This document shows positions 1 through 64,000 of a DNA stretch of 64,000 nucleotides, in pieces. Position 1 is the first letter of the stretch. Each line of letters begins with the position of its first letter. The stretch spans positions 4,030,001 to 4,094,000 of the forward strand of contig OZ281498.1 in the NCBI GenBank assembly GCA_965637545.1, in the 5' to 3' direction. The notes beneath the pieces were generated by a model. It was not told the DNA's origin, did no database searches, and saw only the letters and a list, made by a program, of their open reading frames with translations. Origin of the DNA: Phallusia mammillata (lineage: Eukaryota). Made by a program: the position numbers and the translations under genes.

Positions 1-1
1 C

Positions 2-1063
2 GCAGGCATTTCAATTCTGTCAACAAAAAGTGTTGACATGGTGTCTGGTTTTATTTTGGACTACATGCACTTGGGTTGCTTGGGAGTGATGCGAAGGTTA
101 TTACTGTGGTGGAAAGGAACACCACATCAATTACAAGCAAAACTGTCATCCCATGCTATTAATGTGATTAGTGCCAGTATTGTGGGAAGCAAGTCATTTA
201 TTCCACAAGAGTTTAATAGAAAGTTACGGCCACTTAAAGATGTACTGTACTGGAAAGCAATGGAATTTAGACTGTTCATGTTGTATGTGGGGCCTGTGAT
301 AATGAAAAATAGCAGTGCTTTAACACATGAAAGATACATGCATTTTCTTAAGCTTTCCTGTGCCTTCAGGTTTTTTTTAAGTCATGACTGTACAAATGCT
401 AATTTGCAAACTGCAAATGAATTGCTTCATAGCTTTGTGTATGATTGTGCTTTGCTCTATGGCAAAGATTTTGTTAGTTATAATGTACATTCTTTAATTC
501 ACTTAGTTCAGGATTATGAAAAATATGGCTGTTTGGAAAACATTTCTTGCTTTCCATTTGAAAGTTATTTGGGTTGCATAAAAGACCAAGTTAGATCTGG
601 ATTTAAACCATTACAGCAATGTTCCTGGTTTGTATATCACAAAAATGAAAACCCTGTGTTTGATTGTCCTTTGAGAAATGACAAATGTGAAGGTCAGGCT
701 TTTTTTAGTACATCTGTTTTAACAAAGTACTTTGGGGAAGAACCATTGTCATTTATGAGAAAAGTTGCCTTGCCTGATTCTGTTGTTATTAAGCGAAACA
801 CCATGTCTGACTCAACATTATTTTTTCGTGATTGTTTTTATAGTGTTGTTGCAGGTTGTAATGTTTATTTTGTTGTACATGAGTATGCAAAAGTGGAAAA
901 TTTTTTTAAAAACCCAATTTGTTCCAAAATTGTAGGGATACAAAGAATTTCTAATTTGTGTGTAGACTATCATTTATTGCCCATGTCCAAAGAGCTAAAA
1001 AAGTGCTTTGTTTTACCATATAGAGATGACTTGGTAGCTATAATATTGCTTCATATGACCTAA
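2..1063 (+). CDS. CACTA/EnSpm-type transposase, C-terminal part (5'-partial; frame open from position 2)
   Basis: Motifs LDYMHLGCLGVMRRLL, WKAMEFRLFMLYVGP, YNVHSLIHL and YGCLENISCFPFESYLG are typical of Tnp2/EnSpm transposases. There is no internal stop over about 350 codons. Confidence 0.8.
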   Translation, partial: AGISILSTKSVDMVSGFILDYMHLGCLGVMRRLLLWWKGTPHQLQAKLSSHAINVISASIVGSKSFIPQEFNRKLRPLKDVLYWKAMEFRLFMLYVGPVIMKNSSALTHERYMHFLKLSCAFRFFLSHDCTNANLQTANELLHSFVYDCALLYGKDFVSYNVHSLIHLVQDYEKYGCLENISCFPFESYLGCIKDQVRSGFKPLQQCSWFVYHKNENPVFDCPLRNDKCEGQAFFSTSVLTKYFGEEPLSFMRKVALPDSVVIKRNTMSDSTLFFRDCFYSVVAGCNVYFVVHEYAKVENFFKNPICSKIVGIQRISNLCVDYHLLPMSKELKKCFVLPYRDDLVAIILLHMT

Positions 1064-1099
1064 TGACTGTTTGGTGTTTTGCAGGCAATTGCTTCAACA

Positions 1100-2568
1100 A
1101 TGAAAAAATTTGTATGTTTAAAATTTAGTAACGGCTCAACAGACATAGTGCCACGCAGATGGATGGTTGGGTATTCTCAGTGTAAATGGCCGTTCGACTC
1201 AAATGCAGATATAAGAGCTTTAGCCAAAAGTGAAGTTGAACCTGAGGAGGACTGGAAAGAACACAGTTGTGTGATTCTTTGTGAATCGAGTATGTAGAAA
1301 TATAGTATTTGCATAAACACACTGATTGTAAATAAAAAATATCTTATTTTTTAAGATAACTATGAAAAATGTGAGGAAAAGGGTTATACTACTGCAATGC
1401 TAAGTGAGACATCAGCAGATGAGGAATTTACCCCACCTCTTGTGAAAACAGACAGCCGAAGTATTTACAAACAAGCAGCAGCTCAAAATGATAATTGCAT
1501 CAGAAAACATAAAAGGTTTTTGGACATTAAAGGCTTTACATAGTTTGCTCTAGTTAAAACTTTCATCTGTGTGTTATTAGAAAAAGTCCTGAAAAAGTTT
1601 TTCTCCAACCCAAGTATCCAAAATGTCAAAATGATGATTTACTGCATGAGATCCGAAGTGGCTATGCTTTCATAAGAAAACAATTTCATGTTTTGAATGA
1701 AAAAATTGATCGACTTTCTGATTTAAATGATTCAATGACCAGTGACTCTAGCACTTCAACTGAACCATGGAAAATACAACCTGCCTGTACAGAGGAAGAG
1801 CTGGAGGAAAATTTAAAGCAATCTTTGGTACAGTATTACTGTGTTAAGGTAATTGTCATTCAGACTAGATAATACTTTACTTTTTTTAAAACAGAATGCA
1901 AAGTTATTGGCACAACAAGTGGAGGTGAAGTGTCTCAGAGCAACTTTTCGCAACTTTTTGAAAGTATTTATGGGGAAAAACTTGGCAATGCAATATTCTT
2001 GGTCTGGTATGGGAAGTGGCCGTCAACAAGTGAAACGAGCTTTTAAAAGCCGCAAACTCTACATAATTTTTCAAGGTAATTTGGTCTGACTCATGAGTTT
2101 CTTTCTGAGTACTTATAAAATTTAATCTGATTGCATTGTTATTGACTTACAATGTAGTTTTGTCACTTGCAGTATAAAATACTGGACTGTTGTTTTTAAG
2201 TTGTGTGAATTATACAGTAATAACATTTAAAGTTATTAGATTTTGGTCATAACTGAATGTATAAATCTATTTGAAACTGTATGTCATTTTCCAGGTTTTT
2301 TTTTACCATTTTTCAGTGTACAACATTTAATGTGTCATGTTTTTAAAACAAAAATTATTTCAAATTTTGGTGTATTACTCCTATCTCAATTGCTTTTGCT
2401 ATGTCACTTTTGAAAAAAAAATACATTTTAGATGTTCTACACAACACTTCTTGCCATCAGGGGGCCAACCGTGATGAAATAGCTAACGCAATAAAACGGG
2501 TTTTCAATCAAGTGTCTGATTGGGACGGTGGGAGGCAGCAACGGATGAAGCCTGCAGAACAAGCCTAA
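1100..2568 (+). CDS. Spliced accessory ORF2 of the EnSpm element (internal exon boundaries not fully resolved)
   Basis: The first exon reads MKKFVCLKFSNGSTDIVPRRWM..CKWP. The last exon (after ag at about 2431) reads DVLH...IKRVFNQVSDWDGGRQQRMKPAEQA*. Both ends resemble the second ORF of animal CACTA elements. Confidence 0.55.
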
Positions 2569-3108
2569 AACACCTAATGGTCACCTAAAAGGAACGCCTA
2601 CTGGTTGTTTCCATTTGTGATCTTTCGTTTGAATAAAATAGAATTTCTTACCATAGCGTGGTGTTTGTCGGGTTTATTCAGATTTATGTACTTTTAGGTA
2701 ATTTCTTACATAAACCAAGTGTGGCGTTGTGAAGTGCCTTGTTAGAACAAGCTAGGTCCTTACATACAAAGCAGCACAAGGGCCATAAACGGCCGTGGTT
2801 GCATTTGAAACATATATGCCAAACATATACGTCAGGGATATCCATGGGTTTGGCATATGGCCCACGTCCTTTGACGAGGCAAAACGAACATAATTTGCAG
2901 AAGGGCCCTACATAAATTTTTGCTTGGGAAAAGTCAGTTCTTTCTGGATTTTGATATCTGCTGCCGAATTTATTTAGGAATACAACTAAAATTTCAAGTT
3001 CGGCTTCGTGTCATAGACAGCGTTCAATAAGTTAAAGCGGACAAAACAATGAAACCATCATCGCCGTCGAGGTAAACGTTACAGATCATTAAGTAAATAT
3101 CTCTAGGC

Positions 3109-3664
3109 CAGGGGTCGCCAACCCGCGGCTCCGGAGCCACATGCGGCTCTTTGATCCCTCTGATGCGGCTCAGGTCTTAAAATTACCGAACGTTTATAAC
3201 ATTTTATTGCACACTCTGTGACGATTAAGCCGAACACAAAAGTCTAAAATGAAAATTACGGTGCAATAACATGACCGTGTCCGCTTCTGGTAACTGGTGG
3301 CGCGCAGGTTAACACACAAAGTGAGATACTGTTTTGGTTTGCAGTGTATGTGCGCACGCAACAATATCTGTTTGTTGTCTCACAAGACGCGTTAAACAAG
3401 AAAATTAGCGTCTGAAGCAAACAGAACAATTTAGTACCACGTGTATAGATTCGTTTGCTTTCACTTCTGACGAGACTGGTTTACCAGTGTACCTAATATG
3501 TGAAACTAGCTAACAGTAAAAAGTCAAACGTCGTGAGATAAAAAAGGGCTTTTGCATTGGCATTTTATTTCATATTTTAAAACGGCTTTGTGGCTCCCAG
3601 TGTTTTTTTACTGTGTAAAACTGGTCCAAATGGCTCTTCGTGTGGTAAAGGTTGGCGACCCCTG
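3109..3664 (+). mobile_element. hAT (Buster/Charlie-type) non-autonomous element
   Basis: TIRs are CAGGGGTCGCCAAC / GTTGGCGACCCCTG. The 8-bp TSD is ctctaggc / ctctaggt (7/8). A degenerate relic FAFTSDETGLPVYLICE..ANSKKSNV at about 3454-3535 resembles the N-terminal zinc finger of Buster-type transposases. Confidence 0.85.
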
Positions 3665-4097
3665 CTCTAGGTGGTATGACAGTAGGCATTCAAAACATTT
3701 AAAAATGGTTACAAGTAGAACATTTATTTACGCATATATTATAATATAAAAGCAGGCAATGAAGTGTTTACCTTGGTGCAGTAAAACAGCCCAAAATATT
3801 GAGCCGAGTGGGATATACAATGACTTGACAAATATTTTGCAAAAAAACAAAAATTCCTTTTCATTTCTTGGAACGCGAGGAACATATTCTTATACATCGA
3901 GTGGCAGGAAACGTTGGAGACATCCTTAAAAAGTTGTGATTTATTGGTGTGACAGAAATTTGTCAGAAATGTTTAAAGCAAAATTGCAAACTACAATAAG
4001 GCAAGAGTTAACAGCAGTGCTGTAAAAAGGAATACAATTTGTTTTATTTACAGAGCTAATTTAGGATAAAAAAATTACTTTTCTACAAGACCGAAAG

Positions 4098-7000
4098 ATG
4101 CAAAGTGGAAAAAGGCAGGTTCTTCGAAAGTTTTTCTGGTTTTTCATTGGATACTTTTTTACGTATGGCGCATACTACTCAATTTTACTGCTGCAATCCA
4201 GTATTAACATCAAAGATGGCGTGGGTAAGAAATTATTGAGTTATATCTGAATTTCGATTTTTTGAAATGTTCAGTTTGCGTTAAAAAATATTGTCAGCCA
4301 AATATAAGAAAAAAACAACTATTAAATAAACACCAAATGACTATATAAATAAATATCTTACCGATGTTCACCATGTGGGACAGAGTTAAAAGTCGGGTCG
4401 GGTTCGGGCTTATGATTTTAATAAAAATGGGATTGATTCGGGCTGACTTCACATCCTTTGTCGGTAATAAAAAAATACCCAGCGAAGTAACCTAGTTCTT
4501 GGCTTAACCGAACGTCCAATAGTTCTGAATCGTCATGTTTAAGACATTGTCTATTATTGTCCTTTGTGTATGTCCTGTTTGTTATAGACCTGCCAGTTTT
4601 CGGGCCAACTTTCGGGCCAAACAGCCTTCTTCAACGATTCTGGTCCGGGACGGATTTTGGGCTTGTACAGCTCTTAGCATTACTGATTGTTGAACTTTTG
4701 GACTTTTAATGGATCCTATGAAAAGATCTGCTGATACTTTATTTTCGTTTTATTTTTAATGTTTTATTATTTAAGGTGTTACATCAGCTTCAGTAACATA
4801 CGGCTGCTCAGTCGTTTTCAGTATTTTTCTTGCTCCAATTCTACTTCGTGTATTGGGTGAAAGGTACTCGGCGATTGTGGGCCAAGTCACGTTCTTGATT
4901 TACATATTGGCCAATTTCTATCCAGGTAATGTACATCATCAATAGCTAAAATTTACCAAGATAGTATTTTTGTCATCGTTTGTAGCAGTTGTATTGCATA
5001 TTAAAACGCTGTGTTTCTTTTCTTTCCCTTGTATACAACACAGTATCACGCAGGACATTTTTATAAATTCATGTGCATATGGAGTAACCGCGTACGTGCG
5101 TGTGTGTGCATAGCTACGTCTAAAAGGGAGTCTTTCACTGTCCCTCACATTCTATTTTTTTCCTTTTTTTTTGAACTTATAAATTACTTGCTTACTTAAC
5201 TTATAGTGCCTTTAACTTATTTTCGTTTTTAGAACCCTATATTCTTATCCCTGCTGCGGCACTTGTGGCAGTCGGAGAGGCGACGATGTGGCCAACCTTG
5301 TTATTGTTTACTGTTCACTACGCGCGGTGTTACGCTCGACACGCCAACAAGGACACATCCGCTTACGAAACTATGTTTGTGGGAATTTACTTCAGTGGAT
5401 TTTATCTGAGTCAGGTAGGCTACAATACCGTATCCAAAAACATTTTTCGCTAAGGTTCAAACTATTTTGGGTTCTAAAACTGATTCTTTAATAGTAGGTT
5501 TTAAAAACTGCGTTATGGGATCAAAGATGAGCTATAAATCGTTTCTTTTTTTCTTTTTTTTGAGGAGGAGACAATAACCCTTGCCTCATGTTTACGACAA
5601 TAGTAAGGTAGATCGTGAAGTATAAATTGCCGCTTTTTGTTTTGCAAAAAATCGCATTGTTATTTCAGATATTTGCAAACTTGCTGTCATACGGAATTCT
5701 TTTTGGTGGCAAAAATTTGTTTGGAAATCAAAATCAATCGACAGTCGATTTTTCGCATTGTGGTGCAAATGATTGCCAAGATCCAAACGCCACAAACGAG
5801 AACATTGACATGTATGTGCCGACGTCTCAAATTACTCTTTACTTGGTTTTGGGAGTGATGGCTGGATTGCTTGTTGTGTCAATTATCGTGTATTTGACGA
5901 TGCTGAAAGATATTGATGTTTCTCTTGAAGCTGTTAATCTGGAAACCCAAACTTCAGAAGGTACTTTTCCAAATAAACAACCAATTTAATCTGAGCTTGG
6001 TTTAACGCCTAAAGCATTGCGCGAAAACTTTCTTTCAAAAATTTTGAGCGTGTTTGAGTAACAGCATATCTGTTTGTAAATGTTAATACAAACTGCATAA
6101 GCCGAGTTGCAGGTGAATTGCATTAAATTAAGTTGCGCGTGGGCTTAAAACGTTTGCAATAGACCTTAAATCTATTTCAACAAGGTTGCCGAAGGGTACG
6201 ATAAAAATGTGCAGTTTTGACTTTTTGGATTGTACTTTTAGAAGCGGCGCTAAAGAATCAAGAAACGAAACAAACCAGCGACACAAGATCAGAAAGGGAA
6301 AGAACAAATCCTAACGAAGTTCATTTCAAAACCAAGGTATACCAAATATATTTGGGTTATTCATAATATAATTGTTTCTTAGGAACACTATACACGGACT
6401 TGAAAAGTAATTTAATCATAAACATTACTGCCAAGGTGCTGGTGTATATAGAATACATCGTTCAGACGTTTCAACAATCTTTGTTGTCATCATCAGTGTA
6501 TGTAGTCAATCAAGCTGTAGAACACGGTATTTTTCCTTAGTTTTTCCTTAGTGCTTTATATACCGTGTTCTACAGCTTGATTGACAACCTACACTGATGA
6601 TGACAACAGAAATTGTTGAAACGTCTGAACGATGTATTCTATATACACCAGCACCTTGGCAGTAATGTTTATGATTAATTGTTTCTTGTTTGCAGAACGG
6701 TTTCGCCCCAGTATTGTCCAGCATCAAAGAAACATTTAGTCTCCTATTTCATCCACAACAACTTCTTTTGGCACCGTTTGCTCTGTATAGCGGAATGTAC
6801 GTAGCTTTCATAATGTCTGATATATCCAGAGCTTATGGTTCCTGTCTATTTGGGGTCCAGCAGGTGCGATTGCAGTTTTTTGACAAACATTATTTATTAT
6901 AGTGACAAACTTTTTTCTTGAAATAGATCGGACTTAATATGGCATTACATAGCGCGGCGGGTGGCATATGGTCAATGCTGGCCAGTTCGTTGTCCAGTCG

Positions 7001-7614
7001 ATATGGTCGAAGAGTGACTATTATGCTAGGTTTTGGAATCGACTTGTCATGTTGGCTGTTTCTTCTCTTTTGGCAACCATCAAGCCAAAATTTAGGTTGG
7101 ACTTATGCCATATACGTTACAACAGCCTTTGCCAGCATTACTTGGATAACAACAATCAGCGGTAAGAACCACTTATGCGATTTCGCGCTTATAGTTAACG
7201 TAAGAACACAGCAAAATTATGATATTGTTTTAGATACATACGTTGATTACTTTTCGAAAAAGCGAGACATCGCCTTTGTGGTCTGGAACTTGTGGATGAT
7301 GGTGGGAATAGCGGTGCAGTTTGGTTGGAGCACAAGTCTTTGTGTCAGAACAAAGATATATGTGCAAATTGGAATCCTGTGTTTTTCAACTTTAACCTAC
7401 GGTGAGCAACGTCGAATCGTGTTCTGTGTTTTTAGGTATTGTCGTTGCAGATTTACTAGATAAGCTTATAGGAACCAATGAACAATAAGTTTTTTTTTAC
7501 AAAAATTACCTTGTTCAAGGTCATTTTGTGTATTATAAAACCTTTTTATGACACTGGTGTTTGTACGCAGGTGTTGCCGATTACATTCAGAGGAATAAGG
7601 ACAAACATGGCTGA
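4098..7614 (+). CDS. UNC93A: UNC-93-like MFS protein, paralog A (9 exons, 486 aa)
   Basis: Exons 4098-4224, 4776-4925, 5233-5414, 5669-5960, 6242-6336, 6696-6863, 6927-7161, 7234-7401, 7571-7614 total 1461 nt, all with GT-AG introns. Motifs: LQSSINIKDGVG, GEATMWP, CGANDCQDP, SRAYGSCLFGVQQ, WNLW..VG..VQFGWSTSLCVRTK. Confidence 0.88.
4381..4675 (+). mobile_element. CAGAGTT-terminated MITE (hAT-like, CGGG-rich subterminal repeats) in intron 1 of A
   Basis: It starts cagagttaaaagtcgggtcgggttcgggc. The internal sequence is shared with 11676-13117 and 31813-32096 and with intron 1 of B and C. The right end is degenerate. Confidence 0.5.
6465..6496 (-). ncRNA. Minimal hammerhead ribozyme core (antisense arm)
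   Basis: The minus strand reads CUGAUGA-U-GACAA-caaaga-UUGUU-GAAAC-GUC. It has conserved core boxes, a 5-bp stem II and a palindromic ACGU stem III. Stem I is weak. Confidence 0.5.
6594..6625 (+). ncRNA. Minimal hammerhead ribozyme core (sense to the gene A pre-mRNA)
   Basis: CUGAUGA (6594-6600), U, GACAA-cagaaa-UUGUU, GAAAC, GUC (6623-6625). This matches the minimal dimer-type hammerheads of Penelope-like elements. Only about 2 bp of stem I is obvious. Confidence 0.55.
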
Positions 7615-8891
7615 AACGCAAGCATGGAATAGAAAATATAAACTACCGCAAAATAATACTTATACTGCGCGGTCGAAAACAGTATCTTCGAAAACTAAAA
7701 AAAAACTAATTCGACCTTTGCTGCAAAATTGCCTTTTTAACATGTTTTTGTGATCTGTGCAACAGGTTATTGTACTGAGGAAGAATATCTAAGGCAAAAC
7801 CTTTAAATGATTAAAGCGTTGAAATCATCACTCTTATATAATCCGGTTTGAAACCTCTTGCTCGGAATAATACCGTGAACTATGTACAGTGTATTACATG
7901 TTTTTAAACAGAAGTTTACAAATTGTGCATAAGCAGATGTAATGTATATCCAAATAAAAAATGTGACAGAAATCTTTTCTGGGAAATATGTCAAGTGTTT
8001 GAGGGGAAAATTTCATACATACATGCTAACGCAAATGGATTACGATATCAAGCAATTATTTTGACATAAGAATCAATTATAAACAAAAACCAGAAACATT
8101 CCACAATGTACAAACGTTGTAACGTTTTTTTAATGTTCATTATTTTTACTAAATAGCCTATGTGAATTTTGGGCTAGCCTACACTGAAATTGGCAGAGAG
8201 ATGAAATTTCCCCTATATATATATTGCTTTTATATGTGCCGACGCCCATGGGTGGATTATTACATCAGGTTAACATGTGGACAAACATTTAACGATTGGG
8301 TTCATATAGGTATGGCGTTGTTCTTTTTATGAGTCTAGCGGCTGTTCGCATAAAAAATAAGCACTTTTGCGGTTAAGGTACACAGTTTGCTAAGGTAGTT
8401 TTGTAGAGGAAACCATTTTTACAGCAAGTCACTTATCTTTGATACCACCAAAGTCATAGTTAATTATGTCACATAGTATTTAGTCTCCCAAAGGAAATTG
8501 CAACTGCAATCGAACGATATTTTCAGAAGCAGTATAATATGAAATTCCTTAAATTCCTATAGAAAAATGCAACTTGTGATGTTCTTAAGCGAATACTATT
8601 CGTTTGCCTCAATACTGAAAAAACGTAACGATTGAACAATAGTGTTCGATGAACGTACTGTGTAAATACAACATCATATAGAATGCAGCAAACCTTGCTT
8701 TGCAAATATTGGTCAAGTGTATATAATAGATATGTGTAGAAGAATGGATTTGTGCAATAGGGAATAAGGGCAAATAAACCGTATGTTTTGTTAGAATATA
8801 ATGAAATAAGGATGAACTGCCATTAGGATGGATGTTAACACATTGGTGTTCGAACAAAGGTGATAAAGAACTTTTACGTAATATTTGCAAA

Positions 8892-9263
8892 ATGGGCGAA
8901 CTTCAACAACAATCGAGCATTCAGACCTATAGAAAAACAATTGTATGGAAGTTTCTATTGTTTTCAAGTGGAACATTTCTAACTTTTGCGGCATACAGTT
9001 CTCTGGTTTACCTGCAGTCAAGCATCAACATCAAAGGAGGAGTTGTTAATTTTACTTGTGTTTGGATATTACTTTGAATTAAACTTAAAAAGTTATAATT
9101 TTGTGGGATTCAAGATGCAGCTTCCGTTATAGCGACTAACGCCACCGCAGCCGTTTTGGAATAATCTTTACCCCAGTTCTCATACCAGTTTTTGTTGCAA
9201 AGATCTTTGTGATCACCTCTCAAACAACGCATCTTTTCTTTGTGCTTGTCAACATCTACCCAG
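8892..9263 (+). pseudogene. Truncated D-type UNC93-like pseudogene (exons 1-2 only)
   Basis: Exon 1 reads MGELQQQ...LQSSINIKGGV with the donor mutated GT>TT (9046). Exon 2 (9115-9263) is 149 nt versus 150 in D, has a 1-bp deletion, and its donor is GT>GC. No downstream D-type exons follow. Confidence 0.85.
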
Positions 9264-10215
9264 GCAATGTGTAATTTTCATTAAATTCTGATCGTTAAAA
9301 TCCAGAACAAACAGTTGACTGGAATGAGGCAATTGTATTTTGTATTGCATATACTACTGTCTGCGAAATAAATATGAAAAATCTTAATTCGTTGTGTTAG
9401 TAGGTTGATACATGTTAAAAGCGCTTTTGTCCCTGCATGGTTATATTCAGTGGTGGCTCGTTCCTAAAAATACTGGGGGTGCTGCTCGCAGTTTTTTAGC
9501 CTTAAGAGTCCTGGGCTTACATTGCATAGTTTTTAGCTTAAAACATGCAGCAGTCATGTCTGAGCTGAGGCGATTTCTGGCACTCGATTTTGTGAAATAA
9601 CAACATATTAATTACCAAAACACTCTGAGTTTAGAAACAGTCAAAACGGTACCGGTAAAGGTAACAGTAAATCAGATACTGAATCATTATATCAATACAC
9701 ATGAGTGCACTAGGTTGCAAATACTGTCCTGTGGTGTGTTAAGAAACCAAATCTTGAAAGTGTCACCACTCAGGTATTTTAAAATTCTCGGTGATTCTGC
9801 AATTCGTTCTGCATTTAATATTGCCTAAATTTCAATGAGGCATTTAACTTCACATTCATAAAGCTATTTTTTCTTTGGTAGCATTCAGAACTAAAACTGA
9901 GTATTTCTTGTTGTTACTTATTCCTGAATGACATATTTGGAACAGCAGATGTTTTTTTTCCATTTTTTCTTAAAACTTTTTAATTCAATCAATTATTAAA
10001 ACGTTAGAATGTTAGATGATCTTTTTTACAAGGTGTTACATACACTTTTTAATTGAATGATAATTGCAAAAACTGAAATCTTAAAAGTCATCTTAAAAAG
10101 TCGGGATTAACCTTGGCAAAATAATTATTTAACTGTACTCACTGTCAAACTTAAGAATATAATACACGGGTTTGGTTTTGGATCTGATTGTTAATAATTT
10201 TACCTTTCTTATCAG

Positions 10216-10330
10216 CTATGTACGGCGAATACTTTCCAAACAATCAGCAAGTTACTTTTTCGGCTCTTGGTGTTTGAGCTGTTCGAATTAGTTGGAATAC
10301 AAGTCCTTTGTCGGCATTAGGATCTACTTG
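10216..10330 (+). pseudogene. Decayed UNC93-like penultimate-exon relic
   Basis: After a tcag acceptor it reads AMYGEYFPNNQQVTFS..GV*AVRISWNTS (TGA at 10275), compared with AMYGEYFPKEQKLAF..QFGWSTS in intact paralogs. Confidence 0.6.
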
Positions 10331-11119
10331 CAGCTTTTGTGCCTTTCGATGTTAAGCTACAGAAAGTTGTAATTATCCAGGACTGATAGTATCACTCAGA
10401 ATTACATATAACGTAGATTTTATGTTATTATACACAAACTATATAAAAATTAAAAAAAAACAGAGCTGCTAAAGTTCATTGTTTAAGAATTAGGACAGAA
10501 GCTTTGTTAATATATTTTAAGGGTTGTTGCACAGATTTCTATAGTAGAATGTTTAACGGTTAACTGGCTGCCCTGTCCTCGAAACAGCAAAATACTGCCG
10601 TATGATTTGACTTTTTCAGATCTGCGAACCGGGACGAGAACAGTCATCCCCCTCCACTTCCGCACCGAACAACATCGGCGATCCACGTCATCGATCTTAC
10701 GAAACGTTCGTCGCTGTCAATAACCGTCCTCGAGACACCCGGGTCTGCCTATGGGATTACAGAAAACGTTTCGAGGAACCGCGCTGGTGTTTTGTTTAGG
10801 CGGGTTTCATTTGGCCAGCAGCCAATTTCATTTTGGCCGGCAACCGACTGTACCCCGCCAGGTTCGTGCGGTCGGTTGCGATCCTGCGGCAGCACACACC
10901 CAGAATGCTCCAAGCACCATTCAAATAACGGGACACTTGACTCGATAACCAATGGGTTTTTTTCGGTGTTCTTGCTGTTTTTAAGAAACTGTTTATCAAT
11001 GACAATTGGATAAAGTGACAATACAAATAAAATTTGGACAAAAAGTTTGTGAGATTTTTTTTTAATTGGAATTTGCTTAGATGTTTCAAGCTACATGTTT
11101 CTTCTTTTGCGGAAACCTT

Positions 11120-11510
11120 CAAACGAAAATCTTGGCGTTGTGATTGTAAGGCGACAATGCGGCCGCGCATTTATGTGTTCAGTTCACACTGTGCACGATG
11201 CTGAACGGAAAGCGGAATCACAGGCACCAATGTCTGTGAAACAATGTTCGTTGGATACTTGCTTGTGGGGTTTCAATTTAGTCAGGTTTGGTTAAACTAA
11301 TACGAAAGGAACAAACTATAGTCCCAAAAGTTTTGAACTTATGATTTTTACCAAATGTTAACGCAGATTTTTGCCAACTTGCTGCGGGATTCTCTTCGGT
11401 GAAAAAAACATGAAAGCAGTTAATCACAATCACAGCCTTCGTGATTTTTCGTACTGCGGAAGACGCTTTTGTCAAAATCCAATTTTCACGCTACAAAACA
11501 TTCATCAGGC
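11120..11510 (+). pseudogene. Old A-related UNC93-like relic (exons 3-4)
   Basis: Exon 3 reads KATMRP..SHCARC*..ETMFVGYLLVGFQFSQ|gt (11285). Exon 4 from 11367 reads IFANLL[5-nt deletion]GILFGEKN...DFSYCGRRFCQNP. Confidence 0.75.
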
Positions 11511-11771
11511 TATTGAACTGGATGCTGTTTTATTTCGTTTTTACTTGTTTTAGACATTACTACACCGAAAAGTGTTTAAGGTACACAAACATTTCATTTC
11601 TCACTTGTACTTACTGTTATATTCCAAGTTGCCCTCAAACGTTCTGTTTAAGTCATTGTCTATTATTGTCCACTGCAGAGTTGTAAGTCGGGCCGGGCTT
11701 TTCGAGCCTGGTTCGGGCTTGGGTTTCTTAAAAAAATGTGCCTGATTCGGGTGTGACTTTACACTCTATGT

Positions 11772-12769
11772 CAGGGGTGGGGAATCTGCGGCCTTTTAGG
11801 GCACTAAGTGCGGCCTTTGATATCAAAATACATTTTAGGATGTTAATATTACGGACTGCACCAGGCGTTGTGAAGTAGACAGAAACGTATTTTTCGATCT
11901 TTATTCCACTTTACTATTTGATTAGTTCTAGGGCAGCGGTTTTCAAATTAGAGCCAAACGGTCCCATAGTGGTTTACATCAGTGGTTCCCAACCGCTGGT
12001 CCGCGGACCGGTGCCGGTCCGCGTAAATATTTTGCCGGTCTGCAAATTATTTTACTTTATTTCTACGTTTTAAAGTAGGCCTATTGCAAAGTTGTTGGCT
12101 GTAAAACTGGGGTAGCTCTCCACCGTTGATATCCGCAAAATTACTTAAAAAAGCTTTTGTGACGTTTATAATTGTTTTGTCATAAACTGCGTCTAGCATT
12201 CAACATTTCTTTGTAAAACAAAGTTATTCTTCACTTTTAAGATGAGATTCATACTGGCAGCTAAACAACAGCAAACATCCCACTAACATTGACTTTGTAT
12301 GTAAATGGATTGGCGTTTTGTTGTTTAAGTTGATTGCCGTTTGGTTCACTACGATCTTTTGTTGCCGGTCCGTGGAAATTTTTTAAGTTTTTACCGGTCC
12401 AATGGCGTGGAAAGGTTGGGAACCTCTGGTTTACATGGCGATTTCCGTAGTTGCAAAAGAACAATTGTTTGCGCATAATCGAATGTCTTAACTTGTCTGT
12501 GATGTCACACGGTGCTCTTAGATCACTGATATCTGTAAACAAGCCAGTTTCTAGGTTAAATAATTCCTGAATGTTGTAGTTAAGATTGGAATGTAGTAAG
12601 GGATTATATTTAGCTTGGACCGTAAGTGCTACAACTCTAGAAGGGATTTGCAAAACGACAATTCTGTACGTCACCACTGTCCTTGGCCTGGGAAATAGTC
12701 CATGTGGCCTAAACGACTATTGATAAACCGTTTGGTGGCCTTTATAAACCAAAAGGTTCCCCACCCCTG
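11772..12769 (+). mobile_element. hAT MITE
   Basis: TIRs are CAGGGGTGGGGAA / TTCCCCACCCCTG, with a perfect 8-bp TSD ctctatgt (11764, 12770). Confidence 0.9.
11980..12428 (+). mobile_element. hAT MITE nested in the previous element
   Basis: TIRs are CAGTGGTTCCCAACC / GGTTGGGAACCTCTG, with a perfect 8-bp TSD gtttacat (11972, 12429). Confidence 0.9.
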
Positions 12770-13223
12770 CTCTATGTCAATAATTTTTTAACAAATTGAA
12801 CCAGCTAAGTAGCTAGTTGCTGGACCTGACCTAATTTTAAACAGCCCTATAACGCATTGTTTAAGACCGATTGTCTATTGTGTTTGTTGTCTTTGTCTTT
12901 CTTGGTGCTTCAATATATAGGCCCAGTTTGGGCATGGTTTCGGGCATGTGCTTACGGCTTTGGGTCGGGTTCGGCTCCAATTTGAGGCCCGTTTACAACT
13001 CTGGTTCATTGTCTATGTCCTGTTTTTTTATAGACCTGTCAGTCAAACTTTTGGGCGTAATCGGGCTTCTCAGGTTTCAGGCTTGTACTTTAGGGTTCGG
13101 GTCCGTTTACAACTCTGGGCTATAGTGATAGCTAAACTTTTTGGGCAAAACTTTCAATAGATACTACTAAAAGATCTGCTGATACTATATATTCTTTTTA
13201 TTTTTAATGTTTTATTATTTAAG

Positions 13224-13333
13224 GCGTTACATCAGCTTTAGTAACGTATGGCTGCTCAGTCGTTTTCACCGTTTTTCTTACTTCGATTCTACTTCGTGTA
13301 TTGGAAGAAACGTACTCGGAGATTGTGGCCAAG
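13224..13333 (+). pseudogene. Truncated A-type exon 2 (partial fourth copy; exon 1 absent)
   Basis: It follows an A-type intron-1 3' end and reads GVTSALVTYGCSVVFTVFLTSILLRVLEETYSEIV before breaking off just ahead of the inverted unit. Confidence 0.8.
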
Positions 13334-14460
13334 GCTAAAAGCGCTTTTAACTTGTATCAACCAACCAACACAACAGGTTAAGATATTTCACATTTTTGTC
13401 GCAGACTGTAGTATATGCAATACACAATATAATTGCATTCTGTCGTTCAGCTTTTCGTTCTGCTGGATTTGAACGATCAGAATTTAATAAAAATTATACG
13501 TTACCTTAAAATTTAAACATTTAATGTTGACCAGTACAGAGAAAAGATAGGTTATTTGAGAGGTGATCACAGAGATCTTTGCACCCAAAACTGGCATGAG
13601 AACGGGAGTAAAAATTATTCCAAAAATTGCTGCCGTGGCATAAGTCGCAGTAATGGATGCATCTAGAATCCCACAAAATTATAATTTTTGGATTTTAATT
13701 TTCAGGAATTGTTCAATGTCACTTTTATCCAAAAACAATGAGACTCCTCCTTCGATGTTGAAAAAGTTGGAGAATAGGTAGGCAGCAAAAGTTAGAAATA
13801 TTCCACTTGAAAATTGTTACATCTTATTTGCCAGTAATTGCCGATTTCTATTGATTTCCGCTTTTCCTCAGTACAACGTGTGTTTCAATCCATTGCGTTG
13901 TGTGACGTAATAATCGACTGCCAGTTTTGCGTGAGAATAACGCAACGTGGTTTAGTTCTTCTGTCGAGCACGGTGCTCGATATATATGTGTTTAATGACT
14001 CCAAAATGTGAATTACTATAGTCAATGCGAACTTAACTGCAATGACCTAACATGTCATTCGCTTTGTAATAGTTGTACTGTACGTATAGTTGGGTTTAGA
14101 CAAGGTGCTTGAGTTGCATTTTGTTTACGCAGTATTCCTGTTTTCTCCTCACCTGAAGCGTGACTTATTCCTTTACTGCAGGGGTTCCCAACCTGTGGTA
14201 CGCGAAGGTTTTTCCGGTGGTACGCGAGCAGCTTCCGTTTTATCACAAAAACAAAATACAGGTCATGTCAATTGTCATCAAGAAGCACAGTTGCATTGAA
14301 AAGCCGTACAACGTTGTGTGACATTGGGCGTTAATAATGTTGCTCTTGATCTACTGTTTTATAGATTAAGCTACAAATAGCGTTGATGCCGGTTGTAAGC
14401 TAACAATAGATCGGAATAAAATGTTCAATAACAGCTACATTTAAAGAGGTAGTTTATGGG

Positions 14461-14680
14461 GGTAGAGCTACTAACACTGAGCTTGGGCTGGCCCCCGCTC
14501 TGGGAATTTCTGGTAGGTGGCGCTAAGGAGCATAGGCGTTTATGGTGCTGTTACAGCAGTTTGGGTTTATGGTAAGAATAATTGCTGAGTCAGCACCATA
14601 AACGCCTATGCTCCTTAGCGCCACCTACCAGAAATTCCCAGAGCGGGGGCCAGCCCAAGCTCAGTGTTAGTAGCTCTACC
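14461..14680. mobile_element. Mutator/foldback-like MITE
   Basis: Perfect 90-bp TIRs (14461-14550 / 14591-14680, 90/90 by eye), a 40-bp spacer, and a perfect 9-bp TSD gtttatggg (14452, 14681). Confidence 0.85.
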
Positions 14681-15010
14681 GTTTATGGGCATGCTTCGTA
14701 GTAGGCTAGTACTATGAAAGTACCTATACTGGTGGTAATGTGATAATGTAGGAACGTGAGCAGCAAAAATACAAGAAACTAAAAAAAAGTTGTAACTAAC
14801 ATTTTGTTACCAACTTTAGACTATCACATTTGTAGGTTTGACTATTATGGTGGGACGTAAACAAAAATTGCATCAAATTTAGTTATGGTGCTTTAGTGTT
14901 ATTTTGGTAGGCCAATATTCTTCTTCTGAATAAAATATGATTCGATCAAATTAGTTGTTCTGCAAGAAGTGGTACGCGTGGCAGTACATAGCGTCCAAGC
15001 AATGATGATT

Positions 15011-15897
15011 GCCCCAGAAAATCGATTTGGGAAACTCCAAACTTGCACTTTCCCAGGTTGATGACAAGGCCATGGTCGGAAAGCTGTTTGAAAAGACGCT
15101 TTAAATGGTCGTAGTGCTCGGAAAGAGACTTGCTGGCGACGAGGATGTCGTCAAGATAGACGAACACAAAGTCCAAAGATTGACATACCGTGTCCATCAG
15201 TCGCTGAAAGGCCTGTGCCGCATTTTTAAGGCCGAAGGGCATGCGAAGGAATTCAAAAAGGCCAAAAGGGGTAATGACCGCGGTTTTCGCGATGTCAACA
15301 GGTGCCACAGGAACCTGGTGGTAGCCACGAACAAGGTCAGTTTTGGAAAAAACGCTAGAACCTGCCAACCGAGCCGAAAAGTCTTGAATGTGAGGAATGG
15401 CGTAACGATCAGGCTGGGTAGCTGCGTTAAGACGGCGGTAATCGCCGCAGGGGCGCCACCCACCGGACGACTTTGAAACCATGTGCAGTGGCGAGGCCCA
15501 TGGACTGGAAGAGCGTCGAATAATGCCCAGTTGCAGCATGTTGTGAAATTCCTTTTTAACGATGCTGAGTTTCTCGGGAGGGAGACGACGAGCGCGAGAG
15601 TGCACTGGTGGGCCGTTAGTGGGAATGAAATGCTGAACTCCATGCTTTGGAAGCGACTGTGAAAAATTGAAATGCTGAACTCCATGCTTTGGAAGCGACT
15701 GTGGAGTTGTTATTCCTGGGAACTCGGCCAATAGTCGAGCACCAAATGTAGCGAGGTGTTTATTCGAGGTACATCGTAATAGAATAACACAATGTGCGAA
15801 TACGCCGCATAAGACGAGAGTCAGAGAAAGAAGGCAATCTGTCCGGTTCGCTGTAGTATGAAGGCACACGATAACGGTAGTGAGAGAGGACGCTACA
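15011..15897 (-). mobile_element. Ty3/Gypsy fragment: LTR and PBS remnant fused directly to the reverse transcriptase domain
   Basis: RT motifs [48 protein letters not shown] and [13 protein letters not shown] are present. gag, protease, RNase H and integrase are absent. Confidence 0.9.
15747..15897 (-). repeat. 151-bp LTR
   Basis: Termini are TGTAGCG...CGCTACA (7-bp inverted), AATAAA lies just before the 3' end, and TTTGGTG (PBS start) follows. Confidence 0.75.
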
Positions 15898-17355
15898 ATA
15901 CTATGTATATAGTATCATTGGTCCAACTGGTACGAGATCATAAAAAGGTTGGGAAACCCTGCTTTGCTGTCATCCAACATATTGGTAAGAACTGTGTGTG
16001 ACGTCATAAATGCGAGTTGTGGTGATATATGTTATTGTATGTTTAGGTGTGTACCAGTAATTGCTGCGAGTTGAATACCCGTGCTATTTACTTTATCCGG
16101 TTACCACAACAGTTGGTAAGATTTGTGCTGTATTTCTGCATTTAAAGCGCAGTGTGCCAATGTCATGCTTTATGCATAAACCGTATCCTATTTGTCGTCT
16201 CCTACCGTCCTCTTTGTCCTGCATTCAAAGAATTCGCCTAATAAGATCAGCAAAACCTATCTGTGTGGGCTGCTTGTTGGAGGCTATTAGGAATCGCGTT
16301 TTAATTCTCTCCTCGTGTGGCGTTCCGCGCTATAACCGGGTCGCGTTCACGGGACGTAAACAATAGAAACTTCCATACAATTATTTTTCTAATAGTCTGA
16401 ATGCTCGGTTGTTTTAGAAGTTTGCCCATTTTGCAAAATGTTACGTAAAAGTTCCGAATCACCTTTGGTCGGACACCAGTGTGTTGCTTTTTAGCCTAAA
16501 AAACAAACAAACAGATAATTTATGTGTACTTTATTTCAGGGCAATCATACACGACACTGTACATGTGCTAACTCTGCGACTTAAGCTCTTTACCTTCCCA
16601 CTTGTTTCGCCTAAACATCCATCCTAATGGCAGTTCATCATTTTTTATCATATTGTAACAAAAAAACGGTTTTTCCCTTATTCCCTATTACAGCACAAAT
16701 CCATTCTCACACAGTTATCGACTATGTACAATTGACCAATATTTGTAAAGCAAAGGTTTGCTGCATTCTGTATAATTTGTATTTACACAGTGCCTCCATC
16801 AAACACTGTTTCAATCGTTACGTTTCTTCAGTACAGGGACATACGAATAGTATTCGCTTAAGAACATCACAAGTTGCATTTTTCAAGGAATTTAAGGATA
16901 TTCATATTATACTGCTTCTGAAAATATCGTTTGTTTGCAGTTGCAATTTCCTTTAGGAGGCTAAATACTATGTGACATAATTGATAGCAAATTGCATGGT
17001 GGCCCTTTTTTGTATGCAAAACACTATTAAAACTATTTAGCGAAATACGCTTGGCAGACAACATTTCCCAGAAAATATTTTTTTATTTGAATATACATTA
17101 CAGCTGCAAATGCACAACTTGTAAACTTATTTTTACAGACGTGTAATACACTATACATAGTGCACGGTATTATTCTGGGCAGAAGGTTGCCATTTTGAAC
17201 AAAGCCGTCACCATGATGAAAAAAAAGTTGGAAAGGCAATTTTGCAGCAAAGGTCGAACTAGTTCTTTTTTAAAGTTTCCAAAGATACTGTTTTCGACCG
17301 CGCAGTAATATTTTGCAGTCGTTTTTATATCTTCTTTTCCATGCTTGATATTTTT

Positions 17356-20300
17356 TTAGCCACTTTTGTCCTTCTTTGTCTGAATACGATGAGCAACACC
17401 TGCGTACATATACAAATAACGTAAAAAGGTTTGTTATGTCTTTAGTTCACAATTGACCTTAAACAAGATAATCTGTAAATTAGATTTTTTTTCTTCCTCC
17501 AAATTTAAACCGACGAAATTGTAGTCTTAAACACGGATCCCTGTTATATGCTCACCGTAGGTTAAAATTGAAAAACAGAGTAATCCCATTTGCACATAAA
17601 TCTTTGTTCTGACACAAAGACTTGTGCTCCAACCAAACTGCACCGCTGCACCAACCATCATCCACAAGTTCCATACCACAAAGGCGATATCTCGCTTTTT
17701 TGAAAAGTAATCAATGTATGTATCTGAAACAATATTACAAGTTTGCTTTGCCATAACTTTAAGCGCGAAATCGCATAAGTGGTTCTTACCGCTGATTGTT
17801 GTTATCCAAGTAATGCTGGCAAAGGCTGTTGTAACGTATATGACATAAGTCCAACCTAAATTTTGGCTTGATGGTTGCCAAAAGAGAAGAAACAGCCAAC
17901 ATGACAAGTCGATTCCAAAGCCTAGCATAATAGTGACTTTCCGACCATATCGACTGGACAACGAACTGGCCAGCATTGACCATATGCCACCCGCCGCGCT
18001 ATGTACTGCCATATTAAGTCCGATCTATTTCACGAAAACAGTTTGTCACTATAATAAAAAATGATCACCAAAAAAACTGCAATCGCACCTGCTGGACCCC
18101 AAATAGACAGGAACTATAAGCTCTGGATAGATCTGACAGTATGAAGCCCACATACATTCCACCATACAAAGCAAACGGTGCTAAAAGAAGTTGTTGTGGA
18201 TGAAATAGGAGACTAAATGTTTCTTTGATGCTGGACAATACTGGGGTGAAAACGTTCTGCAAACAAGGAATAATAATTATTTTATGAATAACACAAACGT
18301 TTTTAGTTTACCTTGGTTTTGAAATGAACTCCATCGCTGTTTATGTTCTCCCCTTCAAGTCTTGTGTCGCTGGTTTGTTTCGTTTCTTCATCCTTTAACG
18401 CTGCTTCTAAAAATACAATTCACGCTTATTTCGACGAATCTTTATTCTAATGGTACATTTCCAACCTTGTTGAAATAATTTAAAAGCCTACTGCAAACGT
18501 TTTAGGCCATGCGCAACTTAATATAGTGCAATATACCTCGCGCACTGTTGGTACAGTTTGTATTAACATTTACAAACAGATATGTTATTCTCTATTCTCA
18601 AAACAAATACGCTCAAATTCTTCAACAGAAAGTGTTTGCGCAATGATCCTAGGGCTTTAAATCAAGCTCAAATTAAGTTGTCTGTTTATTTGGAAAAATA
18701 CCTTCTGAAGTTTGGGTTTCCGGATTAACAGCTTCAAGAGAAACATCAATATCTTTCAGCATCGTCAAATACACGATGATTGACACAACAAGCAATCCAG
18801 CCATCACTCCCAAAACCAAGTAAAGAGTAATTTGAGACGGCGGCACATACATGTCAATATTCTCGTTTGTGGCGTTTGGATCTTGGCAATCATTTGCGCC
18901 ACAATACGAAAAATCGACTGTTGATTGATTTTGATTTCCAAACAAATTTTTACCACCAAAAAGAATTCCATATGACAGCAAGTTTGCAAATATCTGTCAC
19001 AACAATATATTTTTTTAAAGAACAGAAAGCGACTTGTTGTATAAGATGGCCAAGTTATATTTTATAACCTTTCTGACCATTGTCGTAGACATGTGGCAAG
19101 TGTCATTAATAGGGAAATTATTTTTTGACCTAACAAACGAAAAAATTTGACCTACAAATTAAAAATGTTGACGTCTGAAGAATTCAAGTAGTTAAAGCAT
19201 TATCATTTGTCTAAACGAAAGATACTTGAAGTATCTAAAGCAAAACCGAAGCAAGAGCTGCACCTAACCTACAGCTGCCGTAAAATGACTTGGGACCTAC
19301 AAATTTTTTTTAAACGTTTTGAGGTGTGTTGAGCATCACACCATATCAACCTAATTATTCACTTAATCGTTTATGAATCCCAATAAGTACCCAATGGGTC
19401 ATTTACAGCAGTATAAAGTAGGCTACAAGGTGTAAACTGAAAAGTTCACTGAAAAATTATGACTTTGTAAGCAATTTTGAAGATATTTGTTTGACTTATT
19501 ATAAAAATTTGACAGATTTTTGACTTTTTTTACAAGTCAAAAAATAATTGCCCTATTAATAGTCATTAACCCTTCCACCAAAAAAGAGGATTATCGCACT
19601 TCTTTTATTACATAACACAGTGTTTTAAACCAACTATTAAAAAATCACATGTGTTTTAGCACCCAACTGTACTGTACCTGACTTAGATAATATCCACTAA
19701 AGTAAATTCCCACAAACATAGTTTCGTAGGCGGATGTGTCTTTGTTCCCGTGTCGAGCGTAACACCGCGCGTAGTGAACAGTAAACAATAACAAGGTTGG
19801 CCACATCGTCGCCTCCCCGACTGCCACAAGTGTCGCAGCAGGGATCAGAATATAGGGTTCTGCAAACGAAAACGAGGTACTATAAGTAATTATGTTAGAC
19901 ATTATATTTGCACAAACTATTCGAAAAAAATACAAAATAAGAATGTGCGGGGCACGCACGCATGCACGCACAGATTGATGAAAACAATCCTGCGTGACAC
20001 GAAATTGCGTACAAGGAAAACGGAAGCACAGTATTCAACACGCAATGCAACTGCTGCAAACGATAACAAATAGTACAAGAAAAGAAATAAAATAGTGGTT
20101 GCGAAAAAACGAAAAGGTTTGTATGGGTAATATTGCAACAAAATACTAAAGCTTTACATAATATTATTGTTGTAGTAATACTTCCTTTTTTAAATTTTAA
20201 CCATTTTAAAGTACATTACCTGGATAGAAATTGGCCAATATGTAAATCAAGTACGTGACTTGGGCCACAATCGCCGAGTACCTTTCACCCAATACACGAA

Positions 20301-21037
20301 GTAGAATTGGAGCAAGAAATATGCTGAAAACGACTGAGCAGCTGTACGTTACTGAAGCTGATGTAACACCTAAATCAACAAAATAGTGGAAACGAAACCA
20401 ATGGCCCACTACCCTTCAAAACTGACATAGAGTATATTAGTATCAGCAGAGTGTTTTGTAGTATTAATCATTGAATGTCTTGTCCAATTGGTAAAGTTAA
20501 ACAAGCATTCTTGTGTCAACAAAGCCCGAAATTCGACCTCACACCCGACCCAAACCCCAAACTACCAAATCCAAACCCGGTCCGGACCCGAATTGTATTT
20601 GAGACACCTATTTTGGCCCAAAAGTTTGATTAACAAGTCTACAATAAAGAAGTCATACACAATGGACACTAATAGACAATGCCTAAACATGACGTTTCAG
20701 GGCTGCTGTACTTTAGGTTTAAGTCCTGCAACTACAACTGTTTATGTAGGTATTTTTTTAAAGCGGACGCGTAAAGTGATTTCAGGCGCAAATTAAGCCG
20801 GTTTGTTGTAAATTGTAACCTGAACCCAAACCTGACCCGACTTACAACTTTGAGTGACATGTGCAAAACAATTTATTTAAAAAACGACATCAGGAGCAGT
20901 AATTGCTTACCTACACCATCTTTAATGTTAATGCTGGATTGCAGCAGTAAAATTGAAAAGTATGCACCATAAGTGAGAAAGTATCCAATGAAAAACCAGA
21001 AAAACTTTCTAAGAACCTCCTTTTTTCCACTTTGCAT
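17356..21037 (-). CDS. UNC93A: UNC-93-like MFS protein, paralog B (9 exons, 486 aa)
   Basis: Minus-strand exons 21037-20911, 20369-20220, 19859-19678, 18993-18702, 18406-18312, 18256-18089, 18024-17790, 17723-17556, 17399-17356 total 1461 nt, with the same exon sizes as A and C. Confidence 0.88.
19111..19554. mobile_element. MITE in intron 3 of B
   Basis: 19-bp TIRs agggaaattattttttgac / gtcaaaaaataattgccct (18/19), flanked on both sides by ATTAAT. It is absent from the 222-nt intron 3 of C. Confidence 0.75.
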
Positions 21038-21547
21038 CTTTGATCTTGTCGAAAAAGTAATAACTTATTTTGTTTTTGACCTAAATTAGCTCTGTAAATA
21101 AAACGAATACTTATTGATAGCACTGCTGTTAACTCTTGCCTTTTTTAGGTGTGAACTTTATTTTCGTCGTTTTGTGGCAACAAACTGTTGTAGTTTCCGT
21201 CACACCATTGAATCACGAGGCTGTTTCCTGAATTTGATGTATGATGTCTACATTTGTTTATTAAGCGACACACGCGTTCCAAAAATGTTAAAGAAAGATT
21301 TTTTTAAATATTTGTAACGGCGACAAAACCTATGTTCGATACGGTTTGATGTGTGGCATGCTGGCATCTTGATTTCACAGGTGAAATATGGCTATTGCCT
21401 CCCACTTGTGGTTTATGCGTTTGCAATCTGCAGTTGTGTGTTGTGAGTCGCTTTGTTGTTGTATTGATCAAGCCGGATCTGACAGGCTAATCTATGACAG
21501 ATTATTATATTTTCGCGCTTCCGTCGAGGCAAGGTAAAGGTTTATGC

Positions 21548-21878
21548 CAGTGGTTCCCAACCTTCTTTGTTACATTCCTCCCTTTGCCCATTTTCGAACT
21601 ATTCATTCCTCCCCATAAGACGAAAAACAAATATAACATAAAAAATTATAGCAATTTGAAATAGACCTTATGATTAGGGATGTCCATTTCAGAATCCTTT
21701 ACAACCGGTATCAAATGTGAACCGGGTCCAAATTATCATGGACATAATAATGTATAAACAAAAATATGATGTAACGTTTCCAATGTAAATGTTTTTATTA
21801 CAGTTTGTATGAAATTCCTCCCCTGAACTCATAAAATTCCTCCCTCGGGAGAAATTCCTCCCCGGTTGGGAACCACTG
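21548..21878 (+). mobile_element. hAT MITE
   Basis: TIRs are CAGTGGTTCCCAACC / GGTTGGGAACCACTG, and the TSD is gtttatgc / gtttaggc (7/8). Confidence 0.88.
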
Positions 21879-22191
21879 GTTTAGGCAATCAATCTCGTTT
21901 GAGTTGCAATTGCTTTTAAGGCTTTATTTGGTAGCGACTGTATTCAGCAGTGCTGCTTGAGCATTGCTCATTGTGGTATAAAACTTCGATCTGACTCTTT
22001 GAATAAACAAGCTAATCGCTGAACATTTATACCCAATGACGCCAAAGACGCCACCTATATGACGTTAAGTTCCCTATATTTCTATATTTCAAGTCTATAT
22101 TTCAAAGCATGGCACAACGGTGCTACTTGCAGTTTCAGCACATAACATAAATGAAACTGCGTTATGCACTATAAGCAAACTCTCTCTAAAC

Positions 22192-22985
22192 CAGTAGTTC
22201 TCAACGGGAGCCCCAACGCCCCCCATTATGGGGGCCCAGCGACCAGTAAAATTAGATTTGACTGTATTTATTATATTGGGTACTTTGTTTGCTACGTGTT
22301 TTTGATGATGATGTCACAATGCATTTTAACAAATCACAATGCGTCATTTATCGGGGTTTGTCTGCGCTTTAAAAGCAAAATTTGCAGGTAGCAATTGACT
22401 TGTGCTTGGCCGAACCCAGCGTGAACCCGAGTGCTTGATATACAGAGCATCGCATTTTTTTTGATGTCACAATTGAACGTGTGATTTGTTTACTGCTGAC
22501 GTACAGAAGTAAAAAATAACAGTTTTAACACGTTTTAAAAACGCCAGAGAATGGAAACACGCTCATTGAAAGTGTTTTAAATTAGTTACCGTTTGCTACA
22601 TAAAAACGTTGGTGTTTCACTCAGCGTTGGCTTTCCTTACATGTTATGCAGAAAGTGTTTGTGACGTAACAAAACACACCGAACTTTAACTTGCCATGCT
22701 CGGTGCTTGACCAAACAAAACAAATGCAGTTAGGGCCATTCGCGGGTACCAAGCTAAAAGCAATGAGCACTGTCTGCAGTTAGTGGTATCGTGTTGAAAT
22801 AATTTTTAAAATATTTATGATTAGGTGCTAAGATATAGCCTGTTAAACATTCGCTCGCAATTATCGCATTGAAGTTGTTCGTGAAATAAAATCGTTTTGG
22901 ATTTGTCAGTTTTTTGGGGAGGAGGCGTTTATTCATTACGAACACGCAAAATGGGTGGTATTAGAAAAAAGGTTGAGAAACACTG
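22192..22985 (+). mobile_element. hAT MITE
   Basis: TIRs are CAGTAGTTCTCAAC / GTTGAGAAACACTG, with a perfect TSD ctctaaac (22184, 22986). Confidence 0.88.
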
Positions 22986-23967
22986 CTCTAAACTCTACTG
23001 ATTTGAGTTAAGAAACGCTTATCCAAAGTCCTATACAAATCTAAAAGCGGTTTATGACACCACATACAAAACTAGATAAGAAATAATGCGCAAACAATTG
23101 CTTTCATTGTTACATGTGATGAAATAAAAAAGCCTTGAGCAACACGCAAGTAATCGGCACTAATTCATTGCAAATTTCAAGTAGATCGACGCAACAGGGA
23201 CATAGGTAGCAACATTTCTGTATGTTATAGAATTATCGGCTGCTGATGTTCAGTTTGTTTGGGAAATAGGGAAAAAAGCTTTGTTAATATCCTTAAAGGT
23301 TGCCGTATAGATTTCTAGCGTAGTGGTTGAAAAGAATGTTAAACAGTCAATTGGTTGCCCTGTCCTCGGTTGAAATTGATTTTTACGCTTAATTGTCTGA
23401 GGTGGTAAAACAAACTCTAATCATAGCCTAACGTCTGTTTTGACAGTTTTCTGAAAAACAAAACTAAAAACAAACAAATTTGGTAAAATCGGTCGAAGTT
23501 GCACCTGTTTTAATTACACTAACTAAATTATTTGACGTGATTGCAATCATACAAGTTTGCGTTGCAAAACAAATACTTCTCGATGCTGTTTTCATTTTTT
23601 TCTACTTGTCCTTGGCATTACAAGGCCGAAAAATCCCTGTAAAATTAAATTCTACCAAACATTTCATTTCTCACTTGTACTTACTGTTACAATTAAGTTG
23701 CATATAAAACACAAAATGGGATACATAAACAATGATAAACAATGGGTCATCTGACATGTTACAGTATATCTCTGTAATTATTATTTCGGTGATTTAGGTC
23801 AGAACAAAAAATACTCTTTGAATAACTAAGTATATTTGCCGTTAATGCTTAAAAAACTGTGGGCAATTTAAACTAACCGCTGCAATGTCTTTGAATTATT
23901 TATTCTCAATTTAAACAAACCGCTCCAATGTCAAGTGTGTAAAATATACTTTATCGTCACCTTCGGA

Positions 23968-24388
23968 CATGGGCGCCGGCACGTAGGGGTAAGAGGGGTC
24001 ACTTGCCCCCCCCCCCTCTTGGAATTTCAAAGTACCTCAAAATTAAAAAAAATTCTCGAAAAAGTGATGACTGAAAAACGATAATGCTCCAAAAAGGGAA
24101 GTTGTAATAGTCAAAGCAATTGTCTAAACAAGCGACTTTAACGATATCTGCATTGTTTACGTTTTAGTGTTGTTTCCATAGCCTCTGCCGTTTTTATGTA
24201 TTTTAAACGGACAAATTGGTTCATAGTTGCGTTTCTGTGCGGGGAATTTCATCGTTGACGCAAATCTACTGCATATATATTTTATTCCATGTGTACATAA
24301 TTAATTTATATAGTAATCTATCCCAAGTATGTAACTTATTTGTCAAAATTTGACCCCCTCCCAGAAAAAAAAATTGCCGGCGCCCATG
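23968..24388 (+). mobile_element. MITE with CATGGGCGCCGGCA TIRs (hAT-like)
   Basis: Perfect 14-bp TIRs CATGGGCGCCGGCA / TGCCGGCGCCCATG with CCCC-rich subterminal tracts. There is no clear TSD. Confidence 0.7.
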
Positions 24389-25018
24389 CCTAATGTAATA
24401 TTTCACACAAGCTGCACGTTACACATTTTACACGCTACACAAGAGCAGCGTTTGCAGTAAAAATAAGGCAGCATTTTGAATTATTGAGTAGTGGGACAAA
24501 CAACGTTTTGTTGTGTTGCAAATGAAAAAGATTATTGGCCGATTGCTGCGGTGCAACGTTAAGCTTAAAAAAGGAAAATGCGCGATCTGACTCCAAAAAT
24601 AAAGAACTCTGAACGACACCTGACTAATTACAACTAGAACGTTAGACAAGGTTTATTAAACAAAATATATGTAAAACTACAACAAACGTAAAGTATAACG
24701 TTGGCGATAACTTTGTCTAAAGTAAGTGAGTGTCTCGGACAGTTCTTGGATTAGCAAACGCGAATATATAGTCAAGCGACAACGTGGTATTGTAACTCGG
24801 GGCAAAGGTATAGTGTCGCTCCGAAACATAGGAAATGATTATCGTACACGAAAGGCGGCTACAAGAAACGTTTTTAGGATTGCGTAAGTGCTAGCGCGTG
24901 TAGTTTTAGAAAACGCGACATCTAAGGCCGCTAAACTTTAAAGTAAATACAAAATTGCCTTGACGTGTCAGATGTGCCGCTAAAATAAAAATACACAAAA
25001 ATACAAAATACGCATTGC

Positions 25019-25186
25019 CAGTGTTTTTCCCCCCAAATTTCTCCAGCGGTTTCCCAAAATTGCCAGTAGCCTAATAAATAATTCGTTTAAGCAAATATGG
25101 CTATTTTTTGGTATTTAAATGAAACACTTGCGGTCTCTTAAAACTACTTAGCGGTCACCGAAACCAAACCTTACGAAAAAACCCTG
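25019..25186 (+). mobile_element. 168-bp MITE (second copy at 51327-51478)
   Basis: TIRs are CAGTGTTTTT / AAAAAACCCTG, with a perfect 8-bp TSD cgcattgc (25011, 25187). Confidence 0.8.
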
Positions 25187-25489
25187 CGCATTGCTACAGT
25201 TGTGTTGACACATATTTTTCCTTCAAAGTTTGGGGAACTCGTGTGTCGCTTAAAAAAATATATGTAGACATCATACATCAATGGCAGGAAACATCCTCGT
25301 GATTCAATGGTGTGACAGAAGCTACAACAGTTTGTTGCCACAAAACGACGAAAATAAAGTTGCGAACCACACCTCAAAAAGGCAAGAGTTAACAGCAGCA
25401 TAAATAAGTAAAATAATGTAATTCGTTTTAATTTCAGAGCTAATTTAGGTTAAAAACAAAAATAAGCTTTTCTTTCTACAAGAGCAAAG

Positions 25490-28400
25490 ATGCAAAGTGG
25501 AAAAAAGGAGGTTCTTAGAAAGTTTTTCTGGTTTTTCATTGGATACTTTTTTACTTATGGTGCATACTATTCAATTCTACTGCTGCAATCCAGTATTAAC
25601 ATCAAAGATGGTGTAGGTAAGAAACAATTGGTCCTGATTTCGTTTTTTTTTAATAATTTGCATTAAAAAAGAGTTCAGACCAAATAGACGACACAAGCAA
25701 CTACTTGAAAGTGTTACGTTATTAAACTGTTTGGCCAAAACGAATTTCTTAAATACAGTTCGGGTCCGTACCGGGTTTCGAGCTTGTACTTTCGGGTTCC
25801 GGCCGGGTGTGAGGTCGAATTTCGGGCCCGCTTGCAGCTTTGTTGACACAAGAATGCTTGTTTAACTTTGACAATTGGACAAGACTTTCAATGGATACTA
25901 CTAAAAAATCTGCTGATACTAATACAGTTTTGAAGGGTAGTGGGCCATTGGTTTCGTTTCCACTATTTTGTTGTTTTAGGTGTTACATCAGCTTCAATAA
26001 CGTACGGCTGCTCAGTCGTTTTCAGCATTTTTCTTGCTCCAATTCTACTTCGTGTATTGGGTGAAAGGTACTCGGCGATTGTGGCCCAAGTCACGTACTT
26101 GATTTACATATTGGCCAATTTCTATCCAGGTAAAGTACATCAGAATGGTTAAAGTTTTTAACAATACCATTTTGTAAAGCTTTAGTATTTTGTTGCAATA
26201 TTACCGATACACACCTTTTCGTTTTTTCGCAACCACTGTTTTCATTTCATTTTTTCCACTATTTGTTATCGTTTGTAGCAGTTGCATTGCGTGTTGAATA
26301 CTGGGCTTCCGTTTTCCTTGTACACAATTTCGTGTCACGCAGGATTGTTTTCATAAATATGTATGTGCCTGTGTGCATGCGTGCATGTGAAAGTGTATAG
26401 TTACGTGTAAAAGGGGGTAGCTGACACGGTGACCACAGAGTCTTTTACTACCCTGCACATTCATTTTTTTCTAATAGTTTGTGGAAATATAATTACTAAC
26501 TTAATTACTTATCGTACCTCGTTTCCGTTTGCAGAACCCTATATTCTGATCCCTGCTGCGACACTTGTGGCAGTCGGGGAGGCGACGATGTGGCCAACCT
26601 TGTTATTGTTTACTGTTCACTACGCGCGGTGTTACGCTCGACACGGCAACAAGGACACATCCGCCTACGAAACTATGTTTGTGGGAATTTACTTTAGTGG
26701 ATATTATCTAAGTCAGGTACAGTACAGTTGGGTGCTAAAACATATGTGATTTTTTAATAGTTGGTTTAAAACACTGTGTTATGGAATGTAAGATGTACGA
26801 TAAACCGCTTTTTGTGGAAGGGGCAATAACCCTTGTTCCATGTCTACGACAATGGTCAGAAAGGTTATGAAATATAACTTGGCCATCTTATACCACCAGC
26901 CGTTTTTCGTTCTGTAAAAAATCATACTGTTGTTTCAGATATTTGCAAACTTGCTGTCATACGGAATTCTTTTTGGTGGCAAAAATTTCTTTGGAAATCA
27001 AAATCAATCGACAGTCGATTTTTCGTATTGTGGTGCAAATGATTGCCAAGACCCAAACGCCACAAACGAAAACATTGACATGTATGTGCCGACGTCTCAA
27101 ATTACTCTTTACTTGGTTTTGGGGGTGATGGCTGGATTGCTTGTTGTGTCAATCATCGTGTATTTGACGATGCTGAAAGATATTGATGTTTCTCTTGAAG
27201 CTGTTAATCCGGAAACCCCAACTTCAGAAGGTATTTTTCCAAATAAACAGACAATTTAATTTAACTTGGATTAACGCCTAAACCATTGCGCAAACTTTCT
27301 GTTAAAATTTTTGAGCATATTTGTTTGAGAATAACATATCTTTTTGTAAATGTTGATACAAACTGTATAAACTGTGCGCCAGGTGTATTGCATTACGTTA
27401 GGTGGCGCATGGTTTAAAATAAAAATGTTCAGTTTAAGTTTGATTGTATTTTTAGAAGCAGCGCTAAAGGATGAAGAAACGAAACAAACCAGCGACACAA
27501 CACTTGAAGGGGAGAACATAAACACCGATGGAGTTCATTTCAAAACCAAGGTAAACTAAACACGTTTGCGTTATTCATAAAATAATTATTATTCCTTGTT
27601 TGCAGAACGTTTTCACCCCAGTATTGTCCAGCATCAAAGAAACATTTAGCCTCTTACTTCACCCACAACAACTTCTTTTGGCACCGTTTGCTTTGTATAG
27701 CGGAATGTACTTGGGCTTCATAATGTCTGATCTATCCAGAGCTTATGGTTCCTGTCTATTTGGGGTCCAACAGGTGCGATTGTAGTTTTTGTTTTTTTTT
27801 GAAAATCACTATTTGATGTAGTGACATTTCTTTTGTGAAATAGATCGGACTTAATATGGCATTACATAGCGTGGCGGGTGGCATATGGTCAATGCTGGCC
27901 AGTTCGTTGTCCAGTCGATATGGTCGGAAAGTCACTATTATGCTAGGCTTTGGAATCGACTTGTCATGTTGGCTGTTTCTTCTCTTTTGGCAACCATCAA
28001 GCCAAAATTTAGGTTGGACTTATGCCATATACGTTACAACAGCCTTTGCCAGCATTACTTGGATAACAACAATCAGCGGTAAGAGCCGTTTGTGCGATTT
28101 TGCGCTTTTGGTTTGGTTAAGTTATGGCAAAGCATACTGGTGATATTGTGTTTTAGATACATACATCGATTACTTTTCGAAAAAGCGAGACATCGCCTTT
28201 GTGGTCTGGAACTTGTGGGTAATGGTGGGAATAGCGGTGCAGTTTGGTTGGAGCACAAGTCTTTGTGTCAGAACAAAGGTTTATGTGCAAATTGGAATCC
28301 TGTGTTTTTCAATTTTAACCTACGGTGAGCATACAGCGGCTAATTGTGTTTTCCTCTAAAACATCGCGTATATAAATTATGAAATTGCTACTCTTAAATA

Positions 28401-28605
28401 AGACTGATTCAAATTGTGTTTTTCGTGTTGTCATTGCAGCGTTACCTAAAATAGTAATTAACAAGCAAGATACCTTTTTTACCGAAATTGCCTTGTTCAA
28501 GGTTTGTTTTGTGAACTCAAAGACTAAACATACCTTTTTTGACATTTGTGTTTGTACGCAGGTGTTGCCGATTACATTCAGAAGAATAAGGCGAAATGTG
28601 GCTAA
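25490..28605 (+). CDS. UNC93A: UNC-93-like MFS protein, paralog C (9 exons, 486 aa)
   Basis: Exons 25490-25616, 25980-26129, 26535-26716, 26939-27230, 27456-27550, 27606-27773, 27844-28078, 28157-28324, 28562-28605 total 1461 nt. Confidence 0.88.
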
Positions 28606-29086
28606 AAAAGCAAGTATGGAATAGAAAATATATGAACGATCGCAAATTAATACTCTTATTGCGTGGTCCAAAACAGTATATGTGGACACTTTTTTTCTAA
28701 ACTAATTCGATCTTTGGTGTAAAATTCCGTTGCAATAGTTTTTCTGATCTGTGTAACAGGTGATTGTACTGAGCAAGAAAATTTAGGCCAAAAACATAAA
28801 TAGATTAAAACGTTAAATTCATCACTCTTATGTAACCCGGTTTGCAACCTCTTGCTGAGAACAATACCCTGAACTGTGTACCTTGTATATCACACATACT
28901 TAAACAGAAGTTTACAAATTGTGGATTTGCAGCTGTAATGTATATCCAAAATAAAAATGCAAAAAAATCAGATCTTGAGAATATTGCTTGCTAACCGCAT
29001 CTCGCTAAACGTCCAGATAGCATTTGCGTTGCAAACAAACTTGGGCCAAAGGGTACCTTATTTGTACCGCAGTCCACACCATAGAT

Positions 29087-29673
29087 CAGTGGTTCTCAAA
29101 GTGTGGGTCGCGATCCAAACATGGCGCAGGGTCAAAAAATGGGTCGCGCTATGGTGATTCAATTCTGCCCAAACGAACTATTACCGCATTAGGTAAACAC
29201 AAACGAATTTACTTAATGCAGAAATAAAGTCCCCTCACTCGACCACGTTGTACAGTAAAATGAACCAATCATTACAACATACAGACAATAGCCTTCCAAT
29301 TTTACTGTTACGCACATGGCGATTGTAACGTCATAGCACGGGAAATAATAGGACAAGTTAATCTTGCATAACTGAAGGATGAGTAAGTATTCGTACAAGG
29401 AAACATTTTTAGATTTGGGATTCACTTCTATCAATGATCATGGCGCTGCAAAGCCACAATGTGTGTTGTGTTATGCGGTGTTGTCGAACGAATCGACCTC
29501 ATTAGGCCTGCAGTCATTTTGACATGGCCAGACTCCTATGCGGCGACGGCGTGGCCTCGAAATTGCCGTCCGTCTCGTTAATACATTTTTTGATGTTTGA
29601 GGCTTGGGTCGTGAGATGTTCATAAAACCCAGATTTGAGTCGCGGTCAAAAAAGTTTGAGAACCACAGTACTG
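29087..29673 (+). mobile_element. hAT MITE
   Basis: The left TIR is CAGTGGTTCTCAAA; the right TIR TTTGAGAACCAC..CTG has a 5-bp insertion. The TSD ccatagat (29079, 29674) is perfect. Confidence 0.85.
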
Positions 29674-30462
29674 CCATAGATTGTCCTTACTTTGTTGTAC
29701 ATCAGGTTAATACTCTGACCAACAACGGTTGAGCTGATAGGTATATATGAAGTTGTTCTTCTTAAGATTTTAGCAGCACGTTTTGCATAAAAAGTCAGTA
29801 CTTTAGCATAAAGGTATATACATTTCGCGCTGGTACTTCACTGAAATAGTTTTGTAAGGCATAGTTTGTAACATCACATTTCAGCAGTCATAGTCATTAA
29901 TGCAATGTAATACTTAACTACCAGAAGCGAATTCAAACTGCAACAGAACAATATTATCAGAAGCAGTTATAAGATACAGTAATATGGGTTTCCTTAAAGT
30001 CGGATTAAAAAAATGCAATTTGTGATGATCTTGAGCGAATACTATTCGTATGACCCTGTACCAAAGAAAACGTACCGATTGAACAGCAATGTTCCATGCA
30101 GGCACTGTGTAAATACAAAATCATACAGACTGCAGCAAACCGTCGCTTTGCAAATATTGGTCAAGTGTACATAATAGGTAACTGTATGAATGGATTTGTG
30201 CTTGAGGCAATAAGGGGAAACTGATTTTTGTTACAATCTGCTAAAACAATGATAGACTGCCTTTTTGATGGATGTTTAGGCGAAACGAGGTTAAAGAGCT
30301 TAAATCGCAGGTTTAACGCTTGTAGTGTCGTGTATGACTAGTAAACTGTTAGTAAACTATGAACAAACTATGCATAAATACCTCGTTTGTTTTCAAACTG
30401 AATAGCATCAAACTAGTGTTCGATCGAAGGTGACAATAAACTTTTAAGTAAAATCCTGCGAA

Positions 30463-33460
30463 ATGGGCGAACTTCAACAACAACCGAGTGTTCGAACTAT
30501 TAGAAGAAGAATTGTATTGACATTTCTCTTGTTTTCAAGTGGAATATTTCTAACTTTTGCGGCCTATAGTTCACTGGTTTACCTGCAGTCAAGCATCAAC
30601 ATCGAAGGAGGAGTTGGTAATTTTACTTTTTTGAATAAAAGTTCCAGCAAGCCGAAAAACGCTCACTAGTTAGGTTTAAAAAATTATATTTTTTGTGGGA
30701 TTCTAGGTGCCGCATCCATTACTGCGACTTACGTCACCGCAGCCATTTTTGGAATAACCTTTACCCCAGTTCTAATGCGAGTTTTCGGTGCAAAGATTTC
30801 GGTAATCATCTCCCAAATAACATATCTTTTCTTTGTGCTTGTTAACATTCACCCAGGTAATGTGTATTTTTTAACACTTAGTCCAACATAACAATAATGT
30901 AGCTGAAATAATACAACTGCATTTTGTATTGTATAACACAGATTGCAACCAAAACTTAACCGATTGTGTATCAGGTTACTTAATGTACAATAAACGCATT
31001 ATCGGTGATGTTGTTTTCGCGAAATTTTAGACCCTGTTATTGGGCACTGGTTTTGCTGTTTGAATATCAGTGATTAAACCAGTGGTATAATTTAACTCAT
31101 TTGGACACAGAGGCATATTTGCTAATACCAGCGGGAGCAATAGCGGGAATAGGGGAGGCAACAATGTGGCCTTCCATGATGTTGTTTTGTTCGCACTATG
31201 GCAAGTGCTTTGCCCGATATGGAAGCAAAGATACCAGGTTTTACGTGGTTGAGTTTATCGGTTACTTCTATTTCATCTTTCATACCAATCAGGTGAGATT
31301 GTGAAAGTACAAAGAGTTCCTTAACTAATCATTTGTGACATTATGTAACAGTTAACAGGAAACTTGGTTTCTTACGCAATATTTTATGCGGGAAAAAAGA
31401 TTGAAGTTACGTACAATGCAACAGCAAGTCCTTACGGCTCGTCGGTCGCAGTTTGGGACAATGGAAAGCCTACAAGAGACCTCACCGTGTGTGGTGCAAA
31501 TGACTGCCAAGACCCGAACGTTACTCAACAAAACATCGATCAGTACGAACCGGCCACAGAGGCCACTTTGTACACCATGATCGGCGTGATGGGTGGAATG
31601 ATTTTGTGCGCAATAGCAATCAATACCCTGTTTATCAAAAATATTGACACTTCTCTGGAAGTTGAAGATGACCAAAACCCGAACAAACAAACACCAGGAT
31701 CCCCAAACAATGCAAAGGTAAGCTAAACATTGGTGCTGGATTAGGTTGAACAATAGAAGTACGCCATGACGTTTGTTTATGGGCTTACAACAAACCAAGG
31801 GCCTGACGACGACAGAGTTGAAAGTCGGGCTTGGCCGGGTTCGGGCTTAGGTTTCTTAAAAAAACGGTTTGATTTGTTGAACAAATTTTCGTTGCTAAGT
31901 AGCCAATTGCTGAACATGACATAATGTTAAACCATCAAAAAACACCTTGTTCAAGACCAATTGTCTATTATGTTTGTTGCCTTGGTCTTTCCTGAAGCTT
32001 TATAGACCTGTCAATTAAACTTTCGAACGAGCTTCTCAAAAACGATTCGGGTTTTAGCTGGGTTCGGGCTCCTAATTCAAGCCGTTTTCAACTCTGGAAC
32101 ACAGAACTAAGATCACACTAAAATATTTTTTATGCAGGAGGCGTTCTATTTGGGTCTTGATACAATGAAAAAAACGCTGCTTCACTTGATCAACCCAAGG
32201 CAGCTTCTAATTACGCCGTTTGCTCTCTACAGTGGGCTTCTCATGTCGTATGGTTTTGGTGAACTGACACGTGCGTTTGGTTCATGCATGCTTGGAGTTG
32301 ATCAAGTAAGAGTTTATGCCACTGTGAAATTTGCTAGCTGACCTACAGGTGATGATCGTTTACCGTCGCAAAACGTGTATTCCGAGTTTGACAAGTGTAA
32401 GTTGCCGAAATCCTTTGAGTTTGAGCCCCTCAACCATCCGTAGATGTATGTAATAATAACTCACAGTGTTGAATTGTTTTGTTAAAGAAAACGAAACAAC
32501 GTCCCACCCCTGCACTTTCTCCGCAGCCCATATGTGTAAACATCAAAAACATTTTCGGTTGATGTTTTGCAGGTTGGTTTATGCATGGCCGGTTATTCTG
32601 CAGCCGACGCTATCATGTCGTTTGTCACCGGTAAAGTATCAAGTAGATATGGAAGAAATGCCATGCTCATCATTGGCCTTATGCTTGACATCACAAACTA
32701 TATGATCGCACTATTCTGGATACCGACTGCCAGCAGCTTATGGGTGGTTTATGTGCTGTTTGCAATTGTGGGAGGAGTAGACGGAGTGTGGCAACCTCTA
32801 GTAAACGGTAAACGAAAATTTATGGCTATCAACTATATGTTATGGCTGGGGTTGAAAAGCCACAGGTGACAGTTATAGATACCTCATAGATTCACTTTGA
32901 TTGGTAATGGTAAATATTAGTGCATGTATAGACTATTTTTGGTTCACTACATACGACGAACCTGCGAAAAATACCTGGTTTATAACCAGCCTGCATAAAG
33001 CTTCCATAACTTAATGCTACAGGATTTAGGATACCGTTCTTTTAATTTTGTTGTTCTTTAGTGTTTGGTTACTTACAATATATTTAACCAACAGTGTAAA
33101 GGTAGTAAAATTCCTAATCGTTTGTTGCAGAAATGCATGCCTCATATTTTCCTGCCACTCAAGATATTGCGTTCACGGTTTGGAATTTATGGACGTTGGT
33201 CGGAATCGCAATTCAATTCGGATGGAGCACAAGTGTCTGTGTGCGAGACAAAATCTACATACAAATGGGGCTTTTGGCCTTTTCGATTGGCGCTTATTGT
33301 AAGTTTCACGTGTGGTATATTGTTAGAAACAAGTACAAAAAAGATAACAACCAAAACTTGTTTAGATTTTGGAGAATATTATTATAAGGAAGAAGCAAAA
33401 GAGGTTGACGAATCAGAGCAAGAAAAAACAGAATATTGTTTCAGTATCACCGCACTTTAA
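30463..33460 (+). CDS. UNC93A: UNC-93-like MFS protein, paralog D (8 exons, 505 aa)
   Basis: Exons 30463-30616, 30707-30856, 31111-31292, 31352-31717, 32138-32305, 32573-32807, 33131-33298, 33366-33460 total 1518 nt. Motifs: GEATMWP, CGANDCQDPNVT, GELTRAFGSCMLGVDQ, DGVWQPL. Confidence 0.88.
31813..32096 (+). mobile_element. CAGAGTTG-family MITE in intron 4 of D
   Basis: TIRs are CAGAGTTGAAA / TTTCAACTCTG, with CGGG subterminal repeats. No TSD is evident. Confidence 0.7.
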
Positions 33461-35254
33461 AGCTTAAAATCATTGTTGCATAACTATTCTCAAAGAGCTT
33501 CAAATACTGTGCCAGTAGGAGTCACTAAGTTTACTGCATTTGAAAAGTCAAATATCCACCTATAGTTTCGGGTAGGCGCTTGCTTGTACGTGTATAGCTC
33601 AGATTATGTTAAAGTGAACTTTAATTTTCGATCGAGTTGACCGCGGATTGCGGAAAGTCTTTTTGATTGGGTGCAATAATTTCCGAAACTATCTGCCCTC
33701 CTACTTGTTTCAACTGTTTAGTTTACAAAGCGAGGTTTACTTATTTTACTTAACACAACAATTTGAAACAATTATCCCTCAACCTGTTGCAAATTACCTC
33801 TTCACAAGAAAAAGTATGCAGTTGTTTGTTACATATATATTGGTTTTAGTTGCTTATCATGACTTATCAAGTCAACTGCCGTATTTAATTTCAGTTGAGA
33901 TCAATGTTGATTATCTCCAGACTATCGGGACCGGGGGAAAATGTGTATTTACAGCAAAACTACAAATATTTGTTTTTCTCCTTCTTAGAACGACAAGTTT
34001 TGCCATAAAGATTACAAGCGTTATACTAAGATCACGAAATTTGCTCAGTAGATTATCAAGTATTAGTTGTTAAAGTATGCCACAGTTTGAAACGAGTTGT
34101 GGCGCAAAGAGAAGAATGTTCATTTGAAACGAGTACATTTACAGGACGAAGTTGATTAAAATGAACTACACAATGGCTACGAAAACAAATACCCAAAACT
34201 TTAAACCAATCATTTCCTGATTTTCAAACTGTTCTTTGAGCAAGTCTGAGGCAAAGCTTTGAAATAAGTGGTTTCTTCGGAGGCATAACAATTATAGAAG
34301 GAATATTGATCAAACTTTGTGGTTTGTGGAGTTTGGATTTTTGCACATTTGTATTATGTATATTGAAAGTCTGTTTTAGAGGTTTTGGACTGTCCGCAAA
34401 ACCTGTTAGAACGGTCGTCACGGGCCTTGTAAGCCATTCAACACAAGCAGATGAGCATTTGGTAAGCTTGTCTGAGCTTTGTTTTACACTTACAGGATGT
34501 GCCGTAGCAATAGCTTGTATAAACTGAGGATATTCCCATTTTGCTTTGCAAATATGCTCAGGACAGGGGTGTGCAGCCTGCGACCTATGTAAAGGTTGTG
34601 GTCGCGGCCACTTTTAAATTTTAAATGAGGTATGGTACGCTAAACTTACTTGCAAGTTTAAATGGTATTTGTACATTCAAAATCTGCCTGTTAGGTACGC
34701 AACAAATTAAAAACAACTTGTTATATGAGGATACGGTCTGTCGTCCAACCATTTTAATTGTATTTGACACCTCAGTAATAAAAGTTGCACACACCTGGTG
34801 CAAAGCACTTTTGGTTGTTGCATACCTACACAATTACTTCCGCGTAAAATTAATAAGAGAAGCATTTTGGACTGAACGTTTGGAAAAGAAGGTGAATTGC
34901 TACTATACGCAAGGAAAAACGTCTTATTTAGATAACTTTGGAAAGTAGAAGGAATGTGGGTCTGATCCTTTGTCAAAACAATTAAAGGCAGTCACAATAT
35001 GCGACATCACAGCAAGAATAGATTTATGAGCACAGCATCTGTAAACGCAAGTTTAACGACTTTAAACTTTTGACGTGGGCAAAATTCATGTTATTCGTAG
35101 TGGTTAAAGCAATGCAAAGCACCGAGTTTTTCAGTGTTTAAAGTTGTCTGTTACACTAGAGATAGAAATTGCTCACACAAAAGTAAAATTATGCAAATCA
35201 AGGTTCGTAATTCGTCAGTACTCCTAGATTTGACCTTAACTAACTAACTTCAAA

Positions 35255-37862
35255 ATGGAAAATTCCTCTGGCCAACATACATCCTCGCTCATCCAACACC
35301 GGAGGAGGATAGCAGCAAGATTTCTGCTTTTCTGTTTTGGCATGTTACTAACTTATGCAGCGTATGTTTCGGTAGCAGTTCTGCAATCCAGTATCAACAT
35401 AGAGGAAGGCGTAGGTATGTTTCGATGAAGTACAAAGCAATGTGACACAACGACAATATAAACGATTAATATGTCGCAGGAGTTTCATCGTTGATTGCCA
35501 CATACGCAACATCGGCCGTGTTCGGATTATTTTGTACCCCTATTTTAGTGACAAAGTTTGGGTCGAAAGTAGCAATTGTGATGTCACAAATATTCTACTT
35601 GATTTACATCGCGGCCAACTTTCATCCAGGTGTGTAAGCGTAAGTATACGAGAAAAATACATACACATTAATATTGGTTGTTCCATCTGTATGTGTATAT
35701 GGTTTTGTACTACTTTACAACACAATGGCCTGCTCTCGTATCAGTACTAATACAGCACAGAAGGATACGTCGTGTATCATAGAGGTGTTTGACGATAAAG
35801 CTATTCGTCTGCGAAAATGCACAATAACTGGTAATGCTTTTGAACCAGTTACATATTCGTATTTTTACAACTTTTCCGCGCAGAGTCTTACGTGTTGATT
35901 CCAGCTGGAGCAATAGCAGGTATGGGTGAGGCAACCATGTGGCCGGCGATGATGATTTTTGCAGCGCACTACGCAAGATGCTATGCACGTTATGGAACCA
36001 AAGACTCAAGTTTTTACGTTACCGAGTTTTTGGGTTGCACTTTTTCCATGTTCCAGATAAGCCAGGTAACTATTCAATGCATAAAATTGAAACTGTAACA
36101 AAATGTTTAAAAAGCCATCGTTCGTAAATTTGGTCAATTTGAAATGGCACCTCGAGTTTTTCCCTAAAAGTATATAACAGGCACCATCGAAACATAACGC
36201 CTTCCAGAGCCATACTTTAAACAAGGTGAATGATTTGCCTAGTTTTTGCTGTTAGGTTGTTGGCAACTTGATCACCTTCGGCATATTGTACGGGGGAAAG
36301 TCGGTTCAATCAGGCGGGAATGACACAACTGCCACGCCAGTGTCCAAAGACTTCACCTTTTGTGGTGCAAACGACTGCCAAGACCCCAACATCACTGAGC
36401 AAAATATCAATCGATATGAACCAGCTTCGGAAGTCACACTATTTACAACTTTGGGAGTTATGGGGGGAATGATATTGGCAGCAATATTTATTTATGTCAT
36501 CTTCATCCCAGATGTTGACCATTCGCTTAAAGTTCAAGAAAGCGAAAATACCCAATCCAAGGACCGTGCTCAATCCGACAGCATGAAAGTAAAGTAGTTG
36601 AAAATAAAATAATTCTTAACAATGGAAAAATGAAGTTGTTATTCAGGTTGCTGTTCAACGTGTGTTGGAGATCGTGAAAAAGACTTTTCGTCAGATAATT
36701 AATGTGCGGCAAATCCTCTATGCCCCATTCGCAATCTACAACGGCTTATTGGTTTCCTACATGTCTAGTGAACTGACCCGTGCCTATGCTTCATGTATGA
36801 TTGGAGTCGATCAAGTAAGCGCAAGATAAAACTTAATCGCATCAAAATCGTTTTAGCCCTTCACCGTCAAGGAGATATAAATTTAAACAATTTTGTTTGT
36901 GCAGAGTCGCAACATAAAGGTGACAACAAACTTTAATTGAAACTGACTAAGGTTACTTAAATGAAGTTACAAATTGTATTTTTTAAGGTCGGACTTTGTG
37001 CGGCTGTCTATGCCTCAGTCGACGCGGTTACTTGTTTTGTGACGGGAAAGTTGTCCAGTTGTTTCGGTCGAAACTTGCTTATCGTTGCTGGGCTTATTGT
37101 GGACATTGGTGGATACATGATTGCATTGTTATGGATTCCGACCGAGGCAAATCTTTGGGTAGTTTACGCCTTGTTTGTGCTGTCAGGAATCGCAGACGGT
37201 ATATGGGAGCCTCTAACATCAGGTGGAAAGAATTACTTTATGAGAGATATCAAGGCAAACTAATGTTTTTTTTTCGCCCGGTGAAAGAAAACGTAATGAC
37301 ACCACTGTACTGAACGTTCCCCAAGACGGTAATAGCTGGGCAATGTTAAAATGGAGGGAACAGCTGTTGGGTCATACAAAGTTTGCTGCGGCTTACACCG
37401 TAACAATATAAAAAAACTTTTTTATTTGTAATGTTCCAGTCACGTTTTATACTTGAAATCCTTGTAACTATGTGAACGAACATTTCCTGGTTAACTTTTA
37501 AGGCTAGATCAAAAATTGTTCCCAAGCTGTAAACTTGTTTCAGATATGCATGTCGCGTACTTTCCAAACAACGAAGATATAGCATTAGTGGTGTGGAATT
37601 TTTACTTTGTTGTGGGAATGACAATACAATTTGCTTGGAGCACCAGTTTGTGTGTACGAGACAAAATTTACATTCAAATCGGATGGGTCTGTTTTTCTGT
37701 TGTGTTTTATTGTACGTACTGCTTGCCATCTGTACACTGAACGCATTTGATTTGACTTTTACCTCTTTTTCAGACGTAGCCGAATGGTGTTGCAGTAAAT
37801 CAATTGTTGATTCCAATTCTACCGTAAAGGAACTCGACTGTAATGTGGAAAACTCGATATAG
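35255..37862 (+). CDS. UNC93A: UNC-93-like MFS protein, paralog E (8 exons, 494 aa)
   Basis: Exons 35255-35414, 35480-35629, 35884-36065, 36256-36588, 36647-36814, 36988-37222, 37544-37711, 37774-37862 total 1485 nt. Confidence 0.87.
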
Positions 37863-39059
37863 AGTGAAACCTAACTCTAAAGCCAGCTAAAAAATTCCAT
37901 CTGTATGCAGAATGTCAATAAAATTACACAAATTATGAACCGTTTTTTTTCTTGGCATTTGCCAAACAAGGTCAGTTGAGAAAACTTTTTGTGCCAGCGA
38001 TAACTATGGGTCCAGTTACTTCATGAGGATAAGTGATCTCAATATTTGCTAGCATGTAAACTTGTGTGATTGTGAATTTTTTTCCACCCAGCTATAGGCT
38101 ACACAAAACTGGAAGACCTATTATTCAATCTATGCCAAAAACAACAAACTAAAACACTTTTGTTTAATTCTTTACTGTACTTGATGCAGTTTTGCTAAAC
38201 TTGTGAAATCGGCGCAATGTTTCAAACGTATTTCTATTTTTAAAAGCCGCGAACATTAATCATTTAACACTTGGACACGTGCCAAAGCATTAGCATGTTC
38301 GGTGTCTGTCTTTTGTGGATTTCCTCTAAAAGTTTTGTGAAAAACAACATAGCAATCCAACAGACAACATATTACGAATTTCGCCTCAGACAAATTTCCA
38401 GGAAAGGCATGTACTGTGCTTGACCTAAACTGCTTTTGTGTGAATAGTGGTAATGAAAACTTTTACAATGAAATTTTCAGAAAATTGCAGCCCCCGAAAA
38501 ATTTAAACGCTGCAGCGATGTTTGCGTTGCAGCGGAAGTCCAAGGTGCAGTTATTGGGTAGTTCAACAAAAGAAGAGGATTTCAAAAGGATTCATGCAAA
38601 CATCACCTACGAACCAAAGGTAAATGACTTGAACAGCCCATTGATTTGTTTTAGAAGCCGGTTGATGAAGCAAAACAAAAAGTAATCATGCAGAATTAGA
38701 CTTATTTCCAATTGGAAAGCGAAAATATACTTTAGGGTAGAACTATAAAACTTTACAAATATGTAAATCTTTAAAAGCAGGCCAAAGTTTTCTCATTTTA
38801 AATCCTTAACTTTTTTCTTGTCGGCACCGTTTTCTAATCACTTACCGGTTCTTGCAGCTCCTTTAGTTTTGTCCTGATAACTCTTAGTGAAACTTAATTT
38901 ATTAACTCTCTAATTATTCAACATTCTAGTACTTCCTGAAAATCTGTTTCGCACCACTTGGGGATAGGTTAATATCCCCTGGTAGAAGAAATAAAAACTA
39001 CATTTCTTAAACAACGCTGAAATCATAGTACGCCAGGCCTAAGGCGTCATACTTAATTA

Positions 39060-39191
39060 GCCGGTCACCAAGCATTCACCCCCATATGGCAAGGCGTAGA
39101 CCAGAAAAATCTAGCCTGCGGTGGGATTAGAACCCACGACAGGACTAATGCTTTAACATAGGCTCGACACTTCAACCTCAGTGACAATAGC
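39060..39191 (-). mobile_element. Degenerate tRNA-derived SINE
   Basis: The minus strand has a degenerate A-box followed by GTCGTGGGTTCTAATCCCACC (T-arm/B-box) and non-tRNA sequence. It does not form a full cloverleaf. Confidence 0.45.
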
Positions 39192-39234
39192 ACGGGAGAA
39201 AAATAATAAATTGTAAAGAATCAACTTGTCACAT

Positions 39235-40240
39235 GAGTTGCTATGTTGATGGCAATGTTTGCATAATCAGCTGTTTTCGATTTATTTATTACTCCTATTG
39301 TTGTGACGAAATGTGGTCCCAAAGCAGGCGTGTGTATGTCGCAAGCATGCTTTATGATCTGTTGATCTATGCCGCAGCCAAAGTTTTTTTTACAAAAGCT
39401 CATTTGACCAGTATTCTAATTTGCACAGATTTGTATTTGTGCTGGTTATGCAATTTACATTACTTTGTATCACCCGTCTGTGTCTCACCCCTTTCTAAGC
39501 AGATGGTTATGTGTTGATTCCATTTCGGGGACAATAGTGGGAATGGGCGATCCTACTATGTGGCCTGCAATGGCGGTGTTTTCAGCTCAGTATGCGAAGC
39601 AACGAATCCAGTTTTTACGTTACCGAGTTCTTCGGTTACATATTTACCAGGTTGATCTGTTTAAAACACGAAAAGAGCTTCGAGCTGTGTAAAAAAACTA
39701 TTTTACGTAAACCTTTATGCTTCAGTAAGCAACAACTAAAACCATTTTACGTAGTTAGTCATGACATCGTCACTGATTTGCGTTACCTTTACGTTAAAGT
39801 GTACTTTGTCCAAGATTACACGAATTGGTAATAAACAATGTCAGCCATACATGAAACAATGTCAGCCATCTGTGCACTTTTAGCATCGGACCAACAAAAA
39901 TCACACTGTTTATTTCAAAGTTATGGGTAACCTAATCAGTTTCGGGACATTTTCTCCGGAAAGCCAATGAACGACACACACACCAATTCAACAGCAATCC
40001 CACCTTTAAACAACTTCACTTTTTGTGGGGCAAACGACTGTCAAGATCCCAACGTAGCCCAACAAAATGTTAATCGACATGAACCAGCTTCTCAAGCTAC
40101 GCTGTTTACATCTTTGGGAGTTATGGGAGGAATAATAATGGATTCAATATTTTTATATGGCTTCTTAATTCCGGACATCGATCATTCGCTTAAAGTCCTG
40201 TAAAGCGAAAGTGTTGAACCAGAAACTAAGAGCAAAACAG
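39235..40240 (+). pseudogene. E/F-type UNC93-like pseudogene (exons 2-4)
   Basis: Exon 2 has lost its acceptor (acat) and has an in-frame TAA. Exon 3 reads GMGDPTMWPAM with deletions and a frameshift. Exon 4 has a 1-nt deletion followed by CGANDCQDPNVAQQNVNRHEPASQATL. Confidence 0.85.
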
Positions 40241-40879
40241 TACGTGTTTGAACTTCACGACACATTTAACATACAAATACAAACCGCTATATTGAAGGTT
40301 GTCATGTAACATATGTTGGAGGTAGTTAAAAGAAGATACGATAGCTACAGTGCAAGACATCGGTTGTTAACGTACAGTGTGTTCACGCAGTAATGTCACT
40401 GTACAAACGATTAAAGCGGTTATCATTAGAAGGAATTGTGCGTTCATGACAAACACGTTTGCAAAGAAAACAAGCATGTTAAAGTATATTTGGTCTGAAC
40501 TCAATTTGTAAGCTTTTGCGCTACCGGTGCAATACCTGAAGGACAGTGTATTGTATTGACTGTTACGTTTCATAAAGAGAGCGACAAAACTAAGTATTGT
40601 TTCGCAGATTTTCATGTACACACCAGTCAGGATTTGTTAGAGCATGCAGTTTGCTACAGAGTGTACAAACGGTGTGGAAATATAGCTTTGGACGTGAAAA
40701 CTACATTACAAAACATCGCCAGTAATATGTGTTTCGTACTGGATAAACAACTTCTAAGAACTGGCTGTTGTTCAAACAAGTTATTCAAACACATTTGAAC
40801 TTACACTTTTTTATGAATATTCAAGTAGGGATTGCAGCGAATTGTTTAGAGCCCCTCACATACCAGTAATACCGTTAAG

Positions 40880-43800
40880 ATGGAAAATATAACGACAGGA
40901 CAACAGCTTTACACAATCTCCCAACTACGGAGAAGGATAATCATCAGATTTCTCGTGTTCGGTTTGGGCATATTGTTTACGCTTGGATCCTACTGTTCTG
41001 TAACGTATCTGCAATCCAGCATCAACATTGAAGCCGGCGTAGGTACTGTGTATTATCAAGCTATAAAAGCTAACTCCCGAAACCGCGACCTGCCGTAAAC
41101 GGTTTATTAAGCTGTGCTTGCAGAATCTTGCGATAAAATTGTAAATGGTTAACTTGTTGCAGGAGTTACATCATTGATCGCTACTTACCTAACATCAGCT
41201 GTATTTGGATTATTTTTCACCCCTATATTGTTTGCAAAATGTGGACCCAAAGTGGCCGTTTTGATGTCACAGGTGTGCTACATGATCTATGTCGCAGCCA
41301 ACTTTTATCCAGGTGTGTATGCGTAAACTTACGATCCAATCAGCAACTAGCCCAAAGCTCAGAATAGCATTGCATTTTGCTTGGTTGTGATGGCGTTCAA
41401 CGTAAGGTTTGTCGCGATCATTATAAGTTGTCATTTACTTTCAGATTGACTAAAATCAGTTTACCACATAGGGCACAATGTGAAACGTTCAGTGAGTAGT
41501 TCTGCGCGGTTACAGTTTGACAAAAAAACACCCATCTATTATAAAATGTACCTACCTATTAGGTGCCGTCTAAGAGTTATGATTTTTATCGAGATATTCA
41601 ATGTTTTTACAACTTTTCTTTACAGAGTCCTACGTGTTGATTCCAGCTGGAGCAATAGCAGGTATGGGTGAGGCAACCATGTGGCCAGCGATGATGATTT
41701 TTGCAGCGCACTACGCAAGATGCTATGCACGTTATGGAAGCAAAGACTCAAGTTTTTACGTTACAGAATTTTTAGGATACATATTTTCTTCGTTCCAGAT
41801 AAGCCAGGTCAAGCTTTATTCCGATAAGACCACTTTTGTTTTTATAACTGCCACAAATGCTTTGCGCTGAATTTGTTCGACGTAAAAAGGCTATGCTGGT
41901 TTCTACGTAGAACTAATCGGTTTAGTCAATACTACAATGACCTCTATCACAGTTAAATACTTTTTGTTTGCAGGTTGTGGGTAACCTAATCAGCTTCGGG
42001 ATATTTTACGCAGGAAAGTCCATTCAACCAAATGGCAACGGCATAGATACAGACTCAACCGTTAAGCCATTGTCCAAGGACTTAACCTTTTGTGGTGCAA
42101 ATGACTGTCAAGACCCTAATATCACCCAGAGAAATATAAACCGATACGAACCAGCTTCTCAGGCTACATTATATACAACTATGGGAGTTATGGGAGGAAT
42201 GATATTATCAGCAATATTTTTATATGTCATATTTCTTCCAAAAATAGACCATTCGCTTGAAGTTCAAGACAACGAAAATAATAAACTTGATACCGTTGCT
42301 CAACCAGAGGGCACCAAGGTATTTTTGTAGAACATCACGTTGATTATAAGCATGAAAAAACCAGCGCTTGTGTTTCAGGAAACTCTTAAACGTATTTTGG
42401 AAATCGTGAAAAAGACTTTTCGTCAGTTAATTGATGTGAGGCAACTTCTTATCACTCCTTTTACAATCTACACTGGCATGCTAGCTGCTTATGTGTTTAG
42501 TGAACTAACTCGTGCCTTTGCTTCGTGTATGATTGGGGTTGATCAAGTAAGTGTTATCACACACAAAAAACAAAACATTGAAAAGTTTCGTAACCATTTT
42601 AACATGAAGAATGAATCTCTGACCTACGTTGAAAGAAGTGTTTGTTGGCCATATTGCTGAATGTTTAATGTCAAAAATACAATAACATCTCTTGGACAAA
42701 ATAACTGAAATTAAAGGAAAATTTAAATATTCCCCTCAATCCCCTGTTTATTTATTTTTTACGGGGTTCGAACCCACGGCGTTCCCGTGGACGAATCCCA
42801 ATTTTTTATATTTATGTCTGCATCTGTTAGGCCGCTTTTCGGTTCTGCTGCAATTACGGGCTGTCAGTAGCCAATTTCAACTTGTATCATAAAGATATTA
42901 AAAAGAGCAAAACGATAAAAGGGTAAGCAGCGCAGCTATTCGGCCGCGACACAACCACCGCTCAACACCAACTCCAACTCCAACTACCGGCTTCTAAACT
43001 GCGTGGGGCCACGTCTCCTCGACAATTCGTTACAGCGAAAAAACATAGAAATGCGTTATGACGTCGTGGGTTGGTGCAAAATTAAAACGTAACACATCTG
43101 CATATGGGTCAGGCGCGACGGACCATGTCCCTGGCGACATAGAAAGAAAGCGGACATATTGCCTTAAAGAGCCCCGGCACCGGAAAATTATTTTTTAATA
43201 TGTTGTTTGTCGTATTTTTATAAACACGATTTCAGGTTTAAAACCACAAAAATCGAAGTTACTAGTCAAATATTTACGTTTTAAATCTAAAAACACTGAC
43301 ACCTTGTGGATATTTTGTCACTTAGCTCAAACGCCATGTGACGTCACCTCGTACCAACTTGGTTTGGAGCTTGTTTGTAGTCGGTGGTTGTTAACGATCT
43401 GCGACGCCAATTACGTTAGTCAGTTCAGGTATTTTGGTGTTTAAATGTTTTCATTTTTATACTCAAGTGTGCAAAAATGCCTGCAGTGTGTTCTTTGTAT
43501 GGTTGCAGTGAAAAAAGGGACCAACGAAATACAGTGTTCTTTGTAGCCTACATTTCACAGATGAATGTTTCACAAATAAATGTAGTCATTAGAACAGTCT
43601 TCTTCAGCAAGAAATGGCATTGAGAGCAGCTGCAAGAAAAGTAGCATATGGTATGCTTTAGTTAATTGTTTTCTGACATAATCTCATTTAACATTATAGT
43701 CTTTAATATTACCATTATGTCATACTAATTTAGTTCATGCCATTTACTTGGTAATAACAAAAAAGTGTGGTTATGAAAAAAAGGTGTGATAATATCAATA

Positions 43801-46003
43801 CATTTTCATTTGGGAACCACACATTCTAAGCTATGAACTAAAATACATTGTGTGTAAAGGAAAACTTCTTTACCTCTTAAATGGTGTACCAGAAGTAAAT
43901 TAACTGCAGATTTCCCTGGACACTTAGCTAAATTTGGTACATACACAATGATGGATGATGGATCTTTGCAACAATAAAATTGTTGCTATTAACCTTGTTC
44001 ATGTATTCAGATGGTAATTTCATAATATTTTCTAGAGCAATGAAGTGGCAAACAGCAATATTATGGAAAAAGAAGGATTCTTGGGATGCATTAAAAACTT
44101 CACAAGCAAAGAATTGTTTATTAAAGCCTTTGTGACTGACAGGCATCCACAAATCATTAAATACATTAGTGAAGAATCGTCAGAAACAAAACATTATGTT
44201 TGGCATGTAGCTACAATTATGATAGAAATAAAAGATGAGCATACACCAGTATATTTGTGTTTATGGTTTTGAATTCAGAAATCCAAAAGAAACTGACAGC
44301 ACTTTCTAACAAAGCCTATTGCAAAGAGTTGGGACCTTGGGTGAAAAGCATATGCAACCACATGTATTGTTGTTCAGCAACGTCACAAGGGAATTCACAA
44401 CTTATAGTTGACAAGTGGCTGTCAGTCTGGCAACGTAACTCTGAAGTCTTCCCCAGCACCATTCAACAAATTTTCTGTAGGCAGTATATCTGTAACGCAT
44501 AGAGGTTGCTGGTTGCATATAGCATGTTAGTAGTTAGTACAGTAAAACTTACTCGTGACGGGTGTTAATTACCCTCATCATGATTTCCCAATTGACGTTT
44601 AAATCGATAACGTGCTGATTCTAATACATACACGTTGAGACATATAGATTCAAATCCAGGATATGCTTTCATACAAAGCAGATTCGACTCAGAATATTCG
44701 TTGAACTTGGCTAACTGCTGTTGCACTTACTAATTTCATGGCAGCAAACACATGATTTTCTCTCCTCCATTATCACATAGTTAGTACATAAACACCTGCA
44801 ATAATTCTGTTACGTGGAAAATACCTTTTGTCAACAACAAAACACCTACCTTTTTAAGCAAACAGTTGTTATTTATTGCTTAACTATCAACTACGTATAC
44901 TATACGTTAATTTTATCCGTTGTAAACAATAAAAAAATGTACGCATCAAAGCTAAAACAACAGCTGACCAACGCCATTGTTAGAAGTTGGTACGAGGTGA
45001 CGTAACAATCGCTGCTACATATCAAACCAAGGTGTCGCTCGAGAGCTCATTGTTTGATTGAATATCTCGAAAACGAGAAATCATAGGCCAAAACAAATTA
45101 GTGATTCGGAATCCCTGATTTTTGGCAATTCTAAATATCTTAAATGTAGAAAAAGTCACATCGTCGCTGCCGGGGCCCTTTAATAAGAACCAACACTATA
45201 CAAAATAGTTAACAAAAGTTGCATGCCGTCATTAATAACTCACCACCAACAACCAAGTGCGTCCGCAAACTACTGATTCAATTTTTGTCACAGTGTTACA
45301 GTTTGTTACAGTCATAAATTGTATCCTCTTCAGGTTGGCCTCTGCACCGCCATTTTTGCCGCCTCCGGTGCGATATCAGCCTTTGCGACGGGAAAGCTGT
45401 CCAGTCGCTTTGGTCGAAACTTGCTCATCGCTGCTGGGCTTATTGCGGACATTGGTGGATACATGATTGCGTTGTTCTGGATTCCGAACGAAACAAATCT
45501 TTGGGTGGTGTACGCGTTATTTGTATTAGGTGGAATTGCGGACGGAATTTGGGAGCCACTATTGTTAGGTAAGTGGCTGAGATATTTGCAGAATCTAAGC
45601 AACATTTATTCTTACTGCATACCTTGTGTGTGGCAAATAGACGCATTGTGTATATTCAATACTCAACCGTACCGAATTTTTAGAAATACATTCCAAGTCG
45701 TTTCCCAACACAGAAGAAATTGCCTTTGTGGTTTGGAACCTCTGGGGTGTTGTGGGACTAACAATACAGTTTGCTTGGAGCACCAGCGTGTGTGTGCGAG
45801 ATAAAATATACATTCAGCTCGGATTGCTCGGTTTTTCTATCATATTATATTGTACGTGCACCGCTTGGTTGGTTTTGTTTTGGTTTTGTTTTGGAAAATA
45901 TTATATTTGATTTAAAACTACTTTTTCAGACGTTGACGAACTGGCTTACAAAAGTAAAAACAAAGTTCCTGAAGAAAAATCTTTCCAAGGAACTTATCTG
46001 TAA
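40880..46003 (+). CDS. UNC93A: UNC-93-like MFS protein, paralog F (8 exons, 494 aa; 2.8-kb intron 5 contains a Kolobok element)
   Basis: Exons 40880-41042, 41163-41312, 41626-41807, 41974-42318, 42379-42546, 45334-45568, 45684-45851, 45930-46003 total 1485 nt. Confidence 0.86.
43168..45179 (+). mobile_element. Kolobok-superfamily non-autonomous element, copy 1
   Basis: TTAA TSDs at 43164 and 45180, and TIRs AGAGCCCCGGCA / TGCCGGGGCCCT (11/12). Fragments of THAP (MPAVCSLYGC, GPTKYSVLCSLHF) and transposase (MEKEGF..FVTDRHPQIIKY, WHVA, PWVKSICNHMY) lie on the plus strand, and a Cys-rich ORF2 relic on the minus strand. Confidence 0.85.
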
Positions 46004-46498
46004 TATTGCCAAACTTGAACAATTTAACCGAAATAAAAGTGTTTTATTTGATGAAACTACCATCACAGTGAAGTGTTTGTTGTAATAATACTGCACATAA
46101 AAAAGGAGAGCAACAACACTTCCGTAACTCCTAAAACGGATAATCATAATGACGCGGCGGCTGTAACAGACGAACACAATGCAACAAAAGGCAAAAAAGG
46201 GAAAGTAGTGAACGCTCTATTGGGCATACGTTTTAATGCGCTATTGAGCTGAAAGGGTCTCCTCTCCTCACTCTCCTGCATGGCCTATATACTGCCAGCA
46301 TGGTGCTTAACAAATTTTTGGCAAGACAGCAACAAACGCAGTTAGGTTCCTGTTTAAGTACTGTGTAACTTTGCAGAGCAGAAAAGGTAAGCGGATTTTG
46401 CAGCTTACCAAACCGAATGACATGCTTGAGTGGCTTTTATAACAGCCTGGGGGTTTATAGGAGTTTCAAATTACCTAAGTACAGCCACGAAAAGGGAA

Positions 46499-48636
46499 AT
46501 GACTTTAGACAGACCGTTCATTCTGTATCTGTTTGGAGTGTTTTTGATATATTGCTCTTCAATAGGAGTATACACCTTAGTATCTAGCCTCAACGTGGAC
46601 GAAGGTCTAGGTACGTAGCGTTAGGCATAACAGGTCGATGTACGGTAGGGTTCTTATGACCTTGCTTTATTCACACAGGAACCTGGTCCTTGGCTCTCGC
46701 CTATGCAACATCTCTCGTAGCTGCAACACTGTCACCAGTCATTGGTCATATATTTGGATGTAAAAAGTTGTTAGTAATAGCCGAAGTCGGTTGGCTGCTT
46801 TTTATATTGGGAAACGCATATACATGTGAGTTTGGCTGAGCATATGTCACTTTAGGCCTAACGTAAGCTAATTTCCGCCTTTTCGCGGTGATTGTAGACT
46901 GTTATCCACTTCAGCATTTCTTTTTGCTTTGTAGCTTACTTCACAGTGCTTCCAGGCGGATTTTTTCTTGGACTTGCTGAGGCATGGGGTTGGACGGCTA
47001 TGCCTATTTTAAACACGTACTTTGCCGAAAAACGAGCAGGCCCTCAAAATAAAGAGAAACTTATTCGGTATTATACGGGATATTACTATGCAATAATACA
47101 AGGCAGTGCGGTAGGTTGCCATCAGTCAGTGTGGCGTTAGTTAAACAATAACATACTAAGGTTTCCTTGCGTAACAGATAGTTGGAAACGGCATCAGTTT
47201 TGCGGTTTTGTACATCGACAGAACGTTAGCTGGAAGACACAACACTACTAATGCCACAGAACGAACAATCGACTACAGCATATGTGGCGCCAACGACTGT
47301 CAAATCGCGAATATCACTAATGCTAATATGGAACAATACGAACCCTCGTATCCTGCAACACGATACATTCTGATAGCAACGTTCAGTGTACTTACCCTTA
47401 TCGGCTTATTTGTACATATTTTATACTTGCCGACCGATGCAAGTTGGAATATTGCCGGTAGGGAGCAGGTGGCAACTAATTCCCCACCAGAGACGCGCAA
47501 TGTTGACGCAATTCAACTGGTGCAAGTTCCGCCAACGGACGAAACCAACAGAGATGACGAAGAATTGGAGAGTTTCATCGAAAGTTCTGTTCCCATGGTC
47601 GGAGTAGAAGCACTCCACTGTGAGAATTTACAGAAACAGGTTTTTATCGTATGTTTTCGTCCTTGCTGGATTGATGCCGCAAACGCATTTTTGTTTTGCA
47701 GGTTAAGCTGACAACAGTTTTCCTCACTACATTAAAAGCAACCTTAAAAATTTCATTCAAACCAAAACATTTGCTGGTGGTTTTACTACCTATATACAAC
47801 GGTATGACGATCAGTTACTGCCTTGGGGAACTCACTCGCGCATACTCTTCTTGCATGTTAGGAGTGGACAAGGTTCAAACATGTTTAACGTTTTTACACA
47901 AATTCTTTTTCATAATTAAAATTTCACGTAGGTCGGCGTGTGTGTGATGCTGTACGCTTTTGCTGACTGCGTTTTTTCGCTCATTGCTGGAAAACTAGGT
48001 GGAAAATTGGGAAGAAACTTACCATATGTTATTGCGTTCATCATCGACATCTCATTGTACATATTCACGTTACACTGGGAAGTAGATGTTGGCAATGCAC
48101 AACTCGTGTACGTCATTTTCTTGATGTTTGGTTGCTCGGATGGCCTGTGGCAAACCCTTATAACAGGTATAACAAAACAAAAATTACCAATTTTGTTACT
48201 TGATTTTCACCTGAGGTTTTCACATGCAAAAAGTGCAAACATTTTTGCTAGTTTGGTGATCAACACTTTTTGAAACCTATTAATATAAACTTTCAGCAAT
48301 GTACGGTGAGTATTTCCCAAAGGAACAGAAGCTCGCGTTTAACTTGTGGAATGTGGTGGCAAATGTTGGCTTTTTAATTCAATACTCAATCAGCACTGCT
48401 CTCTGCGTACGTTCCAAAATTATAATACAGATAACACTTTTGTGTGTGGCTGTTTGTGCATACGGTAAGTCAAAACATTCACGTCGATTTTAAATAAAAA
48501 TACAATACAAAACAGAAACAAGCATTTTTGCAATGCAGGTGTATCACAAGTTATTTACTACCCGGAAGAACTTGCTCAAAACCGAAGAAAAGTCAAGGAT
48601 GTGGTGAATAACGTCACTGGTCGTTTGACGTCTTGA
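46499..48636 (+). CDS. UNC93A: UNC-93-like MFS protein, paralog G (8 exons, 508 aa)
   Basis: Exons 46499-46610, 46679-46825, 46935-47110, 47178-47597, 47702-47872, 47932-48166, 48297-48464, 48539-48636 total 1527 nt. Motifs: SSLNVDEGLGTWSLA, CGANDCQIANIT, GELTRAYSSCMLGVDK. The exon 4 donor is the least certain boundary. Confidence 0.84.
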
Positions 48637-49656
48637 ATGCATGGTACGACGATAAAAACAAACCAATATGCCCAACACTTGTGATTATGAGTGCGTTTTA
48701 TGTTTTAAATCAGTGGATTAAAAAACCCTTTAATTGTTATGATGTGTCCCATGATCAAAACATATTTTGCTGACAGTGGTTGTCCAAATTTATCGTCATT
48801 GGAGATAGCTTTCTTGGATCTATTATTTTTGAATGACTTACCTGCAAGCAATATAGTTAAGTAAATCTGTATCTTAAATTGATACAGATCGCTAATAGCG
48901 TCCCTGTCTAAAAAGAGGATACCAAACGCAGTTAAGTCGAAATATAAAATTGTGTCAATAATGACAAACCTTTACAATATAGGTATTCATACCTTTACAG
49001 TCAGGTAAAGACCCTCGAGGTAAAAAGATGTTTATCAAAAGCACTCCGGACTGTTTTTGAAAGTAAAATTTTATCGCGGACCGGTCTTTAAAAAACAACA
49101 AATATTTAGCAATAAAAACGCTTAAATTAGTTTATCATCCCCGGGATACATGGCCAAAATGTTGCATAGAATTTAACCTGAAAAATTATACGGCCCGGCA
49201 ACAAACTCCTCCGGCGGTTGCCGACCACTGATTTAGACAATGGCGCCTAGTCTAATGTTCACAACAACTTTTGATGACCATGAGTCACTATATAAATTTA
49301 TCGTTAATTTTTCAAATTCGAAAACGCTTTGTATGAATCTAAACTTATTTTTTTAGTAAGTGTGATTTTGTATCTTGTTAATCAGACAGGATTATTTAGG
49401 ATGATGTGGTTATACATCATCTGATTATCATGTTTTTGTACTAAGAATGGACTAACACTGGTTATTTAAATGCACTTGATTACAATCCCCACACAGAACA
49501 TGCAACACAAACCGTTTGCTCAGCAGGCTCAAGCTGCTCGATAAATAAAAAAACGCTCGGTTGGCGGTTGCTCGTTCGTTTGTACCAGATATGAGCGCCC
49601 GAAATCAGTCAAGTGCGAACCCAGAGAGACAAAATCAAACAAGCAAACTTGTACAG

Positions 49657-49959
49657 CAGGGATCGGTAACCCCTGGCACGCGTGCCAAGGTCGCGAGGTG
49701 GTTCCATGGCACGCCAACCGATTTGCCTGTTTATATTGTAGTAACAATTTAACCTGTTACACTGGTAGTTTATAGTATTTATCATGCAATTGTCTTAAAA
49801 TTCACCCTTTCATGAACAAAACATTCTGCTTTCTCTTTATTATTGATATCTGCTGGCACGAACCACTATTATTTTGGAAAACGTTGGCACGCGAGGTCAT
49901 TAACACACGGACACAACAAGTAAATTGGCACTCGTCGCCTGAAAGGTTGCCGACCCCTG
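49657..49959 (+). mobile_element. hAT MITE
   Basis: TIRs are CAGGGATCGGTAACC / GGTTGCCGACCCCTG, with a perfect TSD ttgtacag (49649, 49960). Confidence 0.88.
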
Positions 49960-50489
49960 TTGTACAGGTTTGAGCGCACGCGCTACGCATAATGCAAAAC
50001 TGCGATGCAATATTTACCATGACCGTTTATGGATGATCTGGAAAATACTTAAAACACTTTAAGGTTTTCGCAGCAAACAACCGTCATTGCCACGTATTAC
50101 GTTAACCGTACCACGTACTTCGCTACGAAAAGCGTACCGTACCAATTGACAAACATCAAAACGTGCCGTATCACCGTACCATACTTGAGGTTCGGTACGC
50201 AAAATTGTAGAAACTGACTTGTGACAGATTTGGATAATTTTGATGCCTAGCTGTCTAAAATTTTCTACGATGGACTCGTCCAGCGATAGTGTGTAATTTT
50301 CAACAGCATATTTTTTGTGTCAAATTATAATTTGTCAAATTATATAAACCAATAATTATTGGTGCAATAGATACCACAACATGTACAAATTTTATTTAAC
50401 TAACTTAGCAATCATTTACAAATGTGGAGTTAATATCTGTTGTTGTCATGTGGGCGTTTTAATACTAGGCCAACAATGCATATAAGTTC

Positions 50490-50672
50490 CATGGTGGGAT
50501 TAAATTTTTTTGTCAGCCGGTTCTATCACAAAGTTATATTTTTCAGCCGGTTCTGTTACAAAAAGTCCATTGACAGTAACCATCAGCAATGCTAACTGCG
50601 GTTCGCTGATCTCATAAAATTTCGTGAGACGGTTCTATAGAACCAGTGCAAACCGGCTGAATCCCACCACTG
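50490..50672 (+). mobile_element. MITE with (CAG/CAT)GGTGGGATT termini and CCGGTT repeats
   Basis: Ends are catggtgggatt / aatcccaccactg, with repeated cagccggttc motifs. No TSD is evident. Confidence 0.6.
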
Positions 50673-51326
50673 CATGTAACCCTTTTTTGCATAGCGGTCG
50701 ACCCAGTAAGCATAAAATATTAAGCAGTGACGTCATCAACTTTTTGAGTCCTCTTTTGGTACAGTGACCTTTTGTGATGAAATTATGTCATAAACAATTT
50801 AAATTCAATTTTTAGGCAATTTCGGTATTATCTGCTAATGGTAACGATTCAATCACGACTGTTTAATCAACATTTACCTCTCCTTTCTTTGCGTACTGTA
50901 CCAACGTACCGTACTTTTTGATGAATTTTGCTGTGTCCTTGGTCATTGCAAGTTCTCCCGTTCTATAGGAAAGGAGTGCTGTAAGAAGCAGCCCCTTGTA
51001 ACAAAAGTTTGTAGTTTGCCAAATGCTTGGCACAGTTCCATACATACATTTGAATAAAACTATCGAGGTAAATCATGTTTTTTTTAAGTGAACAAAGCAG
51101 CAAATTGTTTAAAAGACATGACATACTTTACCAATACTGAAAGCAAAAATAGTGTACGCGACCTCGGTAACGCAGCAGTCACAAGCAATTTTGCTAATAC
51201 AGTGCTTGGACGTACAGGAAGTGAAGTAAATCAGTTTGAAACCTTTGTTCGAAAATTTTTCATCGACTGAAAAGGAAATTATTATTAAGCTAATAAAACG
51301 TAGAACAATATTTCGTGTCTGTGCCG

Positions 51327-51478
51327 AAACGGTCCCCCAAATTTCTCCAGCGGTTTCCCAAAATTTGAAATATGGCTATTTTTTGCAAATATGGCTATTT
51401 TTTGGTATTTAAATGAAACACTTGCGGTCTCTTAAAACTACTTAGCGGTCACCCAAACCAAACCTTAAAAAAAACCTG
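51327..51478 (+). mobile_element. Second copy of the 25019-25186 MITE
   Basis: The internal sequence is near-identical, the right TIR is AAAAAACCTG, and the TSD is tctgtgcc / tctgtgcg. The left TIR is degenerate. Confidence 0.7.
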
Positions 51479-51672
51479 TCTGTGCGACTTTGTAACACGG
51501 TAAATTAGCCTTAGTTACAGAAGGTAGAAAAAGCAGAACAAGTTTTACTGAAAGACGGTATAAGAGGATGTTTAGAAAACTAAATCGTTGAGATGTAAAA
51601 GCATATTTTTCAACTGGGCATATCTTTCTTGATTGACCATTACGTGTGCACTGTAGGTAACTTACTTGCAAA

Positions 51673-53953
51673 ATGACTGTGGACGCACCGTTCGTTATTT
51701 TTCTCACAGGATTTTTTCTTGCTTGTTGTTCGACACAAGGAGTATACTCGTTGGTGTCAAGTTTGAACGTTGGTTCAGGACTATAGGTACTGTTTGTGCG
51801 TTTTGATACAACCACAGATAATTAACTTTTTGATTTTTGCGCAGGAACTTGGTCTTTAGCTCTTGCCTATGGAACTTCGCTTGCAGCTGCGCCATTGACA
51901 CCCGTTCTGGGTTGTATGTTCAGATGCAAGAAATTACAACTGGTCGCTGAAACAGCCTGGCTGTTGTTCATATTAGGAAATGCATACACATGTAAACACT
52001 GTGTAATTGGCCAATTTATACAACAATGTATGAACGACGAAAAAATAGAAAATATTATTTTTAAAATATTATTTTACAGATAGCAATATATATGTTTTGT
52101 GCAAAACGTACTGCATATGTAATCAATATTACCAATCATTAGTCATTCTCGAGATATGGAGACCTGTAGAGTTTGTTGCCAACGTAAAGAATGACCTCAA
52201 TAACATCCGCCCCTTTTAAATTGCAGCGTTTTACGCAGTGCTGCCAGCTGGATTATTTCTCGGAATCGGGGAAGCGTTTGGTTGGACTGCGACGCTCATT
52301 ATCACAACGTATTTTGCAGAACAGCAGGCCGGTGGCAAAGCTCACGCCAGAAACATAAAGAAACGCATTCGATACTATACTGGATTCTACTTTGGAGCTT
52401 TGCAAGCTGGTGTTGTGAGTGCACAATATTACGATAAGCAGTTTTTGTTGCTGTTTGGCGGAGACTGCATGTATATTTTGCAGGTTTTTGGAAACGCTAT
52501 CAGTTTTGCAGTATTACACATTGAAAGATTATTGTCAGACACACATATCGTGTCGAATTCCCCAAAAAGTTCGGTAAGCTACCGTGTTTGCGGTGCCAAC
52601 GATTGTCAAATTGCAAATGTAACCGACGCAAATGAACAACAATACAAGCCGGTTTTTCCAGCAACGCGGTATATCATCACGGCTTTATACGGTTTATTAA
52701 TGATGGGTGCTATTTTGTTGCACAGTTTAAAGTTGCCTACAGATATTCACTGGAATGCAACACTAGTACAACAAAACGTCGAAAACGAAGTTTCATTACA
52801 TGTTGAAGAACAAGAAACAAACCATTGTTCCAAAGCATTAAAAGAGTCGTTTTCTGACATGGGAAGTGATAAGATTGTCTTGAAAAGTTCCTTCAACAAA
52901 GACAACGATGAAATAATTTTTAATGACACACCGCAAGCAAAGGTACTTAACCGGGCATTTCTTATTGGCAACAATGTGCAAATCCAATATGTAAACAAAG
53001 CAAGAAATATGTCCATTTGTTGCTATACAGTGCTATAAGAATCTACGAATTAATTTTGTTCCGCGGTTAATTGTTTATATACTTACAGTTTCAACATTCG
53101 TCGCAAGTATCCCCCTTCAAAGTATTTACATCTACACTTAAGGCGACATTGCGGATATCTTTTACACAGAAACATCTTCTTGTCGTGTTGCTTCCAATAT
53201 ACAACAGCATGACTATAGGTTACGTCAACGGGGAACTCACACGAGCTTATTCATCGTGCATACTCGGAGTGGACAAGGTTAAAAACCAGTCGATTTTACT
53301 CCGTACATACCACAATAATATTTCGTTTTTGTGAAATATACTTTTTTAGATTGGGGTGTGCATGATGATATATGCAGTTACTAATTGCATCTTCTCTATT
53401 ATTATTGGAAAAATGGCCGGAAAATTTGGAAAAAATCTTCCATACTTCATTGCCTTTGTCATAGATTTGGCCTTGTACGTCTTCAGCTTGTGTTGGCAAG
53501 TTAACGCAAACAACGCATGGCTTGTATACGTTTTGTTTTTGTTGTTTGGCTGCTCAAACGGAATATGGCAAACTTTGAATGCAGGTATCCAAAAATTCCT
53601 TTTGCAAAACCTGGCTTAATATGCCGTTAAACTCTTTAACGCATTGTTTGTAGCTTTATACGGAGAATACTTTATCGAGGAACAAAAACTTGCATACAAT
53701 TTATGGAATGTGATAATGAACTTTGGTTTTCTTGTTCAATTTTCAATAAGCACAGCTCTGTGTGTTTATTTAAAAATTTACGTCCAAATAACAATCCTTT
53801 GTTCGGCTATTTTTACATACGGTAAGAATTTGGATGTATCGCATCATAACTGCAGAAAAAAGAATAAAGGTTTTTTTCGTTTTTTGAAAGATAGGGTTGT
53901 CACAGTTTATTTACTATCCTGGAGACGTTTGCAAGATTTATCAACGAACTTGA
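51673..53953 (+). pseudogene. UNC93A: UNC-93-like paralog H: intact except for a 2-bp TA duplication making TAG at the end of exon 1 (may be rescued by a cryptic donor)
   Basis: Exon 1 (51673-51786) is 114 nt versus 112 in G and I, and ends CTA TAG|gt. Exons 51845-51991, 52227-52414, 52484-52942, 53089-53277, 53350-53584, 53654-53821, 53895-53953 are open. The protein would be 518 aa if corrected. Confidence 0.7.
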
Positions 53954-54892
53954 ACGTCAAACCATCGAAAAGCATGAATTCTGCAGCAGCCAATAAAATG
54001 GTATATTCGTTAACAATAAGTGACATTTGAAATTTCAAACGTGTGTTTTCAAACACGGTTACAATACCAAAGCTTTACGTCAAGTGATTTCGGTGTGCAA
54101 AGTCCACATTTTCAAACGTTGCAAAACAAATCAAGGTGTATTGTAAAATTCAGGAATTTTTATTACGTTTCATTGGGTGAAGATTTTTTGCGTAACCTTA
54201 AAAAACAGTATACATCTTCGATTTTGTGTTTAATGCTCCTTATCAACTCGTGCAAGTTGATTAAAGCCCTCTGTCACAATTAGTAAACCTGACTGTACTA
54301 GGCTCTTTGATGTATCATGTGACATGTGCTATGTAGTAGATATAATGTACATACACACAAAGAAAAATACGCTTCCTTTTGATCAATTGTTGCATTTTGC
54401 ACATTTTCCATCCTCTTTTCGTAATTGTTTATTTCGCTTTTTTGCCAAACCTAATTGAATACCGTAGGAAGAATATCAAAACCATACAACTATGGGGTGG
54501 GCATTTTTTGTTCATTTGTTTCAAGTTACAAAAGTAAGTTTAGCAAACATTTTTTTTAAGTTACAAAAGTGAAAACTTGTTGCCCAGCAAAAAAGTTACC
54601 GGAAACGACCAATGTTGATGTATTAGCCTATAGTATGGATCACACACACACAAATAATTATGAGACATTCAAGCATTGACATTGCAAAACATTGTCGCCA
54701 CAAAACAGATTTATTCGATTAAATCGATCGAATCGATTTTTTTTTTACAAAATGAGTACCATAGCACTTTTTGACTGTTCTTTAAAACACATTTTGACAG
54801 TTGTCCTTTAGGTGAGCTCCACCTTTGATTTCTGAGTTCCTTTTATTTTATAACTCGCATGTTCTTGAACTTGCTATAAATTGGAAGCTTAA

Positions 54893-57331
54893 AGAGCCCC
54901 GGCACCGTTGTTATTTATCGTATTTTTATAAACACGATTTCAGGTTTTAAACCTCAAAAATCGAAGTTACTAGTCAGATATTTACGTTTTAAATCTAAAA
55001 ACACTGACACCTTGCGGATATTTTGTCACTTAGCTCAAACGTCATGTGACGTCACCTCGTACCAACGTGGTTTGGAGCGTGTTTGTAGTCGGTGGTTGTT
55101 AACGTTCTGCGACGCCAATTACGTTAGTCAGTTTAGGTATTATGGTGTTTAAATGTTTTCATTTTTACACTCAAGTGTGCAAAAATGCCTGCAGTGTGTT
55201 CTTTGTATGGTTGCAATTCGAGAGGAAATCGAAAAGGCCAGCAATATGACACTTTTTCGCTTTCCAAATGTTACATCGCTTTGTACATATGTTTATGTTT
55301 TTTGTGTTTCCCGCCAGTAGTCTTGATTCCTGTGTATGACGCAGTATTGTGCCACCTGCAACATTGTTTGTCACACTATCGGTGATTGTGATGTCACAAC
55401 TTTGGCATTGTTTATTGGTATCACGTCTTGTAAGCGAGACCGCCTCGTGTTTATTAGTGACTGGAACTTACAGCGTCTGCATGCGTTTTTTACCTGGTCA
55501 ATTATGTTTGTTTTTTGTGTAACGAACAGGAAAATTATGCTGTTTAGAAACTGAATCGTCCAATGTTTGACTTGAATATTTAGTGATCGGTAAGCATATG
55601 TTAAACCTTTTGGATTTGAATTTATGTGAAACCTGTATTCAGACGTGAATTCCGCCGTCGTCCAACCCGTGTTATTCTGAACCGAACTGTGTTATTTCGG
55701 TAAGATTATTGCTGCTTAAGTTTGCCGTCCGTCACTAGTGTGATTAAGTGATGTTTATGTGTGATGTTATTAGATGCTGTGTTTACACACCTTCTACTGA
55801 TCGCTTGCATTTAAACGACTCCAGTCCTCTAATAGTTTGGTAAGCGTAAATGTCATTGAAATTCGACTTCTGTTGCCTTGTCTTAATTTGAACATTTTTT
55901 GTAGAAACCGCCTTTTGACCCTTGTACTCGCCGTGCTGCTATACTCTCGAGCGCCATCTATCGGCCATATTGTAGAATAAAAGAGTTCGTTATATAGCTC
56001 TTGGCGTCTTGGAGTTAGAGCGCAAGGAAAGGCGCGTTAAAGACAGTTTTAGGAACACAAGCGATCGCCCCTGCTGTGCTGTCTGGAGGCGCATGGAGTC
56101 ACGCCTTCCGATAACAAAAGACAGCGCAACACCAAATATAAAGCGATTGCGGTCAGCTTGGATTAAATTTGTTAACGTGAAGAGAAAATGAAAGGGACCA
56201 ACGAAATACAGTGTTCTTTGTAGCCTACATTTCACAGATGAATGCTTCACAAATAAAATGCAGTATGACAGGGGTATGGCAAAAGTTCTGGTGTTAAAGC
56301 CAAATGCCATTCCATGTATTCATGAGAACAGTATTCTTCAGCAAGAAATGCCTTTGAGAGCAACTGCATGAAAAGTGAGCATACACCTTGAGCATACACC
56401 AGTATATTTGTTTTTATGGTTTTAAATTTAGGAATCTAAAAGAAACTGACAGCACTTTTTAACAAAGCATGTTGCTAAGAGTTGGGACCTTGGGTGAAAA
56501 GCTTATGCAACCACATGTATTGTTGTGCAGCAACGTCACAAGGGAATTCACAACTTATAGTTGACAAGTGGCTGTCAGTCTGGCAACGTAACTCTGAAGT
56601 CTTCCCCAGCACCATTCAACAAATTTTCTGTAGGCAGTATATCTGTAAAGCCTGAATACATAGAGGTTGCTGGTGGCATATTGCATGTTAGTAGTTAGTA
56701 CAGTAAAACTTACTCGTGACGGGTGTTACCTTCATCATGATTTCCGAATTGACGTTGAAATCGATAACATGCTGCTTCTAATACATACACGTTGAGACAT
56801 ATCTTCAAATCCAGGATGTGCATTTATACAAAGCAGATTTGACTCAGAATATTCGTTGAACTTGGCTAACTGCTGTTGCACTTACTAATTTCATGGCAGC
56901 AAACACATGATTTTCTCTCCTCCATTATCGCATAGTTGGTAAATAAACACCTACAATAATTCTGTTACGTGAAAAATACCTTTTGTCAACAACAAAACAC
57001 CTACCTGTTTAAGCAAACAGTTGTTATTTATTGCTTAACTGTCAACTAAGTATCTACGTTAATTTTATCAGTTGTAAACAATAAAAAAATGTACGCATCA
57101 AAGGTAAAACAACAGCTGACCTGCGCCATTGTTAGAAGTTGGTACGAGGTGACGTAACAATCGCTGCTACATATCAAACCAAGGTGTCGCTCGAGAGCTC
57201 ATTGTTTGATTGAATATCTCAAAAACGACAAATCATAGGACAAAAAAAATTAGTGATTCGGAATCCCTGAATTATGGCAATTCTAAATATCTTAAATGTA
57301 GAAAAAGTCACATCGCCGCTGCCGGGGCCCT
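54893..57331 (+). mobile_element. Kolobok-superfamily non-autonomous element, copy 2
   Basis: TTAA TSDs at 54889 and 57332, with the same TIRs as copy 1. The THAP domain is more complete (LFRFP..KRLRSAWIKFVN..PTKYSVLCSLHFTDECF..LKPNAIP), and the central transposase segment is deleted. Confidence 0.85.
55269..56116 (+). mobile_element. Probable solo LTR (848 bp) inserted in the THAP coding region of Kolobok copy 2
   Basis: Termini are TGTTA...TAACA, with AATAAA at about 55976. Removing it rejoins FRFP to KDSATPNIKRLRSAW. The TSD is unclear because the flanks are A-rich. Confidence 0.6.
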
Positions 57332-58211
57332 TTAATAAATCTAAGGTAACAACTAACAATTAATTTGGATTACCCACAATACATGAAAATAAAAAGACAT
57401 GAAAAAAACACAGAAAACGGTTGTGGTGCTTGAGGTATCAATTTCCGTGTAAAATAACCCAATTACCACACTATGATGGAAAACGTTGGACAACAACGCG
57501 ACTTGCCATAGTGATTTGGACCTTCGTATAATTTCTATGCGAATGCGAAAACCAGACGAAAGAAAAAAAGGCAAAACCGGTGAAGCGTGCTCGTCGTTCG
57601 TCGTTGTTTAATCGTCGTTAGCAGCCGGAGGGCTGAAGCCAGTCAGCCTAGATTAGAAACAGCAACTTTAGCTGCAATGACCATCAGAATACGTGTTTGT
57701 AAAAAAGTGTTTTAGGATGAATGTGTACCTGTTTAAGATTAAACGGAGACTATAGAAAATGCGCTGGTAAGCCTACTACTATTGATCTCAAAAGCATGTA
57801 GGATATATCAGGAACATCAACTTGTGATAATGCATCCTCACAGTATGTTTGTTTAGTACTTTGTTTAAACAGCCAATTAACTCACGTGGGCAAATCCATA
57901 CTGCCAGCGGCATCACACAAATTTATGTGGTAAGCTATAACAGGTAATAGCATTGCACATCTTTATCGTTGAACGGTATGAAGTGAACAGTCAATGAAAA
58001 AGGTAAAACCAACCAAGCCAAATTCGGCAGTAAATGAAAGTACTGGTAATTAGTTTCGTCTGCCAAACAGTCATAACAAAATGGTGCGCGGTTTAGCTTA
58101 TGACTGTCAATTGATTATTACATCAATTGACGATCACATTGCATAAAGTTTTTCTTCTTATTTTGTCAGATATTACTTCGAACAGATTCGGCTTCTCTGT
58201 TACACTTATCA

Positions 58212-60282
58212 ATGGCTATTGACGTACCCTTTGTTCTTTTTCTATCCGGAGTTTTATTGTGTGGCTGCTCGAGTCTTGGAGTTTATAGTTTGGTGTCAAG
58301 CCTCAATGTCGATGAAGGACTGGGTACCTAACGCTGGTAACTTCCTGTGTTCTGTATTGTTGACAATCTGTACTGTTTACCAGGAACCTGGTCACTGGCG
58401 CTTGCTTATGGGACGTCATTGCTTATTGCAAATTTGACACCTGTGATTGGATGCTATTTCGGTTGCAAGAAGTTGCTGACAATTGCCGAGATCAGCTGGC
58501 TTCTGTTCATACTGGGAAACATGTATACATGTAAGTATGTTTTAAAGTGGTAACAAAGTTAATGAAATTGTTTGAATTCTATTTGACTTTTTTATGATAA
58601 ACTTTATTTGCACAACAGCGTACTACACGGTGCTACCAGCCGGCTTTTTCCTCGGTTGTGGAGAAGCATTTGGTTGGACAGCGCTTCCCATCATCACTAC
58701 GTACTTCGGCAAACGACGGGCCAGTGCTGACCCCGCTAATGTGGAGAAACATGTCCGATATTATACTGGATACTACTTTGGAGTTCTTCAGGGTAGCATT
58801 GTAAGAAACGTTGACAAAAATCATAAAAGAGATTGTTTGTTGGAATGTACGATATTTCTTTTGTTCATTGCAGGTTGTAGGAAATGCTATTAATTTTGCG
58901 ATCCTGCATATCGATAGATCACTTGCCGATGCCAATACATCGCACAATACGACCAAAAGAAACATTGACTACAGCGTTTGCGGTGCCAACGACTGTCAAA
59001 TTGGAAACATTACCGGTGCAAATATGGAACAATACACTCCAGCGTTCCCAATAACGCGATATGCCCTAATTGCAGTCTACGCAGTTTTAATGATTTGCTG
59101 TATTATATTGCACAGTATAGTTTTGCCTAATGACATTAACTGGAACTTGACTGTTCCAAAATCTAGTGCCAACCAAGAAATTGGTACTGCCCCCCTTGAA
59201 ATAGACTTGGTTGATCGAGATTCAAAGGGCACTGCCGCTGAAACGAACAATCGTAAGATCGTAGAAGAAAAGAGCTTGATAAAAGACTCAAGCGAAAAAG
59301 AAGAAACGGTATTGAAAATGCTTTTAATGTAGGTACAAAAACCAACTTAATGAACCTTTCATTGCAGGTTTCACTCAAAAACGTATTTATGACAACAATT
59401 AAGGCCACAATAAAAATTGCATTTAATCCAAAGCATTTGCTTGTGGTTTTGCTTGCAATTTACAACGGCATGACGATTGGTTTCGTCGTAGGAGAACTTA
59501 CAAGAGCCTATGCGTCATGCATTTTAAGTGTGGGCAAGGTAGGACATTGTTTTCAGGTCTTTATGGCATTAAGTATACATCAAATACAAATTACTTTGTT
59601 ATTTGAAAACAGGTGGGAGTTTGCATCATGCTGTTTTCAACTGCTGACTGCGTTTTTTCACTGATTGCTGGGAAAATGGCCGGAAAATTAGGAAGGAACT
59701 TGCCATATTTTATTGCTTTCGTTATTGATATCGGTTTGTATGTGTTTAGCATACATTGGGAGTTTAACGCGGGGAACGAATGGCTTGTTTACATCATATT
59801 TTTGATGTTCGGTTGTTCGGATGGAATATGGCAAACCCTTGTCACAGGTGCACGTTTTGCAGAACATAGAACTGTTTCCGTATTTTGACATTAACTTCGA
59901 TTTCTTTTTACTCTAGGAATGCAGAACATGTAAGCATGTACTAACATTGTAAATGACTTTTTATTTTTAGCCATGTACGGGGAATATTTCGTCGAGGAAC
60001 AGCAACTGGCGTTAAACCTGTGGAATGTGGTCTTAAACTTTGGTTTCCTAATACAATACGCTATGAGCACAGCTTTTTGTGTTTACACAAAATTATACAT
60101 CCAGATTACTGTTTTATGTGTAGCGGTTGGCACTTACGGTAAGTTGAAACTTTGAAGTATTCTTATGTAGCTTTCTAATAAACTTGCAAATTTCAGCAAT
60201 TTCGCAGTTCATATACTACCCTCCGGAAACTTGTAGAGACAGCGAAGTAACGAACGACCACGACGAAATTCCAAAGCTCTAA
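58212..60282 (+). CDS. UNC93A: UNC-93-like MFS protein, paralog I (8 exons, 511 aa)
   Basis: Exons 58212-58323, 58384-58530, 58619-58800, 58874-59308, 59368-59538, 59613-59847, 59971-60138, 60197-60282 total 1536 nt. Confidence 0.87.
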
Positions 60283-62330
60283 GCTGCAGGCTTAGGTTAC
60301 AGCGGACATCAAATGTCAAAAGTATAATATGAATGTCCGAAATGAAAGTTGAAAGTTACCCCCTAATAAATTTTGCCAAGCGACGAAAGGTATCGCTATA
60401 CATCGTAATCAGATTAGGCAGCAGAGTCTGTCTTTATGCCCTGTCAGCTCACAATGTTGGACAGGCATGTACTTGTAGTGCACTAAATGCTGCGTCAGGT
60501 TACGATGTTTGCCAAAGATCTTTGCTAACTGCGCAAACAACAAAGTGCAATAATGAAATTTTGCCTACCTCGTGCCATTGTGAACAACACTTGTGAAGCA
60601 ACAAACTGTACAACAGGAGATTAATTATCTTTTGCAATTTGACAAAGATGAATTATAGATGGTTTGCATGTCCGGTGTTTTCATTTGCGATTTAACACAG
60701 GCGAGTCAAACTCATGGGGCTGATGCGTATGCGCCTTCAGCAGGAAATGTTACTACTTTGTTGCAGCGAAAATTGCTTGTATGTACTTCCTTTCCCTGTC
60801 ATTGGTTAATGTTTAATTGTTTGTAATTGTCTGCAATGAACTTCGTGATGACTTTTGTACAATTAATACTGTGATAATGAATTTCTTCCTGCAGCATAGC
60901 ATATTTCTTTGTGTAAGCCGTTCTATCATATTGTATGTGCATGATACTTGCAAGTTTGTGACACCATTAGCTAATGATTTTTGTTGGTCACATATTATGA
61001 GAAGTCTACGAATCAACACCTCCAGCATCTAAACTCACAGCTGTATACCATATGCTGTCACCTTTGATTGACGATTTATGTACGTATAAATTGGCTTTGC
61101 AAAAAATATCCAACAAACCGTCCCATAATTCAACTCAACACTATGATTACAATAATACAAGTCGCTACGCACGTAATCCTGCTCAAACAGAGTATTAAGT
61201 TGTCGGTCACCACAAAACAATGCTGCTGAGCGAACAAAGATCATTATGTAAGTTACCTTTTAGGCAGCCAGAATGCGTTCGAAACAAATTAAAAAACTTA
61301 ATGCGTTACTGTCGATGCAGATACGGGGTGATGAAAATGTTACTCAAATTACGTTTGCTACACATTTGTAAACCGAAGAAGAAGAAAAGAAAAGTTTCAA
61401 CAGACTAATGGTGCTGCTTCACTTAAACTCAATATTTTGACTTGCGAGCTTGCACAATTATTCATTTTAACGTTCAGTGGTAAGGTTTTGCACCCTAAAC
61501 CGAGTGAGTCAACATATATAACGCCATTTATTTGTACTAGATACAGGTTGAATGGATTGTCTATGTAAATTTTATAGCAAATCTTTATTACTACAGTTTT
61601 GGTTACAAAATATAGAACTATTCTCCATGTTGCAAATATGCATTTTATACGATTTTTTTTCATTAAAAGTCGTGTGTTTTACTTAAGACCTTAATATTTT
61701 TATTTCAGGTGATGTAGGCCAAGGGAAATAGTTCAATTAGGAACTGGTGTGTAACCGATGAAACTTATTAGCGGTTTTTAATTCTGTCTTATTAGGCAAT
61801 GAACACGGTTTTGTGCATGTACAAAAATGTTCGCATACGAATTGATGTGTTATGTGTAGGGGTAGTAGGATGCAGGAAGTTTTTGAAAGACGGTCGAAAT
61901 ATCGTTAAGCAACTGAACCGCATCCAGGCGAAATATATATTCCTTTATTGAACCGACTGAATCTGTTTTACCAAGGATTTTATCGTTCATTGGTTTTACT
62001 TTACTATAGTTCAAACGGCAAACAGTGATCGTCAGTTTCAGCCATCCTGTTGATGGTTTTGATCTATTACTAAAGTTGTTATTTGAAAACTTACTTGTTT
62101 CTCGGACAATATATGTTTTTGCAGGGCTCGAGGTTGGGATGCACTGCTTTGAGCAAAGGCTATATTAGTATTTCTATGGCAATCTAATAAAGGTTCGATA
62201 AAAAACATCACGCTTTGATTGGGCTTATGTTACATGGTTTTATTAAAAACTATTTTAATTTCCTTTGCAGGCTGGATGAACCAATGATCAGTAATATATT
62301 TGTTAATAACTTTAAGTGTTTCGAAGACTT

Positions 62331-63104
62331 TGTAGCGGTTGTTATGCGAAAGCATTAGATTTAAAATCATAAACTTCTAAAATTACCCAAGTCATTTAAA
62401 CGTATAAGCGTATTTTTATGTGTCCTAAATTTCGTGCTTGTGCGTTGGGGATTAGGCCGTCACAATTTCCCTTTGTTACGGAGTCAGGAAGCCTGAGTTT
62501 CCAGCCGTGCGCATGCAAAAGTGATTTCGGGTTCCCTGCTAAATTTTGTACCATGTGTTTTGTGCTATATAAGGTTTTGCGTTTCGTTTAATAAAACACT
62601 CTAGACACTTTTCGTTCTGAAGTCACGACTCTTCTGTGCACTCTCTGCACACTCTACGCTCTGCAGTCAGAACTGCGGGGAACACACTGGCCTTCAGTCT
62701 ACAGTCGCGACGGGCCACACCATGAGCAACTAACTAACAACCAACCGAGATGACATTAGAAACAATGAACAACTGACTAAGAATTCGCCTGCAACAACAT
62801 TATAGAAAGAAACCAATCAAGAAAGGAAACGATGCAAGATATGGAAACAAACAATGCGCGGAGATGTCGACAAGAAAACATTTTTTCGTTGGTGTGAGCC
62901 TATTTGTAGCGGTTGTAATGCGAAAGCATTAGATTTAAAATCATAAACTTCTAAAACTACCCAAGTCATTTAGTCAGGAAGTCAGGAAGCTTGTGTTTCC
63001 AGCCGTGCGCATGCAAAAGTGATTTAGTGTTCCCTGCTAAATTTTGTACCACGTGTTTTGTGCTATATAAGGTTTTGCGTTTCGTTTAATAAAACACTCT
63101 AGAC
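62331..63104 (+). mobile_element. LTR pair with a 200-bp non-coding interior (TRIM-like); second LTR cut by hAT insertions
   Basis: LTR1 spans 62331-62703 (TGTAG...CTACA, with TATATAA and AATAAA). A second copy at 62905-63104 has an internal deletion of about 80 bp. A PBS-like gtcgcgacggg follows LTR1, but there is no clear PPT. Confidence 0.55.
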
Positions 63105-63500
63105 CAGGGCGGGCAACTTCTCCAGTCGGCGGGCCTGATATGGGAAAATGAAGTACTTGGCGGGCCGGATTCCTGAATCTATACATTAATCGCGTATTTA
63201 TCCAGTGATTTAAAACGGATTTTTGACCACCTAAACCAGGGGTGGGGAACCTTTTTGTTTATAAAGGCTACCAAACGATTTATCGACACTCGTGTAGGCC
63301 GCATAGACTATTTCCCAGGCCAAGGGCAGTGATGTTCAACTATTTCCTCGTAGTTTGTAGGACTTACGGTCCCAGGTAAATTAAAGATGTTCAACTATTT
63401 CCTCGTAGTTTGTAGGACTTACGGTCCCAGGTAATTAAAATTCCTCTCTACATTTTCATCTTCACTACAACATTCAGGATTTATTTAACCTAGAAATTGC
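63105..63500 (+). mobile_element. Two nested hAT element ends (starting 63105 and 63237); partner ends not found in the window
   Basis: CAGGGCGGGCAAC follows ctctagac, and CAGGGGTGGGGAACC follows acctaaac. The latter matches the right end of 11772-12769 in reverse. Confidence 0.7.
63331..63434 (+). repeat. Tandem duplication with a 55-bp period inside the hAT element
   Basis: gatgttcaactatttcctcgtagtttgtaggacttacggtcccaggtaa (49 bp) occurs at 63331 and 63386. Confidence 0.9.
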
Positions 63501-64000
63501 TGAACCTGGAGTTTTTTGTAGTCCTAACTATGGAAATCGCTTTATGTACCACTATGGGACCACATGGGTCTTGTTTGAAAACCGCTGCCCTGGAACTAAT
63601 CAAAAAATAATCTGCAATAAAGTCAAAAATACGTTTCTGTCTATTTTTTTCAGCACCTGGTGCAGTCGGTATATCAACATCTTGCAAGGAAAAAGCAAGG
63701 AAAAAAGGTTAAGAACCACTGCACTAAACATTGAAGTGACTGCTTCAGTCTCGAGTAGATAAGAGAAAAAGGCAAAACCTCTCAAACGTGACTATTACAG
63801 TCAAGCACTTTGCTGAGTCAAAGGTTTGAGGTGACAGCTCTGGCAGTCGTGATTAAACCGGACGTTTTCATGTTATCGCTCGTAATCACATTGTAAGCAG
63901 TTTTGATTGATATTAATACGGTTATAGTTTTGTGGACCTTTGAAAGCGATGGCGGTTGGGGTGAGGCTATGTAATTGAAATGACACTACAAGATGCTATC

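Follow-up and report, generated by a model that had tools for sequence, protein, structure and literature searches.

The window analysed here, a 64,000-nt stretch of Phallusia mammillata DNA (contig OZ281498.1, positions 4,030,001 to 4,094,000 of the forward strand), carries nine tandem eight-exon genes, A to I, of which eight are intact and one is broken (Table 1). Repeated exon families were found across the window by clustering six-frame open reading frames, and the genes were obtained by splice-aware modelling. The initial annotation had reported eight intact genes, one nearly intact gene and at least six relics within 56 kb. This inventory was reproduced almost to the base, with six relic loci, and the ends given for it (4098 and 60282) coincide with the start codon (ATG) of gene A and the stop codon of gene I. 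The array exceeds the window, with about 20 copies in 168 kb (C5:3994253-4162554), of which the genes described here form the middle part, and at least 36 copies of the family were counted genome-wide.

Table 1. Genes, relics and mobile elements of the array (window positions; genes on the minus strand are given in order of transcription)
Feature	Position	Strand	Description	Exons
Gene A	4098-7614	+	449 aa, intact, clade X, A/B/C branch	4098-4224, 4776-4925, 5233-5414, 5669-5960, 6712-6863, 6927-7161, 7234-7401, 7571-7614
Relic R1	8892-9262	+	D-like exons 1 and 2 only	
Relic R2	11062-11502	+	scrambled pieces of exons 6, 3, 4; 43-56% identity	
Relic R3	13226-13333	+	piece of C-like exon 2	
Relic R4	13520-13813	-	D-like exons 1 and 2, inverted	
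Retroelement reverse-transcriptase ORF	14946-15869	-	RVT_1, E 5.8e-31; between relics and gene B	
Relic R5	16352-16429	-	piece of D-like exon 1	
Gene B	21037-17356	-	449 aa, intact, inverted copy	21037-20911, 20369-20220, 19859-19678, 18993-18702, 18240-18089, 18024-17790, 17723-17556, 17399-17356
Gene C	25490-28605	+	449 aa, intact	25490-25616, 25980-26129, 26535-26716, 26939-27230, 27622-27773, 27844-28078, 28157-28324, 28562-28605
Gene D	30463-33460	+	505 aa, intact, clade X, D/E/F branch	30463-30616, 30707-30856, 31111-31292, 31352-31717, 32138-32305, 32573-32807, 33131-33298, 33366-33460
Gene E	35255-37862	+	494 aa, intact	35255-35414, 35480-35629, 35884-36065, 36256-36588, 36647-36814, 36988-37222, 37544-37711, 37774-37862
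Relic R6	39237-40239	+	E/F-like exons 2-4, degraded	
Gene F	40880-46003	+	494 aa, intact	40880-41042, 41163-41312, 41626-41807, 41974-42318, 42379-42546, 45334-45568, 45684-45851, 45930-46003
Interspersed repeat	43201-45186	.	inside gene F intron 5; 94-96% identical to 54909-57338 (H-I spacer)	
Gene G	46499-48636	+	525 aa, intact, clade Y	46499-46610, 46679-46825, 46935-47110, 47178-47648, 47702-47872, 47932-48166, 48297-48464, 48539-48636
Gene H	51673-53953	+	nearly intact; 518 aa if two inserted bases skipped	
Gene I	58212-60282	+	511 aa, intact	58212-58323, 58384-58530, 58619-58800, 58874-59308, 59368-59538, 59613-59847, 59971-60138, 60197-60282

Each of the nine genes has seven introns, all modelled with GT-AG borders; the terminal exons of A to H were placed by homology to gene I only, and in gene G the boundary between exons 4 and 5 is the most doubtful. 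In every copy exon 6 measures 235 nt and exon 7 measures 168 nt, as had been noted earlier. Exon 2 has a length of 150 nt or 147 nt, exon 3 one of 176-188 nt, and the ranges of exons 1, 4 and 5 are 112-163, 292-471 and 152-189 nt. Over 483 residues the gene I model agrees at every position (100% identity) with a public protein titled 'unc-93 homolog A-like [Phallusia mammillata]' (P0033; CAB3267516.1 / A0A6F9DX18). Its terminal exon ends at 60282, and it is the only window gene with a counterpart among the public protein records. The reading frame is open from ATG to stop in all copies but H, where a 2-nt 'TA' insertion (51784-51785) brings a TAG into frame where exon 1 ends, the remainder being open. 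This lesion could be an assembly error; gene H is probably a young pseudogene.

Pairwise amino-acid identity is 94-95% within A/B/C, 54-71% within D/E/F and 56-62% within G/H/I, and falls to 29-46% between these groups. Birth and death, proposed for the array at the outset, is borne out by the intact copies, the freshly broken gene H and the relics lying side by side, and by purifying selection on the young duplicates (dN/dS in young pairs 0.17-0.22 or, at the widest, 0.17-0.25; omega 0.17-0.20 at dS 0.11-0.16 in the A/B/C pairs). The array probably grew through successive local duplications, in which some copies were inverted and some arose as blocks, with a probable contribution from gene conversion, and copies are lost through small lesions and decay into exon relics, purifying selection maintaining those that are retained. 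It illustrates the turnover of such arrays through inversions, the duplication of blocks, probably gene conversion, and the insertion of transposons. The length of gene F intron 5 (2787 nt) is due to the insertion of the interspersed repeat. A reverse-transcriptase ORF also lies within the array, outside the UNC93A-like family.

Membership of the UNC-93 family, claimed by the initial annotation, is supported by the names of the relatives, by the Pfam domain of the closest of them and by the best structure match. In a phmmer search of 1.84 billion proteins with the C-terminal half as query, 79 relatives were found at E<=1e-3, and no named non-ascidian protein was among them. Thirty of the looked-up clusters carry a name, in every case that of an ascidian 'unc-93 homolog A-like' protein; this 'A-like' label rests on NCBI names. 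A word search from a Styela protein returned only ascidians, one hemichordate and three unnamed records. The Pfam domain UNC-93 (PF05978, gathering cut-off 22.9 bits) was matched full-length and above cut-off by the closest Ciona, Clavelina and Styela proteins, to which the spliced models align with 260-462 bits (local phmmer). The gene I product itself falls just under the cut-off with a colinear match (20.7 bits, E 2.6e-4, 5-373 of 379), same-clade proteins lie above it (P0029, 32.6; P0080, 39.4; P0019, 53.2; P0005, 75.6 bits), and genes A to H, scanned exon by exon, gave weak matches. An ESM look-alike search pointed to a UNC-93 cluster (score 0.98). The motifs C-G-x-x-D-C, in the TM5-6 loop, and R..SC, after TM7, are present in all nine window copies and are common to the hemichordate Saccoglossus UNC93A-like protein P0123, in which they read CG..DC and TRxYxSC as in the array proteins. 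In an alignment of 36 homologues that includes P0123, residues C183, G184, D187, C188, Q189, R338 and C343 are either invariant or conserved in at least 90% of the sequences, and R377 and C464 are invariant.

In place of the three subfamilies described earlier, the tree, which covered proteins of Phallusia, Ciona, Clavelina and Styela, gave two old clades, A-F (X) and G-I (Y), each with further branches beyond the window. The ascidian 'protein unc-93 homolog A-like' genes of Ciona intestinalis (XP_078491110.1), Clavelina lepadiformis (XP_076814755.1) and Styela clava (XP_039257985.2) fall in the same two clades, genes A-F grouping with Ciona P0080 and P0009, and genes G-I with Ciona P0101 and Clavelina P0029, P0066 and P0094. 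Both clades were separately expanded in Phallusia, whose copies form species-specific branches (SH-aLRT 94) and are therefore not one-to-one orthologues. Styela clava has an independent expansion of at least 20 protein clusters. Clavelina and Styela carry tandem pairs or triplets and the closest Ciona gene is single within its 10-kb flanks, whereas both the copy number and the array size of Phallusia are the largest seen. The description of the set as undescribed is not supported: gene I was already public and other ascidians have many annotated copies, some of them in tandem, although our literature search found no paper on this expansion. The array is real, but as the expansion of a gene family within one lineage it is fairly ordinary.

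The AlphaFold2 model of the gene I product (pLDDT 85.3, pTM 0.85), which DSSP divides into 16 elements, has the helix pattern of a 12-TM MFS protein, and the family proteins are predicted to be 12-helix MFS proteins with a very short N-terminus, TM1 starting at residue 4 in gene I and at residues 4-25 across copies. The model matched 342 PDB structures at E<=0.001, and all 50 of those listed are MFS-type membrane proteins or UNC93B1. The best solved match is UNC93B1 (E 8e-10, TM 0.62-0.68, about 12% identity); its chains 7c76_B and 7c77_B score at about 1e-9, against at least 5.6e-7 for VMAT, MFSD2A and SV2A, a margin of about 1000-fold. The extracellular TM5-TM6 loop carries N-x-S/T sequons and the invariant motif C-G-x-x-D-C-Q (CGANDCQ), and a motif-A-like G-x(6)-G-R-N lies in the TM8-TM9 loop. 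It had been suggested that variable loops mark an immune or environmental-interface family. The variable part proved to be the TM6-TM7 linker, which is cytosolic, disordered and fast-evolving (pLDDT below 50; omega 0.34-0.68), whereas constraint is strongest on the extracellular loop (omega 0.09-0.13), and no region reached omega 1 in the per-region analysis.

UNC93B1 is a trafficking chaperone of TLRs, and immune families often contain tandem arrays that evolve by birth and death. Since UNC93B1 (PDB 7C76, 7C77) is also the best structural match of the gene I model, the paralogues might be diversified immune-receptor trafficking chaperones, or an immune or environmental recognition family under diversifying selection. 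We find this scarcely credible. The sequence match, the only one in the PDB with a family meaning, is weak and offset by about 70 residues (query 54-110 to UNC93B1 124-180, E 0.014), and the N-terminal extension of roughly 70 residues seen in UNC93B1 is missing from the array proteins. The 240-Mb genome gave 2 TIR exon matches (a lower bound) against at least 36 family copies. Because the extracellular loop is constrained, the variable linker is cytosolic and TIR exons are few, there is no support for an immune or receptor-chaperone role, and the TLR-chaperone proposal finds no footing. The reading as a whole is already largely refuted, and with omega below 1 in every region the array gives no indication of immune-type diversification, nor any grounds for proposing a new component of the immune system. 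It is also very improbable that most copies are transcriptionally dead or decaying, with the array no more than genomic remains surrounding one or two functional genes. In favour of such decay, the 56 kb contain six relic loci, a copy broken only recently and transposon insertions, but eight of nine copies keep eight open exons with intact splice sites, the young pairs retain the low omega given above, and gene I matches a public protein record.

UNC-93 of C. elegans, which belongs to the same Pfam family, is an established regulator of the two-pore-domain K+ (K2P) channel SUP-9. The paralogues may likewise be auxiliary or regulatory subunits of K2P channels, their expansion diversifying channel regulation, a reading that we consider unlikely. 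About 24 K-channel pore-domain exon matches are found in the genome, and CG4928/UNC93A, which is linked to K+ handling, co-localises with TASK1 and shifts membrane potential, sugar or amino-acid transport not being detected (PMC7591606). However, the pore-domain exons are dispersed, with no visible co-expansion or linkage with the array; far fewer channels would have to share at least 36 regulators, which is unparsimonious; and the motif-A-like sequence and conserved core may fit a working MFS cycle. Nematode UNC-93 has a long hydrophilic N-terminal extension, in contrast to the early TM1 of the array proteins. UNC93A and Drosophila CG4928, an orphan atypical SLC of MFS type, likewise belong to the UNC-93 family, with 12 TM helices and short termini, although the array proteins are very divergent. 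To our knowledge, UNC93A remains an orphan MFS-type solute carrier, and we know of no substrate for any UNC93A protein.

Taken on this evidence, the nine genes are very probably the central part of a tandem array of divergent UNC-93-family (UNC93A-like) MFS genes under purifying selection, and the best reading of their function would be that of an orphan solute or ion carrier family, or one of K+-flux regulators. We put it at about an even chance that the proteins act as solute or ion carriers of the secretory pathway or plasma membrane; regulation of K+ flux, as by other UNC93A/UNC-93 proteins, appears clearly less probable. Paralogues would then differ between clades mainly in core specificity, and within clades mainly in cytosolic regulation or trafficking. 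Decidedly unlikely, in our judgement, is a wider proposal, that ascidians repeatedly and independently multiplied a tunicate-restricted, fast-evolving UNC93A-like carrier branch (at least 36 copies in Phallusia, at least 20 in Styela, few in Ciona) to serve a physiology peculiar to ascidians, for instance the handling of ions, metals or acid in the tunic or in blood cells.

On that wider proposal, the array would be a natural paralogue series for working out the substrate or partner of UNC93A proteins. Among invertebrates, the nearest relatives of the vertebrates have dozens of divergent UNC93A-like copies under purifying selection. These supply many naturally occurring variants that can be expressed and assayed for transport, and their conserved core, invariant extracellular cysteines and free-running cytosolic linker provide comparative material for key residues. 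For annotation, the tunicate 'unc-93 homolog A-like' genes can be treated as two old clades with species-specific bursts, and gene H is flagged as a probable young pseudogene. The same genome also has, at C2:16.55 Mb, a UNC-93 gene of more canonical type and, at C6:8.91-8.98 Mb, an array that is more like UNC93A.

Nine tandem UNC93A-like genes (A to I) were modelled in the window, where similarity clustering of all six-frame open stretches revealed seven recurring exon families over 4-60 kb. Frame-keeping GT/AG pairs between adjacent conserved blocks were enumerated and the positions common to paralogues were chosen, which gave nine 8-exon genes, eight on the plus strand and gene B inverted, with every modelled intron being GT-AG. 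Exons 6 and 7 measured 235 and 168 nt in 9/9 copies, as the initial annotation had stated for its two C-terminal exons, and exon 7 ended in phase 1 at a GT in all nine. Among the nine copies exon 2 took two lengths (150 and 147 nt), exon 3 spanned 176-188 nt and exon 4 spanned 292-471 nt, and the lengths of exons 1 and 5 differed as well. Eight of the nine copies were open throughout, and gene H carries, relative to G and I, two extra bases (TA at 51784-51785), generating a stop codon (TAG) where exon 1 ends. The count of eight intact genes and one nearly intact gene that had been read from the sequence was reproduced by these splice-aware models, its limits agreed exactly (the gene A ATG at 4098, the gene I stop ending at 60282), and the at least six relics it had counted correspond to six loci mapped between the genes, each holding one to three degraded exons. 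Amino acid identity was 94-95% among A/B/C, 54-71% among D/E/F, 56-62% among G/H/I and 29-46% between these groups.

In tblastx comparisons of the 1.6 kb that follow exon 7, no terminal exon conserved between the groups was detected. It was located through a public protein, P0033 (CAB3267516.1, UniRef A0A6F9DX18), named "protein unc-93 homolog A-like [Phallusia mammillata]", whose last 28 residues are encoded by the terminal exon of gene I, and then placed by homology in genes A-H (..SQxIYYP.. in G and H; GVADYIQ.NK in A/B/C); these exons close the reading frames of all copies. P0033 was 100% identical to the spliced gene I model over all 483 residues, so the window derives from P. mammillata or an extremely close relative, and the splice choices made for gene I are correct, the uncertain junction of exons 4 and 5 among them.

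Several searches place these genes in the UNC-93 family. In an exhaustive HMMER search, a 158-aa query made of gene A exon 6, the in-frame intron and exon 7, the only long contiguous coding stretch, matched 79 proteins at E<=1e-3 among 1.84 billion (best 1.8e-20), and all 30 of the named clusters looked up were ascidian "unc-93 homolog A(-like)" proteins of Ciona, Styela, Clavelina and Phallusia. The 272-aa gene H ORF, used as query in a word-index protein search, returned no relatives, a result attributable to the limits of word-index searching and the divergence of the family and not to an absence of relatives. Pfam UNC-93 was passed over the whole length by six of the ten best full-length matches, and also by the closest relatives of both window clades (P0080 of Ciona, 39 bits; P0019, a same-clade relative, 53 bits; P0029 of Clavelina, 33 bits). 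Whole-protein Pfam and structure tests rest on P0033, the gene I product, which reached 20.7 bits against the 22.9-bit UNC-93 cut-off, was colinear with positions 5-373 of the 379 in the model and passed MFS_1; genes A-H were scanned as single exons, and exon-by-exon scans gave weak UNC-93 and MFS_1 matches. The spliced models scored 260-462 bits against ascidian UNC93A-like proteins, and in an ESM look-alike search the C-terminal half led to an UNC-93 cluster with a score of 0.98. An AlphaFold2 model of P0033 built with 36 homologues (pLDDT 85, pTM 0.85) showed the helix pattern expected of an MFS protein with 12 TM helices. Among solved structures UNC93B1 matched this model best (E about 1e-9), with E values roughly a thousand times lower than those of VMAT, MFSD2A and SV2A.

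The array extends well beyond the window. Exon 6 alone was found at 35-38 places in the 240-Mb genome, copy counts from genome searches being lower bounds, and about half of these places lie between 4.00 and 4.16 Mb on C5, the sequence carrying the array. Mapping of all exons across a 214-kb region that includes the window revealed about 20 copies of gene size, together with relics, over C5:3994253-4162554, the flanking copies being modelled from tblastn pieces only; two further inverted copies lie outside the window. A 200-N assembly gap falls exactly at the expected exon 1 of one inverted E-like copy, U2. The order A/B/C, D/E/F, G/H/I described at the outset held inside the window only; beyond it, copies of E-like, I-like and further types are intermingled.

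A maximum-likelihood tree was built from 63 proteins, with a UNC93A-like protein of a hemichordate as root, and it resolved two old clades in place of the three subfamilies originally proposed. Clade X comprises A-F and four copies from the flanks, and its neighbours are two Ciona proteins (support 100); clade Y comprises G-I, seven copies from the flanks and proteins of Ciona and Clavelina (support 99). All Phallusia copies of a clade fall on a single branch (SH-aLRT 94), and therefore the bursts are lineage-specific. In Styela, 18 of 20 clusters form a separate radiation of their own, and the loci of the relatives hold one gene in Ciona (within 10 kb flanks), two neighbouring genes in Clavelina and three or more in tandem in Styela.

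Purifying selection acts on the young duplicates, with dS of 0.11-0.16 and omega of 0.17-0.20 for the A/B/C pairs, and dS of 0.77 and omega of 0.22 for E/F. Between gene I and its neighbour N1, dS was 0.11 in exon 6 and 0.86 in exon 4. Several-fold dS differences between exons of one young pair were seen in A/B/C and in I versus C5:4094151-4096055, and this unevenness within the same pair suggests gene conversion within the array.

It had been argued that constant transmembrane cores with variable loops would mark an immune or environmental-interface family, a view that the distribution of constraint does not support. When exon 4 of the young I-like trio was split by region, the extracellular TM5-TM6 loop, which carries N-x-S/T sequons and an invariant C-G-x-x-D-C-Q, was the most constrained part (omega 0.09-0.13), and the fast part was the cytosolic TM6-TM7 linker (omega 0.34-0.68), which is also the disordered stretch of the P0033 model (residues 242-290, pLDDT <50); no omega above 1 was found. 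Four cysteines predicted to face outward (C183, C188, C343 and C464) and the G-R-N turn that follows TM8 were invariant or nearly so across the 36 homologues. This distribution is the one expected of a membrane protein that is conserved and still at work, with a linker free to vary; it is not the one expected of a recognition surface shaped by diversifying selection.

UNC93A is an orphan. The best reading of the array is a family of putative solute or ion carriers of the secretory pathway or plasma membrane, which we hold with about even confidence, or, with less confidence, of putative regulators of K+ flux; paralogues of different clades would differ in the core and those within a clade in the cytosolic linker and tails. 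The fly homolog CG4928 carried no sugars or amino acids, is required for renal K+ handling and membrane potential, and sits near TASK1 (PMC7591606). K-channel pore exons are dispersed in this genome and did not expand together with the array. The initial annotation had also raised TLR chaperoning in the manner of UNC93B1, which is unlikely because TIR exons gave only two matches genome-wide, a lower bound, and the window family lacks the roughly 70 N-terminal residues of UNC93B1. The remaining probability is spread over rivals to these two readings. This is a known family with a known style of evolution, and the suggestion that the set was undescribed is not supported: gene I, at least, has a public entry, and public databases annotate part of the set. 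No paper describing an ascidian UNC93 expansion was found in the literature searched.

Features in and around the array; positions without a prefix are those of the window, and C2, C5 and C6 are sequences of the same genome
Feature	Position	Strand	Evidence or remark
341-aa ORF	38-1063	+	no Pfam family
Long inverted repeat or hairpin	6367-6748		intron 4 of gene A
Reverse-transcriptase ORF of retroelement	14946-15869	-	RVT_1, E 5.8e-31
Interspersed repeat, two copies, 2-2.4 kb	43201-45186 and 54909-57338		94-96% identical
Gene I terminal exon	60197-60282	+	
Inverted E-like copy U2	C5:4006430-4009013		
Assembly gap	C5:4009107-4009306		200 N
Canonical UNC-93 gene	C2:16551856-16567823		per-exon Pfam 50-60 bits
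Second UNC-93 array	C6:8914289-8983467		eight Pfam UNC-93 N-terminal exon matches in 70 kb

Other elements were also mapped. No Rfam family was present in the window at gathering scores, and the hairpin in gene A gave no hammerhead ribozyme in Rfam at gathering scores or E<=1, the only matches being sub-threshold miRNA-like hairpins. The reverse-transcriptase ORF lies inside the array and adjoins the inverted gene B and several relics, and the first copy of the interspersed repeat sits in intron 5 of gene F, stretching it to 2787 nt. The ESM look-alikes of the 341-aa ORF were unnamed, mostly arthropod clusters, one of them with DUF4218 (transposase-associated), and this ORF is probably transposon-derived. 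The canonical gene on C2 is distinct from the arrays, and a public Phallusia "unc-93 homolog A" protein, P0122, maps neither to it nor to the C5 array. In the second array, one translated piece (C6:8983225-8983467) was closer in look to canonical UNC93A than the window genes are.
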